64,000 nt of DNA from Planctomycetota bacterium (GTDB lineage Bacteria > Planctomycetota > UBA1135 > UBA2386). Below the pieces are notes generated by a model. That model did no database searches. It was not told the DNA's origin and was given only the letters and a program-made list of their open reading frames with translations. A program made the translations under genes and the position numbers. The DNA lies in contig JBKAGP010000001.1 in the NCBI GenBank assembly GCA_046290465.1, positions 5,504,001 through 5,568,000 on the forward strand, read 5' to 3'. How positions within the stretch are numbered: the first letter of the stretch is position 1; each line of letters begins with the position of its first letter. Below, in pieces: positions 1 through 64,000 of the stretch.

Positions 1-894
1 GTAGCCGAACCGCGCCATCACGAACGCTTCGCCGCGGGCCGCCGAGGTCACCGCGCCGTCGCTGACCTTGGCCGACGTCGGGTTGCTCGACGACATCAGC
101 GACAGCTCGGTGACGTCGCGCAGCGAGCCGTCCGAGTAGGTCGCGGTCACGACCAGCTGGTTGCTGCGTTCGGGGCCGGCGAGCACCAGTTCGTTCGGTT
201 CGACGCGCAGCGACACCAGCGACGGCACCGCGTCGCCGTCGTCGGCCGCGCCGTCGGCGATCCACGCCCGCAGCGTGTGCCACATCTCGCCGTCACGCTC
301 GAAGCGCTTGCCGCCCTTGTGCTTCACCTCGCCGGTCGGCTTGGTCAGCATCAGGCTCTCCTCGGGCGCGGCGCAGTCCATGCGCCGACCGCGGTAGTCG
401 CGGCTCAGAGCGCGCAGGTCGCGCGCGGGGTCGTAGCCGAACAGCGTCAGGCCGAAGCCGTTCTTGCCCGCGGCCGCGCCGTGGCAGGCGCCGCCGTTAC
501 AGCCGGCGCGCGTCAACACCGGGATCACGTCGTTGCGGTAGCTGACCGGCGGCTCGACCTCGGCGTCGCGCACGGTGACCGCGACGGTGGTGGTGTGGCC
601 CCCGTGCCGGACGTTGGCGACCGTCTCGCCGTCGCCGACCGGCAGCAGCTCGCCGTCACGCCACTCGGCGATGCCGGCCTTCGAGAAGGTCACCTCGGCC
701 GCAGCCGTGACGTCGACGGTCATGCCCTGCGCGTCGCTGCTGACCACGACCAGCCGGTGCGCGTCGAGGCCGCTGTCGAGCGTGACCTTGGCGGGGTAGG
801 CGGTCAGGCCGCCCTGGGCGCACGCGAGGCCGGTGGCGAGGGCCACCGCCAAGCCGGACCGCAGCGCGAGCCCGCAGCAGTTGGAGACGTTCAT
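1..894 (-). CDS. DUF1549/DUF1553-type planctomycete protein with Ig-like (Big_2) domains, 5' part (runs off window start)
   Basis: Absent from the ORF track; translated by hand from ATG 894: MNVSNCCGLALRSGLAVALATGLACAQ...SYRNDVIPVLTRAGCNGGACHGAAAGKNGFGLTLFGYDP...SLMLTKPTGEVKHKGG; typical third gene after DUF1501 and PPC genes. Confidence 0.8.
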   Translation of the reverse strand, partial: MNVSNCCGLALRSGLAVALATGLACAQGGLTAYPAKVTLDSGLDAHRLVVVSSDAQGMTVDVTAAAEVTFSKAGIAEWRDGELLPVGDGETVANVRHGGHTTTVAVTVRDAEVEPPVSYRNDVIPVLTRAGCNGGACHGAAAGKNGFGLTLFGYDPARDLRALSRDYRGRRMDCAAPEESLMLTKPTGEVKHKGGKRFERDGEMWHTLRAWIADGAADDGDAVPSLVSLRVEPNELVLAGPERSNQLVVTATYSDGSLRDVTELSLMSSSNPTSAKVSDGAVTSAARGEAFVMARFGY

Positions 895-3179
895 CGGGGT
901 TCCTTGTTGGCGGTTCCGCCGCGCAGCTCCGGCGGCAGGGGGCGGTCGACGCGCAGTTCGCCGCCACCGACCGTGTGGCTGACCACGCCGTCGGGCGTGG
1001 TGACGTGCAGCAGCAGGTAGATCGAACGGTGCCGACCCGGTGCGGCGTCGGCGGCGGCGGTCAGCGCGATCGGCAGGTCCGTCGTCGCCTTCGCGATCGA
1101 CGGCACCTCGTAGGCCACGCCCTTGGGCAGTCGGCCGATCTCGACGGAGACCTCACCGTCGAACTCGCGCTTGCGTTCGAGTTCGACCGCGAACGTGGCC
1201 TGCTGGCCCTGCTCCATCTTGGCGCGCGGCAGCTTGGCGGTGATCCACGGTTCCTGCACGTCGAGCTGCAGCACGTCGCTGCTGACGGCGCGGCGCACGC
1301 TGCCCGACGCGTAGCTGGCGGACAGCACGATCGGCACGCTGCCGAGGCTCGCGCGCGAGTTGGCGTTGAGCGTCAGCGTGCCCTCGCTCTTGCCCTTGCG
1401 CAGCGTCAGCGTCGTGGCCGAGACGCCGGCCGGCAACCACATCGCGCGCACCGTCACCGTGCTGGCGAACTTGTCGGCGCGTTCGATCCGCACCTTCAGG
1501 GTCAGCCGACCGCTGCGCACGATCGGGACCTTCGGGGAGGTCGCGACGACCGCGAACGGCACCGGCGAGGTCACCGCGACCGGCAGCGCGCGCAGCGTGC
1601 GGTTCTCGTAGGAGACGTTGTTGCGCACGCGCAGCGTCGGGTAGCGATGCAGGTGCTGGACCTCACGTTGGTGCGGTTCCTGGTCGGCCTGCATGCGCGG
1701 CATCGCCAGCGAGTTGCCGAGTTCTGCGTCGGGCGCGGCGCTCAGCACGACCGGCACGAAGCCGGCCGTCGGCACGCGCACCGGGCGCACCGTGACGCCG
1801 GGCGGCAGCGCGGCCCAGTCGAGCGTGATGCCGGCGCGCAGGTCGACGCCCGCGGTCTGCACGACGGTCGCGTTGCGGCCGCCCTGCGGCACGCTGACCC
1901 CGAAGTACTCCGAGCGGCGACCGGGCACGGCTTCCGAGGTGCCGGCGGTGCCGGCCAGGGCGCCGATCTCGAGGCGGTAGAACATGTCGGCGCCGCCGCG
2001 CCACAGGTGGTCGCGCACGGTGACGAAGTAGGTGCCGTCGGCAGGCGCCGTGAAGCGCACGCGGCCGTCGAGGCCGATGCCGTCGTCGTTGGAGGTCAGC
2101 GCCTTGTCCTTGGCGTCGCGGACGACCAGCACCGGGTCGACCGGCGACAGCAGGCCGCGGGCCAGGGCGCGGATCTCGAGGCGTTGGCCCTTGTTGGCGC
2201 GGAACAGGTGGTAGTCGGCTTCGCGTGGCTCGGCGAGCACGCCGTGGAACGCGCAAGGAGCGGTCGGCGCCTCCTTCGGCTTTATGGCCTCGACGAAGTT
2301 CGGGCGGTCGTCGACGATCATCCGGATCGGCGACGGGGTGACCTTGCCGTCGACGATCGGGAACACCTCGTGCATGCCGACGCGTTGCGGCAGCGTCACC
2401 TCGGCCTTGGCGGCGACGAGGTCGCCGATCAGGTCGACCTCGACCGTCTCGCCCGGGCGGCCGCCGGCCGGCAGCGCGCCGATCGGCCGCGGGAACGTGC
2501 CGATGTGCAGGCGGTAGGCGCCATACGACGAACCGCGGTAGGCGACGTCGCGCAGCGCCACGTGGTAGGTGCCGTCCTGTTCGGCGCGGAACGCCGCCCA
2601 GGGATCGGCGCGCCCGATCGAACTCTCGTCGGCGCGCAGCACCATCTCGCCGTCGGGGCCGAACACCTCGAACTGCAGGTCGAGGTCGTAGAGGCCGAGG
2701 CGCACGCCCTCCGCCTCGATGCGGATCGGCTGGCCCTTGCTGGCGTCGAACGCATACCAGTCGACGTCCTCGGCGAGGATGCGGCCGTCGACGGTGGTCT
2801 CGAGCGCGACCTTCTGTGCGGTCTCCCGGCTGTCGTGGTCCTTCGCCTCGGCGACCGACGGCAGCGCGCCGACGCGCAGGAACTTGGCGCGGGTGATGCC
2901 GCGCCGGGTCTGCAGAGCGAACGGATAGACGCCGAGCTCGGCATCCTCGGGCACGTGCACCTTCAGGTAGACGCGGTCGCGCTTGTGGCCGCTCAGCTCG
3001 ATCAGCTCGAGCCCTTCGCGCAGCCAGATGACCGAGATCGTGTCGTCGAGGTCGCGGCCGTAGCAGCGGAACGTCGCGGTGTCGCCGCGGGTCGCGCCGG
3101 CCGGCAGCACCAGCCGCAGGTCCTGCGCCGTCGCGGCAACCGCCAGCGCCAGCGCGGCCGCGATGCCCGGGACGTTCAC
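891..3179 (-). CDS. Secreted PPC (pre-peptidase C-terminal) domain protein of the DUF1501 cassette
   Basis: GTG start overlaps the DUF1501 stop (GTGA); signal peptide ending ATAQ; motifs VDGRILAEDVDWYAF, SPVDPVLVVRD, FYRLEIG. Confidence 0.8.
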   Translation of the reverse strand: MNVPGIAAALALAVAATAQDLRLVLPAGATRGDTATFRCYGRDLDDTISVIWLREGLELIELSGHKRDRVYLKVHVPEDAELGVYPFALQTRRGITRAKFLRVGALPSVAEAKDHDSRETAQKVALETTVDGRILAEDVDWYAFDASKGQPIRIEAEGVRLGLYDLDLQFEVFGPDGEMVLRADESSIGRADPWAAFRAEQDGTYHVALRDVAYRGSSYGAYRLHIGTFPRPIGALPAGGRPGETVEVDLIGDLVAAKAEVTLPQRVGMHEVFPIVDGKVTPSPIRMIVDDRPNFVEAIKPKEAPTAPCAFHGVLAEPREADYHLFRANKGQRLEIRALARGLLSPVDPVLVVRDAKDKALTSNDDGIGLDGRVRFTAPADGTYFVTVRDHLWRGGADMFYRLEIGALAGTAGTSEAVPGRRSEYFGVSVPQGGRNATVVQTAGVDLRAGITLDWAALPPGVTVRPVRVPTAGFVPVVLSAAPDAELGNSLAMPRMQADQEPHQREVQHLHRYPTLRVRNNVSYENRTLRALPVAVTSPVPFAVVATSPKVPIVRSGRLTLKVRIERADKFASTVTVRAMWLPAGVSATTLTLRKGKSEGTLTLNANSRASLGSVPIVLSASYASGSVRRAVSSDVLQLDVQEPWITAKLPRAKMEQGQQATFAVELERKREFDGEVSVEIGRLPKGVAYEVPSIAKATTDLPIALTAAADAAPGRHRSIYLLLHVTTPDGVVSHTVGGGELRVDRPLPPELRGGTANKEPR

Positions 3180-4489
3180 GCCAACAGCTCCCGGACGACG
3201 CTGCCGCCGCGCACGATGTCGATCGGGCGATCGCCGGGGCTCATCAGGCGCTTGTGCGGGTCGATGCCGAGCTGCGTGAACATGGTGGCGGCGAAGTCCG
3301 CCGGGGACGTCGGGCGTTCGCTCGGCTCGCCGCCGCTCGGATCGGAGGCGCCGTGCACGTAGCCGCGCTTGAGGCCGCCGCCGGCCGCGACCAGCGAGAA
3401 CACCCGCGGCCAGTGGTCGCGTCCCTGGGTCCGGTTGACGCGCGGCGTGCGGCCGAACTCGGTCGACAGCACGACCATCGTCTTGTCGAGCATGCCGCGC
3501 TCGTCGAGGTCGGAGATCAGCGCGGCCAGCGCCTGGTCGACCGGTGGCAGCTGGCGGCGCATCGCGTCGCTGATGCGTTCGTGGTGGTCCCAGCCGCCCG
3601 ACGGGATCGCGACGAAGCGCACGCCGGCGGCGACCAGGCGGCGCGCCAACAGCAGGCGCTGGCCGATCGTCGTGCGCCCGTAGCGGTCGCGCGTCTTGCC
3701 GTCCTCCTGCTCGATCTTGAACGCCTCCTGCGCCTTCGGCGAGTCGATCAGGTTCCAGGCCTGACGGTAGAACTCGTGCGTCGCCGAGATGCCGTCGGCG
3801 GCGCCGTCGAAGCCCGAGTCCAGTTCGGCCAGCATGCGGCGGCGACGTTCCTTGCGCGCGTCGTCGAGCTTGCTCGACGGGCCGAGGTCCTTGACCTGGA
3901 AGCCGCTGCTGGACGGTTCGCCGCCGACGCTGAACGGTCCGTACGCCGAGCTCAGGTAGCCGGTGCCGAGGTCCGGTTCGCGGGCGCCCGGCACGCAGAC
4001 GTACGGCGGCAGGTCGTTGCGCACCCCCAGCTCGTGGCTGACCACCGCGCCGAAGCTCGGGTAGACGATCGCCGGGCTCGGGCGGTAGCCGGTCAGCATG
4101 TTGTGCCGGCCGCGCTCGTGGGCCGCCTCGGTGTGCGTCATCGAACGCACCACGGTCAGCTTGTCGGCGACCTTGGCGAGGTTGCGGCACAGCTCCGAGA
4201 AGCGCACGTCGTCGAGCTTCGTCGGGACCGAGCGGAACGGGCCGCGCGTGTCGACCGGTGCGTCCGGCTTCGGATCGAACGAGTCGATGTGGCTCATGCC
4301 GCCGCCCAGGTAGATCTGGATCACGGCTTCGGCGCGCGGCTCGAGCAACGAGCCCGGGGCCGGCTCGGCCAGCGCTGGGGCGCGCCATTGCGCCGGCATC
4401 GCCGCGGCGAGGCCGAGGCTCGCCGAGCCTGCCAGGAAGGACCGGCGATCGAGGTGGGCGGACGAACGGGGGGCTGCGTCGTGGCTCAT
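3176..4489 (-). CDS. DUF1501 domain protein (Tat-like N-terminus)
   Basis: LDRRSFL; IYLGGGMSHIDSFDPKP; LLARRLVAAGVRFV; GWDHH; TEFGRTPRVN...GRDHW. Confidence 0.92.
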   Translation of the reverse strand: MSHDAAPRSSAHLDRRSFLAGSASLGLAAAMPAQWRAPALAEPAPGSLLEPRAEAVIQIYLGGGMSHIDSFDPKPDAPVDTRGPFRSVPTKLDDVRFSELCRNLAKVADKLTVVRSMTHTEAAHERGRHNMLTGYRPSPAIVYPSFGAVVSHELGVRNDLPPYVCVPGAREPDLGTGYLSSAYGPFSVGGEPSSSGFQVKDLGPSSKLDDARKERRRRMLAELDSGFDGAADGISATHEFYRQAWNLIDSPKAQEAFKIEQEDGKTRDRYGRTTIGQRLLLARRLVAAGVRFVAIPSGGWDHHERISDAMRRQLPPVDQALAALISDLDERGMLDKTMVVLSTEFGRTPRVNRTQGRDHWPRVFSLVAAGGGLKRGYVHGASDPSGGEPSERPTSPADFAATMFTQLGIDPHKRLMSPGDRPIDIVRGGSVVRELLA

Positions 4490-4741
4490 GGGCGTGGCTC
4501 GTCGAGGCGGTCGGATCGGGCGCGATCGGACGATCGAAATGCTACCGTAGACGGCTCGCAGCGGGCGTTTTGGGCTGGTGCACTTCCCTTACAGCGAGCC
4601 TGTCGCGGCCCGGCGGCTGGCGCAGCAGGGGCCGGGTGGGGGCGCGCGATGTTCCCGACCTGGCCGATCGGCGCTGACGTCGGCTGCCGGTGCGGGTCCA
4701 ATGCCGAACGTCCCCGGATCCCGCACCCACACGAGGCCCGC

Positions 4742-5473
4742 ATGCGCATCGTCGCCCTGTTGATTACGTCGTGGTTCGTAGCCGTCCATGCCATCGGCCA
4801 GGACGACGTGCTCGCCGTCGAACGCAAGTCGGATCTGGCGGGCCACGCGCGGCTGGTGCAGGCCCTGCACCGCAACCGCGTCAGCGTCACCGCGACGGAG
4901 CTGGGCGCGCGCGAGCTGTGCCGGTTCCTGAGCGCCTCGCTGGCGGACGCGACGACGTTCCACTGCCGTGCCTCGCACGCGGACGATGCGCCGAAACTCG
5001 ACCTCGAACTGCGCGGCACGTCGCTGTGGTCGCTGATGTCGATCGCGCAGATGGAGACGGGCCTGCGGTTCGTCTACCGATTCGGCGTCGTGTTCCTGGT
5101 GCCCGAGGACGACGTCCGGCCGTGGACCCACCTCGAGGTCTACGACCTGCGCGGGATGGTCGCGACGCTGCGGCAGTTCCCCGGCCCGGAGCTCGGTCTG
5201 GGCATCGATCGCGGCGAACGGCCGCTGTTCCCGGAGCCGATCGAGACCGAGCAGACCATCAGCGGCTTCACCGCCGACGGCATCGAGGAGCTGCTGCGAA
5301 CCAGCGTGCGGCCGGACACGTGGGAGCGCGACGGCGTCAAGCTGATCAACCAGAACGGCCTGTTCCTGATCCGCCAGTCGCCCCAGGTCCACGACGAGAT
5401 CGAGCTGCTGTTGTTCCGCGTCGGCCTCAAGTCCCCGAGCCGCCGCCTGCTCCACCGTCGCGGCCTGCGCTGA
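4742..5473 (+). CDS. Secreted hypothetical protein with secretin N-domain-like features
   Basis: Signal peptide MRIVALLITSWFVAVHAIGQ; EVYDLRGM, IEELLRTSVRPDTWE, LIRQSPQVHDEIELLL resemble planctomycete secretin-N/STN repeats. Confidence 0.55.
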   Translation: MRIVALLITSWFVAVHAIGQDDVLAVERKSDLAGHARLVQALHRNRVSVTATELGARELCRFLSASLADATTFHCRASHADDAPKLDLELRGTSLWSLMSIAQMETGLRFVYRFGVVFLVPEDDVRPWTHLEVYDLRGMVATLRQFPGPELGLGIDRGERPLFPEPIETEQTISGFTADGIEELLRTSVRPDTWERDGVKLINQNGLFLIRQSPQVHDEIELLLFRVGLKSPSRRLLHRRGLR

Positions 5474-5577
5474 CCCAGACACCGCATACCGAACCGGGTT
5501 CATCCTGCGCCACTTGTCGCGTGCATGCGCGCGACAAGTGGCGCAGGATGAACCCGGTTCGGTATGCGGTGTCTGGG
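5474..5577. repeat. 104-bp near-perfect palindrome (REP-like) right after a stop codon
   Basis: cccagacaccgcataccgaaccgggttcatcctgcgccacttgtcgc-gtgcatgcgc-gcgacaagtggcgcaggatgaacccggttcggtatgcggtgtctggg; one G:T mismatch near the centre. Confidence 0.95.
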
Positions 5578-5674
5578 CGGTCTTCGTCTGGGGCCTGCTA
5601 CGTCGAAAGTACCGCCGGTCCGGGGCATTGTTCTGGCGGTCGAGGGACCGTGCGTTCGTCGGCCGGGGAGACCC

Positions 5675-6079
5675 ATGATCGAGACCTTCGTGTTCGCCGC
5701 CGGCGCGACCCAGCTGGGCATCGCGCTCGCGAGCCTGGCATTGCCGCGCATCCTCGGCTGGCGTGAGCAGACGGCGCGGCTCGAGCCGCTGACGCGCCAC
5801 GTGTTCTGGACCTACGCGGTCTACATCTTCTGCACCAACATGTTCTTCGCCGGGGTTTCGATGCTGCGGCCGGAGCTGTTGACGGACGGCACGCCGCTGG
5901 CGCGCACGTTCTGTGGCTTCGTCACCGCGTATTGGGGCGGGCGCGTCGCGATCCAGCTGTTCGCCTACCGACAGGCGAGGCCGAAGGGGTGGTTCTTCGC
6001 GCTTGCGGACATCGGCTTCCTGCTCGCGTTCGTGTTCCTGACCGCGGTCTACGCGACCGCGATGCTGGTCGAGCTCTGA
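5675..6079 (+). CDS. Small membrane protein (about 4 TM helices)
   Basis: GGGGAG upstream of ATG 5675; hydrophobic segments; 1 bp from the MBOAT gene. Confidence 0.75.
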   Translation: MIETFVFAAGATQLGIALASLALPRILGWREQTARLEPLTRHVFWTYAVYIFCTNMFFAGVSMLRPELLTDGTPLARTFCGFVTAYWGGRVAIQLFAYRQARPKGWFFALADIGFLLAFVFLTAVYATAMLVEL

Positions 6080-6080
6080 C

Positions 6081-7055
6081 GTGCCGGGTTACGTGCCGAC
6101 GACCGCCGCGGTGCTGTGGGCCGTGCTCGGCGGCCTGGCGCTGCTCGGCACCTACGGGTTCGTGCTGCAGCGGTCGGCGCGGCGGTGGGGGCGACCGCTC
6201 GCGTGGCTGGTGGCGGTGGCGGTGGTCTGGTTCGCGCACCGGCAGCTCGACGGCGAAGGTGCCGGCTTCCGCATGCTGGCGCTGGTTGCGCTGCTGGCCG
6301 CCGCGATGAAGGCCGTCGTGGCGGTCGAGGCGCGCCTCGGCGGTCGGCCGGCGCTGGCGCCGCTCGGCTGGACCGCGTTCGTCGCGGGCTGGCTCGGCAT
6401 GCAGCCGCGGTGGTTCGAACGGCGCCGCCTCGGGGCGCGCGCCAAGTCGGTGCTCGCGCTGCTGCTGCGCAGCGTCGGCTGGATGGTGGCCGGCGTGCTG
6501 ACGTGGTGGCTGCTGCGCGCGCTCTACCGTGAACTCGGCGAACCCGCCTGGCGTTGGCTTTCGACCTTCGCGGTGGTCGCGTTCAGCATGACGATGCACT
6601 TCGGCGTCATGGGTGCACACGCGGCACTGCTGCGCGCCTGCGGCTTCCAGGTCGATCCGCAGTTCAAGGCGCCGTGGCTGGCGCAGAACCTGCGCGAGTT
6701 CTGGGCGCTGCGCTGGAACCTCGCATTCTCGACGCTGACGCAGCTGGCGGTGCACCGGCCGCTGTCGCGCGTGGCCGGCGACGGCGGCGCGACGGCGGCG
6801 GGCTTCCTGTTCAGCGGACTGCTGCACGAGGTCGCCTGCAGCGTGCCGGTGATGGCCGGCTTCGGCTGGCCGACGGCTTACTTCGCGCTGCACGCGGTCG
6901 CGGTCGCCGCCGAGGACCTGCTGGCCCGACGCGGCGTGCGAATCGGTGGCGCGTGGGGGCGTGCCTGGACGTTCGCGTGGCTGCTCGCGCCGCTGCCGCT
7001 GCTGTTCCACGAACCGTTCGCGCGCGGGGTGCTGTTGCCGCTGCTGCAGGCTTGA
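6081..7055 (+). CDS. Membrane-bound O-acyltransferase (MBOAT/wax synthase type)
   Basis: QFKAPWLAQNLREFWALRWNLAF; FLFSGLLHE with catalytic His; multi-TM. Confidence 0.85.
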   Translation: MPGYVPTTAAVLWAVLGGLALLGTYGFVLQRSARRWGRPLAWLVAVAVVWFAHRQLDGEGAGFRMLALVALLAAAMKAVVAVEARLGGRPALAPLGWTAFVAGWLGMQPRWFERRRLGARAKSVLALLLRSVGWMVAGVLTWWLLRALYRELGEPAWRWLSTFAVVAFSMTMHFGVMGAHAALLRACGFQVDPQFKAPWLAQNLREFWALRWNLAFSTLTQLAVHRPLSRVAGDGGATAAGFLFSGLLHEVACSVPVMAGFGWPTAYFALHAVAVAAEDLLARRGVRIGGAWGRAWTFAWLLAPLPLLFHEPFARGVLLPLLQA

Positions 7056-7110
7056 CGCCGACGCGTGAGGTGCGATCGTGGCGCCGCGCCGCCCCGCGCG
7101 CCACGACCCC

Positions 7111-8322
7111 ATGTCCCGACTCCGCTTCGCCTCGCTCTCCTGCGGCCTGCTCGCCGCGCTCCCGATGTCGCTGTCCGCGCAGGACGGCGGCTGGACCTCG
7201 CTGTTCGACGGCAAGTCGCTCGACGGCTGGACCCAGCGCAACGGCACCGCCAGCTACGAGGTGAAGGACGGTGCGATCGTCGGCACGACGGTCAAGGGCA
7301 GCCCGAACTCGTTCTTGTGCAGCGATCGGTTCTACGGCGACTTCGAACTCGAGTTCGAGGTCAAGCTGTTCGACGACCGGCTCAACTCGGGTGTGCAGAT
7401 CCGCAGCCACTCGTTTGCGAGCCACAAGAAGGGTCGCGTGCACGGCTACCAGGTCGAGGTCTCGACCAACGGACACGCCGGCTTCGTCTACGACGAGGCG
7501 CGCCGGGGCTGGCTCAGCAACGACCGCGACGACCCGCTGCGCCGCGCGGCGTTCAAGAACGGCGAGTGGAACCGCTACCGCGTGATCTGTCTCGGCCCGA
7601 CGATCCGCACCTGGGTCAACGACGTGCAGATCGCCAACATCGTCGACGACGTGTCGCCGAGCGGCTTCCTCGGCCTGCAGGTACACTCGGTCGGCGGCGA
7701 TCCGAAGTGGCAGGTCGCGTGGCGCAACCTGCGCATCCGCGAGCTCGGCGACGGCGGCGGCTTTGCGCCGTTGTTCAACGGCAAGGACCTCACCGGCTGG
7801 AAGGTCAACGAGAACCCGGACTCGGTGCGCGTCGAGGACGGCGCGATCGTCGTGCGCGGCGAGCGCGCCCACGTCTTCTACGACGGCCCGGTCTACCACC
7901 ACGACTTCAAGAACTTCGAGCTGCGCGCGCTGGTGATGACGAAGAAGAACGCCAACTCCGGCGTCTACTTCCACACGCAGTTCCAGCAGAACGGATGGCC
8001 GGCCAAGGGCTACGAGGTGCAGGTCAACAACTCGCAGTCGGACTGGCGGCGGACCGGCGGGCTCTACGCGATCCAGGACGTCAAGGAGGCGCCCGCGCAG
8101 GACGACAAGTGGTTCCTGCTCGAGGTGCGCGTCGTCGGCAAGCACGTCACGATCAAGGTCGACGGCAAGACCACCGCCGACTACGTCGAGCCCGACGACG
8201 TCAAGCGGCAGCGCGGCTTCGAAGGCCGCCTGATCGGCCGCGGCACGTTCGCGCTGCAGTGCCACGATCCGGGCTCCGAGGTCCGCTTCAAGGACCTCGC
8301 CGTCCGCCCCCTGCCCGAGTAG
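7111..8322 (+). CDS. Tandem DUF1080 (3-keto-disaccharide hydrolase family) secreted protein
   Basis: Two repeats: SLFDGKSLDGW...NSGVQIRS...GFLGLQVH and PLFNGKDLTGW...NSGVYFH...FALQCHD. Confidence 0.9.
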   Translation: MSRLRFASLSCGLLAALPMSLSAQDGGWTSLFDGKSLDGWTQRNGTASYEVKDGAIVGTTVKGSPNSFLCSDRFYGDFELEFEVKLFDDRLNSGVQIRSHSFASHKKGRVHGYQVEVSTNGHAGFVYDEARRGWLSNDRDDPLRRAAFKNGEWNRYRVICLGPTIRTWVNDVQIANIVDDVSPSGFLGLQVHSVGGDPKWQVAWRNLRIRELGDGGGFAPLFNGKDLTGWKVNENPDSVRVEDGAIVVRGERAHVFYDGPVYHHDFKNFELRALVMTKKNANSGVYFHTQFQQNGWPAKGYEVQVNNSQSDWRRTGGLYAIQDVKEAPAQDDKWFLLEVRVVGKHVTIKVDGKTTADYVEPDDVKRQRGFEGRLIGRGTFALQCHDPGSEVRFKDLAVRPLPE

Positions 8323-8333
8323 CGGTACGGTAC

Positions 8334-8389
8334 CTGGTTCATCCTCCGACTTGCCGCTGCGCGCTCGCGGAAGTCGGAGGATGAACCAG
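8334..8389. repeat. Inverted repeat with 19-bp arms between convergent genes (REP-like, possible bidirectional terminator)
   Basis: ctggttcatcctccgactt ... aagtcggaggatgaaccag; shares ggttcatcct with the 5474 palindrome. Confidence 0.85.
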
Positions 8390-8404
8390 TCGCAGTCGAC
8401 GCGC

Positions 8405-9454
<1,050 letters not shown>

Positions 9455-9646
9455 ATGCCGACTGCTAGAGCAGGTCGGCCGCGCCAGGTCCGCCTTTCGG
9501 TTCTCCGTTCGGCCGCCGTGGGCAATGCGAGCGGGGAGGCGTTCCGCCCAGGCATCCAGGTCCCAACCTGGGACGAACTCCTCGGCCGTAATCCGGATAG
9601 ACTCCTACGTCCTGCCTCCCCCGATTTCGATCGGTCGTCTCCGCCA

Positions 9647-12496
9647 ATGATCTCCACCTTCTCCCGCGCCGCGATCCTCGCGTGTGCCGTGGCCGTCTCG
9701 GTGTCTGCGCAGGATCCTGCCAGGCATGCCAGCGGCAGTCTCCTGCTCCGATTCGCCTCGTTCGACCCGACCGTCAGCGCCCCCGAGCTGCCGGCCGGCC
9801 TCGCCAGCACCGCATCCCAGCGTCTGCAGATCGTGCAGTTCGCCGGGATCCCGACCCAGAACGGGCGCGATGCCATCGCCGCCGCCGGCGGCCAGATCGT
9901 CAGCTACCTGCCGGAGAACGCCTACGTGGTGCGCATCGATCCGGCCAGCGTCGCGGCCCTGCGCGCCGTCGACACCGTGCGCTGGGTCGGCTCCTACGAG
10001 CCGGCCTACCGCGTCGACCCGGCGCTGATCGTCGCCAACGCGTTCGCCGATGCGACGCCGGTCCGCTACGACATCGTGGTCGCCGACAAGCACGCCGACA
10101 AGCCGTCGCTGCGCCGCGCCATCGTGGCGATCGGTGGCGTCGTCGACGACCTGCACCACGGCGGCCTGCTGATGACCGCGACGCTGACCGGGCCGCAGCT
10201 GCTGCAGACGCTGTCGTTCGACCAGGTGCTGTGGATCAACGCCTGGTCCGCGCCGCAGGAGGACATGGACAACGCCCGCATCCAGGGCGGCGGCAACTAC
10301 GTCGAGAACCAGACCGGCTACACCGGTGTCGGCGTCAACGCCCACATCTACGAGGGCATCGAGGCCACGCACCCGGACTTCACCGGTGGCGCGACCAACG
10401 TGCGCAGCAGCGGCAACGCGCAGACGCACGGCCACTGCACCGGCGGCATCGTGTTCGGCAACGGCACGTCCAACCCGGCGGTGCGCGGCATGGCGCCGGA
10501 CGCGGGCAAGTTCTACACCAACTACGGTTCGGTGCAGGGCTCGCGCTGGCAGGTCGTGTCGGACCTGGTCAACATCCACGACGTCAGCCACACGACGGCG
10601 TCGTGGGGCGGCAGCCGCACGTTCTTCTACAACGCGACGTCGGCCGATTCGGACGACCTCGTGTTCGACCACGACATCGCCTGGACCCAGAGCCAGTCGA
10701 ACGCCGGCAACCAGGATTCGCGTCCCGAAGCCTGGGCCAAGAACATCTTCTCGATCGGCGGCGTCAACCACAACAACGACAGCAACCCCAACAACGACTC
10801 GTGGCAGGGCGGCGGCGCGTCGATCGGCCCGGCGTCCGACGGCCGCATCAAGCCGACGCTGTGCGCCTACTACGAGAACATCGGCACGTCGGACCGCAGC
10901 GGCAGCTCGGGCTACTCGAACCAGAACTGGTACTCGAACTTCGGCGGCACGTCGGGCGCGACGCCGATCGTCGCCGGCCACAACGTGATCGCGATCGAGA
11001 TGTTCACGGACGAGGTCGTGCCCGGCTTCGGTCCGTTCGGCAACCAGCTGCGGGTGCCCGGCGGCTCGTCGCACGAGAACCGTCCGCACTTCCCGACGCT
11101 CAAGGCGCTGCAGGTCGTCAGCGCGGCCCAGTACGCGTTTACCGGGGCGAGCAGCGACAACCGTCGCGAGCACCAGGGCTGGGGCTTCCCGGACCTGCGC
11201 AAGATGTGGGACCTGCGCGGCAAGACCTACATCATCGACGAGACCGACGTGCTGACGCAGGGCTCGGCGCGCTCGCACCCAATCACCGTCGCCGCCGGCG
11301 AACCGGCGCTGAAGGTCTGCCTCAACTGGAACGAGCCGGGCGCCAACCCGGCGTCGGCGCAGCACCTGATCAACAACCTGTCGCTCAAGGTCACGGCGCC
11401 GAACGGCACGATCTACTGGGGCAACCACAACCTCGAGAACGGCGTCTGGTCGGTTCCCGGGGGCAGTGAGGACACGGTCAACTCGCTCGAGTGCGTGTTC
11501 GTGCAGAACCCGCAGGCCGGCACCTGGAACGTCGAGGTCCTGGCGACCGCGATCGTGCAGGACAACCACGTCGAGACGCCGGCGGTCGACGCCGACTACG
11601 GCCTGGTGGTCACCGGCGGCACCGGGTCGAACATCATCTTTGCCAACTTCGCGACGTTCGGCACCGGCTGCAACGGCTCGGTGCCGGTGCCGGCTCCGCC
11701 GTGCAACGAGTGGAACCCGGGCGGCGGCGTGCTGACCAGCAGCACGACGACCGACGAGGTCATCTACCGCATCGGCATCAGCGGCACCGAGCAGATCCAG
11801 AGCTTCGAACTGCTGACGGCTTCGGTCGGTGGTGGGGTCGTGACGGTGCCGGCGCGCCTCTACATCGGCGGCACGCCCGGCCCGACGCCGGTCGCGACGA
11901 CGACGATGACGGTCGGCGGCACGCCCGGCTTCTACACCGCGACGTTCAACACGCCGGTGACGGTGTCGAACGCGTGCTACATCGGCATCGATACGTCGGC
12001 GCTCGACGTCTACCTGTCGGAGATCCAGTTCGGTTCGTTCAACGTCGCCTACTCGCGGCCGAACGCGGCTTCGCCGTGGACGCTGCAGGTGATCCGGCCG
12101 GCCTACGTCGTCAACTGCGTGCCGGACTACCAGGTCCCGTCGCTCGGCAACACCGGTCGTCCGGTGGTGGGCACGACCTTCGACGTCGACCTGTCCGACG
12201 CGCTGCCGTCGACGTTTGCGGTGCTGGTGCAGGGCCTGTCCGACCAGACGTTCCCCGGCGGCACGCTGCCGGCCACGCTGCCCGGCACCCAGGGCTGCGA
12301 CATCCTGGTCTCGCCCGAGGTGACCGACGCGATCGTGACCGACGCACAGGGTGCCGGCAGCCAGACGATCTCGGTGCCCAACTCGAGCGCTCTGGAAGGG
12401 CTCGACGTGTTCTACCAGTGGGTGGTGCTCGACGCGCAGGCGAACGGCATCGGCCTGGTGACGTCGAACGGAGGCAAGGCGTTGCTGGGGCAGTAA
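9647..12496 (+). CDS. Secreted S8 (subtilase) serine peptidase with shared C-terminal domain
   Basis: Signal peptide ending VSAQ; THGHCTGG (His), GPASDGRIKP, FGGTSGATPIVAG (Ser), QGWGFP. Confidence 0.88.
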   Translation: MISTFSRAAILACAVAVSVSAQDPARHASGSLLLRFASFDPTVSAPELPAGLASTASQRLQIVQFAGIPTQNGRDAIAAAGGQIVSYLPENAYVVRIDPASVAALRAVDTVRWVGSYEPAYRVDPALIVANAFADATPVRYDIVVADKHADKPSLRRAIVAIGGVVDDLHHGGLLMTATLTGPQLLQTLSFDQVLWINAWSAPQEDMDNARIQGGGNYVENQTGYTGVGVNAHIYEGIEATHPDFTGGATNVRSSGNAQTHGHCTGGIVFGNGTSNPAVRGMAPDAGKFYTNYGSVQGSRWQVVSDLVNIHDVSHTTASWGGSRTFFYNATSADSDDLVFDHDIAWTQSQSNAGNQDSRPEAWAKNIFSIGGVNHNNDSNPNNDSWQGGGASIGPASDGRIKPTLCAYYENIGTSDRSGSSGYSNQNWYSNFGGTSGATPIVAGHNVIAIEMFTDEVVPGFGPFGNQLRVPGGSSHENRPHFPTLKALQVVSAAQYAFTGASSDNRREHQGWGFPDLRKMWDLRGKTYIIDETDVLTQGSARSHPITVAAGEPALKVCLNWNEPGANPASAQHLINNLSLKVTAPNGTIYWGNHNLENGVWSVPGGSEDTVNSLECVFVQNPQAGTWNVEVLATAIVQDNHVETPAVDADYGLVVTGGTGSNIIFANFATFGTGCNGSVPVPAPPCNEWNPGGGVLTSSTTTDEVIYRIGISGTEQIQSFELLTASVGGGVVTVPARLYIGGTPGPTPVATTTMTVGGTPGFYTATFNTPVTVSNACYIGIDTSALDVYLSEIQFGSFNVAYSRPNAASPWTLQVIRPAYVVNCVPDYQVPSLGNTGRPVVGTTFDVDLSDALPSTFAVLVQGLSDQTFPGGTLPATLPGTQGCDILVSPEVTDAIVTDAQGAGSQTISVPNSSALEGLDVFYQWVVLDAQANGIGLVTSNGGKALLGQ

Positions 12497-12650
12497 CCGC
12501 GCGCGCGAAGCGCGCGCGGAGCGCGAAAGCGCGCGCAAAGCGCGCGCGTCAGCGCTGGCCTCACCTCCCCAACCGCGCACCCAAAGCGCGCGCAAGCGCG
12601 CGCGTCAGCGCCACCCCCACACCCCACACCCCACACCTCCCACACACTCC
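12497..12650. repeat. Low-complexity intergenic tract: (CG)n runs, ~29-bp direct repeat and C-rich tract
   Basis: aaagcgcgcgcaaagcgcgcgcgtcagcgc (12526-12555) recurs at 12583-12611, followed by ccacccccacaccccacaccccacacctccc. Confidence 0.8.
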
Positions 12651-13631
12651 CTACCCCTTCCCAACCCGCCCCACCAACTCCCGCACCTCCCGCGCCGGAA
12701 TCGCCAACGTCTCGATCCGCCCCGCACGCGCGACGTTCACCCCGACACACCGACCATCCAGCCCGATCACCGGGCCGCCGCAGTCCTCCGGCTTCAGCAC
12801 CGTGTCGTGCTGCAACACCCGCTGAAAGCCGCTGCGCACCTCGCTCAGCTCGCCCCAGACGCTCTCCTGGTTGCTTCGCATCGGGCTCGAGTTGGTGCCG
12901 AGTTCGACCTGGAACGTGACGCGCTCGGCGTCGCGCAGCACGACGACCTCGATCTTGTCACCGGGCTTCTGCCGGCGGATCGCAGCGCGCAGCGCGTCGG
13001 TGTCGTCGATCTCCTCGCCGTCGAACGCGACCACGACGTCACCGCCGCGGATGCCGGCCGCCTTCGCGGCGCCGTGGGCGACGGCCTCGTCGATCTTGGC
13101 GATGCCACCGTTGGGGTTGGCGAAGCGGATGCCCAGGAACGCCCGCGGCCGCGTGTGCACGTACGGTGCCGCAGCCAGGATGCCGACGCCGAACGGCTTG
13201 TCGCTGCCGTCGACGCTGGCCAGGAATGCGCCGGGCTTCGGCTCCTGCTCGGCCCACTGCACCGGCACCAGCTTCGCGCCTTCGACGCGCAGCAGCGCCA
13301 GGTCCGACGGTCGGTCGAAGGCGACCTGCACGCACGGCCACGACGCGTCGCCCTGGTCGATTGACAGTTCGACCGGTTGGCCGGCCTTGGCGGTGCGCGA
13401 CGTCAGTTCGCTGAGCTTGGTGACCACCAGGTCCTTGCCGACGACGGTGCCGAGCACCATCGCGCGCTCGTCGACGCAGACCTCGACGACGCTGCGGTTG
13501 GCGGTCGCGACGACCGGCTTCCACAGCTTGCGCACGGCATCGCCCTGGCTGAGGCTGCGCATGCTCTGCGCGGGCAGCGCGAGCGGGAGCGCCGCGACCA
13601 GCGCGGCGGCGGAGAGGGCGCGGGGGTTCAT
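12651..13631 (-). CDS. PDZ-containing trypsin-like protein, probably catalytically degenerate
   Basis: AFLGIRF PDZ; VTKLSE in place of TxxH; QHDTVLKPEDCGGP in place of GDSGGP. Confidence 0.8.
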   Translation of the reverse strand: MNPRALSAAALVAALPLALPAQSMRSLSQGDAVRKLWKPVVATANRSVVEVCVDERAMVLGTVVGKDLVVTKLSELTSRTAKAGQPVELSIDQGDASWPCVQVAFDRPSDLALLRVEGAKLVPVQWAEQEPKPGAFLASVDGSDKPFGVGILAAAPYVHTRPRAFLGIRFANPNGGIAKIDEAVAHGAAKAAGIRGGDVVVAFDGEEIDDTDALRAAIRRQKPGDKIEVVVLRDAERVTFQVELGTNSSPMRSNQESVWGELSEVRSGFQRVLQHDTVLKPEDCGGPVIGLDGRCVGVNVARAGRIETLAIPAREVRELVGRVGKG

Positions 13632-14656
13632 CGGCGGGCTCCTTGCACGATCGGCAGTTCCAGTTCGACGCCCTTGCCGTCGCGTTCGACGACGACCTGC
13701 ACGCGGTCGCCGATGCGGAAGTCGCGCAGGATGCGCAGCACGTCGCGACGCGACTCGATCTCGGTGCCGTCGATCTCGAACAGGCGGTCGCCCTGCTGCA
13801 GGCCCGCCTTGGCGGCGTCCCCGTCCTCGGGCACCTCACCGAACACCGGGCAGCCGTCGCCGTAGGTCAACGGCACGCCGAAGTCGGGTCGGCTGCGGCC
13901 GCGGCGGCGGCGCGCCTCGGTGACCTTGCCCTCCTGCAGTTGCTGCCACTCGGCGACCAGCGCGTCGACCGGGGCGTGCATGTTCATCGCGAGGTTGCCG
14001 TTGATGCGGCTGTTGATGCCGACGACCCGACCCTGCATGTCGAACAGCGGTCCACCCGAGTCGCCGCCCTGCATCGTGCAGTCGGTGACCAGGTAGCCGT
14101 TCTCGGGCACGCGCAGCACGCGGCCGAGGCGCGCGGGGGCGGTGCGGCCCGGCTTGCGGCCGCTCGGGTGGCCGAGCATCAGCACCCACTGGCCGCGCTT
14201 CAGCTCCGACGACCTGCCGATCTCGGCTGCGGCGTGCTGGCCCTCGGTGTCGATGCGCACGAGGCTGACGTCGCTCTGGTGGTTGGCGCCGAGCGACGTG
14301 CCCTTCAGGCGCTTGCCATCGGTCAGCCGGATGTCGACCTCCTTGTCGGCGGTCAGCGTCACGTGCGCCGCGCACAGCAAGAACGGCTTGCCGTCGCGTT
14401 GCACCAGCACGCCGCTGGCGCCGGGCAGCGCGACCGTTGCGGGCAGCACACGCTGGATCAGCTTCTGCACGTGGTCCTGCATCGCCCGCAGCTCGGCCAG
14501 GCTGGCCGGGTCGTCACCGGCGAAGATCTCGGCGAGGCGCTCGGCGGAGACCGTGGTCTCGGCCGGGCCGGTCGATACGGGCGGGGGAGTCTGGCGCTGC
14601 GCGGCGAGCGCGGTCGCCATGGCCATTGCGGCGGCGACGAAAACGGTTCGGCTCAT
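13628..14656 (-). CDS. S1C/HtrA-like serine protease with PDZ domain
   Basis: ATG 14656 (MSRTVFVAAAMAMATALAAQ); CAAHV, SDVSL, GGDSGGPLFD triad. Confidence 0.88.
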   Translation of the reverse strand: MSRTVFVAAAMAMATALAAQRQTPPPVSTGPAETTVSAERLAEIFAGDDPASLAELRAMQDHVQKLIQRVLPATVALPGASGVLVQRDGKPFLLCAAHVTLTADKEVDIRLTDGKRLKGTSLGANHQSDVSLVRIDTEGQHAAAEIGRSSELKRGQWVLMLGHPSGRKPGRTAPARLGRVLRVPENGYLVTDCTMQGGDSGGPLFDMQGRVVGINSRINGNLAMNMHAPVDALVAEWQQLQEGKVTEARRRRGRSRPDFGVPLTYGDGCPVFGEVPEDGDAAKAGLQQGDRLFEIDGTEIESRRDVLRILRDFRIGDRVQVVVERDGKGVELELPIVQGARR

Positions 14657-14848
14657 TGCAGATCTGAGGCTAGCGGAACGGGGCGGTCGGAAACGGGCCG
14701 TGGGACGGCAGATACACAAGCGCAACGAAAACGGGGTGACGGCCGGGGGCGTTTTCCGCCTCTGGGGGTGTCGCCGGACTGCCGGCGGCAGGCGCGCCCG
14801 GTCGGGCCGCGCCCTTCGTGTAACCCCGCAGCGAATCCCCAGATACCC

Positions 14849-16678
14849 ATGCTTCGTACCCTGCCCCTGTTCGGCGCGGCCTGCCTGTTGGCCGCCCACG
14901 CGAGCGCCCAGTGCTTCTCGGCCTCCGGCACGTCGATCGCCGGCCAGATGACGGCGACCACCATCTACACGGTCGATGACGAGGGCATCAGCCCCGACCT
15001 CGCGTTCGGCTTCCCGTTCCCGCTCGACGGCACCAACTGGACGCACTTCGTGGTCTCGTCCAACGGCGAGATCTACCTGACCGACGGCACCGGCGCGGTC
15101 GGCTCCGTGCTCTACGGCGTCACCAACGTCAACGCCCTGCGCGGCGTCGCCGGCGACTCCCCGCGCATCTGCGGGTTTGCCGGGGACCTGACCGCGGTGC
15201 CGAACCTCGCCAGCTGGGACGTGCTGGTCGACTCGAGCGTCGCCGGCGAGGTCAAGGTGACCTGGGTCGGGGTGCGCCACTACCTCGGCGGCGAGGACTG
15301 GAACATGAGCGTCAAGATGAACGCCGCCGGCATCGTCGAGTTCGACTACGAAGGCAACTTCGGCACGCCGGGCATCTTCGACATCACCGGCATCTCGGCC
15401 GGCGACGGCGTCGGTGCCGCGACGACCCCGTCGAGCGACCTCGACCAGGGCGCCGACTCCGGCACGCTGGCGCTGCTCTACGAAACCGGCTGGGCCAACG
15501 GCTTCGACCTCAACGGCAAGGGGCTGACGATCATCCCCAACGGCCAGGGCGGCTTCACCAGCCTGCTGACCTGCGGCAGTGCCCGGCACGACAGCGTCGG
15601 CGCCGGTTGCTACGACGTCGGCCGGGCTTCGTTCTACCAGTGGTTCACCGACGCGGGCGTCGCCTCGGCGACCCTGACCGGCAACGCGATCAACCTGGCG
15701 CCGACCGGCGACGGCTACCTCGCCAGCTGGCTGCCCGGCATCGCGCAGGCGCTCTACGTGCCGCCGAGCGCGAACGCGACCAACCTGCCGGTGCTCAACG
15801 ACGACGAAGTGACGTTCACGCCGGCGACCGGCTTCCCGATCCCGGGCGGCACCGTCAACGAGCTGACCGTGCAGGGCAACGGCATCGTCGCGTTCGGCGC
15901 CGGTCCGACCGAGCCGACCGTCGACAACTGGATCCCGTCGCCGGAGCGCATGCTCGACGCCTACCACGGCGGCGTCTACTTCTGGCACGCCTACAACGAG
16001 GAGGAGAACGGGGACGTCTGGGCCGAGGAGCTCAACGGCACGATCTACATCACCTTCCAGGACGTCGAGAACTTCCCGCTGGGCGTGGCCAACCCGAGCA
16101 CCTGGCAGCTGCAGATCAACCAGGCGACGGGCGACATGTTCCTGCTGTTCGTCAGCATCGACTCGGACAACAACCCGATCTTCGGCATCTACCCGCAGGA
16201 CCACCTGATCGGCTTCACGCCCCCGGGCGCGTCGGTCGATCCGGGCCCCGTGGACCTCGCGACCGGCCTGCCGGTGGTGACGTCGCCCGACGTGTTCGCG
16301 CTGGCGATGAGCGCCTCGCCGGCCCCGATCAGCACCACGTCGACCGGCTCGACGGTCGACTACACGGTCGCCAACTCGCAGGAGATCACGCCCAGCGGTG
16401 GCATCGCCGCCGGCATCGTCGCCCTGAGCCTGACCTCGGGCAACCTCGACCTGACCGGGGTCGGCGCGCCGGGTTGCTTCGCCTACGTCGGCGGCCTCGA
16501 CCTGACGCTGCCGTTCGTCGGTCCGGTTGGCCAGCCGCACACGGCGTCGCTGCAGCTGCCGCCGGGCCTGCCGCAAGGCCTGATGATCTACGCCCAGGCC
16601 GCGTGCCTGTCGGATGGCGTCAACGCGTTCGGGATCCTGACCTCGAACGGCATCGAGAGCCGCGTCGGCCCGAACTGA
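14849..16678 (+). CDS. Secreted protein with two nidogen/NIDO-like repeats and shared C-terminal domain
   Basis: Signal ending ASAQ; DDEGISPDLAFGFPFPLDG..VSSNGEIYL and DDEVTF..GFPIPGG..VQGNGIVAF; ends NAFGILTSNGIESRVGPN. Confidence 0.7.
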   Translation: MLRTLPLFGAACLLAAHASAQCFSASGTSIAGQMTATTIYTVDDEGISPDLAFGFPFPLDGTNWTHFVVSSNGEIYLTDGTGAVGSVLYGVTNVNALRGVAGDSPRICGFAGDLTAVPNLASWDVLVDSSVAGEVKVTWVGVRHYLGGEDWNMSVKMNAAGIVEFDYEGNFGTPGIFDITGISAGDGVGAATTPSSDLDQGADSGTLALLYETGWANGFDLNGKGLTIIPNGQGGFTSLLTCGSARHDSVGAGCYDVGRASFYQWFTDAGVASATLTGNAINLAPTGDGYLASWLPGIAQALYVPPSANATNLPVLNDDEVTFTPATGFPIPGGTVNELTVQGNGIVAFGAGPTEPTVDNWIPSPERMLDAYHGGVYFWHAYNEEENGDVWAEELNGTIYITFQDVENFPLGVANPSTWQLQINQATGDMFLLFVSIDSDNNPIFGIYPQDHLIGFTPPGASVDPGPVDLATGLPVVTSPDVFALAMSASPAPISTTSTGSTVDYTVANSQEITPSGGIAAGIVALSLTSGNLDLTGVGAPGCFAYVGGLDLTLPFVGPVGQPHTASLQLPPGLPQGLMIYAQAACLSDGVNAFGILTSNGIESRVGPN

Positions 16679-16751
16679 TCGGCTGACCAAGGGCGATGCG
16701 ATCGGGGCGCGCAGCCCCGCTCGCGTTGCGCTGGCCCGCCCGCGTTGCGCG

Positions 16752-18488
16752 CTACTGCACGACGTTGAAGGCCTGGTGCGTCGACAGGCGCGCCACGCCG
16801 AGCGAGGCGCTCGAGCCGACCGCCTGCACGAACAGGCGCACGCCGACGAACGGCAGGATGTTCGGCAGCGAGTAGGGCAGCTGCGCGTCACCGTTGGCAT
16901 CGAGCGTGCTCATGCCGAGGTAGACCATGTTGCTCTGGTCGATGCGCAGGTCGCCGTGCGGCGGCATCGGGCTCGGCACCACCAGTTCGGTCGGCGACGC
17001 GAACACGCACAGCGTCTCGTTGGGCTGCCACTGGAAGTCGAGTTCGCCGCTGCTGCCGATGCGGAACTCCTGCTCGTCGTCCGAGATCATCGCGACCGGC
17101 ACGGCCAGCGTCGGCTCCTTGTCGCTCGCGTCCGGGATGCCGTCGCCGTCGTAGTCGCCGGTGTAGGAGATCACCGTCATCATGCCGCGCATCATGTGGT
17201 GCATCTCGTGGCAGTGGTACAGCCACGTGCCCGGGTTGTCGGCGTGCCACTGGCACGACCAGGTATCGCCCGGTTGGCCCGCCGGCATGATCAGGATCGT
17301 GTCCATGATCGGCGGGTGGGTGGTGCCGCCGGCCGTGCCCATCAGCTGGACGAAGTGGCCGTGCATGTGCATCGGGTGCACGTGCGTGGGCGACGGCGTC
17401 GTGGTGGTCAGATCGAACTGGATGATCTCGTCGAAGGCGACGCTGGTCGGAGTGACGTTGGGCCACGCCTCGTTGTTGATCGTCCAGGTGCCGCCGCCGG
17501 GGCCCGGCTGCACGGCGAGCGCCATCGGGTAGGTGCGATCCGGCGTGGCGGTGATCGGGTGCGTCGCCGGCCAGAAGCTCGCCAGCTGCGCGTAGCTGAG
17601 CAGGGCACCGCTCGACAGGTTGGTGGGCACGAACGACGGCGACGGGTCGGCGCCGGTCTGGCCCTGGTAGCGAACGACGCCCCGCACCACCGTGGCGCTG
17701 CGGTTCTGCAGCGCGGCGACGGCCAGGCTCCAGACGCCGGGGTTGTTGCAGTCGACGAGCACGTCGTAGCGTTCGCCGATGCCGACCGGGATCGCGTCGG
17801 TCACGACCGGCTGCACGCGGTTGCCGTCCTTGTGGGTGACGGTCATCGGGTGGCCGTCGAGCGCGACGACGTAGTTGGTGCGCGCCGCCATGTTGGAGAA
17901 CCGCAGCCGCAGCTGGTTGCCCTGTGCGACCGTGATCGCCGACTGGCCGTCACTGGTCTTGCCGTTGAGCAGGTGGCCGAAGAACGTGCCGCCGGTCACC
18001 TGCGCGTTCCAGTCGTCGAGCGCGATCACCTGGTCGATGTCGGACGCCGGGTCGTTGGCCGGATTGGCGGGGTCGACGATCAGCACGCCGTACATGCCGG
18101 CGTCGAGCTGGTGGTGGTTGTCGCTGTGCGGGTGGAACCAGTAGGTGCCGGGCGCGAGGTTGTCGAGTTCGTAGGTGAACTCCTGGCCGGGCGGCGTCTC
18201 CGGACGCGAGATGCGCTGGGTGCCGTCCATGCCGAGTCGCATCGGCTGGCCGTGCACGTGCAGGATGGTCGTCTCGTCGAGTCGGTTGACCAGCCGGATG
18301 CGCAGGGTGTCGCCTTCGGTGGCCCGGACGACCGGACCGGGCAGGATGCCGTTGTAGAGCATCGCCGGCTCGCTGGTGTAGCCGGGGCCGAGGTCGACCG
18401 TGCCTTCGTCGGCGACGATCGTGGTGTCGATGATGTTCTGAGCGGGCAGCGCGGCGGCGAGCAGCGCGAGCAGGGGGGTGCGGTACAT
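16752..18488 (-). CDS. Secreted multicopper oxidase with shared-type C-terminal domain
   Basis: HVHG, WFHPH, HPMHMHGH, HCHEMHHMMRGMM copper motifs; start ATG 18488 (MYRTPLL). Confidence 0.92.
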   Translation of the reverse strand: MYRTPLLALLAAALPAQNIIDTTIVADEGTVDLGPGYTSEPAMLYNGILPGPVVRATEGDTLRIRLVNRLDETTILHVHGQPMRLGMDGTQRISRPETPPGQEFTYELDNLAPGTYWFHPHSDNHHQLDAGMYGVLIVDPANPANDPASDIDQVIALDDWNAQVTGGTFFGHLLNGKTSDGQSAITVAQGNQLRLRFSNMAARTNYVVALDGHPMTVTHKDGNRVQPVVTDAIPVGIGERYDVLVDCNNPGVWSLAVAALQNRSATVVRGVVRYQGQTGADPSPSFVPTNLSSGALLSYAQLASFWPATHPITATPDRTYPMALAVQPGPGGGTWTINNEAWPNVTPTSVAFDEIIQFDLTTTTPSPTHVHPMHMHGHFVQLMGTAGGTTHPPIMDTILIMPAGQPGDTWSCQWHADNPGTWLYHCHEMHHMMRGMMTVISYTGDYDGDGIPDASDKEPTLAVPVAMISDDEQEFRIGSSGELDFQWQPNETLCVFASPTELVVPSPMPPHGDLRIDQSNMVYLGMSTLDANGDAQLPYSLPNILPFVGVRLFVQAVGSSASLGVARLSTHQAFNVVQ

Positions 18489-18636
18489 GAAGGGTCGTGC
18501 GTTGGATGCAGGGAGCGCCGAGCAGGATAACCCACGAACGGTCCGCATCGTTTCGTTCGACCTCACGCGAACGTCACCCCACTGCCATCGGCGTCATCGC
18601 GCCGGCCCGATGGTGCGCGAGGGGGTGACCGGCCAC

Positions 18637-18990
18637 CTACGCGGGGTCCACGAACACGTCGTCGATGGTTGCGGCATCGAGCAGCCGTTCGCCGATGCAG
18701 TCGAGCGCGTCCAGGTCCGCGGCGAGCACGCGACGTTCGGTCTCGGTCGTGACCGCATCGCCGAAGCGCTTGCGGAGCTGGCGGAGCAGCAGTGCGACCC
18801 GGCCTGCGGCGTAGCCTTCTGCCTTGCCCTCTGCCTTACCCTGGCGGATCCCCTTCTGGAACGTGCGTTCGAGCGTGCTCATGATCGTGGCGTCGTTGCG
18901 TTGCAGGATGCGGCAGAAGGTCTCGCTCAGGGCCAGGCTGTCGACGTCGGTGACCGCGAGAGCATACCAGCCGACCGCGTAGGCGCCGTC
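18637..18990 (-). pseudogene. C-terminal remnant of an Rpn/YhgA-like (DUF4351) protein; possible 81-aa small ORF from ATG 18882
   Basis: MSTLERTFQKGIRQGKAEGKAEG...LLLRQLRKRFG...LDCIGERLLDAATIDDVF; no room for the nuclease domain before the divergent pip gene. Confidence 0.7.
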
Positions 18991-19023
18991 GCCATCGCCC
19001 GCGGCTCGCCGTAGTCTGCACGC

Positions 19024-19995
19024 GTGGCAAACCAGCACTTCTATCCCGTGATCGAGCCGTTCGAGCGCGGGGAGCTCGACGTTGGCGGCCCGCACACGCT
19101 CTACTGGGAACAGTGCGGCAACCCCGACGGCGAGCCGATCCTGTTCGTGCACGGCGGTCCGGGGGCCGGCTGTGGCGAGACCGATCGCCGCTTCTTCGAT
19201 CCGGCCCACTTCCGCATCGTGCTGCTCGACCAGCGCGGTTGCGGCCGTTCGCGGCCGGTCGGGGAGCTGCGCGACAACACCACCGACCACCTGATCGGCG
19301 ACTACGAACGGCTGCGCGAGCAGCTCGGCATCGACAGCTGGCACGTGTTCGGCGGGTCGTGGGGGAGCACGCTGTCGCTCGCCTACGCGCAGGCGCACCC
19401 CGATCGCTGCCGCACGCTGACCCTGCGCGGCATCTGGCTGCTGCTACAGGAGGAGCTCGACTGGTGGCTGTACGGGATGCGCCACATCCAGCCCGAGCGA
19501 TGGGACGAGTTCGCGGGCCACGTGCCGGAAGCCGAGCGCGGCGACCTGCTCGAGGCCTACTGGCGGCGCCTCAACGACGATGACCGCGAGGTCGCGCTGG
19601 CCGCGGCGATGCGCTGGTCGATCTACGAAGGCGCCAGCTGCACGCTGCGCGACAACCCGGAGTTCCTGTCGCACTTCGAGGATCCCGACGTCGCCTGGGC
19701 GGTCGCGCGGCTCGAGGCGCACTACTTCCGCAACGTGCGGTTCGAGCCGGACGACCGGCTGCTGCGCGGTGTCGACCGGATTCGGTCGATCCCCGGCTTC
19801 GTCGTGCACGGCCGCTACGACATCATCTGCCCGATCAAGTCAGCGATCGACCTGCACCGCGCCTGGCCCGAGGCGTCGCTGGTGGTCGTGCCCGATGCCG
19901 GCCACAGCTCGCACGAACCGGGCATCACCGAGCAGCTGGTCGCGGCGACCGATCGCATCCGCGACACCGGCAGCCCGGTGCTCGCGGCTGGCTGA
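19024..19995 (+). CDS. pip: Proline iminopeptidase
   Basis: HGGPGAG, DQRGCGRS, VFGGSWGSTL, HGRYDIICP, DAGHSSHE. Confidence 0.93.
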   Translation: MANQHFYPVIEPFERGELDVGGPHTLYWEQCGNPDGEPILFVHGGPGAGCGETDRRFFDPAHFRIVLLDQRGCGRSRPVGELRDNTTDHLIGDYERLREQLGIDSWHVFGGSWGSTLSLAYAQAHPDRCRTLTLRGIWLLLQEELDWWLYGMRHIQPERWDEFAGHVPEAERGDLLEAYWRRLNDDDREVALAAAMRWSIYEGASCTLRDNPEFLSHFEDPDVAWAVARLEAHYFRNVRFEPDDRLLRGVDRIRSIPGFVVHGRYDIICPIKSAIDLHRAWPEASLVVVPDAGHSSHEPGITEQLVAATDRIRDTGSPVLAAG

Positions 19996-20002
19996 CGCCG
20001 CG

Positions 20003-22321
20003 TTACAGGCCGACCGCGCCTTCGCCGGTGTTGGAGGTGATGAAGCCGCGCGGGTTGGCGGCGACGTCGAAGCCGACCGCCTGGTGCCAGACCGATTGGC
20101 CGAGCCACAGCGGATCGTTGGGGATCGGCAGCGCCCATTGGCCGCTGCCGGCGGTCTGCGGCACGACCTCGAGCACGATCATGTCGAGGCCGAGTTCGCA
20201 GCCGGGCATGCCGACCGGGCCGAGATCGACCTTCGGGTCGAACGGCGTCACGCCCGCGATCATCACGAACGCCGGCACCGCGGTCGGCGCATTGGCGACG
20301 TCGACCAGCATCGTCGAGCCGAGCACCGGGCGTGCGCTCGCAACGCCCGCGACCTGCATGGCCAGGCCGCTGGAGCCGGCACAGCCGCTGCCGCTGGTCC
20401 GGTAGCCGGCGATCGGCGCCGCCGCGCCGGCCCAGATCTGCTCGGCGCGGTCGTAGGCGTCGGTGCCGATCTCCTGGCCCATCAGGCGCCCCGGGATGTC
20501 GTCGCACGGCGGGTGGATGCCGCCCCAGATGCGCGACAGCGAGCACTGGTCGGAGGCGTCGTAGTAGCTGGCCCACTGCAGCGTGACGGTCACGCTCGGC
20601 CCCTCCTCGAACACCAGGAACTGGTTCTGCGGACAGACGAACTCGCCGAGGCCGCCGGGGAAGTACGGCGAGCCGGTGAACCGGTCCATGACCACCGCCG
20701 CGGCGCGGCTGTAGGTGCTGTGGCCGGAGACGTAGCCGGCGAACGGCGGCGTCACGAACGTCGGCCGCTGGTACGGCCACCAGTTCTCGAGCAGGATCCA
20801 GCCGACGCCGGCCAGGTCGGTCGCCGGGTTGCTGATGTAGTCCGGTCCGCGCCAGGCGTAGACGGCGACCTTGCCCTCCTCACCGGCGAGGTGTTCGTGA
20901 CGCTGGCCGGGCGCGGTGCTCGCCAGCGTGACCTCCTCGATGAAGCCCGGCCGGATCGTCACCGCCTCGGGGTCGGCCGGGTTGGCGAAGTAGCGATCGC
21001 CCAGGTAGCGCAGCGCGCTGATCGGGCGCAGGTAGTCGTACCAGCCCTTGACGCCCCACGCCGAGATCGCCGCGTCGTGCATCGCGCCACCGAGCGCCAG
21101 GTAGCCCTTCACGTCCCACTCGAGGTCGCTGACGACCGGGCCGGTGCCGCCGATCTGCTTGGCGGTCTGCGGGTGGTCGGTGACGTAGTTGAAGATCGTG
21201 AACCAGTGGCCCGGCGGCGTCTCCGAGTCGGGGCCGTCGGCCCAGAACTCGGCGAGCACGCGCGCGTAGTCGGCGCGCGGGACCATCTGCGGCGCGTACG
21301 GCTGGCCGGTCACCGGGTTGGTCGCGTAACCGGTGCCGAGGTCGCCGCCGTTGGCGAAGTCGTAGAACGCCGGGTAGCTGGCGGTGCTGGTCGGCAGCTG
21401 GTTGAGCTGGATGTTGCCGATCGACGCCGGCGATGCGTCGATCATCACGCCGTCGGCCGGGTCGAGGTGCGACGACCACGCCGAGACCATCTCGAAGCCC
21501 CACTTGTAGTCGTTCGCCGACGGCGTGTTGAGCAGCGGCGGCGCGCCCGGGTCGTGGTAGACCCACCATTCGGAGCCGAACCGTTCGTGCACCGTCAGGT
21601 CGTTCTGCGACAGCGCGAACTGCTTGACCCGGCCCCACTCGGGGCTGAGGAAGTCCGGGTAGCCGGTCGGGATCGGGATGCCCGACTGGCCGATGAAGAA
21701 CTGCAGCGCCAGCGGTTGCCAGCGGTCCGGGTTCCACATGTTCGGGTTGCCGGGGAAATCGGGCAGCAGCGGCGCGTTGACCGGGAAGTAGATCGTGTTG
21801 GCGTAGCCGTTGGCTTCGTTCGAGCGGTCGTCGAGGCCGTAGGCGAGCACGGTCGCGGCGATGCGGTTGCCGATCGCGGCCGGGGTGTTGCCGGTCGTCG
21901 TCGTGTTCGACGCGACGTAGCCGAGCTGCGTCATCATGCCGTCGTAGAGCGGCAGCATCGTCGGGCCGCCCGGCGACGCCTGGAAGCGCGCGGTCAGGAT
22001 CCGGTAGGCGGCGAAGCTGAGCGCCTCGCTGCGCCACGCGTCGATGTTCGGGTCGGTGGTCGGGTGCTCCTCGTCGAACAGCACGCAATCGGCCGTCGGG
22101 CTGTAGGTCGCCCACGCGTCCCACATCGCCACCGAGACGTGGTAGAGGTTGCGCGCGTGCACCGTCGGCCGGGCGAAGTCGCTGCGGATCGACTCGAGCA
22201 GCAGCTCGTTCCACTCGCGGGCTTCGGAGTGCTGGGCGCGGGCTTCGGCAGCTGCCGAGCCGAGGATGGCGAGCGCGAGCGAGAAGCGCAGCGCACGCCG
22301 GCAGGAAGCGAGGTCGGTCAT
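20003..22321 (-). CDS. Secreted vanadium-dependent haloperoxidase-family protein with shared C-terminal domain
   Basis: VKGWYDYLRP, PPFAGYVSGHSTYS, SRIWGGIHP vanadate-binding motifs; signal ending ARAQ. Confidence 0.85.
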   Translation of the reverse strand: MTDLASCRRALRFSLALAILGSAAAEARAQHSEAREWNELLLESIRSDFARPTVHARNLYHVSVAMWDAWATYSPTADCVLFDEEHPTTDPNIDAWRSEALSFAAYRILTARFQASPGGPTMLPLYDGMMTQLGYVASNTTTTGNTPAAIGNRIAATVLAYGLDDRSNEANGYANTIYFPVNAPLLPDFPGNPNMWNPDRWQPLALQFFIGQSGIPIPTGYPDFLSPEWGRVKQFALSQNDLTVHERFGSEWWVYHDPGAPPLLNTPSANDYKWGFEMVSAWSSHLDPADGVMIDASPASIGNIQLNQLPTSTASYPAFYDFANGGDLGTGYATNPVTGQPYAPQMVPRADYARVLAEFWADGPDSETPPGHWFTIFNYVTDHPQTAKQIGGTGPVVSDLEWDVKGYLALGGAMHDAAISAWGVKGWYDYLRPISALRYLGDRYFANPADPEAVTIRPGFIEEVTLASTAPGQRHEHLAGEEGKVAVYAWRGPDYISNPATDLAGVGWILLENWWPYQRPTFVTPPFAGYVSGHSTYSRAAAVVMDRFTGSPYFPGGLGEFVCPQNQFLVFEEGPSVTVTLQWASYYDASDQCSLSRIWGGIHPPCDDIPGRLMGQEIGTDAYDRAEQIWAGAAAPIAGYRTSGSGCAGSSGLAMQVAGVASARPVLGSTMLVDVANAPTAVPAFVMIAGVTPFDPKVDLGPVGMPGCELGLDMIVLEVVPQTAGSGQWALPIPNDPLWLGQSVWHQAVGFDVAANPRGFITSNTGEGAVGL

Positions 22322-22508
22322 CGAGGTGTGGTCGCCGCGGAAGGCGGTTGCAGGCGCTGGCAGGATAGCCCGTCGGCGTGCCCGATTGGGGGCCGCCGCG
22401 GTTGGCAGCCGCGCGCGGCGCGTTCGGCGCGATGCGCGGCCTTGCGGGCCCGCGAAAACGGCCTTGGCTCCGGCGGGCCGGCCCGCCATCCGGCAGGCCG
22501 CTCGGGTC

Positions 22509-23009
22509 TCACTTCGGGGCTTTGCGCGCCGGCGCCGGGGCGACGGGGGCCTGGCCGATGTGCGCGACCCGGGTCAGGGCGGCGAGGCGGCCGAGGTCGC
22601 TGCGCATCACCATCTCGGTGGTGCTGTACGAACCGTTGGCGTGCCGGTACCAGTCGACCCCGGCGTCGTTGCGTTCGACGGCGACGATCGGGCTCCACTC
22701 GCGCGGGCCCCAGTACTCGTGCAGCGGGGCCGCGTCGGTCGCGCCGTTGAGCGTCGGCACGTAGGTGCCGTCGGGCAGCAGCAGTTCGCGACGGTGGTCG
22801 GCGGCGGGGGCAGCGGTCGGTGGCGCCGTGGCGAGTCGGCCCCGGGCCGGGGCGGCCGGCGGCGGCGTCGCCGCGTCGACGCCCGTCCTGCTGGTCGTGC
22901 CCAGAGCCGGCTCGCCGTCCCGGCCGCCGGCGGCGAACGCCGCGCCGGCCCCGACTGCGAGCAACAGGACCGCGAGCAGCAGGGCCGCGACCGTGCCCGT
23001 GCGGATCAC
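22509..23009 (-). CDS. Hypothetical exported or membrane-anchored protein
   Basis: GTG start overlaps the upstream stop (GTGA); hydrophobic N-terminus, Pro/Ala linker, LLLPDGTYVPTLNG domain. Confidence 0.6.
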   Translation of the reverse strand: MIRTGTVAALLLAVLLLAVGAGAAFAAGGRDGEPALGTTSRTGVDAATPPPAAPARGRLATAPPTAAPAADHRRELLLPDGTYVPTLNGATDAAPLHEYWGPREWSPIVAVERNDAGVDWYRHANGSYSTTEMVMRSDLGRLAALTRVAHIGQAPVAPAPARKAPK

Positions 23010-24121
23010 AGGTGCACCGCCTGCGCGTTGGTCCACTGCGCGAGGTTGATGCCGGTGTCCCAGACGATCGCCTGCAGGATGATGTCGGAGCCCATCATGG
23101 TCGGCGGGATGCTCGCCGGCGGCGCCAGCGGCAGGTCGACCTCGCCGTTGCTCAGCGACGTGATGCCGAGCGGGATCGCCTGCGAGGTGTCGCCGATGTG
23201 GCTGTGCGCGATCAGCGTGCCGATCAGCGGCCAGACGAACAGCGGCGGCTCGAACTGGTAGTTCGCGCCGAGCATCACGACGCCGTTCGGCGCCAGCGAG
23301 TCGGTGATGCGGACCATCAGGCCGTCGCATCGCGGCGTGCCGCTGACGTCGGGCCACAGGCCGTTCATGCTCAGGTTGGCGCCGGGGGCGCCGAGGCGCG
23401 TGCTGTTCGGGTCGAGGCCACCGACGTGCAGGTTGGGTGACGTGACCAGCGGGCCGAGGATGTAGGTCCACGGGGTCGTGTAGGGCACGCCGTTGAGGCT
23501 GCCTCCCCAGGTCGGGTCGGGGGCGCCGAGGCGTTCGTTCTCGCCGACGGTCGCGGCGGTGCCGGCGCTCAGCAGGTCGGCGCGGAACAGCGCGTGGCCG
23601 TCGGTCGCGGGCCAGTTGGGGTTGGCGGGCAGATCGATGCCGACGTAGTAGCGGCCCTCCGACGGCGCGAACGTCGGCAGCAGCGCCAGCGGCGCTTGCG
23701 AGCCGAAGCCGTCGTTGACGATCCAGGTGCCGCGTGCGGTCGACGTCGACGGCGGCGACGTCAGGCCCGAGATCCGCAGCGCCTCGCCGGCCGGCGACAT
23801 GTCGGGGCCGGGGCCGTTCGGGTCCTGGTTGCGGATCACCACGTCGTAGGTCTCCGACGTCGACAGGTTCTCGTCGGCGAGCCAGTGGTAGACGCCGAAC
23901 AGGTAGATCGGGCCGTTGGCGTCGCCGACGCTGCGGAAGTGGTCGGTCGTCACCTCCATCATCGCCTCGGCCTGGTTGGCCATGTCCGGCCGGCCGACGT
24001 ACGACGTGCAGGTAATGGTCTGCCGCTCCGGGTCCTGCGGATAGAAGACGAACGGGTTGGTCTGGGCGAGGGTGGCTCCGGCCAGCAGGGCGACGGCGCC
24101 GAGGGTGCGCGTGTGGGTCAT
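23006..24121 (-). CDS. Secreted hypothetical protein with divergent shared-type C-terminus
   Basis: MTHTRTLGAVALLAGATLAQ signal; ends IPPTMMGSDIILQAIVWD...WTNAQAVHL. Confidence 0.75.
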   Translation of the reverse strand: MTHTRTLGAVALLAGATLAQTNPFVFYPQDPERQTITCTSYVGRPDMANQAEAMMEVTTDHFRSVGDANGPIYLFGVYHWLADENLSTSETYDVVIRNQDPNGPGPDMSPAGEALRISGLTSPPSTSTARGTWIVNDGFGSQAPLALLPTFAPSEGRYYVGIDLPANPNWPATDGHALFRADLLSAGTAATVGENERLGAPDPTWGGSLNGVPYTTPWTYILGPLVTSPNLHVGGLDPNSTRLGAPGANLSMNGLWPDVSGTPRCDGLMVRITDSLAPNGVVMLGANYQFEPPLFVWPLIGTLIAHSHIGDTSQAIPLGITSLSNGEVDLPLAPPASIPPTMMGSDIILQAIVWDTGINLAQWTNAQAVHL

Positions 24122-24225
24122 GCAGACTCCGTGGTTCGACGGAGTGCGTGAGAGAGATTGGCGCGGCCAGTACCCGCGCCGTCGCCGCCGGTAACGCCGA
24201 AACGTGCGATTCTGCACTGCCGGGC

Positions 24226-25011
24226 TCAGCCCTTCGGTCGGGGTTGTTGCATCGCCAGCAACTTCTTCTGGTAGCGACCCTGCACGATGTCGACGACCAC
24301 CAGCACGGCGATCACGAAGTAGAACGTCGACTTGGCCATCGGTTCGATGTGGTAGCCGAAGAACGCCAGGTCGGCCAGGTGGCCGCCTTCGCTGAGCAGC
24401 ATCACGCCGACCAGCAGCAGCACGAACAGGCCGAGCACCTCGTACATGCGGTTCTTCTGCAAGAACTGCGAGACCCGGTCGGCGAGCCAGATCATCAGCA
24501 GGCCCGAGATCACCACCGCCACCGCCATCGTCGCGAAGTTGTCGGTCAGCGCGATCGCGCCGAGGATCGAGTCGAACGAGAACACCAGGTTCATCAGCAC
24601 GATCATCGTCACCGCCTTGGCGACGCTGACCTGCGCCGGGCCGTCGGCGTGGCGGGTGATGTCCGGCGGCGCGAGCATGTGGAAGATCTCCTTCACGGCG
24701 GTCCACAGGATGAAGCCGCCGCCGAGCAGCACGATCAGCGCGTGGCCGCTCATCGCCATGTGCACCGGGCTGGTCTCGACGTGCAGGAACGGGTCCTCGA
24801 AGAACTTGATCGCCTGCGTCAGGATGAACAGCAGCGCGATGCGCAGCACGATCGCGATCGAGATGCCCGTGCGGCGCACCCGCTGGCGGTCCTGCTCCGC
24901 GACGCGTTTGCTCTCCATCGAGATGTAGAGCAGGTTGTCGAAGCCGAGCACCGCCTGCAGCAGCGTCAGCATCAGCAGGGTGAGGAGGTTGTCGATCGAG
25001 AAGAAGTCCAT
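24226..25011 (-). CDS. TerC family membrane protein
   Basis: LQAVLGFDNLLYI, MNLVFSFDSIL, LLSEGGHLA. Confidence 0.9.
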   Translation of the reverse strand: MDFFSIDNLLTLLMLTLLQAVLGFDNLLYISMESKRVAEQDRQRVRRTGISIAIVLRIALLFILTQAIKFFEDPFLHVETSPVHMAMSGHALIVLLGGGFILWTAVKEIFHMLAPPDITRHADGPAQVSVAKAVTMIVLMNLVFSFDSILGAIALTDNFATMAVAVVISGLLMIWLADRVSQFLQKNRMYEVLGLFVLLLVGVMLLSEGGHLADLAFFGYHIEPMAKSTFYFVIAVLVVVDIVQGRYQKKLLAMQQPRPKG

Positions 25012-25247
25012 CGCCGCTGCGGAGTCTAGTGTAGAGCGTCCGACATGCGTCGCATTCTGCGCGGCCGTCGCCGACCGTCGCCGGCGTAGCTGCTCGCCGA
25101 CAGGATGTCCGGAACCTGCCTTCGTCGCAGCGCATGGCGACGAACGACGCCGACTCGCGGATCATGCCCCGTCTGCCAGGCGCCCTGCCCTGGTGCCGCG
25201 CGGCACCAGTGCGACGAGAAGTCGCAATCAGCAGCCCCGGGGCCGGC

Positions 25248-26075
25248 TCAGCCGATCAGCTGCAGGGCCAGCTGCGGCTGCGAGTTGGCCTGGGCCAGGA
25301 TCGCGACCGCCGCCTGCTGCAGGATCTGGTTGCGCGCCAGATCGGCGGTCTCGCGCGCGATGTCGACGTCGCGGATGCGCGACTCGGCCGCGGCCAGGTT
25401 CTCGGCCTGCACGGTCAGGTTGTTGATCGTGAACTGCAGCCGGTTCTGCATCGCGCCGAAGCGGCCGCGGGTGCGCGCGACGCTGTCGATCGCGGTGTCG
25501 ATCGCGTCCATCGCGGTGGTCGCCGCGCCGACGTTGCTGAGGCCGAGCACGTCGAGGCCGAGGCCGGTCGCCAGCACCGGGGACAGGCCGGCGCTCAGGG
25601 TGTTGACGGTCTGGTCGGTACCCGCGCCGACCTGGAACGTCACCGTCGACGACGATCCGTCCAGCAGGTTGATGCCGTTGAACGCCGTCGAACGGCCGAT
25701 GCGGTCGATCTCGTCGACCAGCACCTGGAACTCCTCGTCCAGCGTCTGGCGGTCGGCCGACGAGATCGTGCCGTTGGCCGACTGCACCGCGAGTTCGCGC
25801 AGACGCAGCAGGATGTTGCCGACCTCGTCGAGCGCGCCCTCGCCGGTCTGCACCAGGGAGATGCCGTCCTGCGCGTTGCGCCGGGCCTGGTCGAGCGAGC
25901 GGACCTGGGCGCGCAGCCGTTCGGAGATCGCCAGGCCCGCGGCGTCGTCGGCCGCCGTGTTGATGCGCAGGCCGGTCGCGAGCCTGCGGAAGTTGCCGGC
26001 CAGGCGCTCGTTGATCGAGGCCAGCGCCCGCTGCGCGGTTCGCGACGCGATGTTGGTGTTGATGCGCAGGGCCAT
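25248..26075 (-). CDS. fliC: Flagellin (short, 275 aa)
   Basis: MALRINTNIAS, RLATGLRINTAADDAAGLAIS, RNAQDGISLVQTGEGAL, SRIRDVDIARETA...QAN. Confidence 0.92.
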   Translation of the reverse strand: MALRINTNIASRTAQRALASINERLAGNFRRLATGLRINTAADDAAGLAISERLRAQVRSLDQARRNAQDGISLVQTGEGALDEVGNILLRLRELAVQSANGTISSADRQTLDEEFQVLVDEIDRIGRSTAFNGINLLDGSSSTVTFQVGAGTDQTVNTLSAGLSPVLATGLGLDVLGLSNVGAATTAMDAIDTAIDSVARTRGRFGAMQNRLQFTINNLTVQAENLAAAESRIRDVDIARETADLARNQILQQAAVAILAQANSQPQLALQLIG

Positions 26076-26232
26076 GGCTCCGGCAGGCATCGGCCGTCCT
26101 CGCGGCCGGGCCACAACGCGCGGCGCACCGCGCGGTGGTGCCGACGCTTCGATGCCATGGCGAACGGGCCGGCCGAGGTTCTGGCGGTCCGCAGGGACCG
26201 CCGGGCGGCCGTTCGCGTAGCATCCGGGCCGC

Positions 26233-26784
26233 ATGAGTCGCCGCACCAAGATCGCCCTGATCGTCCTGTTGCTGTTGCTGCCGGCCGCCTGGTTCGGCGG
26301 CATGGCCTACATCCGCTCGCACGTCACCGACCTGATCCAGCACGCCGTCGACAAGCCGCTGCCCGACTTCACGCTGGTCGACCGCGACGGCAAGACGTGG
26401 TCCAAGCAGGACCTGCTCGGCAAGCGCGCGGTGCTGCACTTCTTCCGCTCGTACTGCCACTCGTGCGACGTCGAGGCGCCGGCGATCCGCGCGCTCGAGC
26501 AGGCCAGGCCGGACGACACCATCTGGCTGCACGTGATGACCGACGTCGTGCTCGACGTCGACGAGGCGACCACCGAGGCGACCATCGCCCGCAAGGAGTT
26601 CACGGCGCCGATCCTGATGGCGGACGAGGCGTTCATGGAGCTGTTCCACAAGGCCAGGTGGTCGCAGGTGACGCCGATCACCTACGTGGTCGACAAGCAG
26701 GGCATGGTGCGATTCGGCCTGCGCGGGCTGCAGACCGAGCAGACGATCTCGGCGGCGGTGTCGGCCGTTGGCAAGGGCGGGTAG
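26233..26784 (+). CDS. Membrane-anchored TlpA/redoxin-like thioredoxin-fold protein
   Basis: N-terminal TM; PDFTLVDRDGK; SYCHSC (CxxC); TPITYVVDKQG. Confidence 0.85.
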   Translation: MSRRTKIALIVLLLLLPAAWFGGMAYIRSHVTDLIQHAVDKPLPDFTLVDRDGKTWSKQDLLGKRAVLHFFRSYCHSCDVEAPAIRALEQARPDDTIWLHVMTDVVLDVDEATTEATIARKEFTAPILMADEAFMELFHKARWSQVTPITYVVDKQGMVRFGLRGLQTEQTISAAVSAVGKGG

Positions 26785-26867
26785 CATCCGCGGCAGGCTC
26801 GCGGCGGCGCATGCCGCGGCGCTGCCCCGGAACCCGATCGCGGCCACCGCGTTGGCCGCCCGCTGCC

Positions 26868-27725
26868 ATGAACCCGACCCCGACCGCGTTCGTCCTGAGC
26901 CTCGCCGTCGCCGCAGCGCTGTCCGCGCAGGACCGCCCCAAGGACCCGCTGGCAGCCGCCTGGTGGGATGCCTTGGCCGCGGCGAAGCAGCACAAGGCAC
27001 CGATCCTGGCGTTCGTGTTGCCACCGAAGGGGCAGCTTGCCGTCGGCGATCGTGCCGCGCGGACCCGCAAGGCCGAGGTCGCGGCCGGCATCCTGCGGGT
27101 CGGTCGCGCGCCGGCGATGCGCACGGCCAGGGACGTGATGCTGCGCCAGGTGCAGCTGCTGCGGCGCTACGACGGAACCCTGATGGAGCAGCCCAGGCCG
27201 ACCGATGCGCAGATGGTGTTCGCGCTGTCCGTGCCGGTGTTCGCCAGCGCCGCGGCCTGCGGCGCGAAGGAGCGCGAGAACGTCGTGCTGCTCGACGCGC
27301 GCGGCCAGCGGCTGCGCGGCTTCGGTCTCGATCTGCTCAACCGCGACGCATTCGTGAAGGCGCTCGGCGCGCCGTTGTTCGACCGGCAGGCGATCCTGGC
27401 GCGGCAGGCGACCGTGACCCCGGCCGGTCGGCAGGCGCTGGCGTCGCTGCAGCGGGAGCTGCGCGAGAACGAGGGCCGGGTGTCCGCCTACGCCGCCGAG
27501 CAGAAGCTCGCGACGCTGGCGCCGCGGCTGCACGACCTGGGCCCGGCCCTGGTCGAGGAACGTGAGGGCAAGCTCGCGCCGGTGCGGGAGTTGTGGGGCA
27601 TCGAGGGCGCGCGTGCGCCGCTCGGGACCAAGGCCGAGCAGCAGCTCGGCGACCCGTGCCCGGGGTGCGGCATGGGCTACACGCCACCCGCCCTGCAAAC
27701 GATCCTGAAGCTGGTCGGGCCGTAA
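26868..27725 (+). CDS. Secreted 285-aa protein with near-C-terminal CPGCGMG motif (candidate MNIO substrate)
   Basis: Signal MNPTPTAFVLSLAVAAALSAQ; ends GDPCPGCGMGYTPPALQTILKLVGP. Confidence 0.75.
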   Translation: MNPTPTAFVLSLAVAAALSAQDRPKDPLAAAWWDALAAAKQHKAPILAFVLPPKGQLAVGDRAARTRKAEVAAGILRVGRAPAMRTARDVMLRQVQLLRRYDGTLMEQPRPTDAQMVFALSVPVFASAAACGAKERENVVLLDARGQRLRGFGLDLLNRDAFVKALGAPLFDRQAILARQATVTPAGRQALASLQRELRENEGRVSAYAAEQKLATLAPRLHDLGPALVEEREGKLAPVRELWGIEGARAPLGTKAEQQLGDPCPGCGMGYTPPALQTILKLVGP

Positions 27726-27895
27726 CTTCGTCGTCGCCGATGCCTAGGAGGAGCTGAGTCGGTCCGCCGGCTCTGGCGCTGCTGCACGCTGCCACGTGCA
27801 TCCTGTCTTCTCTCCAAGGGTCCCATCGCAACGACTCCTCCCCGGGGCGGCGAAGCAGCAGCGCCTTCCATCCGCCGGCCGTTAGGATCGCGGCC

Positions 27896-28957
27896 ATGCC
27901 ACGTCTCTCCTCCGTCGTCGCGGCCGTGCTGGCCGCGATCGCGTTCGTCGCCGCGAGCCCGTGCCAGAACGGCAGCAAGCGGGCGGTCCAGGTCTTCGTG
28001 CTGGCCGGCCAGTCCAACATGGAGGGCAAGTCCCAGAACAAGCTCTGGGAGCACCAGTGCGTCGCCGACGCGACCCGCGCGTTCTTCGCGCCGTTCCGCG
28101 ATGCCGCGAACGAAAGCTGGGTCGTGCGCGACGACGTCTGGATCAAGTTCTTCGGCAGGAAGGGGCCGTTGACGCTCGGCTTCGGCAGCAACGGGCGCAC
28201 CGGCCTCGAGTATGCGTTCGGTCTGCGCGTCGGCGATCACTTCGAGGAGCCGGTGCTGCTGATCAAGACCGCGTGGGGCGGCCGTTCGATCCGCAGGGAC
28301 TTCCGGCCGCCGTCGGCGGGGCTGCCGGGCGACGCGGTGCTCGACAAGGAGCTCGCCGACGCCGTCAAGCGCACCAGGAACAACAACGAGAAGCGCAAGC
28401 GCAACGACCCGCTGCCGACGCGCGAGCAGATCGTGGCCGGCTACGGTCGCGACTACCGCCTGATGATCGAGGAGGTGCAGCAGACCGTCGCGGCGGCCGG
28501 CTCGCTGTTCCCGCAGCTGCAGGGTCGCGAAGCGCAGCTGGCGGGCTTCGTCTGGTTCCAGGGTTGGAACGACCAGTACGGCGGCGCCGAGCTCGAGTAC
28601 GAGCAGAACCTGCGCCACCTGATCGCCGACGTGCGCAAGGACCTCGGCGTCGACGACCTGCCCGTGGTCATCGGCGTGATGGGCCAGAACGGCGCCGAGC
28701 CGGCCAAGGGCGCGATGCTGGCGATCCAGCGGGCGCAGACCAAGGTCGCCGATCTCGACGGGGTGGTCGCGGTGACGACCGCCGACCTGCAGGATGCGGC
28801 GGCCGCCAAGCTCTACCCGGAGTGGAAGAAGCGCTTCGAGGAGTGGGAGCGCACCGGCTCGGACCACCCGTACCATTACCTCGGCAGCGCGATCTGGTAC
28901 TCGCGCATCGGCTTCGCGCTGGCCGACGCCGTGATCGAACTGCAGGGCGGGCGATGA
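27896..28957 (+). CDS. Sialate O-acetylesterase-like (SASA/DUF303, SGNH) secreted protein
   Basis: VFVLAGQSNMEG, LLIKTAWGG, FVWFQGWND, YHYLGS. Confidence 0.88.
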   Translation: MPRLSSVVAAVLAAIAFVAASPCQNGSKRAVQVFVLAGQSNMEGKSQNKLWEHQCVADATRAFFAPFRDAANESWVVRDDVWIKFFGRKGPLTLGFGSNGRTGLEYAFGLRVGDHFEEPVLLIKTAWGGRSIRRDFRPPSAGLPGDAVLDKELADAVKRTRNNNEKRKRNDPLPTREQIVAGYGRDYRLMIEEVQQTVAAAGSLFPQLQGREAQLAGFVWFQGWNDQYGGAELEYEQNLRHLIADVRKDLGVDDLPVVIGVMGQNGAEPAKGAMLAIQRAQTKVADLDGVVAVTTADLQDAAAAKLYPEWKKRFEEWERTGSDHPYHYLGSAIWYSRIGFALADAVIELQGGR

Positions 28958-28973
28958 GACTCTGTGACGAGCG

Positions 28974-29846
28974 ATGAGCGACGCTCCGCTGGTCGGCATC
29001 GCGCTGCAGCCCGAGCCGGTGTTCTTCGAGCACAACCGGCGGCTGCTCGAGGAGCGCGCGCAGCTGTTCGAGGTGACTCCCGAGACGCTGTGGACGAACG
29101 GCTGCGAGCCGGGCCCGGGGCACCAACGGCTGCTGCGGTTCACGGCCGCGGCGGGCCGGCCGGTCGTCGGCCACGGCGTGCTGTGCTCGATCGGCGCCGC
29201 CGCGCCGCCGGCGCGCCGCGCGCGGTGGCTGCAGGCGCTGCGTCGCGACGCGCAGGCGTTCGGGTTCGGCTGGCTCAGCGAGCACCTCGGCTTCGCCGAC
29301 GTCGACGGCCTGCACGTCGCCTGGCCGCTGCCGCTGCCGTGCACCGACGAGGCCGCCGACGTCGTCGCCGCTTCGCTGCGCGAGCTGCGCGGTGCCTGCG
29401 GTGAGGTGCTGTTCGAGAACAACGCCGACCTGTTCTGCCTCGGCGATCCGCTCGACCAGGCCGAGCTGTTCGCGCGCATCTGCGAACGTGCCGACGCCGG
29501 CCTGCTGCTCGACCTGCACAACGCGTTCGCGTTCTGTCGCAACGTCGGCGTCGATCTGCACGCGTTTCTCGAACGGCTGCCGTGGCCGCGCGTGCGCGAA
29601 CTGCACCTGAGCGGCGGCAGCGACAGCGACCCGGAGCTGCTGCCGTCGCGGCGGTCGCTGCGGCTGGATTCGCACGACGGCGCCGTGCCCGACGAGGTCT
29701 GGCGCGCGCTGCAGTTCGCGCTGCCGCGCGCAAGCGGGCTCCGGGCGGTCGTCTGCGAGTGGTTTCCGGACGCGATGGACGCGGCGGCCGGCGCGCAGTT
29801 CGCCGCCGACTTCGAGCGCGCGCGCGCGATGGTGGAGGCCAACTGA
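28974..29846 (+). CDS. DUF692 family multinuclear non-heme iron oxidative enzyme (MNIO)
   Basis: GHGVLCSIG, WLSEHLGF, LFENN, LLLDLHN, ELHLSGG, LDSHDGAVP, VCEW iron-ligand motifs. Confidence 0.9.
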   Translation: MSDAPLVGIALQPEPVFFEHNRRLLEERAQLFEVTPETLWTNGCEPGPGHQRLLRFTAAAGRPVVGHGVLCSIGAAAPPARRARWLQALRRDAQAFGFGWLSEHLGFADVDGLHVAWPLPLPCTDEAADVVAASLRELRGACGEVLFENNADLFCLGDPLDQAELFARICERADAGLLLDLHNAFAFCRNVGVDLHAFLERLPWPRVRELHLSGGSDSDPELLPSRRSLRLDSHDGAVPDEVWRALQFALPRASGLRAVVCEWFPDAMDAAAGAQFAADFERARAMVEAN

Positions 29847-30175
29847 TGCTGCTCGACCTGCAGCGGCTGCTGGTGGCGGCGTTGCGCACGCCCGATCCCG
29901 CCGGGTTCCTGCGCGAACGGGCCGAGCGCGAGCCCGGCCTGCGGGCGGACGAGCGACGCGCGCTGCTGGCCGCGGGTGAGGACGGCGTGCGCATGTCGCG
30001 GGTGATGATCCGCAAGCTGCGCCTGCAGCGCATTCTGCGCGGCGACCCGGACGCGGCCGCGGCGATGGCCCGCGACCCGGAGGCGTTCGCCGCGAGGTTC
30101 GCGGCCTACGATCGCGACGTCGCGCCGACCGCCGTGACGCCGCCGGACGAGGCGGCGCAGTTCCGCGCCTACTGA
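29846..30175 (+). CDS. Small helical protein, probable MNIO partner
   Basis: ATG overlaps the MNIO stop (TGATG); MLLDLQRLLVAAL...FAARFAAYDRDVAPTAVTPPDEAAQFRAY resembles the small partners encoded after MNIO genes. Confidence 0.7.
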   Translation: MLLDLQRLLVAALRTPDPAGFLRERAEREPGLRADERRALLAAGEDGVRMSRVMIRKLRLQRILRGDPDAAAAMARDPEAFAARFAAYDRDVAPTAVTPPDEAAQFRAY

Positions 30176-31449
30176 GCGCGCGGCGGCCAGCCCGGCAGCG
30201 TCGCGCGCAGGTGGGCGTCGAGCGTGCTGCGCTCGTCGCGGGTCAGGCGCACGTCGCCCGGCGGCACGCCGCGCACGATCGCCACCTGCAGCCGCTGCAG
30301 GACCCGTCGACGCAGTTCGTCCGGCATCCGGCCGAACGCCGGCGCGTGCACCATGGGCGACAGCGGCAGCGTGAACGTGCGCCTGTGCAGGTCCAGGGTG
30401 CCGAGCCCGATGTCGTCGCCGGAGCGCGGCCACCGCGCGGCGAACGCGCGCGCGAACCCGGGCTCCGGGGCGCAGGCGTGCGGCGACAGGTCGGCCTCGC
30501 CGTCGAGCAGCAGCGCGGCCGCCAGCTGCCGGGCGAGGTCGTCGACGATGCGGCGGGTCTGCGCGCGCATGCCCTGCTCGTCGAGGATCTCGTTGACGAC
30601 GCGGTCCTTGTCGAGCAGGTAGCGCGTCTGCAGCGACGCACGCACCATCAGGTTGTGGATCGCCGCCTGTTGCTCGAGCGCGAGCAGCGCGCCGATGTCG
30701 CTGGTCGCGACCGGGTAGGTGTCGGCGGCGAAGCCGAACGCGTCGGCGAGTGCGGTCAGGTCCGCCGCGGGCTTCGACGCGACCAGGTAGCCGCCGCGGC
30801 CGTCGTCCTCGGCGATGCCGTTGCCGCGGTGCGTGCCGACGAACGTGCCGGTCACCAGCCAGCCGCCCCAGCGGTCGGCGATCGGCTGCCGGAAGTCCAT
30901 GTCGGCTTCGCCGGCGTCGACGATCGGGTCGCCGACCTCGTCCGGGAACACCGAGCGCAGCAGCAGGCCCGGCTCGTCGTGCGTGCGGGTGCTGGCGTGG
31001 CAGCGCAGGCAGGTGTCGTCGCGCACCAGCCGCGGTCGCTGCGCCGGGTCCTGCGTCAGCGTGTAGAACGCGACGCCGAGGCGGTCGTCGCCGACGGCGA
31101 CCTCGAGCGACGCGGCGCCCGGGATCCAGCCGACGTAGGCGTCGCTGTTGAAGTAGAGCGCGCGCGGGTTGGCCGGCGAGATCCGGTGGCGCTGCAGGCT
31201 GGTCTTGCTGAACACCAGCGTCTGGCTCTCGACGGGGATCTCGAGCGCGCGCAGCAGCGCCAGCAGGCGGCCGCGCCGGCCTTGGCTCGGCAGCTCGACG
31301 CTGCCGTCGGCGAGGCGCGCGTCGAGGCGCGTCGCCGCGTTGTCGTCCTCGGTGCGGCGGTAGGTGTTCGGCGACCGCTTGTGGAACGCCTGCCCCGCAA
31401 GCGGTGCGGCGCACAGGCCGGCGAGCAGCAGCGCGAGGACGGGACGCAT
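30169..31449 (-). CDS. Secreted protein with a single CxxCH (possible c-type cytochrome)
   Basis: Signal ending LAGQ; SQTLVFSKTSLQ, ISPANPRALYFN, CLRCH, DRWGGWLVTG, SDIGALLALEQQ. Confidence 0.75.
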   Translation of the reverse strand: MRPVLALLLAGLCAAPLAGQAFHKRSPNTYRRTEDDNAATRLDARLADGSVELPSQGRRGRLLALLRALEIPVESQTLVFSKTSLQRHRISPANPRALYFNSDAYVGWIPGAASLEVAVGDDRLGVAFYTLTQDPAQRPRLVRDDTCLRCHASTRTHDEPGLLLRSVFPDEVGDPIVDAGEADMDFRQPIADRWGGWLVTGTFVGTHRGNGIAEDDGRGGYLVASKPAADLTALADAFGFAADTYPVATSDIGALLALEQQAAIHNLMVRASLQTRYLLDKDRVVNEILDEQGMRAQTRRIVDDLARQLAAALLLDGEADLSPHACAPEPGFARAFAARWPRSGDDIGLGTLDLHRRTFTLPLSPMVHAPAFGRMPDELRRRVLQRLQVAIVRGVPPGDVRLTRDERSTLDAHLRATLPGWPPRAQ

Positions 31450-31453
31450 GCGG

Positions 31454-32632
31454 CTACTTGCGGCGCAGCAGCCAGACGAAGCCCGTGATCTCTTCCTTGA
31501 CGAGCTTCGCCTTCTCCTTCTGCATCGCCTCGTACTTCGTGCCGAAGTCGTCGCCGCCGTTGTTCGACTCGAACAGCTTCTGCAGCTTCTTGTTCCAGGC
31601 GTCGAGCTTCTGGGTCGCTTGCTTCTGGTCGACGCCTTCGTTGAGGTGCGTCAGCGTCAGCTGGTCCCCGACCAGCAGGTCGAGCTTGCCGTCGCCGTCG
31701 ACGTCGCTGGCCCAGACGCGCGTGCCGCTCTGCGGGCCGGTGACGTGCTCGTCACCGAAGCGTGGCGCGCCGTCCATCCGCATGCCGTGGCCGGTCGGCT
31801 CGAGCAGCGTCTGGCGCGCGCCGAACTTCGGCGCGGTCTTGCTGCCCTCGTTGACGAACAGGAACGCGCCGCCCTCGGCCGAGCCGCTGAGCAGGTCGAG
31901 GTCGCCGTCCCGGTCCCAGTCGACCAGGAACGGGTCGCTGTGCATGCCGACCTTCAGCGGCTCGCCGCCGCGCTCGAGCCAGCTCGCCTTCGGCGCGAAG
32001 CGGCCCTTGCCGTCGCCCTGGAAGAACCCGAACGTGCCGAGGAAGTTGCCGGCGACCAGGTCGAGCTTGCCGTCGCCGTCGAGGTCACAGGCGAACGGCC
32101 GCGTGCAGATCTTGCCGATGATCGGATCGGCGTCGTCGCCGCCGGTCGCCGGCAGGATCAGCGGCTCGCCGTCGGTTCCGTGCAGCGCCTCGGGCTTCTG
32201 GAAGCCGCCCTTGCCGTCACCGTAGAGCACCTGGAACAGGCCGGCCATGTCGCGGCCCGGTCGCGAGTACGAGCCCGAGAGGATGTCGGTGTGGCCGTCG
32301 CCGTTGAGATCCACGAACTGTGGAGTCGACGACGTGCATCACCAGACGCCGGGCACCTCGGCGATGGCGCCCTCGGCCTGCAGCCAGTCGCCCTTCTGCA
32401 GCGAGCCGTCCTTGCTGCCCTTGCACAGCAGCATCCTGCCGCCGGCGAACTGGCCGACGACCAGGTCGTGGTGGCCGTCGCCGTCGACGTCGTGCCAGCA
32501 GGGCGCGGCGTAGCCGGGGGCCTCGACCTTGACGTCGGCGCCGCCCGCCTGGACGCGGACCGGGGGGTGGAACAGCGCGCCGGGGCCCTGCGGGCAGCTG
32601 GCGATCGCGAGGAGGAGCGTGGAGGTGAGCAT
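31454..32632 (-). CDS. FG-GAP/VCBS repeat protein with one in-frame TGA (putative selenoprotein, W-U-C)
   Basis: One frame from ATG 32632 through TGA 32339-32341 into the 31454..32314 ORF: ...AEVPGVW*CTSSTPQFVDLNGDGHTDILSG; DxDGDGxxDL repeats on both sides. Confidence 0.75.
32297..32333 (-). promoter_or_regulatory. Putative bacterial SECIS element
   Basis: After UGA: GUCGUCG pairs with CGGCGAC; upper stem UCCAC/GUGGA closes apical loop AGUUC (G at position 2), 19 nt from UGA. Confidence 0.6.
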
Positions 32633-32727
32633 CGGGTGGCTGCGTCGGACGACGTCGTCGTGACAGGACGCAAGCTTAGCGGCGGTCGCAGCCGCGGGAA
32701 GCGGCGGGCGTGCGGAGCGCCGCCCGA

Positions 32728-34167
32728 CTACGGCCCGGCGTCGTGCGGCAGCGAGCCGCGCGGGCCGCGCAGGTAGCCGTAGGGCGTCACGTGCAGCAGG
32801 TTGCTGACCCGCGACGTGTAGATGTCGGCGTGGCCTTCGATCTGGCGCGCCAGCCGGCTCTTGTCGATGCCGGCGCGCATCGCCGGGCCCCAGCGCGAAT
32901 GGCCGAGGTGGCTCGATGCCTGCGCCAGCGGCGAGATCCTCGCGTCGAGTTCGTCGATCTCCTGTCGCAGCGCGCGCAGCCGTTCCTGCAGCGCCTCCTG
33001 ACCCTGCGGCAGCCCCGGCGGCGGGTCGTCGCCGTGCTCGACCCGCAACAGCGCCAGCCGCAGCGCCGCCTGCTCCTCGTCGAGCGCGACCTTGTCGCGC
33101 ATGTGTGCTTCGAGCTGCTGCTGCTCGACGCCGAACAACCGCTCGGCCAGCACTTCGTCCTCGAGCTCGCGCAGCACCAGCGCGGTCCGCCAGCGGCGGA
33201 TCCGGCTCGACACGTGCACGTCGGCGTAGACGTGGTCGCCGACGTAGAGGATCTGGCCGCCGTCGAGACCGAGGTGTTCCTGCACGGCGCCGGCGTCGCC
33301 GCCGCGGTAGATCACGCCGGGCCTGAGCGCGCCCTGCAGCGGCCGTTCGTTGCCCTCCTCGTCGAAGATCTCGAAGAACGGCGCGCTGCGCTCGAAGAAC
33401 GCCGGCTTGCGGGCCTCGACGATCACCAGGTCGAACAGGTCGCGCCAGCCGAGCTCGCCGAGCCGGCCGTTGAACGCGTAGCGCATCATCGGCCGCGTGT
33501 AGCTCCACTCGCTGTTGGTCGCCAGGAACAGCTTCTTGCCGGCGCGCTTCAGGTCGAGCAGCGTCTGCGGCAGGTCGGGGTCGAGGTCGACGAAGCGCTC
33601 GGGGTCGGCGATGATCTCGGCCTTCAGCTGCCCCTCGAGGTGCGCGGCGTTGATGTTGTCGTTGACGATGCCGTACAGCTCGCGGTAGCTCGGCGTGCCG
33701 TCGAGCCGGCCTGTGTCGCGCAGGTCGACCAGCTGGCCGTAGATGCACGCCTCCGACAGCGAGAACAGCGTGTTGAGGAACACCCAGCGGGGCTCGCCGA
33801 GGTCGACCCAGACCTGGCTGTAGGCCTCGCGCTGCTGCTCGTGCGACAGCATCGCGGTGCCGTGCGCCGCCTGGGTCACGTAGCCGAAGCGGTTGGCCTT
33901 GACGATGTTGCCCTTCTCGACGTCGATGATCAGCCCGCGCGCGAACTGCTCGGCGTCGAACTCGAGGTCCTGCACCGGCAGGCCGCGTTCGAGCAGCTTC
34001 TGGCGCACGTGTTCGTAGGCCCGCGCCTCCCAGGCGACCACGTCGTAGTGCACGAGCGTGTAGTCCATGTCGAAGCCGACCGCGTGCACCGACCGCATGT
34101 TGAGGGTGCGGTTGCAGAACACGCGCCGTTCGGCGGGAGGCGACCAGGCGGCCTGTCGTTCGGGCAT
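32728..34167 (-). CDS. HAD-IG family 5'-nucleotidase (cN-II-like)
   Basis: AAGGAG RBS before ATG 34167; RVFCNRTLNM, GFDMDYTL, FLATNS, ARKPAFF, YVGDHVYADV. Confidence 0.9.
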   Translation of the reverse strand: MPERQAAWSPPAERRVFCNRTLNMRSVHAVGFDMDYTLVHYDVVAWEARAYEHVRQKLLERGLPVQDLEFDAEQFARGLIIDVEKGNIVKANRFGYVTQAAHGTAMLSHEQQREAYSQVWVDLGEPRWVFLNTLFSLSEACIYGQLVDLRDTGRLDGTPSYRELYGIVNDNINAAHLEGQLKAEIIADPERFVDLDPDLPQTLLDLKRAGKKLFLATNSEWSYTRPMMRYAFNGRLGELGWRDLFDLVIVEARKPAFFERSAPFFEIFDEEGNERPLQGALRPGVIYRGGDAGAVQEHLGLDGGQILYVGDHVYADVHVSSRIRRWRTALVLRELEDEVLAERLFGVEQQQLEAHMRDKVALDEEQAALRLALLRVEHGDDPPPGLPQGQEALQERLRALRQEIDELDARISPLAQASSHLGHSRWGPAMRAGIDKSRLARQIEGHADIYTSRVSNLLHVTPYGYLRGPRGSLPHDAGP

Positions 34168-34273
34168 ACTCCTTGTTGTAGCAGCGGGCGCGGCCGTCGC
34201 CATGGCGCCGGTGGCAGCGGTGCGACGAGGACTCGTCCGTTGCTCCGAATGGGGGGTTGACTAGTGGGTAGCC

Positions 34274-37200
34274 ATGGCACGGTCTCCGCGTCGACTCCCG
34301 GCCGCGTTCGCGCTGGCCGCAGCCTGCCTGTTCGTGCCGAGCGGGTGCGGCGCCGGCCTGATCACCGGGATCGCGGCCAGCGACAGCGGCAGCAACCCCG
34401 AGGCGCGCGTCTCCGAACTCAACGTGCTGACGTCGCCGCTGCCGCTGATGCCGGAGGCCGGCCGCACCGCGCGGGTGCTGGTCTCGAACGCCGACCTGTC
34501 GGGGGACCGGCTGCGCAAGGTCGAACTGCGCGCCGCCGGCAGGACGGCCGAGCAGCCGGTGCTCGCGGTGGCCGTGCAGAACGGCGCGACCACGATCACG
34601 GTGCTGCTCGACACGGCGCCGCTGCGCGCCGGCATCGACCCGACCGCGGCGGACCTGGCGGCGCAGTTCGTGGTGACGACGGTCGACGGCGAGGTCGGCC
34701 CCGCCGGCGTCGACCTGGTCCGTCAGCCGGTGACGCGCCTGGTGCTGCCGACGGGCGTCGGCGAACTGAAGCTGTCGCCGCTCGGCGGCTTCGTCAGGAT
34801 GACCGTCGACGGCCTGCGCGCGACCGACGAGTCCGAACTGGAGGTGGTCATCTCGACGCGCGATCCGCAGTCGGTGGTGCCGGGTGCGCGCACGATCCGC
34901 CTGTCGACCGACGTCGAGTTCGTCGCCCCCGAAGGCGGGCTGCCGACGTTGGAGGCGCTGATCCCCGGCAACGACTTCCCCGACGAGTTCGAGATCCTGG
35001 TGCGCGACCAGATCGCCGGCGTGTCGACGTCGGCGACCAACGCGATCTACGAACCGCGCGTCGAGTTCGCGCTGCCCGGGCAGGGACCGACGACCGGCGG
35101 CAGCCTGGTGACGCTGATCGGCACCGCGCTGGTGCCGTACGACTTCTCGACCGCGCCGGCGCAGCTCGACTTCGACAGCATCACGCTGACGTTCGAGAAG
35201 GGGCAGCGGATCACGCAGCTGGCGCCGCAGGACTTCCGCCCGGCGGAGTCCGACTCGGACCGGCTGGTGTTCACGATCCCGCCGTCGCCCGACGGCCGGC
35301 CCGGCCGCGTCACGATCCGGCTGCAGGTCGACGGCGTGCGGCCCGGCGGCGCGCCGTTCACGGCGACCTTCGAGGCCGACGAGGAGTTTCTGTTCGCCAA
35401 CCCGGATCCGTTCTTCGGCCCGCGCGGCGCGGTGCTCGACCGCACGCCGGTGGCGGCCGCGCCGATCCGCCTCGACAGCGCGCCGAGCACCGACGCGGCG
35501 CCGGACTTCGCGATCCTGACCGAGCAGGGCGGCGTCGGCTTCCTGCAGCTGCTGCTCGCCCAGCAGAACGGCATGTTCCAGCCGTTCGCGACGCCGCGGC
35601 AGATCGGCAACCACCAGCTCGGCCCGCAGCGCAATCCGAAGGACCTGTTGGTCGGCGACTTCAACGGCGACGACGTGCCGGACCTGTTCGTCGTCAACGA
35701 GGGCGGCGCGACCGCGAGCCACCTGCTGGTGCTCGGTCAGCAGCGGCCCGATCCGCCGCTCGGCGACGTCGTGGTCGTCAACGCCGCGCCGGGCTCGACC
35801 AGCGGCCGGGTGGCCGATTTCGACGGCGACGGCCACCTCGACGTGCTGCTGGTGCCGGGACCGCTCGCGCCGCTCGGCCAGCGGCCGCAGGTGCTGTTCG
35901 GCACCGGCGCGGGCGTACCGCCGCTGTTCGAACCGGAGGTCGTGCTCGACGTGCGCGCGTTCGCCTACGAGGCCGCCGAGGTCGAGGACTTCGACGGCGA
36001 CGGCCGCCTCGACGTCGCGCTCGTCAGCGGCACCGAACTGAAGCTCGACGTCGCCTACGGCGGCGACGAACGCACGTTCTCGAGCGGCGTGCAGACGGAC
36101 TTCACGATCCCGGACTACACGCCGGACCCGGCGTCGCCGGCGGTCGGCCTGCACTCGTGCCGCAACGGCGCGCAGCCGGCGCTGGCGGTCGTGCTGGCGG
36201 GCCTCGATGCGCCGACGGTCACGCGGCCGACGGTCGCGGTGCTGCCGCAGCAGCAGGTCGCCGGGGTCTGGGAGTTCGTGCCGCCGACGCTGCAGGAGGT
36301 CTACGTCGCGCCGGTCGAGCCGATCGGCCAATCGCTGGCGGCCGACCTCGACGGCGGCCAGAACCCCGGTGTCGGCCCGGTCGAACTGGTCATCGGCATC
36401 CGCGGCGAGCCGTCGTCGGTTTCGCTCGGCCTGCTGCAGTTCGACGGCACCCGCTTCAACCCGCTGCTCGGCTCGATCATCGGCGGCACCGCGCTGTTGG
36501 CCGAGGCGCCGGTGCAGATCAGTTCGCTCGCGTTCGACACCGCGTTCCCGGCGGCGGGCGCGGGCCAGCCGCAGAAGGACGCGGTGTTCCTGGTGCACGA
36601 GGTCGACGTCGACGGCGTGCGCGAACGGCGGCTGTCGACGCGCCTCGTCGACGTGCCGCAGCTCGACGAACCGATCCTGCTGCCGCCGGACGCGGGCGCC
36701 AGCCTGGCGTTCCCGATCGAAGGGCTGGTCGCCGGCGACTTCTCGGACACCGCGCTGGGCGCGCAGGGCCGGGTGCGCGACCTGGCGCTGGCCAGCACCG
36801 CGATCCCGAACCAGCAGGAGGGCATCCGGATCGTGCTCAACGACGGCTTCGGCGGGATCCCGCGGCTCGGCAATTCGATGCAATCGCCCGGCCTGCTGCC
36901 CGACTCGGTGACGCTGCTGTCGTCCGAGACCGACTACGACCGGCTGGTGTTCGTCAACCGCGACTCGACGGTCGGCTTCTGGCGGCCGGACCCGACCGGG
37001 CCGGCGCTGCAGGCGCCCAACAGCCTGTCGGGGCCGCTGCGCACCGCGCTCGGCGCACCGTTCGACACGCTCGACCTCGACGACGACACCCGCATCCAGG
37101 TCGCCGACGTCGACGGCGACGGCGTGCGCGACCTGGTGGTGATGATGTCGTTCGACATCTCGGTGCCGAGTATCGGCGATACCCGCATCGCGCTGCTGCG

Positions 37201-37978
37201 CGGCAAGGTGCTGCCGGCCAGCACGGAGTTCCCGTTCCACCAGCCGGTCGTGTTCGCGCCGGCGCACGGCAATGCCTCGTCGTTCGCGCTCGGCGACTTC
37301 GCGGTCGAACCCGGCGGGGTGCCGACGCGGCTGGAGCTGGCGGTGGCGGTGCCGGAGGGGTCGAGCCCGACCTCGGTCGACGGCAACCACCTGATCTTCT
37401 TCCGCTACCAGGCGGGGGCCACGGTCGCGGAGGATCGGTTCGTGCCGAGCTTCGTGACCGCCAACGAACAGGCGCTGCTGGCCGGCAGCGGGCCGACCGA
37501 GGTGGTCACCGCCGACTTCGACGGGGACGGCCGCCAGGACCTGCTGGTGGCCTGCCGCGGCGACGACACGCTGCGGCTGTTCCGCAACACGTCGCTGCCG
37601 GGCGGGCCGGCGTTCGAGGTCGACGTCGCGGCGTTCGTCGAAGGGCTGTCGTCGCCGTACGCGCTCGATCCGGGCACGCCGACGGCGCTGCGCCTCAGCG
37701 ACGTCAACGGCGACGGCAACCTCGACGCGGTCGTGTTCGTGCAGCAGCAGCTGCAGTCGGGAGTGCTGCAGTCGTCGGTCGCGACCTACCTGAGCTCGGG
37801 TTCGGGCTCGTTCGAGTCGGCGCGGTTCGCGTCGCGCACCCGCAGCGGCGACTTCGACGCGGTGCTGTCCGGCGCGCTCGGCGACTGGAATCGCGACGGG
37901 GTCGTCGACCTGCTGCTCGGCTGGGAGGTCGTCGATCCGCTGGTCAACCTGCGCGTGCTGTTCGGCGGCACGAGGTAG
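34274..37978 (+). CDS. Large lipoprotein with IPT/TIG domain and many FG-GAP repeats
   Basis: Lipobox-like VPSGC; PGQGPTTGGSLVTLIG; repeated GDFNGDDVPDL / ADFDGDGxxD. Confidence 0.8.
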   Translation: MARSPRRLPAAFALAAACLFVPSGCGAGLITGIAASDSGSNPEARVSELNVLTSPLPLMPEAGRTARVLVSNADLSGDRLRKVELRAAGRTAEQPVLAVAVQNGATTITVLLDTAPLRAGIDPTAADLAAQFVVTTVDGEVGPAGVDLVRQPVTRLVLPTGVGELKLSPLGGFVRMTVDGLRATDESELEVVISTRDPQSVVPGARTIRLSTDVEFVAPEGGLPTLEALIPGNDFPDEFEILVRDQIAGVSTSATNAIYEPRVEFALPGQGPTTGGSLVTLIGTALVPYDFSTAPAQLDFDSITLTFEKGQRITQLAPQDFRPAESDSDRLVFTIPPSPDGRPGRVTIRLQVDGVRPGGAPFTATFEADEEFLFANPDPFFGPRGAVLDRTPVAAAPIRLDSAPSTDAAPDFAILTEQGGVGFLQLLLAQQNGMFQPFATPRQIGNHQLGPQRNPKDLLVGDFNGDDVPDLFVVNEGGATASHLLVLGQQRPDPPLGDVVVVNAAPGSTSGRVADFDGDGHLDVLLVPGPLAPLGQRPQVLFGTGAGVPPLFEPEVVLDVRAFAYEAAEVEDFDGDGRLDVALVSGTELKLDVAYGGDERTFSSGVQTDFTIPDYTPDPASPAVGLHSCRNGAQPALAVVLAGLDAPTVTRPTVAVLPQQQVAGVWEFVPPTLQEVYVAPVEPIGQSLAADLDGGQNPGVGPVELVIGIRGEPSSVSLGLLQFDGTRFNPLLGSIIGGTALLAEAPVQISSLAFDTAFPAAGAGQPQKDAVFLVHEVDVDGVRERRLSTRLVDVPQLDEPILLPPDAGASLAFPIEGLVAGDFSDTALGAQGRVRDLALASTAIPNQQEGIRIVLNDGFGGIPRLGNSMQSPGLLPDSVTLLSSETDYDRLVFVNRDSTVGFWRPDPTGPALQAPNSLSGPLRTALGAPFDTLDLDDDTRIQVADVDGDGVRDLVVMMSFDISVPSIGDTRIALLRGKVLPASTEFPFHQPVVFAPAHGNASSFALGDFAVEPGGVPTRLELAVAVPEGSSPTSVDGNHLIFFRYQAGATVAEDRFVPSFVTANEQALLAGSGPTEVVTADFDGDGRQDLLVACRGDDTLRLFRNTSLPGGPAFEVDVAAFVEGLSSPYALDPGTPTALRLSDVNGDGNLDAVVFVQQQLQSGVLQSSVATYLSSGSGSFESARFASRTRSGDFDAVLSGALGDWNRDGVVDLLLGWEVVDPLVNLRVLFGGTR

Positions 37979-38013
37979 CGATCGGTCGGCGGGCTGCCTA
38001 TCGTGCGGCCCCA

Positions 38014-39180
38014 ATGAGCCTCTCCTCGCAATCGAATCGCCGCGGCAGGCAGCAGCTGCCGGTCCTCAACGTCGCGATGCTCGGCCACGCCTTCATGGGG
38101 CGTGCGCACGGCAACGCCTACCGCCAGGTCAACCGCTTCTTCGACCTGCCGATGCAGGTGGTGCCGAAGGTGATCGTCGGCCGCGACCAGAAGCGCGCCG
38201 CGGCGGCGGCCGATAAGCTCGGGTTCGAGGCGGCGACCACCGACCTCGAGGCGGTGCTCGCCGATCCGGAGATCCACGTCGTCGACGTCGCGACGCCCAA
38301 CGACAGCCACTACCCGCTCGGCATGCAGGCGCTGCAGGCCGGCAAGCACGTGCTGTGCGAGAAGCCGCTGGCGATGACGTTGGCGGAGACCAAGGAGATG
38401 GCCAGGCTCGCCAAGAAGCGCAAGGTGCGCGTCGGGCTGTGGCACAACTACCGCCGCGCGCCGGCGACCGCGCTGGCCGCGAAGATGATCGCGCGTGGCG
38501 ACATCGGCGACGTGCTGCAGGTGCGCTGCGTCTACCTGCAGGACTGGCTGGCCGACCCGAAGGCCGGCTGGAGCTGGCGCAACAGCCGGAAGCTCGCCGG
38601 CAGTGGCGCGCACGGCGACCTCAACGCCCACCTGATCGACCTGACGCGCGCGCTGACGGGGCTCGAGTTCGACTCGGTCTGTGGTCTGCAGCAGACGTTC
38701 TACAAGAGCCGCCCGGCCGGCCGCGGCAAGACCGCCAAGGTCGACGTCGACGACGCGTTCTGCTTCCTGGCGAAGTTCAAGGGCGGCGCGATCGGCACGT
38801 TCGAGGCGACCCGGGTCGCGCCCGGACGCAAGAACCACAACTGCATCGAGGTGTCCGGCAGCAAGGGCTCGATCCGCTGGAACCTCGAGCGCATGAACGA
38901 ACTCGAGGTGTTCTCGATGAAGGACCAGCGCGACGCGCAGGGCTGGCGCACCGTGATGTGCATGGACGACGTGCACCCGTACGCGCCGAACTGGTGGCCG
39001 GACGGCCACATCGTCGGCTACGAGCACACCTTCGTGCACCACGTCGCCGACTTCGTCACCGCGCTGGCCGCCGGCCAGCCGTTCGCGCCCGACTTCGACG
39101 ACGGCGTCGCCGTCCAGGCCGTGCTCGAAGCAGCCCTGCAGTCCGCCCAGCAGGGCCAATGGACCAAGGTCCCACGCTGA
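38014..39180 (+). CDS. Gfo/Idh/MocA family oxidoreductase
   Basis: LGHAFMGRAH, VATPNDSH, GKHVLCEKPLA, GAHGDLNAHLIDL. Confidence 0.92.
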   Translation: MSLSSQSNRRGRQQLPVLNVAMLGHAFMGRAHGNAYRQVNRFFDLPMQVVPKVIVGRDQKRAAAAADKLGFEAATTDLEAVLADPEIHVVDVATPNDSHYPLGMQALQAGKHVLCEKPLAMTLAETKEMARLAKKRKVRVGLWHNYRRAPATALAAKMIARGDIGDVLQVRCVYLQDWLADPKAGWSWRNSRKLAGSGAHGDLNAHLIDLTRALTGLEFDSVCGLQQTFYKSRPAGRGKTAKVDVDDAFCFLAKFKGGAIGTFEATRVAPGRKNHNCIEVSGSKGSIRWNLERMNELEVFSMKDQRDAQGWRTVMCMDDVHPYAPNWWPDGHIVGYEHTFVHHVADFVTALAAGQPFAPDFDDGVAVQAVLEAALQSAQQGQWTKVPR

Positions 39181-39192
39181 CCCCCCCGAACG

Positions 39193-39228
39193 CCGCATAC
39201 CGAACCCGGTTCAAGTTGCGCGGGTTCG
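39193..39228. repeat. Partial copy of the REP-like element
   Basis: ccgcataccgaacccggttca matches 5482-5502 at 20/21; local hairpin cgaacccg/cgggttcg. Confidence 0.7.
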
Positions 39229-39289
39229 CGCGGCCGGCGCTCGATCGGCTAACGTCCCCGCACCCCTCCGCCTCCCACAGCAACCGACG

Positions 39290-40336
39290 ATGATGAAAGG
39301 ACCCGGCATCTTCCTGGCGCAGTTCATGAGTGACGAAGCGCCGCTCGACCAGTTCGACACCGCCTGCAAGTGGGCCGCCGACCTCGACTACGTCGGCGTG
39401 CAGGTGCCGTCGTGGGACGGCCGCTGCCTGGACCTGCAGAAGGCGGCCGAGAGCAAGGACTACTGCGACGAACTCGCCGGCATCGCCAGGCAGAACGGCG
39501 TCGAGATCAGCGAGCTGTCGACGCACCTGCAGGGCCAGCTGGTCGCGGTGCACCCGGCCTACACGTCGATGTTCCAGGTGTTCGCGCCCGACGACGTCAA
39601 CACGCCCGAGGCGATGCACGAGTACGGCGCGCAGCAGGTCAAGTGGTGCCTGAAGGCGAGCCAGCACCTTGGCCTCGACGCGATGCCGACCTTCCCCGGG
39701 GCGCTGATGTGGCACACGGTCTACCCGTGGCCGCAGCGTCCGGCCGGCCTGGTCGAGGAGGGCTTCAAGGAACTGGCGCGCCGCTGGCGGCCGCTGCTCG
39801 ACTACGCCGACGAGTGCGGCATCGACTGCGCGTTCGAGGTGCACCCGGGCGAGGACATCCACGACGGCGCCAGCTACGAGATGTTCCTCGAGCACGTCGA
39901 CGACCACGCGCGCGCGTGCCTGCTCTACGACCCGAGCCACTTCGTGCTGCAGCAGCTCGACTACCTGCACTTCATCGAGCTCTACCACGAACGCATCAAG
40001 GCGTTCCACGTCAAGGATGCCGAGTTCAAGCCGGACGGCCGCACCGGTGTCTACGGCGGCTACCAGTCGTGGCAGAACCGCGCCGGCCGCTTCCGCTCGA
40101 CGGGCGACGGCGAGGTCGACTTCGTCGGCATCTTCACCGAGCTGACCAAGCACGGCTACGACGGCTGGGCCGTGATCGAGTGGGAGTGCTGCTTCAAGGA
40201 CAGCCAGCAGGGCGCCGAGGAAGGCGCGCCGTTCATCATGTCCCACATGATCAAGCCGCCGGCCAAGGCCTTCGACGACTTCGCCGGTGGCGCGGTCGAC
40301 CAGGCGGCCGTGCGCAAGGCGCTCGGCCTCGAGTAG
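39290..40336 (+). CDS. Sugar phosphate isomerase/epimerase (xylose isomerase-like TIM barrel)
   Basis: FEVHPGED, YDPSHF, FHVKDAEF, VIEWECC; follows the Gfo/Idh/MocA gene. Confidence 0.9.
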   Translation: MMKGPGIFLAQFMSDEAPLDQFDTACKWAADLDYVGVQVPSWDGRCLDLQKAAESKDYCDELAGIARQNGVEISELSTHLQGQLVAVHPAYTSMFQVFAPDDVNTPEAMHEYGAQQVKWCLKASQHLGLDAMPTFPGALMWHTVYPWPQRPAGLVEEGFKELARRWRPLLDYADECGIDCAFEVHPGEDIHDGASYEMFLEHVDDHARACLLYDPSHFVLQQLDYLHFIELYHERIKAFHVKDAEFKPDGRTGVYGGYQSWQNRAGRFRSTGDGEVDFVGIFTELTKHGYDGWAVIEWECCFKDSQQGAEEGAPFIMSHMIKPPAKAFDDFAGGAVDQAAVRKALGLE

Positions 40337-40474
40337 CTCCGCGGGGCAATATCCGCAGGGCATCCCCGCTGGGCAGCCTCACAGCGCAGCCTCACAGCGC
40401 AGCCTTGCTGGGCCGCCAACGGCCACTCCGGGCGGGGCTGCATCCGGCGCGGCAGGAGCTACGATGCCCGCTGC

Positions 40475-42457
40475 ATGGACGCCGTCGCCGCATCGACCAG
40501 CAACGCATCACCCGGCACCGCATCGCCCACGACCAAGGGCCTGCTCGCCAGGCTGCCGCTGCTGCTCGCCCTGCTGCTGCTGGCCCTGATCGCGGTGCCG
40601 CGCGTGCACGGCCACGAGCACCTGCTGTGGTCGTTCGTCGGGGTCGGCGCCGGCCTGTGCGTCTGGTATGCGCTGCTGGCGCGGTCCCGCCGGTCGCTGG
40701 CGGTCGACGCGGTCCGTCCGGTCAAGCAGCACTACATCCAGGCCTCGGTGCAGATCGTCCTGTACCTCTACTGGGGCTTCCTCTGGCAGGACGTCGACGG
40801 CACGCGCCCGATCTACGCGCAGGCGCCGCTGATCCTGGCGCAGTTCTGCTACCTGTACGCGTTCGACGGCCTGTGGTCGTGGACGCGCGGCCGCGCCTGG
40901 CGGCTGAGTTCGGGGCCGACGCCGATCGTGCTGTCGACCAACCTGTTCATCTGGTTCCGCGACGACTTCTTCGTCTGGCAGTTCGCGATGATCACCGCCG
41001 GTCTGCTCGGCAAGGAGTTCCTGCGCTGGCGCAAGGATGGCCGCCGAACGCACATCTTCAACCCGTCGGGCTTCGGCCTGATGTGCGCGGCGACGGTGCT
41101 GATCCTGCTTGGCGAGACCGACGCGACCTGGGCCAAGCCGCTGTCGACCACGATCGCGGTGCCCGGCATCTTCCTGCTGATCTTCGCCCTCGGTCTGGTG
41201 GTGCAGCACTTCTTCGCGGTGACGCTGATGACGTTCGCCGCGGCGCTGGCGATGATCGCCACCAACCTCGTCTACCAGCAGGTGACCGGCGTCTACCTGT
41301 TCATCAGCACCAACCTGCCGGCCGCCGCGTTCCTCGGGTTGATGCTGCTGATGACCGACCCGTCGACGTCGCCGCGCACCAACGTCGGCCGCACGCTGTT
41401 CGGCGCGGGCTATGGCCTCGGCTACATCATCGCGTTCGAACTGCTCAACCGGATCGGCGCGCCGGACCTCTACGCCAAGCTGTATCCGGTGCCGGTGCTC
41501 AACCTGACCGTGCAGTGGCTGGACCGGTTCGCGCACCGGGGCGCCATCGGCCGCCTCAACGAACGCTGGGAGCGCGGCGTGTCGCCGCGGGTCAGCAACG
41601 CGATCCACATGGCGCTGTGGGCGGCGGTGTTCGTCGGCCTGTTCTCGACCGGCTACTTCGAACGCACGCATCCTGGCAACTCGATCACGTTCTGGAAGCG
41701 CGCGGTCGCCGAGCAGCGCGCCAACGCGTCGCGCGGCCTGGTCAAGATCACCGGCTCGCGTGCGGTCGATCCGATGGTCGACGGCGCGGCGCGCGCCGCC
41801 GCCTACAACGAGCTCGGTATCCTCAGCATGACCGAGGGCATCGACGATGCGAGCGAGCAGGCGCGCATCGGCAACGCGGCGAAGTGGTTCGCGCAGGCGG
41901 CCGAACTCGGCAGCGACGAGGGCAGCAAGAACGTGCTGCAGCACTTCCTGTTCCACCGCGCCCGCCGCAGCGACCGCGACCTCGGGGCAGCGCTGCAGCG
42001 CGCGCAGACGCTCGGCGTGCAGGGCGATGCGCGCGCGGCGTTCCTGATCGGACTGGCGGTCGAGACCGGTGTCGGCGTGCGGCCGGACCCGCGCGGCGCG
42101 CTGTCGTTCTACCGGCGCTGCCCGCCGACGGATCCGTTCGCGGCGCGCGGCATCGCCCGCATCGGGCTCGCGGCGGGGCCAGGCTTCGACCTGCGCGCGG
42201 TCGCGCCGGAGCTGCAGCGGGCCGCCGAGGCCGGCGACGGCGAGAGCTGCTTCTACCTGTCCTACATGCACCGCCGCGGTCAGGGTGTCGAACGCGACGA
42301 AGCGCGCGCCAACCAGCTGCTGCGGCGCGCGGCGGAGGCCGGATTCGAGCCCGCGGTCGCGGCGCGCGGGCGCGACGAGGCGCCGCCTTTCGCGCCGCCG
42401 CGACGCAAGCACATGTCGGCGCCGCCGTTCACGACGGCGTTTCCGGTCAGCGGGTGA
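40475..42457 (+). CDS. RnfD/UnbU-like polytopic membrane protein fused to Sel1-like repeats
   Basis: HIFNPSGFGL, LMTDPSTSP; C-terminal AAKWFAQAAELG, YRRC, LLRRAAEAG. Confidence 0.7.
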   Translation: MDAVAASTSNASPGTASPTTKGLLARLPLLLALLLLALIAVPRVHGHEHLLWSFVGVGAGLCVWYALLARSRRSLAVDAVRPVKQHYIQASVQIVLYLYWGFLWQDVDGTRPIYAQAPLILAQFCYLYAFDGLWSWTRGRAWRLSSGPTPIVLSTNLFIWFRDDFFVWQFAMITAGLLGKEFLRWRKDGRRTHIFNPSGFGLMCAATVLILLGETDATWAKPLSTTIAVPGIFLLIFALGLVVQHFFAVTLMTFAAALAMIATNLVYQQVTGVYLFISTNLPAAAFLGLMLLMTDPSTSPRTNVGRTLFGAGYGLGYIIAFELLNRIGAPDLYAKLYPVPVLNLTVQWLDRFAHRGAIGRLNERWERGVSPRVSNAIHMALWAAVFVGLFSTGYFERTHPGNSITFWKRAVAEQRANASRGLVKITGSRAVDPMVDGAARAAAYNELGILSMTEGIDDASEQARIGNAAKWFAQAAELGSDEGSKNVLQHFLFHRARRSDRDLGAALQRAQTLGVQGDARAAFLIGLAVETGVGVRPDPRGALSFYRRCPPTDPFAARGIARIGLAAGPGFDLRAVAPELQRAAEAGDGESCFYLSYMHRRGQGVERDEARANQLLRRAAEAGFEPAVAARGRDEAPPFAPPRRKHMSAPPFTTAFPVSG

Positions 42458-42551
42458 TCGGGGCCGCGCTCACGGTGCTCGCAGCGGCGGCGATCTCCTG
42501 GTTCGGGAGGTTGCTCCCCCTTCCCTCCACTCCGGATAGCATCAGGCCCGG

Positions 42552-43367
42552 ATGAGAACACGCTTGGTTTGCGTGGCGGTCGCGATCGCCGCTGGCTGCG
42601 TCGTCTACCTGCAGTCGACGAGGGGCGAGGTGCTCGACCCCAGATCCAATCCGTCCGCAGGGTCGGAACTGGATGACCGGCGCCCGCGGGCAGCCGATCA
42701 AGATTCCGAGGCCGCGATTGCGGCTCGCGATCGTCATCCGATGACTCCATCCCGCAGCGTCGACGGCCGGAAGCCTGCGAGTCTCGATGCTCTCTTCAAG
42801 GCGCATCTGGAACCCGCTCCGGACTACTTGCAAGAAGCGGCTAGCAAGGCTTTCACGCAGCAGGCCACGTTGATCTCCGGCCAGATGGCAGGCAGGAGTC
42901 AGGATCGCATGTCGGACGTCATGTCGGTCGTGCAGGACGGGTATGCCGTCCGGTTGCGGCGACTGGCTGCTCAGGCCACGGCCGACGGGCGCGGGCTGCT
43001 GCTCGTCGGCGGCTGCGACTTTCGCGAGGCGATCGCCGGGAAGACGCATGTGCGCTGGTCCGGTGGCGAGTCGCTGTTCGGGAAGGGCCTCGAGGTGCTG
43101 GTCGTGCTCGAAGAGGAGGATGCAGAACTCGTAGAGTTCGATCGCCGGATTCGTGAGCTGCGTGCGATCGATCTCGCTGAGCGCTTGCAGCACTTCAACA
43201 ATCTGCCGGTGGAGCAGCGCTCGGCAGCGATCAAGGAGTATCGACGCTGTCTGGCTGATGGCACGGCGGATGACCAGGGCCGTGAGTGGTTCGGGATCGA
43301 CGCCCGCGAACTGCGGTGGATCCGGGTCGACCCGGGCACCCTGCAGATCGTGCCCACCGGTCGGTAG
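42552..43367 (+). CDS. Hypothetical N-anchored protein with atypical codon usage
   Basis: Fills the intergenic space; N-terminal hydrophobic helix; more A/T-ending codons than neighbours. Confidence 0.6.
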   Translation: MRTRLVCVAVAIAAGCVVYLQSTRGEVLDPRSNPSAGSELDDRRPRAADQDSEAAIAARDRHPMTPSRSVDGRKPASLDALFKAHLEPAPDYLQEAASKAFTQQATLISGQMAGRSQDRMSDVMSVVQDGYAVRLRRLAAQATADGRGLLLVGGCDFREAIAGKTHVRWSGGESLFGKGLEVLVVLEEEDAELVEFDRRIRELRAIDLAERLQHFNNLPVEQRSAAIKEYRRCLADGTADDQGREWFGIDARELRWIRVDPGTLQIVPTGR

Positions 43368-43394
43368 CGCCGGGCGTGCACGCATCGGCGGCCG

Positions 43395-45959
43395 TCAGCG
43401 GCTGATCACCCGGATCGGTCGCAGGCCGAGCACGCCGTCACCGCCGTCCGGTGCGTGTGCGTAGCGCGTCGTCGATCGGCAGCCCAGTGCGCCGTCGCGC
43501 ACGCTGCCGCCGCGCACGGCCCGCCACGCCATCGGGTCGCGTTCGGCCCGCGCGCGCAGGCCGTCGTCGGCGCGCGCGTCGAAGTCCGGGTAGGGCAGCT
43601 TCTCGTCGCGACACCACTCGCGCACGTTGCCGTGCACGTCGCAGAGGCCGAAGCGGTTGGAACGCAGCTGCCCGCACAGCGCGATGGCGCCGTCGAACCA
43701 GCCGTACGCAGCCGCGGCCTCGGGATCGCTGCCGCTGCACCAGGGCGTGCTGGTGCCGGCACGGCACGCATACTCCCACTGCACCTCGGTCGGCAGCGTC
43801 ATGCCCCAGCGACGCAGTTCGCGCATCGACGTGTGCCAGTCGACGTCGGTCATCGGCAGGCGCGGGTCGAGGTTGGACAGGTCCCGGCCCGTCAACCTGG
43901 CGAACTGCACCACGCTCAGCTCGGTGCGCGCGACCAGGAACGGCTCGAGCGCCACGATCGCGTCGTTGAGTTCGTCGCTGCTGGCGTGCTCGTCGTTGCG
44001 ATCCATGCCCGGCTCGTTGCGGCGCGCCCCGACCGCGATGCGGCCGCCGGGCACCAGCACCAACACCACGCCGGTGCCGGCGTCGGTCTGCAGGTCGCCG
44101 CTGCGCGTGTCGCGCGTCGGCAGCGGGTAGCCGTCGGCATGCGTGCGCAGGTCCAGGAACTCCCACAGCTTGGTGCGCGGGTGGCAGCCTATCGGAACCA
44201 GGCCGGGCAGCCGCGGCAGCGGCAGGCCGCGGTACTCGGTGCTGGCGAGGTCGCCGTCGCTGGCGCGGATCGCGGCGCGCGCGCGCCGCCAGACGTCGTC
44301 GTACTGCCGATCGTCGGCGAACGTCTCGCGGCTCCACTGCATCCGGGCCGCGACCCTCGCGGCGGTGCCGTCGTCACCCAAGAACGTGTCGAGGTGCTCG
44401 CGCAGCCGCAGCAGGGCCCGCTCGAGGTGGCGATCGACGGGGTCCAGCAGCTCGCCGCCCTGCTGCTCACGTCGGTTGGCGAGCGCCAGCAGACGGGCCT
44501 GCACCTTGATGCGTTCGGCGGTCAGCGACTCGGCGAACGTGCGGTTCCAGCGGTCGTAGGCGTCGAGGTGCTCGGGCCACGGCGGCGGCAGCTCCAGCTC
44601 GAGGCGGCGGCCCTGCTCGATGCGGTCCTCGTTGGCGAGCAGACGGAAGCCGGCATCGGCCTTGTCCTTCAACTCGCGGTTGGCCTGCTCCCGCAGGCTG
44701 GCCTCGCGGTTGGCGCGCTGCAGCGCCAGCGTCAGCAGCACCAGCGACACCGTCAGCAGCAGCGCCGCCGCGGCGAACGCGATCGACTGGCCGCGGTTGC
44801 GCCGCACGAACTTGCGCAGCCGGTACCACGTCGTCGGCGTGGCGACCTCGACCGGCTGGTCGGCGAGGTAGCGGCGCAGGTCCGCGGCCAGCTCCCCGAC
44901 GCCCGCGTAGCGGTGTTCGCGTTCCTTCTGCAAGGCCTTGCCGAGGATCGCGTCGAGGTCACCGCGCAGCGCCGGCGCGCGGCCGGGCGGCGCGATGTCG
45001 CTGGCACGCGACGGCTGGTGGCTGGCGATCACCCTGGCCATGCCGGCGACCCCCTGTGCGCGCAGCACCACGCCGGGGATCGGCAGCTGCTCGGTCAGCA
45101 GTTCGTAGAGCTGCACGCCGAGCGCGTAGACGTCGGCGCGGGTGTCGACGTCGCCGACGCGGCCGGCGGCCTGCTCGGGGCTCATGAACTCCGGCGTGCC
45201 CATCAGCGTGCCCTGGAACGTCATCGCGCCGCCCTGCAACAGCGGATCCGCGAGGGACTTGGCGATGCCGAAGTCGATGATCTTCGGCCGCGGACCTTCG
45301 TCGGTCGTCGCCAGCAGCACGTTGTTCGAACTGAGGTCGCGGTGCAGCACCTGCTTCTGGTGCGCGTGCTGCATCGCGTCGCAGACCTGCAGGAACAGCT
45401 CGATGCGCTGCCGCATCGGCACCTTCTGGCGCCGGCACCAGGCCACCAATGTCGGCCCCTCGACCAGCTCCATCGCGAAGAACGGCCGCCCCTTCGGCGT
45501 CGTGCCGGCGTCGAGCAGGCGCGCGATGCACGGATGGTCCATGCGGTTGAGGGCTTCGCGTTCGGCGGTGAAGCGCGCCAGGATCTCGCGCGAGTCCATG
45601 CCCGGGTTGAGCACCTTGACCGCGACCGGCCGCCGGATCGGCTCCTGCTGGTCGGAGCGGTAGACGGTGCCGAAGCCGCCGCGACCGATCACCGCCTGCA
45701 GCAGGTAGGGGCCGAGGCGCCGCGGCAACCGGTCGTCGTCACCGGCCTGCTCGGCGTCGCCCTCGTCGCCGTGCCAGTCGCCTTCGATCGCGCCGGCGGC
45801 GACCAGCCAGTTGCGCAGCGCGCGGGCGTGGCGAGGGTGTGCCGAGAGCAGTTCGTCGATCGCGGCGGCGCGTGCGTCGTCGTCGCCCTCGAGGATCTCG
45901 AGCGCGGCCTCCTCGAGGTCCTCCGGCAGGGTCTCGTCCGCCCACGACGGCTCGGTCAT
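43395..45959 (-). CDS. Ser/Thr protein kinase - TM - FGE-sulfatase (SUMF1) fusion
   Basis: IGRGGFGTVY, VAVKVL, HRDLSSNN, IIDFGIAK, GTPEFMSPEQ; LPTEVQWEYACRAG, NRFGLCDVHGNVREWC. Confidence 0.9.
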   Translation of the reverse strand: MTEPSWADETLPEDLEEAALEILEGDDDARAAAIDELLSAHPRHARALRNWLVAAGAIEGDWHGDEGDAEQAGDDDRLPRRLGPYLLQAVIGRGGFGTVYRSDQQEPIRRPVAVKVLNPGMDSREILARFTAEREALNRMDHPCIARLLDAGTTPKGRPFFAMELVEGPTLVAWCRRQKVPMRQRIELFLQVCDAMQHAHQKQVLHRDLSSNNVLLATTDEGPRPKIIDFGIAKSLADPLLQGGAMTFQGTLMGTPEFMSPEQAAGRVGDVDTRADVYALGVQLYELLTEQLPIPGVVLRAQGVAGMARVIASHQPSRASDIAPPGRAPALRGDLDAILGKALQKEREHRYAGVGELAADLRRYLADQPVEVATPTTWYRLRKFVRRNRGQSIAFAAAALLLTVSLVLLTLALQRANREASLREQANRELKDKADAGFRLLANEDRIEQGRRLELELPPPWPEHLDAYDRWNRTFAESLTAERIKVQARLLALANRREQQGGELLDPVDRHLERALLRLREHLDTFLGDDGTAARVAARMQWSRETFADDRQYDDVWRRARAAIRASDGDLASTEYRGLPLPRLPGLVPIGCHPRTKLWEFLDLRTHADGYPLPTRDTRSGDLQTDAGTGVVLVLVPGGRIAVGARRNEPGMDRNDEHASSDELNDAIVALEPFLVARTELSVVQFARLTGRDLSNLDPRLPMTDVDWHTSMRELRRWGMTLPTEVQWEYACRAGTSTPWCSGSDPEAAAAYGWFDGAIALCGQLRSNRFGLCDVHGNVREWCRDEKLPYPDFDARADDGLRARAERDPMAWRAVRGGSVRDGALGCRSTTRYAHAPDGGDGVLGLRPIRVISR

Positions 45960-46070
45960 GCCGCAGATCATGGCATGCGAAGTTTTCTGCTCCAACGGCG
46001 TGCGGTCGGGCACGGACGGTTCTTCAGCGGGAGAACGACGAATCCACCAACCACCGACCCCGATCGAACC

Positions 46071-47510
46071 ATGACCTCCCGCACCCTGCTGACCCTGTCC
46101 GCCGCCGCCGCGCTCGCCGCGACCGCATCCGCCCAGATCCCCGGCTACCTGGTGACCTACTCGCAGACCGAGAGCACGTTCTCGGGCAGCGGCGGCACCG
46201 TGCTCGGCCAGTTGCTGCCCAACGAGGTCAGCAGCTTCGCGCCGAACAGCGTCACCTGCGCCACCGCCTCGGCCGAGAAGTGGCTGCCGCGCACCGCGTC
46301 GCACGTGATGGCCGGCGACGAGGACGGCGACGGCCTCTACTTCAACCCGTCGATCTTCGGCCCGATCGACGCGCTGCTCAGCGTGCCCAACGCAGCCGGC
46401 ATCGGCGGCGACACCCAGCGCAGCGTGTTCTGGTCGGTGTCCAGCGCGATGGGCAACAACATCAGCGCGACGCCGTTCCGCCCCGGCGACGTCGCCCGGA
46501 TCGTGCGCAACGCGGTCGGCGAAGGCCAGGTCGAGCACTTCATCCGCCAGGAGATGATCCAGTCGGCGCTCGGCCTGCCGGCCAGCTCGATCGTCGACGT
46601 CGACGCGATCGCGTTCGGTCCCAACTACGGCGTGTTCTTCTCGCTCGACCAGGACACGCTGGCGATGACCGACTGCGGCCCGACCCTGGTCCGCGACGGC
46701 GACGTGCTGTGCATCCCGCCGTACGCGCTGAACTACACGCCCGACCTGCGCATCGCCGGCGTGGTGCCGTCGGCGGCGGTGGTCGTCTACGACGAGAATA
46801 CGATGGACGCGTTCACGGCCAACGCGCAGGTCACCGACCGCTTCGGCAACTGCCTGTCTGCCGCGGTCGACGTCGAGTCGCTGGTGATCGACTACACCGG
46901 CCCGAGCGTCGCCGTCACGTCGTGCGCGGGCATCACGCTGCCGGTGCCGTCGCTGCTGTTCTCGGTCGAGACCGGCACCGGCGCGAGCGTGCTGACGACC
47001 GCGTTCGGCGGCCAGATCCACAACACGCTGTGCGGCCCGGCCGGCACCAGCTGCGGCTTCGGGCCGACGTGGGGGCCGCAGATGGGCATCCAGCCGACCT
47101 CGGCGACCACGGGCGCGCCGAGCTACGTCAACGCGCTGACCGGCGCGCGCACCTGCCACAACGTGCTCGAGCCGCAGCAGCACGTCATGAACGTGTTCCC
47201 GCTCGGCGCCCCGGCCGGCGCCAACGCGATCGACTACGGCTCGGAGTTCGCGTTCAACGTCGCGCTGGTCGAGATCGTGCCGCCGACCGTGCCGTGGTCG
47301 ATCCCGGCGTTCCCGTGGTCGCAGATGTGCTTCCCGGACCTCTACGCCAGCAGCATCCTGGTGCACGCGTTCCCGCTGTTCGGCACCTTCGGCAGCTTCC
47401 CGATGGTCGCGATCCCGCCGGCCTGGAGCGGCAAGGTGCTCTACCAGAACGTCGGCTTCGGCGCCGGCACGTTCGAGCTGAGCACGCCCTGCGTGGTCGA
47501 CGTGCAGTAG
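46071..47510 (+). CDS. Secreted Cys-containing hypothetical protein, tandem paralog 1
   Basis: Signal ending ASAQ; colinear with 47847..49271 (GSGGTVLGQLLPNE, SAEKW.PRT..HVMAGDEDGDG, FTANAQVTDRFG). Confidence 0.8.
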   Translation: MTSRTLLTLSAAAALAATASAQIPGYLVTYSQTESTFSGSGGTVLGQLLPNEVSSFAPNSVTCATASAEKWLPRTASHVMAGDEDGDGLYFNPSIFGPIDALLSVPNAAGIGGDTQRSVFWSVSSAMGNNISATPFRPGDVARIVRNAVGEGQVEHFIRQEMIQSALGLPASSIVDVDAIAFGPNYGVFFSLDQDTLAMTDCGPTLVRDGDVLCIPPYALNYTPDLRIAGVVPSAAVVVYDENTMDAFTANAQVTDRFGNCLSAAVDVESLVIDYTGPSVAVTSCAGITLPVPSLLFSVETGTGASVLTTAFGGQIHNTLCGPAGTSCGFGPTWGPQMGIQPTSATTGAPSYVNALTGARTCHNVLEPQQHVMNVFPLGAPAGANAIDYGSEFAFNVALVEIVPPTVPWSIPAFPWSQMCFPDLYASSILVHAFPLFGTFGSFPMVAIPPAWSGKVLYQNVGFGAGTFELSTPCVVDVQ

Positions 47511-47535
47511 CCGCACGCTGGTTCGAAGTCGAACG

Positions 47536-47569
47536 ACGGCCGCTCCGCGCGCACGCGTGGGGCGGCCGT
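47536..47569 (+). terminator. GC-rich hairpin after paralog 1
   Basis: acggccgctcc...ggggcggccgt inverted repeat; no U-tract. Confidence 0.4.
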
Positions 47570-47846
47570 CTCGCGTTCTGCGCAGCTGCCCGCCCCCAGG
47601 CCCTTGGCCGGTCCCGCCCCCAAAAGAAAGCGCCGCGGCTCCCCAGCCGCGGCGCTTCGTGCCCATCTCTCGGCTCCCCCTCAGGAGCCTTCTCGTCTGC
47701 AACCGCCCTGGACAACGGGCCCGAGCCCGTCGGCGTTGCAGGCGCCCTGCGGGGCGCCAAAAAAAACTGGGCCCTCGGCGTGCGCGCGGGGCCGGCTGGT
47801 TCTTCGGGGGGTGAACGACCACCAACCACCAACCCCGGATCGAACC

Positions 47847-49271
47847 ATGAACCAGCTCTCCCTGTCCCTGATCGCCACCGCCGCCCTCGCCGCCGCCACC
47901 ACGGCCCAGGCGCCGACCTTCCTGCTGACCTACTCGCAGCCCGAGATGACCAACTCGGGCAGCGGCGGCACCGTGCTCGGCCAGCTGCTCCCCAACGAGA
48001 TCGCCTACGTCGACTTCACCGTGCCGTGTGCGCTCGCCTCGGCCGAGAAGTGGATGCCGCGCACCTGCACCCACGTGATGGCCGGCGACGAGGACGGCGA
48101 CGGCGTGCTCTTCGAGAACAACCTGCTCGGCCGCATCGACGCGCTGGTCACGACGGCCAACTGGACCTCGCCGGTCGGCGGCGACACCCAGCGTTCGATC
48201 TGCTACTCGCCGTCGCAGCCGATGGGCACCACGATCAGCGGCGGGCCCGGCCTGCGCCCCGGCGACATCGGCCGCATCGTGCGCGTCGGCGCCGCCGACG
48301 GCCAGGTGCAGCACTTCATCACGCAAGAACTGCTCAACAACGCGCTCGGCCTGCCGCCGGCCTACGCGATCGACATCGACGCCGCCGCGTTCCAGCCGAA
48401 CTACGGCCTGTTCTTCTCGGTCGACGCCGACGTGATCGCGATGACCATGTGCGGCCCGATGATGATCCGCGACGGCGACGTGCTGTGCCTGCCCGGCGGC
48501 ACGATGGGCTACACCAGCGACCTGCGCGTCGCCGCGACCACGCCCAACAGCGCGGTCGTCGTCTACAGCGAGGCGCAGATGAACGTCTTCACCGCCAACG
48601 CGCAGGTCACCGACCGGTTCGGCGCCTGCGTCACGACGGTCGGGGACGTCGAGTCGCTCGAGATGGACCTGTTCGGTCCGACGCTGACGCTGACGCCGTG
48701 CCCGGGCGTCACGGTGCCGGTCCCCAACCTCTACTACTCGTGCGAGAACGGCACCGGCGCCAGCCTGCTGCAGGTCGCCGGTGGCGGCAGCATCGTGCCG
48801 ACCCCGTGCGGCCTGGCCGGCACGCCGTGCTCGTCGGGCGGCCCGACCTTTGGGCCGCAGATGGGCGTGCGACCGCCGAGCACGACCACCGGTGTCGCCA
48901 GCTTCGTCAACGCCCTGGCCAACACGCGGGTCTGCACGCACACGCTCGAGCCGCAGCAGCACGTCGTGTTCAGCCCGGCCCCGCCGGTGCAGGTCGACTA
49001 CAACAACCCGTTCGTGCTCAGCCTGATCCTGATCGAGCTGGTCTCGCCGGTCGTGCCGGCCTCGGTCCCGGCGTTCCCGTTCTCGCCGACCTGCTTCCCC
49101 GGCCTCTACGCGCCGTCGATCATCTCGTGGACGCCGGTCGGCCCCGGCTTCGGCTCGTTCCCGACCCCGGCGTTCCCGGCCGCGTTCACCGGCAAGGTGC
49201 TGTTCCAGGGCGTCGGCTTCTCGACCGGCACGTTCGAGCTGAGCACGCCGGCGGTGATCGACGTGCTGTAG
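47847..49271 (+). CDS. Secreted Cys-containing hypothetical protein, tandem paralog 2
   Basis: Signal ending TTAQ; same blocks as paralog 1; ends GKVLFQGVGFSTGTFELSTPAVIDVL. Confidence 0.8.
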   Translation: MNQLSLSLIATAALAAATTAQAPTFLLTYSQPEMTNSGSGGTVLGQLLPNEIAYVDFTVPCALASAEKWMPRTCTHVMAGDEDGDGVLFENNLLGRIDALVTTANWTSPVGGDTQRSICYSPSQPMGTTISGGPGLRPGDIGRIVRVGAADGQVQHFITQELLNNALGLPPAYAIDIDAAAFQPNYGLFFSVDADVIAMTMCGPMMIRDGDVLCLPGGTMGYTSDLRVAATTPNSAVVVYSEAQMNVFTANAQVTDRFGACVTTVGDVESLEMDLFGPTLTLTPCPGVTVPVPNLYYSCENGTGASLLQVAGGGSIVPTPCGLAGTPCSSGGPTFGPQMGVRPPSTTTGVASFVNALANTRVCTHTLEPQQHVVFSPAPPVQVDYNNPFVLSLILIELVSPVVPASVPAFPFSPTCFPGLYAPSIISWTPVGPGFGSFPTPAFPAAFTGKVLFQGVGFSTGTFELSTPAVIDVL

Positions 49272-49422
49272 GCGAGCATGGGGCGCGGCCGGCAGCGGCC
49301 GCAGCGACGGACCAGCGGCCGCGCGCCCCGATCGGGGTGCGCGGCCGTTCGTCGTCGGCGGACGTGCCGGGAGTCGTCGGAGCGGGCTTGTCCGCGACCG
49401 GCCGAGCCTCCAGGCTCTGGCC

Positions 49423-50082
49423 GTGACCGACGCCGAGTTCGTTCCGTTCTCCGATCGCTACGTGCCGCCGGTGCCTCCGGAGGAGGCGCTGCGCACGTTC
49501 CACGAAGCGCTGCGGCGCCGCCGCAGCGTGCGCGAGTTCAGCGACCGGCCGGTGCCGCGCGAGACCATCGAGTGGCTGGTGCGCTGCGCGCACACCTCGC
49601 CGAGCGGCGCCAACAAGCAGCCGTGGCGGTTCGTCTGCGTGCAGGACCAGGCGGTCAAGCAGAAGATCCGCGAGGCGGCCGAGAAGGAGGAGCGCGAGTT
49701 CTACGAACGGCGCGCCAACGAGGAGTGGCTCGACGACCTGGCGCCGCTCGGCACCGACGACACCAAGGAGTTCCTGACGGTCGCGCCGTGGCTGGTGGTG
49801 GTGTTCCAGATGACCAAGGACGACGACGGCGGCCAGGTCTACTACCTCAAGGAGTCGGTCGGGCTGGCGTCGGGCATGTTCCTCGCAGCCGCGCAGCTCG
49901 CCGGCCTCGCGACGCTGACCCACACGCCGTCGCCGATGAAGTTCCTCGGCGACGTGCTCGGTCGGCCCGAGAGCGAACGTGCGTTCCTGCTGATCCCGGT
50001 CGGCTACCCGACGGACGACTGCAAGGTGCCCAAGAAGGCGCTGCAGCGGCGGCCGCTCGACGACGTGATGGTGGTGGTCTGA
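49423..50082 (+). CDS. Nitroreductase family, iodotyrosine deiodinase-like
   Basis: RRRSVREFS, SPSGANKQPW, AAEKEEREFY...WLDDLAPLGT, YYLKESVG, LTHTPSPM. Confidence 0.8.
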   Translation: MTDAEFVPFSDRYVPPVPPEEALRTFHEALRRRRSVREFSDRPVPRETIEWLVRCAHTSPSGANKQPWRFVCVQDQAVKQKIREAAEKEEREFYERRANEEWLDDLAPLGTDDTKEFLTVAPWLVVVFQMTKDDDGGQVYYLKESVGLASGMFLAAAQLAGLATLTHTPSPMKFLGDVLGRPESERAFLLIPVGYPTDDCKVPKKALQRRPLDDVMVVV

Positions 50083-50132
50083 CGGCGGGCCCCGCCGAGG
50101 TTCGCGCCCTCGGCTAGACTGAGGCTCGCCCC

Positions 50133-51518
50133 ATGCCCCACACCTCGAAGCTCGTCCGGGCCGCGGCCGTCGCCGCGCTCGCGTTTCCGCTCGCCGCCCA
50201 GAACGTCTGGACCCAGGTCGTCACCGCCAACGCGCCGAGCCGCGGCCTGTGGCCCGGCATGACGTTCGCCACCGCGACCGGCGCCTGCTACCTCTACGGC
50301 GGCGCGGGCGGCGGCACGACCAGCAACGAGACCTGGTCGTACGACGGAGTCGACTGGACCCTGCTGGCGACGACCGGCGATCCCGGCGAACGCCACACGT
50401 TCGGCATCTGCTACGACGAGGTCCGCAGCGTCGTGGTGATGTTCGGCGGCAGCGACAACAACTACGTGGCCAACGGCGAGACCTGGGAGTTCGATCCGCT
50501 GACCAGCACCTGGACCGACGCGACGCCGGCCGCCGGCCCCGGCCCGCAGGCGCGGTGGGGCTGCAAGCTCGCCTACGACATCAGCCGCAACGTCACCGTG
50601 CTGTACGGCGGCTGGTCGGGTGCGGGCTTCACCAACGACACCTGGGAGTGGGACGGCACCGCCTGGACCCAGGTGACGACCAACAACCTGCCGTCGCCGC
50701 GCGATCGCTTCGGCATGTGCTACGACCTCTTGCGCAGCCGGGTGGTGCTGTTCGGTGGCATCAGCAGCCAGGCCTCCGACGAGACCTGGGAATACGACGG
50801 GGCCGACTGGACGCTGGTGGCGACGGCGACGACGCCGCCCGCGCGGCAGAAGAACTACCTCGCCTACGACGTGCTGCGCGGCGTCAGCATCATGCAGGGC
50901 GGCCAGGCCAACGCGCAGCAGCTGCTCGACTGCTGGGAGTACGACGGTAGCAACTGGCGGCTGGTGCCGAGCACGCCGGCGCCGGCGCGCGGCGAAAACG
51001 CGACCTGCTACGACCTGCTGCGCGGGCGCGTGGTGGTGTTCGGTGGCTACAGCTTCAACGGCGTCAACACCGACACGTGGGAGTTTGCGCCGGCGACGAC
51101 GCCGCAGTTCACCAGCTACGGCGCCGGCTGCGTCGGTTCGGCCGGCGTGCCGAACCTCGCCGCGACCGGCGGCGTGCTGCCGGCGATCGGTGCCAACTTC
51201 GGCTTCACGATCGGCAACCTGCCGGCCGCCGGTGGCGCGGGCGTGCTCGCGGTCGGCGAGAGCAACTACCAGCTCGGCGCCCTGCCGCTGCCGTTCGACG
51301 CCGGCCTGATCGGCTGGACCGGCTGCACCGTCTACGTCGCGCCGATCGGCAGCGTCGGCTTCGTGCACCCGGCCGGGGTCGGCAGCGTGCCGCTGGCGAT
51401 CCCCAACGACCCGCTGCTGGCGGGCTTCACGTTCCACGCGCAGGCGGCGAGCCTCGATGCGACCGCGCCCAACGGCGCGGTGGCGCTCAGCGCGGCGGTC
51501 GAGGTGATCGTCAACTGA
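50133..51518 (+). CDS. Secreted Kelch-like repeat protein with shared C-terminal domain
   Basis: Six repeats of YD....V.FGG....ETWE.DG..W; then FTSYGAGCVGS...IPNDPLLAG...HAQA. Confidence 0.85.
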   Translation: MPHTSKLVRAAAVAALAFPLAAQNVWTQVVTANAPSRGLWPGMTFATATGACYLYGGAGGGTTSNETWSYDGVDWTLLATTGDPGERHTFGICYDEVRSVVVMFGGSDNNYVANGETWEFDPLTSTWTDATPAAGPGPQARWGCKLAYDISRNVTVLYGGWSGAGFTNDTWEWDGTAWTQVTTNNLPSPRDRFGMCYDLLRSRVVLFGGISSQASDETWEYDGADWTLVATATTPPARQKNYLAYDVLRGVSIMQGGQANAQQLLDCWEYDGSNWRLVPSTPAPARGENATCYDLLRGRVVVFGGYSFNGVNTDTWEFAPATTPQFTSYGAGCVGSAGVPNLAATGGVLPAIGANFGFTIGNLPAAGGAGVLAVGESNYQLGALPLPFDAGLIGWTGCTVYVAPIGSVGFVHPAGVGSVPLAIPNDPLLAGFTFHAQAASLDATAPNGAVALSAAVEVIVN

Positions 51519-51525
51519 ACGGCGC

Positions 51526-53001
51526 TCACAGGCTGGTCTGCTTCCACCTGCCGCGGCGGAACAGCACGACCGCCATCGCCGCGAACGCGCACTCCGAGAT
51601 CGGGATCGCCCAGAACACGCCGACCGGTCCCCAGTCGAGCCAGAACGCCAGCGCGCCGGCGAGCGGCAGCTGCAGCACCCACAGCGTCCAGAACGTGATC
51701 CACGTCGGCGTCTTGGTGTCGCCGGCGCCGTTGAACGCCTGCATCGCGACCATGCCCCAGGCGTAGAACACGTAGCCGGACGCGACGATGCGCAGCGTGT
51801 CGAGCGCGTAACCCTGCACCTCCTTGCCGCTGGCGAACGCGTTGACGATCGGCTCGGGGAACACCTCCATCACCACCGTGACGAAGGCCAGGAACAGCAT
51901 GTCGTAGAAGCCGGTCAGCCAGACGGCCTTCTCGGCGCGGTCGGGGCGGCCGGCGCCGAGGTTCTGGCCGACCAGGGTCGCCGCCGCGTTGCTCAGTCCC
52001 CAGGCCGGCAGCAGCGCGAACAGCAGGATGCGGATGCCGGTCGTGTAGCCGGCGCCGGCCTGCTCGCCGAAGCTGTTGACGAACTTGGTCAGGAACAGCC
52101 AGCTGCTGGTGCCGATCAGGAACTGGCCGATCGTGCCGAACGACAGCCTGGTCATCTGCCACATCGGCGCGAACTCGAACGACACCAGCCGGGGCAGGCG
52201 GATCCGGCCGTTGCCGCGGGTCAACAGCCAGAACTGGTAGAGCACCGCGACCGTGCGGCCGGTGCAGGTCGCGATCGCCGCGCCCTCGACGCCCAGCTGC
52301 GGGAACGGGCCCCAGCCGAAGATCAGGCACGGGTCGAGGATCAGGTTGAGGCCGTTGCTGACCGTCAGCACCTTGAGCGCCAGCATCGGGTCGCCGGCGC
52401 CGCGGAAGATCGCGTTCTGCAGGAACAGCAGCGTGATGATCACGGTGCTGGCCAAGGACCAGCGCGCGTAGCCGGAGCCGACGTCGAGCACGTTCTGGTT
52501 GCCGTCCGACATCAGCGCCAGCAGTTCGGGCGCGAACCAGGCGGCCGGCACGGCCAGCACGACGCCGACGAGCACGCCGAGGCCGATCGCCTGGCTGCCG
52601 GCCGCGGCGGCGCCGTCGAGGTCCTTCTCGCCGACGCGGCGCGCGACCATCGCGGTCACCGCCATGCCGAGACCGAACGCGATCGCGTAGACCAGCGACA
52701 GCACGCCCTCGGTCATGCCGATGGCCGCGACCGCGCCGCCGTCGGTCGGCACCGAGCCGAACCAGCCGTCGTCGATGCGGTTGACCCACCAGATGTCGAC
52801 CAGCGCGAACAGCGACTCGAGGCCCATCTCGAGCACCATCGGGACGGCCAGCAGCAGGATTGCGCTCGGCAGCGCCAGGCGCGTGTAGTCGTGCTGCTCG
52901 CCCCGCAGGCTGCCGATCACGTTGGCCCAGAAGGAGCGCTTCGCGATCGGGTCGTCGGGGTCGATGGGGGTGTCGGGATCGGGGGCTCTGGGGGCGCTCA
53001 A
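51526..53001 (-). CDS. MATE family efflux transporter
   Basis: LAVPMVLEM, FRGAGD, NLILDPCLIFG, AAATLVGQNLGAG, FNGAGDT; probable TTG start at 53001 after GGAGAG (start uncertain). Confidence 0.88.
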   Translation of the reverse strand: MSAPRAPDPDTPIDPDDPIAKRSFWANVIGSLRGEQHDYTRLALPSAILLLAVPMVLEMGLESLFALVDIWWVNRIDDGWFGSVPTDGGAVAAIGMTEGVLSLVYAIAFGLGMAVTAMVARRVGEKDLDGAAAAGSQAIGLGVLVGVVLAVPAAWFAPELLALMSDGNQNVLDVGSGYARWSLASTVIITLLFLQNAIFRGAGDPMLALKVLTVSNGLNLILDPCLIFGWGPFPQLGVEGAAIATCTGRTVAVLYQFWLLTRGNGRIRLPRLVSFEFAPMWQMTRLSFGTIGQFLIGTSSWLFLTKFVNSFGEQAGAGYTTGIRILLFALLPAWGLSNAAATLVGQNLGAGRPDRAEKAVWLTGFYDMLFLAFVTVVMEVFPEPIVNAFASGKEVQGYALDTLRIVASGYVFYAWGMVAMQAFNGAGDTKTPTWITFWTLWVLQLPLAGALAFWLDWGPVGVFWAIPISECAFAAMAVVLFRRGRWKQTSL

Positions 53002-53042
53002 GGGGGCTCTCCGCCGCGCAGCGGGTTCGCGGCCGCGGGAGC

Positions 53043-54254
53043 TTACCCGTGCTGCCGCCAGAACGTGTGCGACAACTGGCGCCCGGATCCGTTCGCGCGC
53101 GTCTGCTGGCGGATCCGTTCGCGGCTCCACAGGCCGAGCACGCCGATCGCCGTGCACATCAGGATCACAAGCGCGCGGCCGCGCGGATCGTGCGGTGGGT
53201 TCGGCTCGGCATGCTCGCCGGCGTGCGGTCGATCGAGTGCGTCGACGTCGATCGCGCGCAGCGTGGTGCAGCGGCTACGCTGCAGCGCCTGCCGGGTCCG
53301 CTGGCGCACGTCGGCGGCGGCGAGCGGCCACAGCTCGTGCACGGCGTCGCGGGCGGCGATCGTCGTCCACGGCAGATCGGGCGCCGCGGCGTCGACGATG
53401 CGCGGCAGCTCACCGGCAGCGTGCCGGCGGATCAGCGCGTCGATCGCGGTCAGCCGGACGTCGTCGTCGGCCAGCAGCAGCGAGCGCAGCGTGTCGACGT
53501 CGAGCTCGCGGTCGGCGCGGCCGAGCTGGCGGGCGGCCTCGTGCTGGTCGGGGTCGCGCGCCGCGAACGCGCGCAGCTGCAGCGCGGTGGGTTCGGCGTC
53601 GCCGTCGGCGACTGCCATCATCAGCAGCGCCAGCGGCAGCATCAGGCCGCCTTCGCTGCGGCCGCGCACGTGCACGGCGCCCTGGGCGCGCCACGCCAGC
53701 CAGGTGGCGTCGCCGCACATCATCGGGCAGATCCGCAGCAGCGTCGCGCGCGGGTCGCCCTCGATCATGCAGCCGCCGAGATGGCCGGCGAGCACCGGCA
53801 CCGCCAGCGAGCGCGGGGTCTCGAGCACGTCGGCCTCGAGCGCCTGCAGCAGCGCGTGCCAGCGCGACGGCAGTTCGAAGCCGGGCTGCACCGTCCATTG
53901 CTCGCGGCCGTTGCGTTCGCAGCGCCACAGCAGCGACGGACCGCCGTTCTCCGCGGTGAACGACGCGGTGCCGATCGCGACCGCGCCTGCCGGCACCTCG
54001 ACCTTGGTCGCGCCGACCGTGACGCCGGCGGCCGAGAACGTCAACGCCAGCGGGCCGTGCGGGTCGAGGCCGTCGGGCCACGACGGCAGCGTCGGCAGGA
54101 AGTCCTCGCACAGCCACGCGACGGCGGGCGTGCCGCCGCGGTGCTCGCTCGCCGCGATCGCGGCGTGCAGCCGGGGGCCCTGGGCGACCGTCGCCGCCGT
54201 CAGCGTGGCCGTCAGCAGCCACAGCCGCAGCACGCGGCTACTGGAAGCGCTCAT
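53043..54254 (-). CDS. Exported hypothetical protein with HEAT-like helices and C-terminal TM
   Basis: Signal ending TVAQ; DDDVRLTAIDAL; terminal hydrophobic helix; overlaps the upstream gene. Confidence 0.65.
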   Translation of the reverse strand: MSASSSRVLRLWLLTATLTAATVAQGPRLHAAIAASEHRGGTPAVAWLCEDFLPTLPSWPDGLDPHGPLALTFSAAGVTVGATKVEVPAGAVAIGTASFTAENGGPSLLWRCERNGREQWTVQPGFELPSRWHALLQALEADVLETPRSLAVPVLAGHLGGCMIEGDPRATLLRICPMMCGDATWLAWRAQGAVHVRGRSEGGLMLPLALLMMAVADGDAEPTALQLRAFAARDPDQHEAARQLGRADRELDVDTLRSLLLADDDVRLTAIDALIRRHAAGELPRIVDAAAPDLPWTTIAARDAVHELWPLAAADVRQRTRQALQRSRCTTLRAIDVDALDRPHAGEHAEPNPPHDPRGRALVILMCTAIGVLGLWSRERIRQQTRANGSGRQLSHTFWRQHG

Positions 54255-55536
54255 CCTCGAGCGCGGCGCCGTCGGCGGAGACCGCCTGTTGGTCGTCTTC
54301 CCAGCCCTCGGTGTCGTATTCCTCGCCCTCGTAGGCCTCGTCGTCGTACTGCTCGTCGACCTCCTGGTCGTCTTCGTACGCGCCCTGCTCGTCTTCGTAC
54401 GCCTCGTCGTCGTAGGCGCCGTCCTCGTAGCCGCCGTCGTCGTAGCTGTCCTGGTCCTCGAGGTACTCGTCGGAGGGCGCGACCAGCGCTGCGGCTGCCT
54501 GCGCATCGGCTTCGTGGGCGCGGCGGCGGGCGGCGCGGCGCAGCAGCCAGAGCATCACGATCAGCGCGACCGGGATCGCGCCGAACATCGCCTTGCTGGT
54601 CACGGGCTGGCCGTTCCACCAGTCCGCGGCGCGCGTGCCGAGCACCTTGGCGTTGTGGGTCGCGCGCTCGAGTTCGTCCTCGGGTGGGGCGGTGCCCTCG
54701 CCCTGCAGCTGGGCGATCGCGACCTCGAGCAGCGGTCGGAGTTCTTCGTCCTCCTTGGCGAGTCGGCCCTGCAGCGCGGTCGCCGACTTCGGGTCGCCGA
54801 GCTCGGTCAGGCGCGTGATCGCGTAGCGGCGCAGCAGCGTCTCCTTGTGGTCGAGCACGGCGACCAGCACGGTGGTCTCCTTGTCGGCGTCGAGCTTCGG
54901 CGACAGCGTCTGGAAGGTGTAGGTCAGCGCGTCGCCGCAGCCCTCGGGGTTGCCGTCGCCGACGCCGGCCGCGATGCGCAGCAGATGTTGCGAGGCGCCG
55001 AGGTCCGCCAGCGTCAGCAGCGCCAGCTTGACGTCGGTGGCGGTGCCCGCGGTCGCGTTGGTCGATTCGGTACGCACCAGCTGCAGCAGCGGGTCGATCG
55101 AGGCCGGCCGGCGGAGCTTGCCGAGCACCTTGACCGCCAGCGTGCGCACGCGTCGATCGAGGTCCTCGAGCGCGCCGATCGCGATCGACGTCGCCGACGC
55201 ATCGCCGTGCAGCAGGATGCCCTGCAGCGCCTGCAGGCGCGCTTCGGCGAACGGGCTCGACTCGATGATCGCCGGCAGCGCGGCGAGGTGCGCCGCGTTC
55301 TTGCTGTGGGCGAGCAGCCAGGCGGCGCGGGCGGCGATCGCCTCGTCGTCCCCGAGGGCGAGCTTGCCGAGCGCTGCGGCGTCGGCATATTCGCCGGCCT
55401 TCTCGAGCTGCGCGAGCTGCTCACGAGGGCCCTGTGGATCCTGCGCCGGCGCCACCTGCTCGACGGCAGGGGGCGCTTGTGCGGCAGGTTGTTGCGGCGA
55501 CACCAGCGACAGCAGGCACAGTTCGATCAGACCCAT
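54238..55536 (-). CDS. HEAT-repeat membrane protein with acidic Tyr-rich tail
   Basis: ARLQALQGI, RVRTLAVKVLG, LRRYAITRL; TM followed by RRAARRR; D/E/Y tail. Confidence 0.75.
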   Translation of the reverse strand: MGLIELCLLSLVSPQQPAAQAPPAVEQVAPAQDPQGPREQLAQLEKAGEYADAAALGKLALGDDEAIAARAAWLLAHSKNAAHLAALPAIIESSPFAEARLQALQGILLHGDASATSIAIGALEDLDRRVRTLAVKVLGKLRRPASIDPLLQLVRTESTNATAGTATDVKLALLTLADLGASQHLLRIAAGVGDGNPEGCGDALTYTFQTLSPKLDADKETTVLVAVLDHKETLLRRYAITRLTELGDPKSATALQGRLAKEDEELRPLLEVAIAQLQGEGTAPPEDELERATHNAKVLGTRAADWWNGQPVTSKAMFGAIPVALIVMLWLLRRAARRRAHEADAQAAAALVAPSDEYLEDQDSYDDGGYEDGAYDDEAYEDEQGAYEDDQEVDEQYDDEAYEGEEYDTEGWEDDQQAVSADGAALEDERFQ

Positions 55537-55640
55537 CGGCATCCTCTTGTCGGCCCTCATCGGCCGGAGTGGGGTGACTCCTGCAGTACAGATCCCGGTC
55601 AAGCCGGATCTGCGACCCCGTCGATATCCGGAGGGTCAAG

Positions 55641-57044
55641 ATGCCAAGCGCTGCCGACACGCACCTCGACCCTGCACCGCGACCGCGGCTCGGGGTCGAC
55701 AGCAAGCGGATGCTCGCACGCAACCTGGGTCTCGTGTTGGGACTCGGCGCGGTCGCGTACGCGTGCGGCCTGTCGCTTGCGACGAGCCTGCTGCTGGCAT
55801 CGTCGACGTGGCTGGCGATGTTCGTCGAACGGCTGGCCGTCACCCGCGAGGCCGGCGCCCGCATGCAGGTGGTCAGCGCGGCGGCGCAGACCGAGGGGCA
55901 GCGCGATGCGATCGCCCAGGTGATGTCGCTGGAGCTCGCCTACGAACGTTCGCGCTCGGTGCTCGAGGCGCTGCGCGAGGGCGTGCTGGTGGTCGACGAG
56001 GTCGGCGAAATCGTGCTGGCCAATCCGGCGGCGCGGCGCGCGATGGAGATGCCCGAGCGTGGCCCGGTCGGGCGGGTGCTCTGGGAGGCGCTGCCCGCCG
56101 AACTCGCCGGACGCGCGCGCGAGGCGTTCGACGCGCTGCAAGAACGACCGCGCCACCAGGACGAACTGCCGCAGATCCGCTACTCCGGCGTGCCGTGCTA
56201 CGACAGCGTCTACGACCTGACCGCGGTGCAGGCCAAGTCGCTGCGCACCGGCCAGGACTTCGGCATCGTGTTCCTGCTGGTCGACACGACCCGCACGCAC
56301 GAACTGCAGCGCATCAAGGACCGGTTCCTGTCGAACGTCAGCCACGAGCTGCGCACGCCGCTGACCAACATCTGCGCCTTCTCCGAGATCCTGTGCAACA
56401 TGCTGCCGGGCGAGTCGGTGGAGTGGCCCGAGTTCGTGCGCGTGATCCACGAACAGGGCATCGAGCTGAGCGAGCTGGTCGACGCGATGTTCGACTTCCT
56501 GCAGCTCGAGAGCGGCGAGGCCGAGTTCGTCAACGAGCCGGTCGACGGCGTCGGCTCGGTGCAGAAGGTGGTGGGCAAGCGCCAGTCGAAGGCGGATGCT
56601 CGCGGCATCACCCTGGAGGTCGTCGTCGACGAACACACGCCGACCCTGCACGCCGACCGGCGTCGCTTCGAACAGGTCGTGCGCCACCTGCTCGACAACG
56701 CGATCAAGTTCAGTCCGGAGAACGGCCACGTGCGGGTCACGGTGACGGCGCGCGACGAGGGCTTCGAGCTGCGCATCGAGGACAACGGGCCTGGCGTCGC
56801 GCCGGAGGATCGCGACGCGGTGTTCGAGAAGTTCAACCAGCTGCCCGACCAGATGACCGAGAAACCGTCCGGCACCGGCATCGGCCTCGCGACCAGCCGC
56901 GCGATCGTCGCGCGCTTCGGCGGCCTGATCTGGTGCGAGGGCTCGGAGTCCGGCGGCGCGTGCTTCGTGGTGCTGCTGCCCGCCAAGGACCAGCCGCGGC
57001 TGGCGGGCTTCGGCGCCGGGCTCGGCGCCGGCGGCGGCTTCTGA
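55641..57044 (+). CDS. PAS-domain sensor histidine kinase
   Basis: EGVLVVDEVGEIVLANPAA; SHELRTPL; LLDNAIKF; DNGPGV; GTGIGL. Confidence 0.92.
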   Translation: MPSAADTHLDPAPRPRLGVDSKRMLARNLGLVLGLGAVAYACGLSLATSLLLASSTWLAMFVERLAVTREAGARMQVVSAAAQTEGQRDAIAQVMSLELAYERSRSVLEALREGVLVVDEVGEIVLANPAARRAMEMPERGPVGRVLWEALPAELAGRAREAFDALQERPRHQDELPQIRYSGVPCYDSVYDLTAVQAKSLRTGQDFGIVFLLVDTTRTHELQRIKDRFLSNVSHELRTPLTNICAFSEILCNMLPGESVEWPEFVRVIHEQGIELSELVDAMFDFLQLESGEAEFVNEPVDGVGSVQKVVGKRQSKADARGITLEVVVDEHTPTLHADRRRFEQVVRHLLDNAIKFSPENGHVRVTVTARDEGFELRIEDNGPGVAPEDRDAVFEKFNQLPDQMTEKPSGTGIGLATSRAIVARFGGLIWCEGSESGGACFVVLLPAKDQPRLAGFGAGLGAGGGF

Positions 57045-57079
57045 GCGCGCGCGCCAGATCGGCGATTGCTCAGGATCGA

Positions 57080-57637
57080 CTACTTGCTCAGCAGCTTGTC
57101 GACGGTGTCGCTCAGGCTCTTCATGCCGGCGCTCTTGCCGATCGCCATCGCCTCGTCCTTGCTCTTGCCGTCGATCCACGCGGCCTTCAGCGCGAACATC
57201 GCGCCGACCCGGTTGCTCGAGCCACAGCTGACCAGCACGGTCTCGTCGCCGTAGCTGTCGAGCTTGCTCGCGAACGCCTCGACGTTCTCGCGGGTCAGGC
57301 CCTTGCCGCCCGCGATCTCCAGGCGCTCGAACCGGACGTCGGCCTTGGCGGCGCGCTCCTCTTCCCAGCCGGTGCCGCTCTCGCCCTTGGTGCGCAGGTG
57401 CAGCACGTGGGTGATGCCGGCGGCCTCGAGCTTGTCGAACTGCTCCTCGGTCGGCTGCCCCGAGCAGAACACGTGGTCCATCGGCGCCGACGGGTTCTTG
57501 ATGCCCAGCTGCTCGAGCGTGGCGACGTCGCCGCCAGCCTGGCCGCTGCCTTGCTCGTGGTCACCGGATTCGGGGGAACTGCAGGCGGCGGCGAGGGTCA
57601 TCGCGGCGGCCAGGGGCAGGGCTAGGTAGCGTCGCAT
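57080..57637 (-). CDS. DUF442/tyrosine-phosphatase-like (sulfur transferase) lipoprotein
   Basis: Lipobox LAAAC; SGQPT; LHLR; VSCGSSNRVG. Confidence 0.8.
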   Translation of the reverse strand: MRRYLALPLAAAMTLAAACSSPESGDHEQGSGQAGGDVATLEQLGIKNPSAPMDHVFCSGQPTEEQFDKLEAAGITHVLHLRTKGESGTGWEEERAAKADVRFERLEIAGGKGLTRENVEAFASKLDSYGDETVLVSCGSSNRVGAMFALKAAWIDGKSKDEAMAIGKSAGMKSLSDTVDKLLSK

Positions 57638-57784
57638 GCGCACAGCTAACCATGCCAACGACGGATTCCCAACAGCCGGCCCGTTCCCAACCAGCCAACC
57701 CCCGTCGGGTGACCTCCGGCAGCGGTTCTGCGTAGGGGGAACGCCCGTTGCGAGGGTGCGGCATCGGGACCGATGGCGGGGGAG

Positions 57785-59491
57785 ATGAGAAGCCTCTGGT
57801 GGGCCCCCCTGGCGCTGACGGTTGCGTGCAGCCGCCCGCCCGCGCCGGGCGACGACTGCGAGCTGTGCGCCGGCGACGTCGGTGCGGCACAGGCTGCGGG
57901 CGGCGCACCGGAGCAGGCGTCGTCGGTGCTGTTCGACACCAGCGACTTCCCGCCGAGGTGGTACTGCGGCACCTGGTCGGACGTGCACGGTTGGGTGCAC
58001 ATCTTCGCGGACGTCGCGACCTGGCTCGCCTACATGGCGATCCCGACGATGCTGCTGCTGATCATCCGCAAGCGGTCCGACATCCCGTTCCCGGGCCTGC
58101 TGGCGCTGTTCGGCGCGTTCATCATCTGCTGCGGCGCGACCCACCTGCTCGAAGCGGTGATGTTCTGGTGGCCGGCGTACCGGTTCATGGGACTGGTCAA
58201 GGTGCTGACCGCCGGGATCTCGGTGATCACGGCCGTCGTGCTGGTGTTCGAGCTGCCCAAGTTCTTCCAGATGCGCTCGCCCAAGCAGCTCGAGGACGAG
58301 GTGTCGCGACGCACGGCCGAACTCGAACAGGCGCGCGTCGCCGCCCAGGCCGCCGCCGAGGCGCGCGCGCGCTTCACCGCCAACGTCAGCCACGAGCTGC
58401 GCACGCCGATGGCGGCGATCCTCGGCTTCGCCGAGCTGCTCGACCACGACACGCGGCTCGCGCCCGAGCATCGCGACCGGCTCGGCGTGATCCGGCGCAA
58501 CGGCGAGCACCTGATCTCGGTGATCAACGACGTGCTCGACCTGTCGCGCAGCGACGCGGGCATGATGCCGATCGCGTCCGAGCCGACCGACGTGCAGCTG
58601 CTGCTGTCGGACGCGGTCGAGATGTTCGCGGCGCAGGCGCGCAGCAAGGGGCTGCAGCTGCTGCGGTCGCTGCCGGCCGAACGCACGACGCTGGTGGTCG
58701 ATCCCAAGCGGCTGCGGCAGATCGTCATCAACCTGGTCGGCAACGCGATCAAGTTCACCGACCGCGGTGAGGTCGAGGTGCACGCCGAGGTGCTCGCCGG
58801 TGCGAGTCCCGAGTCGGCGCGGCTGCGCCTCGACGTGCGCGACAGCGGCATCGGCATGAGTGATGCGCAGGCGGCGAAGGTGTTCGACGAGTACGCGCAG
58901 GCGGACGACACGATGTCGCGCCGGTTCGGCGGCAGCGGGCTCGGCCTGACGATCAGCAAGCGCTTCGCCGATGCGATGGCCGGCGAGCTGTCCGTGCTGC
59001 GCTCGGCGCCCGGCGAGGGCACCACGATGCGCCTCGAACTCGAGCTGCAGCGCGCCGCGCCGGCGGCGGCGGCGCGGCCATCGGGTGCTGCGGCCGCTGC
59101 CCTGCCGCGGCTCGACGCGCGCCGCATCCTGGTCGTCGACGACGCGCCCGACAACCGCACGCTGCTGCAGACGGTGTTGTCGGCGTCGGGTGCCGAGGTC
59201 GATTGCGCCGACGACGGGCAATCGGCGCTCGACCTGCTGGGCGCGGTCGGCGGCTCGCCGTTCGACCTCGTGCTGATGGACCTGCAGATGCCGCGCGTCG
59301 ACGGCCTCGAGGCGACGCGTCGGCTGCGCGCCGGCGGGGACCGCACGCCGATCCTGGCGCTGACGGCCAACGCCAGCGACGAGGATCGCGCGGCGACGCT
59401 CGCGGCCGGCTGCGACGGCCACCTCAGCAAGCCGATCCGGCGCGCTGCGCTGCTGCAGGCGGTGGCCGCGGCACTTTCGGATCCGGGGTAG
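57785..59491 (+). CDS. Hybrid histidine kinase/response regulator with ETR1-like ethylene-binding TM domain
   Basis: DVATWLAYMAIP, FGAFIICCGATHL, KVLTAGIS; SHELRTP, GNAIKFT, GGSGLGL; receiver LVVDD, LMDLQMP, SKP (alternative start 57773). Confidence 0.88.
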   Translation: MRSLWWAPLALTVACSRPPAPGDDCELCAGDVGAAQAAGGAPEQASSVLFDTSDFPPRWYCGTWSDVHGWVHIFADVATWLAYMAIPTMLLLIIRKRSDIPFPGLLALFGAFIICCGATHLLEAVMFWWPAYRFMGLVKVLTAGISVITAVVLVFELPKFFQMRSPKQLEDEVSRRTAELEQARVAAQAAAEARARFTANVSHELRTPMAAILGFAELLDHDTRLAPEHRDRLGVIRRNGEHLISVINDVLDLSRSDAGMMPIASEPTDVQLLLSDAVEMFAAQARSKGLQLLRSLPAERTTLVVDPKRLRQIVINLVGNAIKFTDRGEVEVHAEVLAGASPESARLRLDVRDSGIGMSDAQAAKVFDEYAQADDTMSRRFGGSGLGLTISKRFADAMAGELSVLRSAPGEGTTMRLELELQRAAPAAAARPSGAAAAALPRLDARRILVVDDAPDNRTLLQTVLSASGAEVDCADDGQSALDLLGAVGGSPFDLVLMDLQMPRVDGLEATRRLRAGGDRTPILALTANASDEDRAATLAAGCDGHLSKPIRRAALLQAVAAALSDPG

Positions 59492-59526
59492 TTGCGCGTC
59501 GTCGCGGCGCTTGCTCAGGTGCTCGG

Positions 59527-61665
59527 GTGAACCACCTCGCCGGAGTGCTCGTCACGTTCGTCGCGATCTGCGCGGTCCCCGCGCAGCAGACCGACTGGCT
59601 GCTCGACCCGTCGCCGTTCCGGGCGCAGCTGCGCGAACAGGGCGGCGAGATCCTGCTCGAGAACGGCCTGCTGCGGCTGCGCGTGCAGCAGCACCCGCTG
59701 GCGCTGGTCGGGATCGAGCAGCTGACCAGTGGCCAGCAGCTGCTGCGCGCCGCCGCACCGCTCGGCGAGTTCACCGTCGACGGCGCGGTCGAGCGCGTCG
59801 GCGGACTCGTCGGCCAGCCGAACCGGGCGTTCTTGTTGCCGGAGTGGCTGCCGGAGATGCCGCGCGACCCGCTGGCGATCGACGCGCGCGCGACGCTCGC
59901 CGACGGCGAACTCGAGGAGCGGTTCGCCTGGAAGCGCACCCGCCACGCCAGCCCGCACGCCAACTGGCCGCCGACCGGCAAGCGCGCCAGCTGGACGGTC
60001 GATGCCGGCGACCACTCGGTCACCGTGCACCTCGAGCTCTACGACGGCCTGCCGCTGTTCTGCCACTGGCTCGAGTGGCACAACGACGGCGACCGGCCGC
60101 GCACGATCGACCGGTTCACGTCCTTGCGGCTGCCGATCGTCGAGGCCGAGTCGCGGGTCGAGCCGCAGCGCATGGGCGTGCAGCTGCCCAACCTCTACGT
60201 CGAGACCGACTTCAGCTTCCGCGCGATGACCGGCGCCGACGGCAGCTCGCACTGCGTGCGCTGGACCACGGACCCCGAGTTCGGCACCCAGGTCAACTAC
60301 CGCAAGGAGACGCTGTGCATGCTCGACGTCGGCCCCGAGATCGGGCCGGCGCAGACGGTGGCGCCCGAGCAGACGTTCTCGACGTTCCGCACCTTCGTGC
60401 TGGCGCCGGACAGCGAGGATCGCGAACGGCGCTCGCTGGCGCAGCGGCGGATGTACCGCACGATCGCGCCGTGGAGCACCGAGAACCCGCTGATGATGCA
60501 CGTGCGCAGCGCCGAGCCCGACAAGGTGCGCGCGGCGATCGACCAGTGCGCCGAGGTCGGCTTCGAGATGGTGATCCTGACGTTCGGCAGCGGCTTCGAC
60601 ATCGAGGACGACAGCCAGCAGAACCTCGACCGCTGCAAGCAGCTGGCCGACTACGCGCACGAGCGCGGCGTGCAGCTCGGCGGCTATTCGCTGCTCAGCA
60701 GCCGCAAGATCGAGCCGGAGACCGACAACTGCATCAACAAGCAGACCGGCAAGCCCGGCGGCCAGGTGTTCGGACACGCGCCGGCGTTGGCCAGCAAGTG
60801 GGGGCAGGACTACTTCGCGAAGCTCTACCGCTTCTACGAGTACACCGGCTTCGACCTGCTCGAGCACGACGGCAGCTACCCGGGCGATCCGGACGCGATG
60901 GCGCGGCCGCCGCTGCAGAAGGGCTACGAGGACTCGCGCTGGGTGCAGTACCGGATCATCACCGACTTCTACAAGTGGTGCCGGGCGCGCGGCGTCTACC
61001 TCAACGTGCCGGACTGGTACTTCCTCAACGGCAGCAGCAAGACCGGCATGGGCTACCGCGAGACCAACTGGTCGCTGCCGCGCCGCCAGCAGGTGATCCA
61101 CACCCGCCAGAACCTGTTCGACGGCACCCGGGAGAAGAACGCGTCGATGGGCTGGATGTTCGTGCCGCTGACGCAGTACCACGGCGGCGGAGCCGCGGCG
61201 ACGATCGAGCCGCTGGCGGAGCACCTCGACCACTACCGCCGCATGTTCGAGAGCAACCTCGGCTACGGCGCGCAGGCGTGCTGGCGGGGGCCGCGGCTCT
61301 ACGACACCGACGCGACCAAGGCGATGGTCAAGGCGCAGGTGCAGTGGTTCTTGCAGTACCGGATGATCCTCGAGAGCGACGTCATCCACTCGAGTTCGCG
61401 CCGGCCCGACGGCCGCGACGTCGACTGGGTGCTGCACAGCAACCCCAACTGCGACCCGCCCGGTATGATGGTCGCGTTCAACCCGACGCCGGCGCGCCGC
61501 AAGCGCGTCGTGCCGCTCGACCTGTACTACACCGGCCTGCAGGGCCGCGCGATCGCGACCAACCAGGACGGCGAGACCTACGACCTGCGCTTCGATGCGC
61601 GTGGCCGCTGCGGCGTCGAGGTCGACGTGCCGGCTCTCGGCATGGTCTGGTTCACGTTCCGGTGA
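59527..61665 (+). CDS. Secreted glycoside hydrolase, alpha-galactosidase (GH36-like)
   Basis: GTG start, signal ending VPAQ; APWSTENPLMMH, IDQCAEVGFEMVILTFGSG, EHDGSYPGD. Confidence 0.65.
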   Translation: MNHLAGVLVTFVAICAVPAQQTDWLLDPSPFRAQLREQGGEILLENGLLRLRVQQHPLALVGIEQLTSGQQLLRAAAPLGEFTVDGAVERVGGLVGQPNRAFLLPEWLPEMPRDPLAIDARATLADGELEERFAWKRTRHASPHANWPPTGKRASWTVDAGDHSVTVHLELYDGLPLFCHWLEWHNDGDRPRTIDRFTSLRLPIVEAESRVEPQRMGVQLPNLYVETDFSFRAMTGADGSSHCVRWTTDPEFGTQVNYRKETLCMLDVGPEIGPAQTVAPEQTFSTFRTFVLAPDSEDRERRSLAQRRMYRTIAPWSTENPLMMHVRSAEPDKVRAAIDQCAEVGFEMVILTFGSGFDIEDDSQQNLDRCKQLADYAHERGVQLGGYSLLSSRKIEPETDNCINKQTGKPGGQVFGHAPALASKWGQDYFAKLYRFYEYTGFDLLEHDGSYPGDPDAMARPPLQKGYEDSRWVQYRIITDFYKWCRARGVYLNVPDWYFLNGSSKTGMGYRETNWSLPRRQQVIHTRQNLFDGTREKNASMGWMFVPLTQYHGGGAAATIEPLAEHLDHYRRMFESNLGYGAQACWRGPRLYDTDATKAMVKAQVQWFLQYRMILESDVIHSSSRRPDGRDVDWVLHSNPNCDPPGMMVAFNPTPARRKRVVPLDLYYTGLQGRAIATNQDGETYDLRFDARGRCGVEVDVPALGMVWFTFR

Positions 61666-61729
61666 ACGGCCGCGGCCCGATCGCTGCCGTGGGGTGGCCT
61701 GGCGGCCGCCGCGGTGCCATCCTGTCGGC

Positions 61730-62947
61730 ATGCAAAGCCGCGACTTCATCGAGCAGGAGAGCGCCTTCGGCGCGCGCAACTACCACCCGCTGGACGTCGT
61801 CATCAGCCGCGCCAGCGGGGTGTGGGTGTGGGACGTCGAGGGCAACAAGTACATGGACTGCCTGGCTGCCTACTCGGCGGTCAACCAGGGCCACTGCCAC
61901 CCGAAGATCGTCGCGACGCTGCGGGACCAGGCGGAGAAGTGCACGCTGACGTCGCGCGCGTTCTACAACGACCAGCTCGGGCCCTTCTACGAGCAGTTGA
62001 GCAAGCTGCTCGGCTACCAGAAGGTGCTGCCGATGAACACCGGCGCCGAGGCGGTCGAGACCGCGATCAAGGCGGCGCGTCGCTGGGGCTATCGCAACAA
62101 GGGCCTCGCCGACGGCAGCGCGGAGATCCTGGTGTTCGACGGCAACTTCCACGGCCGCACCACGACGATCGTCGGCTTCTCGAGCGACGACGGCTACAAG
62201 GCGGGCTTCGGGCCGTTCACGCCGGGCTTCCGCTGCGTTCCGTACGGGGACCTCGCGGCGGTCGAGCAGGCGATGAACGGCAACGTCGTCGCGATGCTGA
62301 TCGAGCCGATCCAGGGCGAGGCCGGCATCGTGATGCCGCCGAAGGGCTACCTCGAGGGCCTGCGCGCGCTCGCCGACCGGCACGACTGCCTTTTGATCTG
62401 CGACGAGATCCAGGCCGGCCTCGGCCGCACCGGCAAGCTGCTGTGCAGCCAGCACGAGGATGCGCGGCCGGACCTGGTGATCCTCGGCAAGGCGCTGTCG
62501 GGCGGCGCCTACCCGGTGTCGGCGGTCGTCGGCGACGAGCGCGTGCTGGGCGTGTTCGAGCCCGGCAGCCACGGCTCGACCTACGGCGGCAACCCGCTCG
62601 GCGCCGCGGTGGCGCGCACCGCGCTGTCGGTGCTGGTCGACGAGGGCATGGTCGAGAACTCGCGCGAGCTGGGCGCCTACGCGCTCGAGCGGCTGCAGAA
62701 GCTGTCGTCGCCGCACCTGCGGGAGGTGCGCGGCCTCGGCCTGTGGATCGGCCTCGAGGTCACCGAGGAGACCGGCGGCGCGCGGCCGTTCTGCGAGGCG
62801 CTGCGCGATCGTGGCCTCTTGTGCAAGGAGACCCACGACTACGTGATCCGCTTCGCGCCGCCGCTGATGATCAGCCGAGAGGATCTCGACTGGGCGCTGG
62901 TGCAGCTGGAGGCGGTGCTGCAGGGCCCGGTTCCGGCGAAGGCCTGA
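61730..62947 (+). CDS. rocD: Ornithine--oxo-acid aminotransferase
   Basis: NYHPL, YSAVNQGHCHP, PMNTGAEAVETAIK, DEIQAGLGRTG, LGKALSGG, HGSTYGGNPL. Confidence 0.93.
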   Translation: MQSRDFIEQESAFGARNYHPLDVVISRASGVWVWDVEGNKYMDCLAAYSAVNQGHCHPKIVATLRDQAEKCTLTSRAFYNDQLGPFYEQLSKLLGYQKVLPMNTGAEAVETAIKAARRWGYRNKGLADGSAEILVFDGNFHGRTTTIVGFSSDDGYKAGFGPFTPGFRCVPYGDLAAVEQAMNGNVVAMLIEPIQGEAGIVMPPKGYLEGLRALADRHDCLLICDEIQAGLGRTGKLLCSQHEDARPDLVILGKALSGGAYPVSAVVGDERVLGVFEPGSHGSTYGGNPLGAAVARTALSVLVDEGMVENSRELGAYALERLQKLSSPHLREVRGLGLWIGLEVTEETGGARPFCEALRDRGLLCKETHDYVIRFAPPLMISREDLDWALVQLEAVLQGPVPAKA

Positions 62948-63022
62948 GCTCAGGCCTGCGAACGTCGGGCTCGCGGTGGCTGGCCGGGGGCCGGAGCGGC
63001 CCCCGCCCGGGCGCGGCTGGCT

Positions 63023-63301
63023 CTTGATGTGCTGCGAGACGAGCTTGGTCATCTCGAACATCGTGACCCGCTCCTTGCCGCCGAAGACCGCCTTGAGTGC
63101 GTCGTCGGCGACGATCTCGGTCTTCTTCTCCGGGTTCTGCAGGCCCTTGGACTTGATGTAGTCCCAGAGCTTCTTGGTGATCTCGCTGCGCGGGATCGGA
63201 TCCGAGCCGACCACGACGGCCAGGATCTCGTCCGGCTGCACGGGCTTCATCAGGGCCGGGTTGGGCTTGCGCTTCTTCTTCTCGGGCTGTTCTTCGGTCA
63301 T
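63023..63301 (-). CDS. SWIB/MDM2 domain protein, lacking its expected stop codon
   Basis: MTEEQPEKKKRKPNPALMKPVQP...RSEITKKLWDYIKSKGLQ...MFEMTKLVSQHIK; frame continues antisense through rocD. Confidence 0.85.
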
Positions 63302-63548
63302 CAGTTGGGCGGGGGTGGGAGAGAGGTGGGGTTCGCGTGAGCTGGCAAACGTGGCGCCGGCCGAACCCGGGTAATCTACCGATGATGGCCGCCGTTGACC
63401 CCTGAGCAAGGGTGAAGGCGGCGTCCCGGCAAGATTACGGTCCGGCCGTAACCGTGCCCGGGTCCGCTGCTGCTCACCGTAAGCGTGGCCCGAACGTCCC
63501 GCGCCAAGGGAGGCAGACATCGCGGCGGCCGGCGCCCAAGATGCCGGG

Positions 63549-64000
63549 ATGCGTCGGATCGCCCCGCTGATGGTCGCCCTGCTTTCTTCGGTCTCGGTCG
63601 CGCAGATGGACCCGCCGGAGCTCTGGTATCGCCGACCCGCCGAAAGCTGGACCCACGCGCTGCCGGTCGGCAACGGCAAGCTCGGCGCGATGGTGTTCGG
63701 CCGGACGGCGGCCGAACGCATCCAGCTGAACGTCGATTCGCTGTGGGCGGGCAAGCCGGTGCAGCGCGACCGCAAGGGTGCGCGGCGGCACCTGGAGCGG
63801 GCGCGCGCGCTGCTGTTCGACGGGGACTACCGCACCGCCGAGCAGCTGGTGCAGCGCGAGTTCCTGTCCGAGCGCTGGGTGCGCAGCCACCAGACGCTCG
63901 GCGACCTGCTGCTGACGTTCCCGGGGCACAAGCAGGTGACCGACTACCAGCGCCGCCTGGACCTGCGCACCGGCATCGCCACGACCACCTACAAGGTCGC
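63549..64000 (+). CDS. GH95 (alpha-L-fucosidase-like) glycoside hydrolase, 5' part
   Basis: Translated by hand: MRRIAPLMVALLSSVSVAQ..LWYRRPAESWTHALPVGNGKLGAMVFG...IQLNVDSLWAG...HQTLGDL. Confidence 0.85.
   Translation, partial: MRRIAPLMVALLSSVSVAQMDPPELWYRRPAESWTHALPVGNGKLGAMVFGRTAAERIQLNVDSLWAGKPVQRDRKGARRHLERARALLFDGDYRTAEQLVQREFLSERWVRSHQTLGDLLLTFPGHKQVTDYQRRLDLRTGIATTTYKV

Follow-up and report, generated by a model that had tools for sequence, protein, structure and literature searches.

A common tail on exported proteins of a planctomycete locus

Why should a protease, a multicopper oxidase, a haloperoxidase and a Kelch protein end in the same tail? The question arose from a 64,000-nucleotide stretch of a Planctomycetota genome—hereafter, the window—in which a sequence-only reading had seen a common C-terminal domain on eight secreted proteins and had taken it, by analogy with T9SS CTDs and PEP-CTERM, for a candidate lineage-specific signal for sorting or anchoring. 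A dicodon gene caller recovered all eight genes at the places given below, each followed by its domain copy; no RNA holder was listed for positions 9600-18600 of the window.

9647-12496, + strand: S8 protease gene (949 aa; Peptidase_S8, Pfam)
12098..12493, + strand: C-terminal domain copy of the S8 protease, used for structure prediction (HMM E 6e-31; AF2 pLDDT 93, 7 strands)
14849-16678, + strand: gene for an exported 609-aa protein (no Pfam or NCBIfam match)
16268..16675, + strand: C-terminal domain copy of the 609-aa protein (HMM E 9e-17)
16752-18488, - strand: multicopper oxidase gene (Cu-oxidase families)
16755..17081, - strand: C-terminal domain copy of the multicopper oxidase, shortened and with the first Cys motif missing (HMM E 1e-11; spans profile positions 34-142)
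20003-22321, - strand: vanadium haloperoxidase-like gene (DUF6851/VCPO)
20006..20401, - strand: domain copy at the C-terminus of the haloperoxidase-like protein (HMM E 2e-30; tail swapped in orthologues)
23006-24121, - strand: gene for an exported 371-aa protein (gene caller)
23009..23395, - strand: divergent domain copy on the 371-aa protein (half-domain model 18.4 bits; paralogue carries the domain at E 2e-9)
46071-47510, + strand: tandem paralogue 1 gene (predicted beta-propeller plus terminal sandwich)
47115..47507, + strand: likely highly divergent copy in tandem paralogue 1 (homologue tails; AF2 seven-strand pattern)
47847-49271, + strand: tandem paralogue 2 gene (57% identical to paralogue 1)
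48876..49268 (start approximate), + strand: likely highly divergent copy in tandem paralogue 2 (8.8 bits, half-domain model)
50133-51518, + strand: Kelch protein gene (Kelch families)
51111..51515, + strand: C-terminal domain copy of the Kelch protein (HMM E 3e-29)

All six motifs quoted for these tails lie in real reading frames, 32-40 aa from the stop codon, and Pfam agrees with the labels S8, multicopper oxidase, DUF6851/VCPO haloperoxidase and Kelch, while 'NIDO-like', as the 14849 protein had been called, is without Pfam support. As had been claimed, the N-termini of all eight proteins look like signal peptides by our heuristic and none of the eight has a basic tail; the likewise claimed lack of a transmembrane (TM) segment holds for the five direct profile matches, the extent of the heuristic scan.

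The common tail itself is secure in these five and reaches a sixth protein by a detour. The 23006 protein scores E=0.28 with the full HMM, and is linked to the family by the half-domain model (decoys above 12 bits: one reversed, no mid-protein) and by a full-length paralogue (E 1e-82) that has the domain at E 2e-9. For the tandem pair the evidence is indirect: neither protein matched the full HMM, hhalign gave a probability of 0.6-1.5%, and the half-domain model gave 3.3 and 8.8 bits, the higher value (paralogue 2) lying within the decoy range. Thirteen of 120 homologue tails exceed 12 bits on that model (best, 17.7), and the AF2 model of the 46071 protein (pLDDT 94.7), which also has a weak Foldseek match to a propeller-plus-PKD protein, places seven terminal strands spaced as in the domain model (offset 324-336). 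Membership of the pair in the domain family is likely, not proven.

A large, unnamed domain family on diverse exported proteins

Genome-wide, the ~130-residue domain was found by a genome-trained HMM in 202 of 5,041 called genes (E<=1e-4) and by the union of three models in ~247, that is, in about 1 gene in 20. It was never doubled within one protein among the 202 HMM matches, and identity from copy to copy is only about 28%. The cargo of 191 carriers fell into 103 clusters and includes proteases, a sulfatase, lectins and propellers. Clustering at 50% identity yielded 27,030 representatives that carry the domain, and an ESM Atlas search returned 30 unnamed clusters, mostly from Planctomycetota and without a common Pfam family. 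Neither Pfam nor NCBIfam accounts for the domain: Pfam gave no match to it in the proteins and no recurring family among 64 aligned tails, and eight proteins and eight tails searched against NCBIfam at E<=1 returned unrelated families only. A PDB sequence search at E<=10 gave no match either, nor was a description of the domain found by full-text search of the literature outside subscription journals and bioRxiv supplements.

The sequence-only reading had proposed to test whether the domain is strictly C-terminal, and by our count it is not. The C-terminus lies at most 10 aa away in 182 of 202 copies (about 90%); the other 20 are farther from the end, eight of them by more than 50 aa. Eight of the 202 copies are N-terminal or internal and 12 are followed by an extension of 11-50 aa. 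In one carrier family, 20-35 aa come after the domain. Seven intact N-terminal copies sit right behind the signal peptide in the source genome, and such copies recur in 4 of 150 representatives and, far from the protein end, in 4 of 36 carriers of G193, a distant carrier genome of 2.36 Mb. At least six genes—scattered and divergent—encode a signal peptide and the domain only. Half a domain also appears in one sigma-factor record (P0316), which looks chimeric and was not counted as a cytoplasmic occurrence.

The association with signal peptides was borne out, as judged by our own heuristics for signal peptides and TM segments, which overcall (31% of the background is positive): a signal peptide was called in 227 of 247 carriers and in 1,265 of 4,113 other proteins. 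A lipobox was called in 5 of 232 exported carriers and in 233 of 1,498 others, and the TM scan flagged a stretch in 30 of 202 carriers. The last eight residues hold no or one K/R in 154 of 176 tails. One cargo bearing an N-terminal domain has a counterpart in the same genome, a domain-less lipoprotein with 49% identity over 429 aa.

In composition, the domain is poor in charge (8.8% charged residues, Asp 4.3% only), as compared with the cargo (14.6%) and with other signal-peptide proteins (24.7%). Among homologue pairs, which are related to one another, the carrier is the less charged partner in 12 of 18 (median 16 vs 21%) and the more charged one in six; in three lipoprotein homologues, whose linkers are Gly-rich, charge is down at the level of the carriers. 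Conservation falls mostly on Gly, Pro and Cys. Both cysteines occur in 100 of 190 copies and neither in 44 (co-occurrence, p=9e-11), so that the 'G.GC' given as the start of the motif is absent from some members. CxxCH haem motifs are present in four carriers.

The S8 protease copy is predicted by AF2 to fold into an Ig-like sandwich of seven strands. Its best structural matches are Ig-like and macroglobulin-type domains (A2ML1, TEP1, LILR Ig; Z 8.7-9.6, rmsd 2.1-3.4 A over 83-110 residues), with flat scores, 10-16% identity and a best Foldseek E of 2e-3, pointing to a common fold only. CBM-containing chains (Z 7.2) and the PorU C-terminal region (Z 7.4) are tied with many Ig domains. Foldseek rows for lipid-binding NPC2/Der f 2 (E 3e-3 to 9e-3) have rmsd values of 6-11 A and were set aside as evidence. 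Homodimer prediction scored 0.00 in two runs, which counts neither for nor against dimers.

Known surface tags occupy the same slot on one enzyme

How does the domain compare with established tags? In PMC4804311, the T9SS CTD is described as a seven-strand Ig-like sandwich. The domain resembles it in this predicted fold, in being present once per protein, and in closing unrelated Sec-exported proteins. It differs in its greater length (~130 aa), in an apolar insert that cysteines would pin, in occurring N-terminally, inserted or alone as well, and in having no sequence match to the curated CTD models. We take the type A CTD of Bacteroidota to be Pfam Por_Secre_tail / NCBIfam TIGR04183. PEP-CTERM and IPTL-CTERM (TIGR04174) are likewise C-terminal envelope-sorting tags on varied cargo, but exosortase signals consist of a short motif, a TM helix and a basic tail, whereas the domain is a predicted all-beta fold without TM or basic tail. 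Dockerins share with it many copies per genome, in other Planctomycetota families, and the same slot on the haloperoxidase. GC-type (NF041540) and type I (PF00404) dockerins are nevertheless unrelated in sequence, without any match, and expanded in different families; the dockerin fold is an EF-hand, as opposed to the all-beta prediction for the domain.

This shared slot emerged from the best 120 haloperoxidase homologues: the domain forms the tail of 69, and in another 25 the tail is subtype C, which is homologous to it (hhalign 93%, E 3e-7) and also ends the enzyme of the cultured strain Poly30 (Saltatorellus ferox). Other orthologues, 63-69% identical, end instead in a GC-type dockerin, IPTL-CTERM or a type I dockerin; among 33 homologues scanned, the GC-type dockerin was seen in nine (two over the cut-off) and IPTL-CTERM in two (one over the cut-off). 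Because relatives of the haloperoxidase bear known surface-attachment tags in the same slot, the domain, too, likely holds its cargo at the surface. The swap concerns one enzyme family, and what GC-type and planctomycete dockerins do is itself, to our knowledge, a matter of annotation.

Across the phylum, the domain is expanded (>=4 matches) in 60 of 301 genomes, within the OM190/Saltatorellota-type clade. A further genome of the same order, G021 (91% complete), has 0 matches, a likely natural loss. Dockerin-rich genomes (>=7 matches; 34/301) do not overlap with these 60, and the GC-type dockerin is excluded from domain-rich genomes in the same manner; as this exclusion runs between clades, it is not independent evidence.

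Search for a partner machine

Reciprocal blastp against G193 returned 169 exported-looking shared proteins. The 79 of these that were Pfam-scanned include LptD-like barrel, porin, TolC-type, secretin, TPR and peptidase proteins, and both genomes encode a secretin that has three Secretin_N stretches and is followed by two conserved genes. For 14 unannotated shared proteins the gene neighbourhood was uninformative, and none of 26 barrel-like or lipoprotein candidates from this comparison gave a convincing match, a test that a divergent partner would escape. The co-occurring outer-membrane machinery that the sequence-only reading had proposed to look for did not emerge: neither a shared unannotated barrel nor a dedicated outer-membrane machine was found in common with G193. 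The neighbourhoods of 13 short domain genes likewise revealed no shared machinery. Large Gly-rich lipoproteins were found with one query in only 13 of 301 genomes, all carriers, a spread that does not establish them as a universal scaffold.

With regard to known systems, PorV was not found in any of five carrier genomes (86-97% complete), nor cohesin (PF00963) in any of five genomes, with positive controls detected in both searches. SprA, PorU-type C25 and PorP/SprF had no match, but their positive controls were equally silent. The source genome holds two exosortase-family matches only.

An anchor, an export signal or a building block?

We favour, at about even confidence, the interpretation that the domain, after export by Sec and likely the type II system, is retained as a surface-anchoring module. 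It is likely kept on the mature protein, holding it non-covalently on the outside of the cell envelope, and would take here the role that dockerins and exosortase tags probably have in neighbouring lineages. A periplasmic disulfide between the two co-varying cysteines may hold an apolar flap (the LPxxL...GxPGCxL segment) in place; the folded carrier would then cross the outer membrane by the type II secretion system, to judge from the presence of a conserved gspDEF-like operon, and the apolar domain might bind a shared envelope component, with no dedicated processing enzyme. Its most likely target would be lipid or LPS of the outer leaflet, or else an abundant scaffold.

The main competitor, possible in our view if doubtful, is an outer-membrane export signal that, like the T9SS CTD, is read by the type II system or an unidentified translocon and may be removed after export. 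The predicted seven-strand Ig-like fold would suit it (PMC4804311), as would the single, C-terminal copy (182/202), cargo of typically secreted kinds and the rarity of lipoboxes (5/232); the ~90% C-terminal bias is explained by an export signal at least as well as by an anchor. Against it speak the N-terminal copies in the source genome (7), G193 (4/36) and the representatives (4/150), the family with 20-35 aa behind the domain, the failure to find PorV in all five carriers searched despite a working control, the lack of a shared unannotated barrel in G193, and—with silent controls—the missing matches to SprA, PorU-type C25 and PorP. Copies that are N-terminal, inserted or alone are easier to square with a module that stays on the protein than with a C-terminal tag that is cleaved off. 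A conformational export signal could, however, also work at either protein end. What stands of the original tag analogy is an unnamed, lineage-restricted module on diverse exported proteins and, through the swap with dockerins and IPTL-CTERM, its anchoring half; the idea of a strictly C-terminal tag served by a dedicated machine is weakened by these same copies, by the T9SS genes not found and by the failure to find such a machine shared with G193.

A periplasmic tether—to peptidoglycan or the inner face of the outer membrane—or a stabilizing terminal cap without a shared partner appears unlikely. The haem motifs in four carriers suit periplasmic maturation, the conserved Gly, Pro and Cys could be purely structural, and no dedicated export machine was found; yet the composition of carriers is unlike that of ordinary signal-peptide homologues, the swap partners are surface-type tags, and 103 unrelated cargo clusters with a single copy per protein are not what a mere cap would lead one to expect. 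We regard as rather improbable, too, a self-assembling coat block (an S-layer-like lattice or fibre), in which stand-alone copies would be the bulk subunit and fusions would decorate it. The at least six domain-only genes, the very apolar composition and the ability of the T9SS CTD to dimerize through strand swapping (PMC4804311) are in keeping with such a block, but subunits that co-assemble in a lattice would be expected to share more than ~28% identity, the domain-only genes lie scattered and have diverged, and the word 'S-layer' is absent from the Saltatorellota preprint. A Deinococcus HPI S-layer chain does appear among the weak Foldseek matches (E 3.5e-3), as one among hundreds of generic Ig matches.

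Implications

A bolder reading, which we consider possible but less likely than not, makes the domain an address label. It would mark proteins for an undescribed display system of the outer membrane that defines the OM190/Saltatorellota-type envelope, would bring ~5% of the proteome to the surface by way of a receptor or of insertion into lipid, in a manner unrelated to T9SS, sortases and cohesins, and would be portable to either end of any protein. The family is very large and unannotated, taking up about 5% of the source genome's genes. The dockerin swap makes the role of many cohesin-less planctomycete dockerins testable, and the presence of subtype C in the cultured Poly30 opens the question to the bench. 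If the domain is an anchor, the surface proteome of a widespread, mostly uncultured planctomycete clade, with its proteases, sulfatases, haloperoxidases, lectins and propellers, would become predictable from a single profile.

The domain on the eight window proteins

The sequence-only reading had proposed a shared C-terminal sorting or anchoring domain on eight secreted proteins of the window. All eight genes and the motifs quoted for them were present at their positions, and we regard the domain as firm in six proteins and only likely in the tandem pair 46071/47847, since five genes matched a genome-trained profile (E 6e-31 to 1e-11), gene 23006 (a 371-aa exported protein) was connected through a half-domain model (18.4 bits; above 12 bits, only one reversed decoy and zero mid-protein decoys) and through a paralogue, and the pair only indirectly. 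Genes 46071 and 47847 themselves gave no significant domain match in profile and hhalign comparisons; 13 of 120 tails of their homologues scored above decoy level, and the AlphaFold2 model of 46071 has seven terminal strands with the spacing of the domain model. The tandem genes (window 46071-49271) belong to a conserved Cys-rich family of 287 homologues without a Pfam match, frequently paired on one contig and predicted to form a beta-propeller plus terminal sandwich. The label 'NIDO-like' found no support in Pfam. Window 34274-37978 encodes a lipoprotein-like protein of 1,234 aa that lacks the shared domain; it carries FG-GAP repeats and matches IPT/TIG weakly.

Compared with Pfam and NCBIfam, as had been suggested, and with PDB sequences, the domain yielded zero matches to any known family, and its Atlas neighbours are unnamed. 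AlphaFold2 returned a confident seven-strand sandwich (pLDDT 93, pTM 0.87), and the structures retrieved with it were generic domains of Ig or macroglobulin type, all scoring much alike (best Z 9.6, Foldseek E 2e-3). Conserved features comprise the motifs PxxG, IP(N), LxG and SN, a Gln that hardly varies and a pair of co-occurring cysteines (both in 100 copies, neither in 44, one in 46; p=9e-11). Charged residues make up just 8.8% of the domain and Lys 0.3%.

Copies, position and cargo across the genome

In the source genome (6.59 Mb, one contig, 94% complete, ~70% GC; window at C1:5,504,001-5,568,000), 202 of 5,041 genes from our own gene calls matched the profile at E<=1e-4, with ~28% mutual identity and never two copies in one protein (0/202). 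Together with a second subtype of 15 genes, related to the first at 91% by hhalign, and with the half-domain model, the union rose to 247 carriers. The cargo parts of 191 carriers fell into 103 clusters; for 96 of the 150 best representatives, Pfam assignments comprised propellers of the Kelch and FG-GAP kinds, proteases (M12, M14 and trypsin-like), a sulfatase, and the domains C-type lectin, LamG, PKD and beta-helix.

The association with signal peptides held up: a heuristic, which overcalls so that the contrast weighs more than the raw counts, predicted cleavable signal peptides in 227 of 247 carriers vs 1,265 of 4,113 other proteins. By heuristic, lipoboxes were nearly absent from carriers. 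Gln very commonly followed the predicted cleavage site directly (198 carriers and 657 background proteins; heuristic, whole genome), which is reminiscent of the Bacteroidetes 'Q-rule'.

Most copies (182 of 202) stop within 10 aa of the stop codon, 12 are followed by 11-50 more residues and 8 lie farther off. A strictly C-terminal position was nevertheless refuted by N-terminal, internal and extended copies: the whole domain directly follows the signal peptide in seven carriers and is internal in one. The N-terminal copies are no assembly artefact, because non-terminal architectures recur in a distant 2.36-Mb carrier genome, G193 (4 of 36 matches), and among representatives (4 of 150). At least six genes encode a signal peptide and domain only, and nine proteins share a design in which 20-35 residues, ending in a hydrophobic strand, follow the domain. 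This segment possibly completes an N-terminal domain, in which case the shared domain would be an insertion in those nine.

Genes for exported domain-plus-extension proteins, ~350-390 aa (G000:C1, source genome)
302976
468966
1574717
3264950
3776803
3869823
4614759
4707972
6592983

Distribution and clade

The domain was matched in 30 of 31 relatives, in 27,030 representatives (50% identity) and in 66 of 301 genomes sampled across the phylum (60 with >=4 matches), a pattern that runs by family. Subtype C, a homologous tail (hhalign 93%, E 3e-7, 110 columns), is expanded in seven of eight sampled genomes of one family from the source genome's order. A further genome of that order (G021; 91% complete, 2.9 Mb) had zero domain matches and is a natural loss. 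The Saltatorellota preprint (10.1101/817700) places strain Poly30 in the OM190 group. We infer that the source organism belongs to the same clade, because the homologous subtype is concentrated in the same-order family and also ends the Poly30 haloperoxidase.

Two records titled Luminiphilus sp. and Brocadiaceae are probably mislabelled OM190-type planctomycete bins, since their genomes hold 81 and at least 150 domain matches, respectively. A domain-bearing haloperoxidase from a eukaryotic protein set (P0339), 79% identical to the window's, probably reflects bacterial contamination of that assembly.

Search for export machinery and a partner

PorV was not found in the five carrier genomes tested, nor was a cohesin, the positive control matching in each case; searches for SprA, C25 and PorP were without match, with equally silent positive controls. 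The source genome contains seven secretins, three Omp85 matches and two exosortase matches. Envelope proteins of general kinds are common to it and G193, as is a gspDEF-like operon (secretin assigned by Pfam, E and F labelled from position and similarity), and the co-occurring outer-membrane machinery that had been envisaged did not emerge: no dedicated barrel of an unannotated kind was common to the two. A cluster of six genes for exported amidohydrolase-family proteins (G000:C1:2568698-2580788) keeps its gene order in G193, with a short gene for the domain close by in that genome.

Three paralogous Gly-rich proteins of ~1,150 aa, possibly a surface scaffold, have a common conserved C-terminus. 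Matches to them turned up in 13 of the 301 genomes of the phylum, every one a domain carrier, some with tandem copies.

Gly-rich paralogues, two with lipobox-like starts
G000:C1:1763608-1767114
G000:C1:1998181-2001630
G000:C1:2521255-2524647

Tail swaps and proposed function

The strongest clue to function comes from a tail swap on the haloperoxidase. Among the 120 best homologues of the window enzyme, the tail is the domain in 69, subtype C in 25 and mostly something different in the other 26. Scanning 33 homologues gave matches to GC-type dockerin in nine (two above cut-off) and to IPTL-CTERM in two (one above cut-off); one homologue carries a type I dockerin by precomputed annotation. Tail-swapped haloperoxidases are 63-66% identical across the enzyme part. 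Within the source genome, the cargo of a carrier with the domain at its N-terminus shares 49% identity across 429 aa with a lipoprotein that lacks the domain, and 46% with a plain exported protein. Across the 301 genomes, 60 domain-rich and 34 dockerin-rich genomes (>=7 matches) showed zero overlap, with at most five dockerin matches per domain-rich genome—a between-clade pattern rather than an independent test.

By analogy, we propose that the domain may do what established sorting or anchoring modules do at protein termini, but membership tests set it apart from T9SS CTDs (defining features from PMC4804311), exosortase signals and dockerins. No description of it was found in the freely accessible full-text literature searched.

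Carrier cargo contains 14.6% charged residues vs 24.7% in other signal-peptide proteins; in 12 of 18 matched homologue pairs the carrier was less charged, six pairs showing the opposite. In Gly-linker lipoprotein homologues the charge is just as low. We read this pattern, despite the six contrary pairs, as pointing to a shared non-periplasmic location. A periplasmic tether or cap is given little weight, as is a lattice subunit, which we consider marginally less probable still. An export signal would account for the preference for C-termini; with copies that are N-terminal, inserted or stand-alone it agrees more poorly, and it seems to us unlikely. Our preferred reading is a retained surface anchor, to which we give about an even chance. 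Carriers are predicted to leave the cytoplasm by Sec; a disulfide would then form in the domain, the carriers would pass via the type II system, and the apolar domain would attach non-covalently to lipid of the outer membrane, to LPS or to some abundant scaffold, retaining diverse cargo at the cell surface.

Follow-up and report, generated by a model that had tools for sequence, protein, structure and literature searches.

What does an MNIO (DUF692) enzyme act on when its gene lies beside one for a full-size exported protein bearing CPGCGMG near its end? The question is posed by a locus in the window (the whole stretch of DNA analysed here, 64,000 nucleotides from a Planctomycetota bacterium). 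A first-pass annotation described five co-oriented genes, and all five open reading frames were found, on the plus strand, where that annotation had placed them:

26233-26784, +: redoxin with CHSC, TlpA/ResA-like (PF00578); genus-level neighbour, non-core
26868-27725, +: putative MNIO substrate protein P0001, 285 residues, without a Pfam family
26868-26927, +: likely Sec signal peptide, residues 1-20 of P0001 (by eye; cleavage presumed before Q21)
26943-27401, +: predicted thioredoxin-like domain, residues 26-178, without active-site CxxC (AF2 model, pLDDT 88)
27657-27677, +: CPGCGMG core motif, residues 264-270, predicted modification site (conservation; complex model)
27678-27722, +: 15-residue follower, residues 271-285, predicted recognition element (conservation; complex model)
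27896-28957, +: SASA esterase (PF03629), between substrate and MNIO in the window's genus; non-core
28974-29846, +: MNIO (DUF692) P0002, 290 residues (PF05114); clade outside the ChrH/DybH-like clade
29846-30175, +: coupled helical partner P0003, 109 residues; Hc-like N-half plus DUF2063-like extension

The likeliest reading is that two cysteines close to the C-terminus of the full-size exported protein are remodelled by the MNIO, acting together with its partner.

A core of three genes

The cassette core comprises three genes: the exported substrate; the MNIO; and the 109-residue partner, whose start overlaps the MNIO stop by one base (TGATG). The five-gene system of the first-pass annotation is rejected: the redoxin and SASA genes lie near the cassette in only 4 of 48 loci, each of them in 3, and both are intact in G013, a genome without the cassette. 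Three of the four loci with these genes nearby come from the window's genus, and the other, L039, is a named record whose MNIO is 71% identical to that of the window. Both genes thus travel with the genus and not with the cassette. G013 itself (window's genus, 92% complete) has lost substrate and MNIO jointly: the substrate gene is absent and the MNIO gene mostly deleted, with redoxin and SASA retained.

P0002 is the sole PF05114 gene of its genome. The report of no small Cys-rich precursor nearby stands: positions 24000-32500 hold no short Cys-motif precursor beyond in-frame pieces of the locus genes and off-frame open reading frames, and none appears as a neighbour of the homologs.

The cassette recurs across Planctomycetota. 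Co-occurrence of substrate homologs with DUF692, proposed earlier as a check, is borne out: an MNIO gene lies within about 2 kb at eight of nine non-self homolog loci, and the ninth stops at a contig end. The substrate gene is upstream of the MNIO in 12 of 13 MNIO loci. The partner family is found in 20/20 genomes with a strong substrate match (a long match, E 2e-9 or better, outside the window's own genome) versus 24/400 overall; these counts include kin, hence non-independent genomes, and are partly circular because the partner profile was built from loci picked for having the substrate. (The phylum search matched 139 of 401 genomes, mostly through short, weak matches to a helical stretch.) The 51 partner loci include 48 with an MNIO and 40 with a substrate tail inside 1.5 kb, and the MNIO clade is present in 25 of the 401 sampled genomes of the phylum. 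Two loci (L276 and L277) contain MNIO and partner without an adjoining substrate. Five substrate copies have no MNIO in the surrounding region; the cassette lies elsewhere in those genomes.

A conserved tail on a thioredoxin-like body

P0001 was described as a 285-residue exported protein with an internal, follower-bearing motif, and its sequence fits: a predicted signal peptide (hydrophobic stretch, A-x-A, then a near-invariant Q21, judged by eye and by conservation), and CPGCGMG followed by 15 residues. Conservation of the motif holds too, with C264, C267, G268, M269, and G270 invariant in 17/17 close homologs. The six-frame genome contains 13 CxxCGM, of which two have a stop 14-19 codons downstream; this genome-wide rarity, together with the 17/17 invariance, indicates that CPGCGMG plus a short tail did not arise by chance.

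The wider substrate family (155 clusters, unannotated) retains the tail Cys-Gly in 113/113 members and CxxC in 110, and a few substrate paralogs lack Cys-Gly. The motif is never C-terminal: 13-27 residues follow it in 122/122 motif-bearing representatives, 15 of them in 75. The follower shows the pattern R-x-[FL]-L-x-[FL] across the family. A long-spacer subtype is also evident: in 62 of 63 tails without CxxC the first Cys lies 7-25 residues upstream, so that larger rings are predicted.

In the monomer model the motif is flexible (pLDDT 54) and follower residues 278-282 form a strand (pLDDT 73-85); the tail may therefore have a structural role, and could be modified only when free. The best structural match for the domain at residues 26-178 is 3fk8, at a middling Z of 6.6 (rmsd 2.8, 104 aligned); among the 50 structural matches listed, nearly all are thioredoxin-fold by title, and the Atlas comparison points the same way. 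Foldseek returned no match at E 0.001 for the substrate or partner models, and a sequence search with the substrate profile reached no protein of solved structure. No family member (0/113) has a CxxC after the first core strand, the site of the thioredoxin active centre. We infer from these models that the body is a redox-inactive thioredoxin-fold scaffold. (A TPR substrate was also considered and rejected: no TPR family occurs in the 113 members, the only match being TAT_signal, in five.) Many members are putative twin-arginine proteins, and tandem arrays reach seven copies.

A separate MNIO clade with an extended partner

P0002 scores 136.6 bits against PF05114 (curated cut-off 25). Its iron ligands, previously described as intact, do appear so: the candidate iron-site residues H67, H104, E148, D180, N183, H211, D232, H234, and E262 are all invariant in 31/31 rows. 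By sequence, its clade is separate from the ChrH/DybH-like clade. P0002 reaches 120.5 bits on the ChrH model NF050165 (cut-off 600) and 115.8 on the bufferin model NF050167 (cut-off 310); on NF050165 its clade scores 89-120 bits versus 239-395 for ChrH-like enzymes. The ChrH-like tree rows are uncharacterised homologs from metagenomes whose short precursors end in the motif; they group together with support 100, and P0002 lies outside this group on a long stem. The bufferin-like rows form another clade. These trees were made by a quick method with a single outgroup, which cannot give the sister group, and the 40-row tree omitted 23 of 63 rows, including the two longest branches. For the substrate-linked enzymes, monophyly is a candidate grouping that the quick-method tree does not reject (p-AU 0.76). 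A plasmid search gave DUF692 matches only 28-33% identical among the best 40 of 302 records.

The partner was described as small and soluble, in keeping with the 109-residue helical protein found here; it is fused to the MNIO in three proteins. A comparison of trimmed profiles matches its residues 2-59 to ChrH-type tails and to split Hc proteins (probability 67.6, E 5e-5); untrimmed tail alignments gave no match, nor did the C-terminal part of NF050165. It carries an extra 50 residues missing from Hc. Its best structural match among 48,161 chains is NGO1945 (3dee; Z 5.3, rmsd 2.1, 57 aligned), with MbnC at rank 5 and TglI at rank 10, and its Atlas neighbours are DUF2063, SCO6045_C, and MbnC-like. 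No Pfam match rises above cut-off in 31 rows.

Modelling the MNIO-partner-tail complex had been suggested, and the outcome favours the original reading: the motif is placed in the predicted MNIO active site, with a score of 0.92 versus 0.57 for the best of three controls. Of 157 solved complexes 116 attained the score mark, as did 2 of 215 mismatched sets, counts that apply only roughly to this case. The runs share at least 63% of contacts, with partner pLDDT at least 61. The modelled tail contacts MNIO residues H67, H104, D232, H234, and E262, and follower residues I279, L280, L282, and V283 rest against a conserved part of the partner, its residues 53-60 and 74-86 (conserved: K57, L58, R59, R62, F81, and F85). 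The model thus supports a motif at the iron site and a follower on the partner. Part of that score may, however, come from MNIO-partner-peptide complexes already solved.

Relation to known systems

Precedent chemistry for the cassette is published (PMC13056109, PMC13733907, PMC12636315). The concept put forward in the first-pass annotation, a full-size protein as MNIO substrate, is not new: MelH, with the separately encoded small partner MelHc, modifies a secreted protein of 34 kDa with a mass change of -4 Da, the motif of ArlA is embedded rather than terminal, and ChrI is dispensable (PMC13056109).

The closest described relative is the mel cluster (MelA1-MelH-MelHc) of Candidatus Melainabacteria, which shares with P0001-P0003 a secreted substrate of about 30 kDa, CPxCGMG, and an MNIO core with a coupled, separate, small helical partner and no ChrI (PMC13056109). 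However, in MelA1, a TPR protein, the motif stands at the very end (PMC13056109), whereas P0001 is thioredoxin-like with a 15-residue follower; split Hc-type partners, as sampled, have about 70 residues, and P0003 has 109. Judged by the NF050165 scores of ChrH-like enzymes, the P0002 clade probably also differs from MelH.

The ChrH/DybH/ArlH subfamily shares the motif and the precursor export signal, and ArlA an embedded motif (PMC10214503, PMC13056109, PMC13733907, PMC12636315). Matched by numbering rather than alignment, the DybH iron ligands H65/H102/D179/H210/D228/H230 have a spacing similar to that of P0002 H67/H104/D180/H211/D232/H234. The subfamily's substrates are short peptides, in contrast to the 285 residues of P0001, and its motif is typically C-terminal (ArlA excepted), unlike that of the P0001 family. 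DybH recognises the seven-residue motif alone and requires no partner, whereas P0002 has a putative partner and its predicted substrate a follower. PME-type 2 or DUF2063-like MNIO partners resemble P0003 as short helical proteins after the MNIO, but are linked to precursors without signal peptides (PMC12452194), unlike the exported substrates here; the main text of PMC12452194 makes no mention of Planctomyc-, Tat, or thioredoxin. Bufferin and oxazolin systems have a Buf1, Buf2, or EGKCG precursor and a DUF2063-RRE partner of about 250 residues, neither of which is at the window locus.

Four features look new: an enzyme clade of its own; a substrate with a thioredoxin fold; docking of the follower; and a subtype with a long Cys spacer. 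No published account was found of the clade outside the ChrH/DybH-like enzymes, members of which may be contained in Table S2 and Dataset 1 of PMC13056109, enzyme lists that include Planctomycetota, or in the adjamnio alignments of PMC12452194. Likewise, no account was found in print of an unannotated thioredoxin-fold family of MNIO substrates, of a conserved follower that a partner exceeding Hc by about 50 residues would recognise, or of the long-spacer subtype.

Proposed mechanism and alternatives

The locus is probably a three-gene protein-modification cassette with follower-guided MNIO chemistry, then export. Gene coupling, the fusions, and MelH/MelHc suggest that MNIO and partner form a cytoplasmic heterodimer. 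In the model, the partner's C-terminal helices would hold the 15-residue follower and offer Cys-Gly-Met to the iron site. If the chemistry follows that of DybH, four electrons would be removed from the second Cys (C267) and Cys-Gly-Met would become a hydantoin; the first Cys (C264) would close a thioether ring, for a change of -4 Da and a free thiol. Export would follow, here through Sec and in many relatives probably through Tat, and the protein would show the modified loop on its redox-inactive thioredoxin-fold scaffold. Its use as a metal-binding or thiol-reactive site outside the cytoplasm is a guess, a little under an even chance. Tentatively, and with somewhat less assurance, the enzymes may form a distinct MNIO subfamily for folded exported thioredoxin-fold proteins, in which an extended partner reads the follower; with recognition uncoupled from ring size, it could make macrocycles of 4 to about 25 residues on paralog families.

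The product could be something other than the chryseobasin ring: a thiooxazole, an oxazolone-type heterocycle, or each Cys-Gly modified separately. The ChrH-model score, no better than the bufferin-model score, and the long stem outside the ChrH-like clade mean that the product may differ. Identity is only 28-39% to ChrH-like and 29-32% to bufferin-like enzymes, the residue after Cys-Gly varies (R, L, or T replacing M in some members), and in the long-spacer subtype a Gly usually follows the upstream Cys as well. We nevertheless regard a different product as unlikely, given that the motif and its preceding Asp-Pro are identical to those of short ChrH-type precursors, the partner N-half resembles a ChrH-type C-terminal domain, and DybH takes CPPCGMG and a one-residue-larger ring (PMC12636315).

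A classic RiPP, in which P0001 is a carrier and a housekeeping protease excises the modified C-terminal piece as the real product, is improbable. It would suit the flexible motif loop of the monomer model, bodies that fall to about 20% identity while the tail is conserved, and tandem arrays resembling multi-precursor libraries; however, the thioredoxin-like body is retained family-wide, and no conserved protease or transporter neighbours the 36 loci, where Ser/Thr kinases are the only recurring extra family (8/36). That P0001 is no substrate at all, its two Cys forming an ordinary disulfide or metal site while the MNIO targets something else, is very improbable: many proteins have CxxC motifs, a Cys pair displaced on a thioredoxin fold could have redox activity, and orphan substrate copies occur, but the tight gene coupling, the joint loss in G013, the lack of another precursor beside the genome's only MNIO, a motif identical to that of proven substrates, and the complex model all argue against it.

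Significance

For an MNIO clade so far uncharacterised, the analysis puts forward a candidate substrate family together with a partner and a rule of recognition. A conserved, folded, motif-bearing scaffold gives a handle on chryseobasin-type modifications that short peptides do not give. If the long-spacer subtype is cyclised, ring tolerance would extend far beyond DybH's one extra residue, which would be useful for protein engineering. Should the tentative subfamily reading hold, the enzyme would cyclise proteins under the direction of a follower, tolerate different ring sizes, and work through a short tag that is portable.

The locus and its conserved core

Five genes on the forward strand make up the locus, arranged as the first-pass annotation had them:

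26233..26784 (+), redoxin
26868..27725 (+), P0001, putative substrate protein of 285 aa, with CPGCGMG at 27657-27677 and 15 residues (the follower) after it
27896..28957 (+), SASA esterase
28974..29846 (+), P0002, MNIO (DUF692) enzyme of 290 aa
29846..30175 (+), P0003, partner protein of 109 aa, overlapping the MNIO gene by one base

Pfam profiles identified the redoxin, the SASA esterase and the MNIO, and neither P0001 nor P0003 had a match above the cut-off. P0002 is the single MNIO of this genome (G+C, 70%), and close homologs carry Planctomycetota labels.

Three neighbors lie on the reverse strand: an 828-aa exported protein (20003-22489), whose PSGH-like motif presumably marks a likeness to vanadium haloperoxidases; a stand-alone flagellin gene (25248-26078), directly upstream of and divergent from the redoxin; and a 426-aa signal-bearing protein (30169-31449) with a CxxCH-like stretch and no Pfam match, which converges on the partner gene and is syntenic within the genus.

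The motif itself is conserved, with both cysteines and GMG kept in 16 close homologs. The proposed five-gene unit dissolves on comparison: the redoxin and the SASA gene each occur at 3 of 48 loci. The substrate protein is present in 9 of 101 related genomes (its own included); at nine non-self substrate loci, the MNIO is the next gene in seven, follows an intervening SASA gene in one, and meets a contig end in one. Conversely, the substrate gene lies upstream at 12 of 13 MNIO loci from GTDB. One genome of the same genus (G013, 92% complete) retains the redoxin and SASA genes, but its substrate gene is missing and its MNIO mostly gone, a single case that could be an assembly fault. Around 36 loci, no further gene family is conserved except kinases (8 of 36).

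Across the phylum, long substrate matches occur in 20 of 400 other genomes, and each of these 20 also carries the partner family, which 24 of the 400 have. The 25 substrate regions examined include 17 with an MNIO and one, at a contig edge, with the partner only; the seven with neither lie at contig ends or are additional copies whose genomes encode MNIO and partner at another place. Within 1.5 kb of 51 partner loci, an MNIO is found at 48 and a substrate tail at 40; wider regions around 10 of the loci added three more, with two clear exceptions (L276 and L277). The cassette is real and conserved.

MNIO genes beside substrate genes appear frameshifted or in pieces at four loci (L016, L029, L050, L281), through decay or assembly error. 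Two genomes (G011, at L027; G024, at L029) carry two cassettes, one CxxC and one long-spacer; bufferin-like MNIOs occur additionally in G024, G028, G036, and G043.

Substrate anatomy

In the predicted substrate structure (pLDDT 88), residues 26-178 form a thioredoxin-like domain, followed by a helical part, by the motif in a flexible loop, and by a tail that is ordered. None of 113 full-length members has CxxC at the thioredoxin site; all 113 have the tail Cys-Gly, followed after 10-16 residues by the pattern R-x-[FL]-L-x-[FL]. A loose twin-arginine pattern matches 65 of the 113 and the Pfam TAT model five; P0001 has a Sec-like N-terminus.

By profile search the family spans 155 clusters at 50% identity. 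Among the 150 listed, 120 contain CxxCG[M/L/I/F/V], two have the second Cys only, and the pattern missed 28, which are fragments or CxxCG[R/Q/E/T] variants. CxxC is present in 156 of 219 distinct tails (18 with an additional Cys farther upstream). Of the other 63, one is cut by a contig edge and 62 carry a Cys farther upstream, at a distance of 4-25 residues (14-22 in most); a second cysteine is therefore kept, without a fixed distance. Larger rings in this long-spacer subtype are a reasonable inference by analogy with DybH (PMC13733907, PMC12636315), where the role of the first Cys is confined to ring closure, the final step, where glutathione can take its place, and where a ring larger by one residue is tolerated.

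Tandem arrays reach seven copies (L216); at L212, L216, and L219, tandem paralogs have lost the Cys-Gly motif and kept a follower-like tail. L126 encodes (motif at 2501, strand of the match) a twin-arginine peptide of about 100 aa with a CxxC motif, a follower-like tail and no thioredoxin body, possibly a link between short chryseobasin-type precursors and the thioredoxin-fold family.

Partner and complex model

The partner is all-helical and is fused to the MNIO C-terminus in three proteins. In a structure search of 48,161 chains, known MNIO partners ranked 1, 5, and 10, at modest Z (4.2-5.3). Partner residues 2-59 matched the ChrH-type C-terminal domain at probability 67.6 in one profile comparison and found no match in another; residues 60-109 are extra.

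A complex model of MNIO, partner, three irons, and substrate residues 245-285 scored 0.92 versus 0.57 for the best control, against a mark, only roughly applicable here, that solved complexes reached in 116 of 157 cases and mismatches in 2 of 215. Contact agreement was 63%, partner pLDDT at least 61, and part of the score may come from resemblance to solved MNIO complexes. In the model, the substrate tail contacts the iron ligands, while its follower is seated against the long helix and the extension of the partner. The model supports the predicted binding.

Placement of the enzyme

Scanning metagenomes for the motif gave 119 stretches. Of the 80 examined, 26 were short precursors that lie next to an MNIO and have the motif at their very end, and 20 were members of the thioredoxin-like family, 11 of these with an MNIO in the available DNA. 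Against the ChrH model, ten enzymes beside short motif-terminal precursors scored 239-395 bits; six of P0002's clade (three from substrate loci, three partner fusions) scored 89-120, similar to P0002. In trees, ChrH-like enzymes group apart from P0002 on a long branch with full support; the references in both comparisons are uncharacterised homologs rather than ChrH, DybH, or MelH themselves. P0002 therefore probably works like a ChrH-type enzyme but stands outside the ChrH-like clade as sampled.

At five loci (L052, L069, L071, L109, L121) the ChrH-type system is split: Hc, of about 70-100 aa, has a gene of its own, and the precursor is short, rich in proline and signal-bearing.

Relation to known systems

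The locus is very likely an MNIO protein-modification cassette. Modification of a full-size secreted protein by an MNIO, which the first-pass annotation put forward as a candidate new system, is already published in principle: PMC13056109 reports that MelH with MelHc modifies the secreted 34-kDa MelA1, that an embedded ArlA motif is modified, and that ChrI is dispensable, and it mentions Planctomycetota once. Long precursors and short DUF2063-like partners are noted in PMC12452194. A literature search, largely of open-access main texts, found no published thioredoxin-fold, follower-bearing, or Tat-exported MNIO substrate family. The enzyme clade, the substrate fold, the follower-docking model, and the long-spacer subtype appear undescribed.
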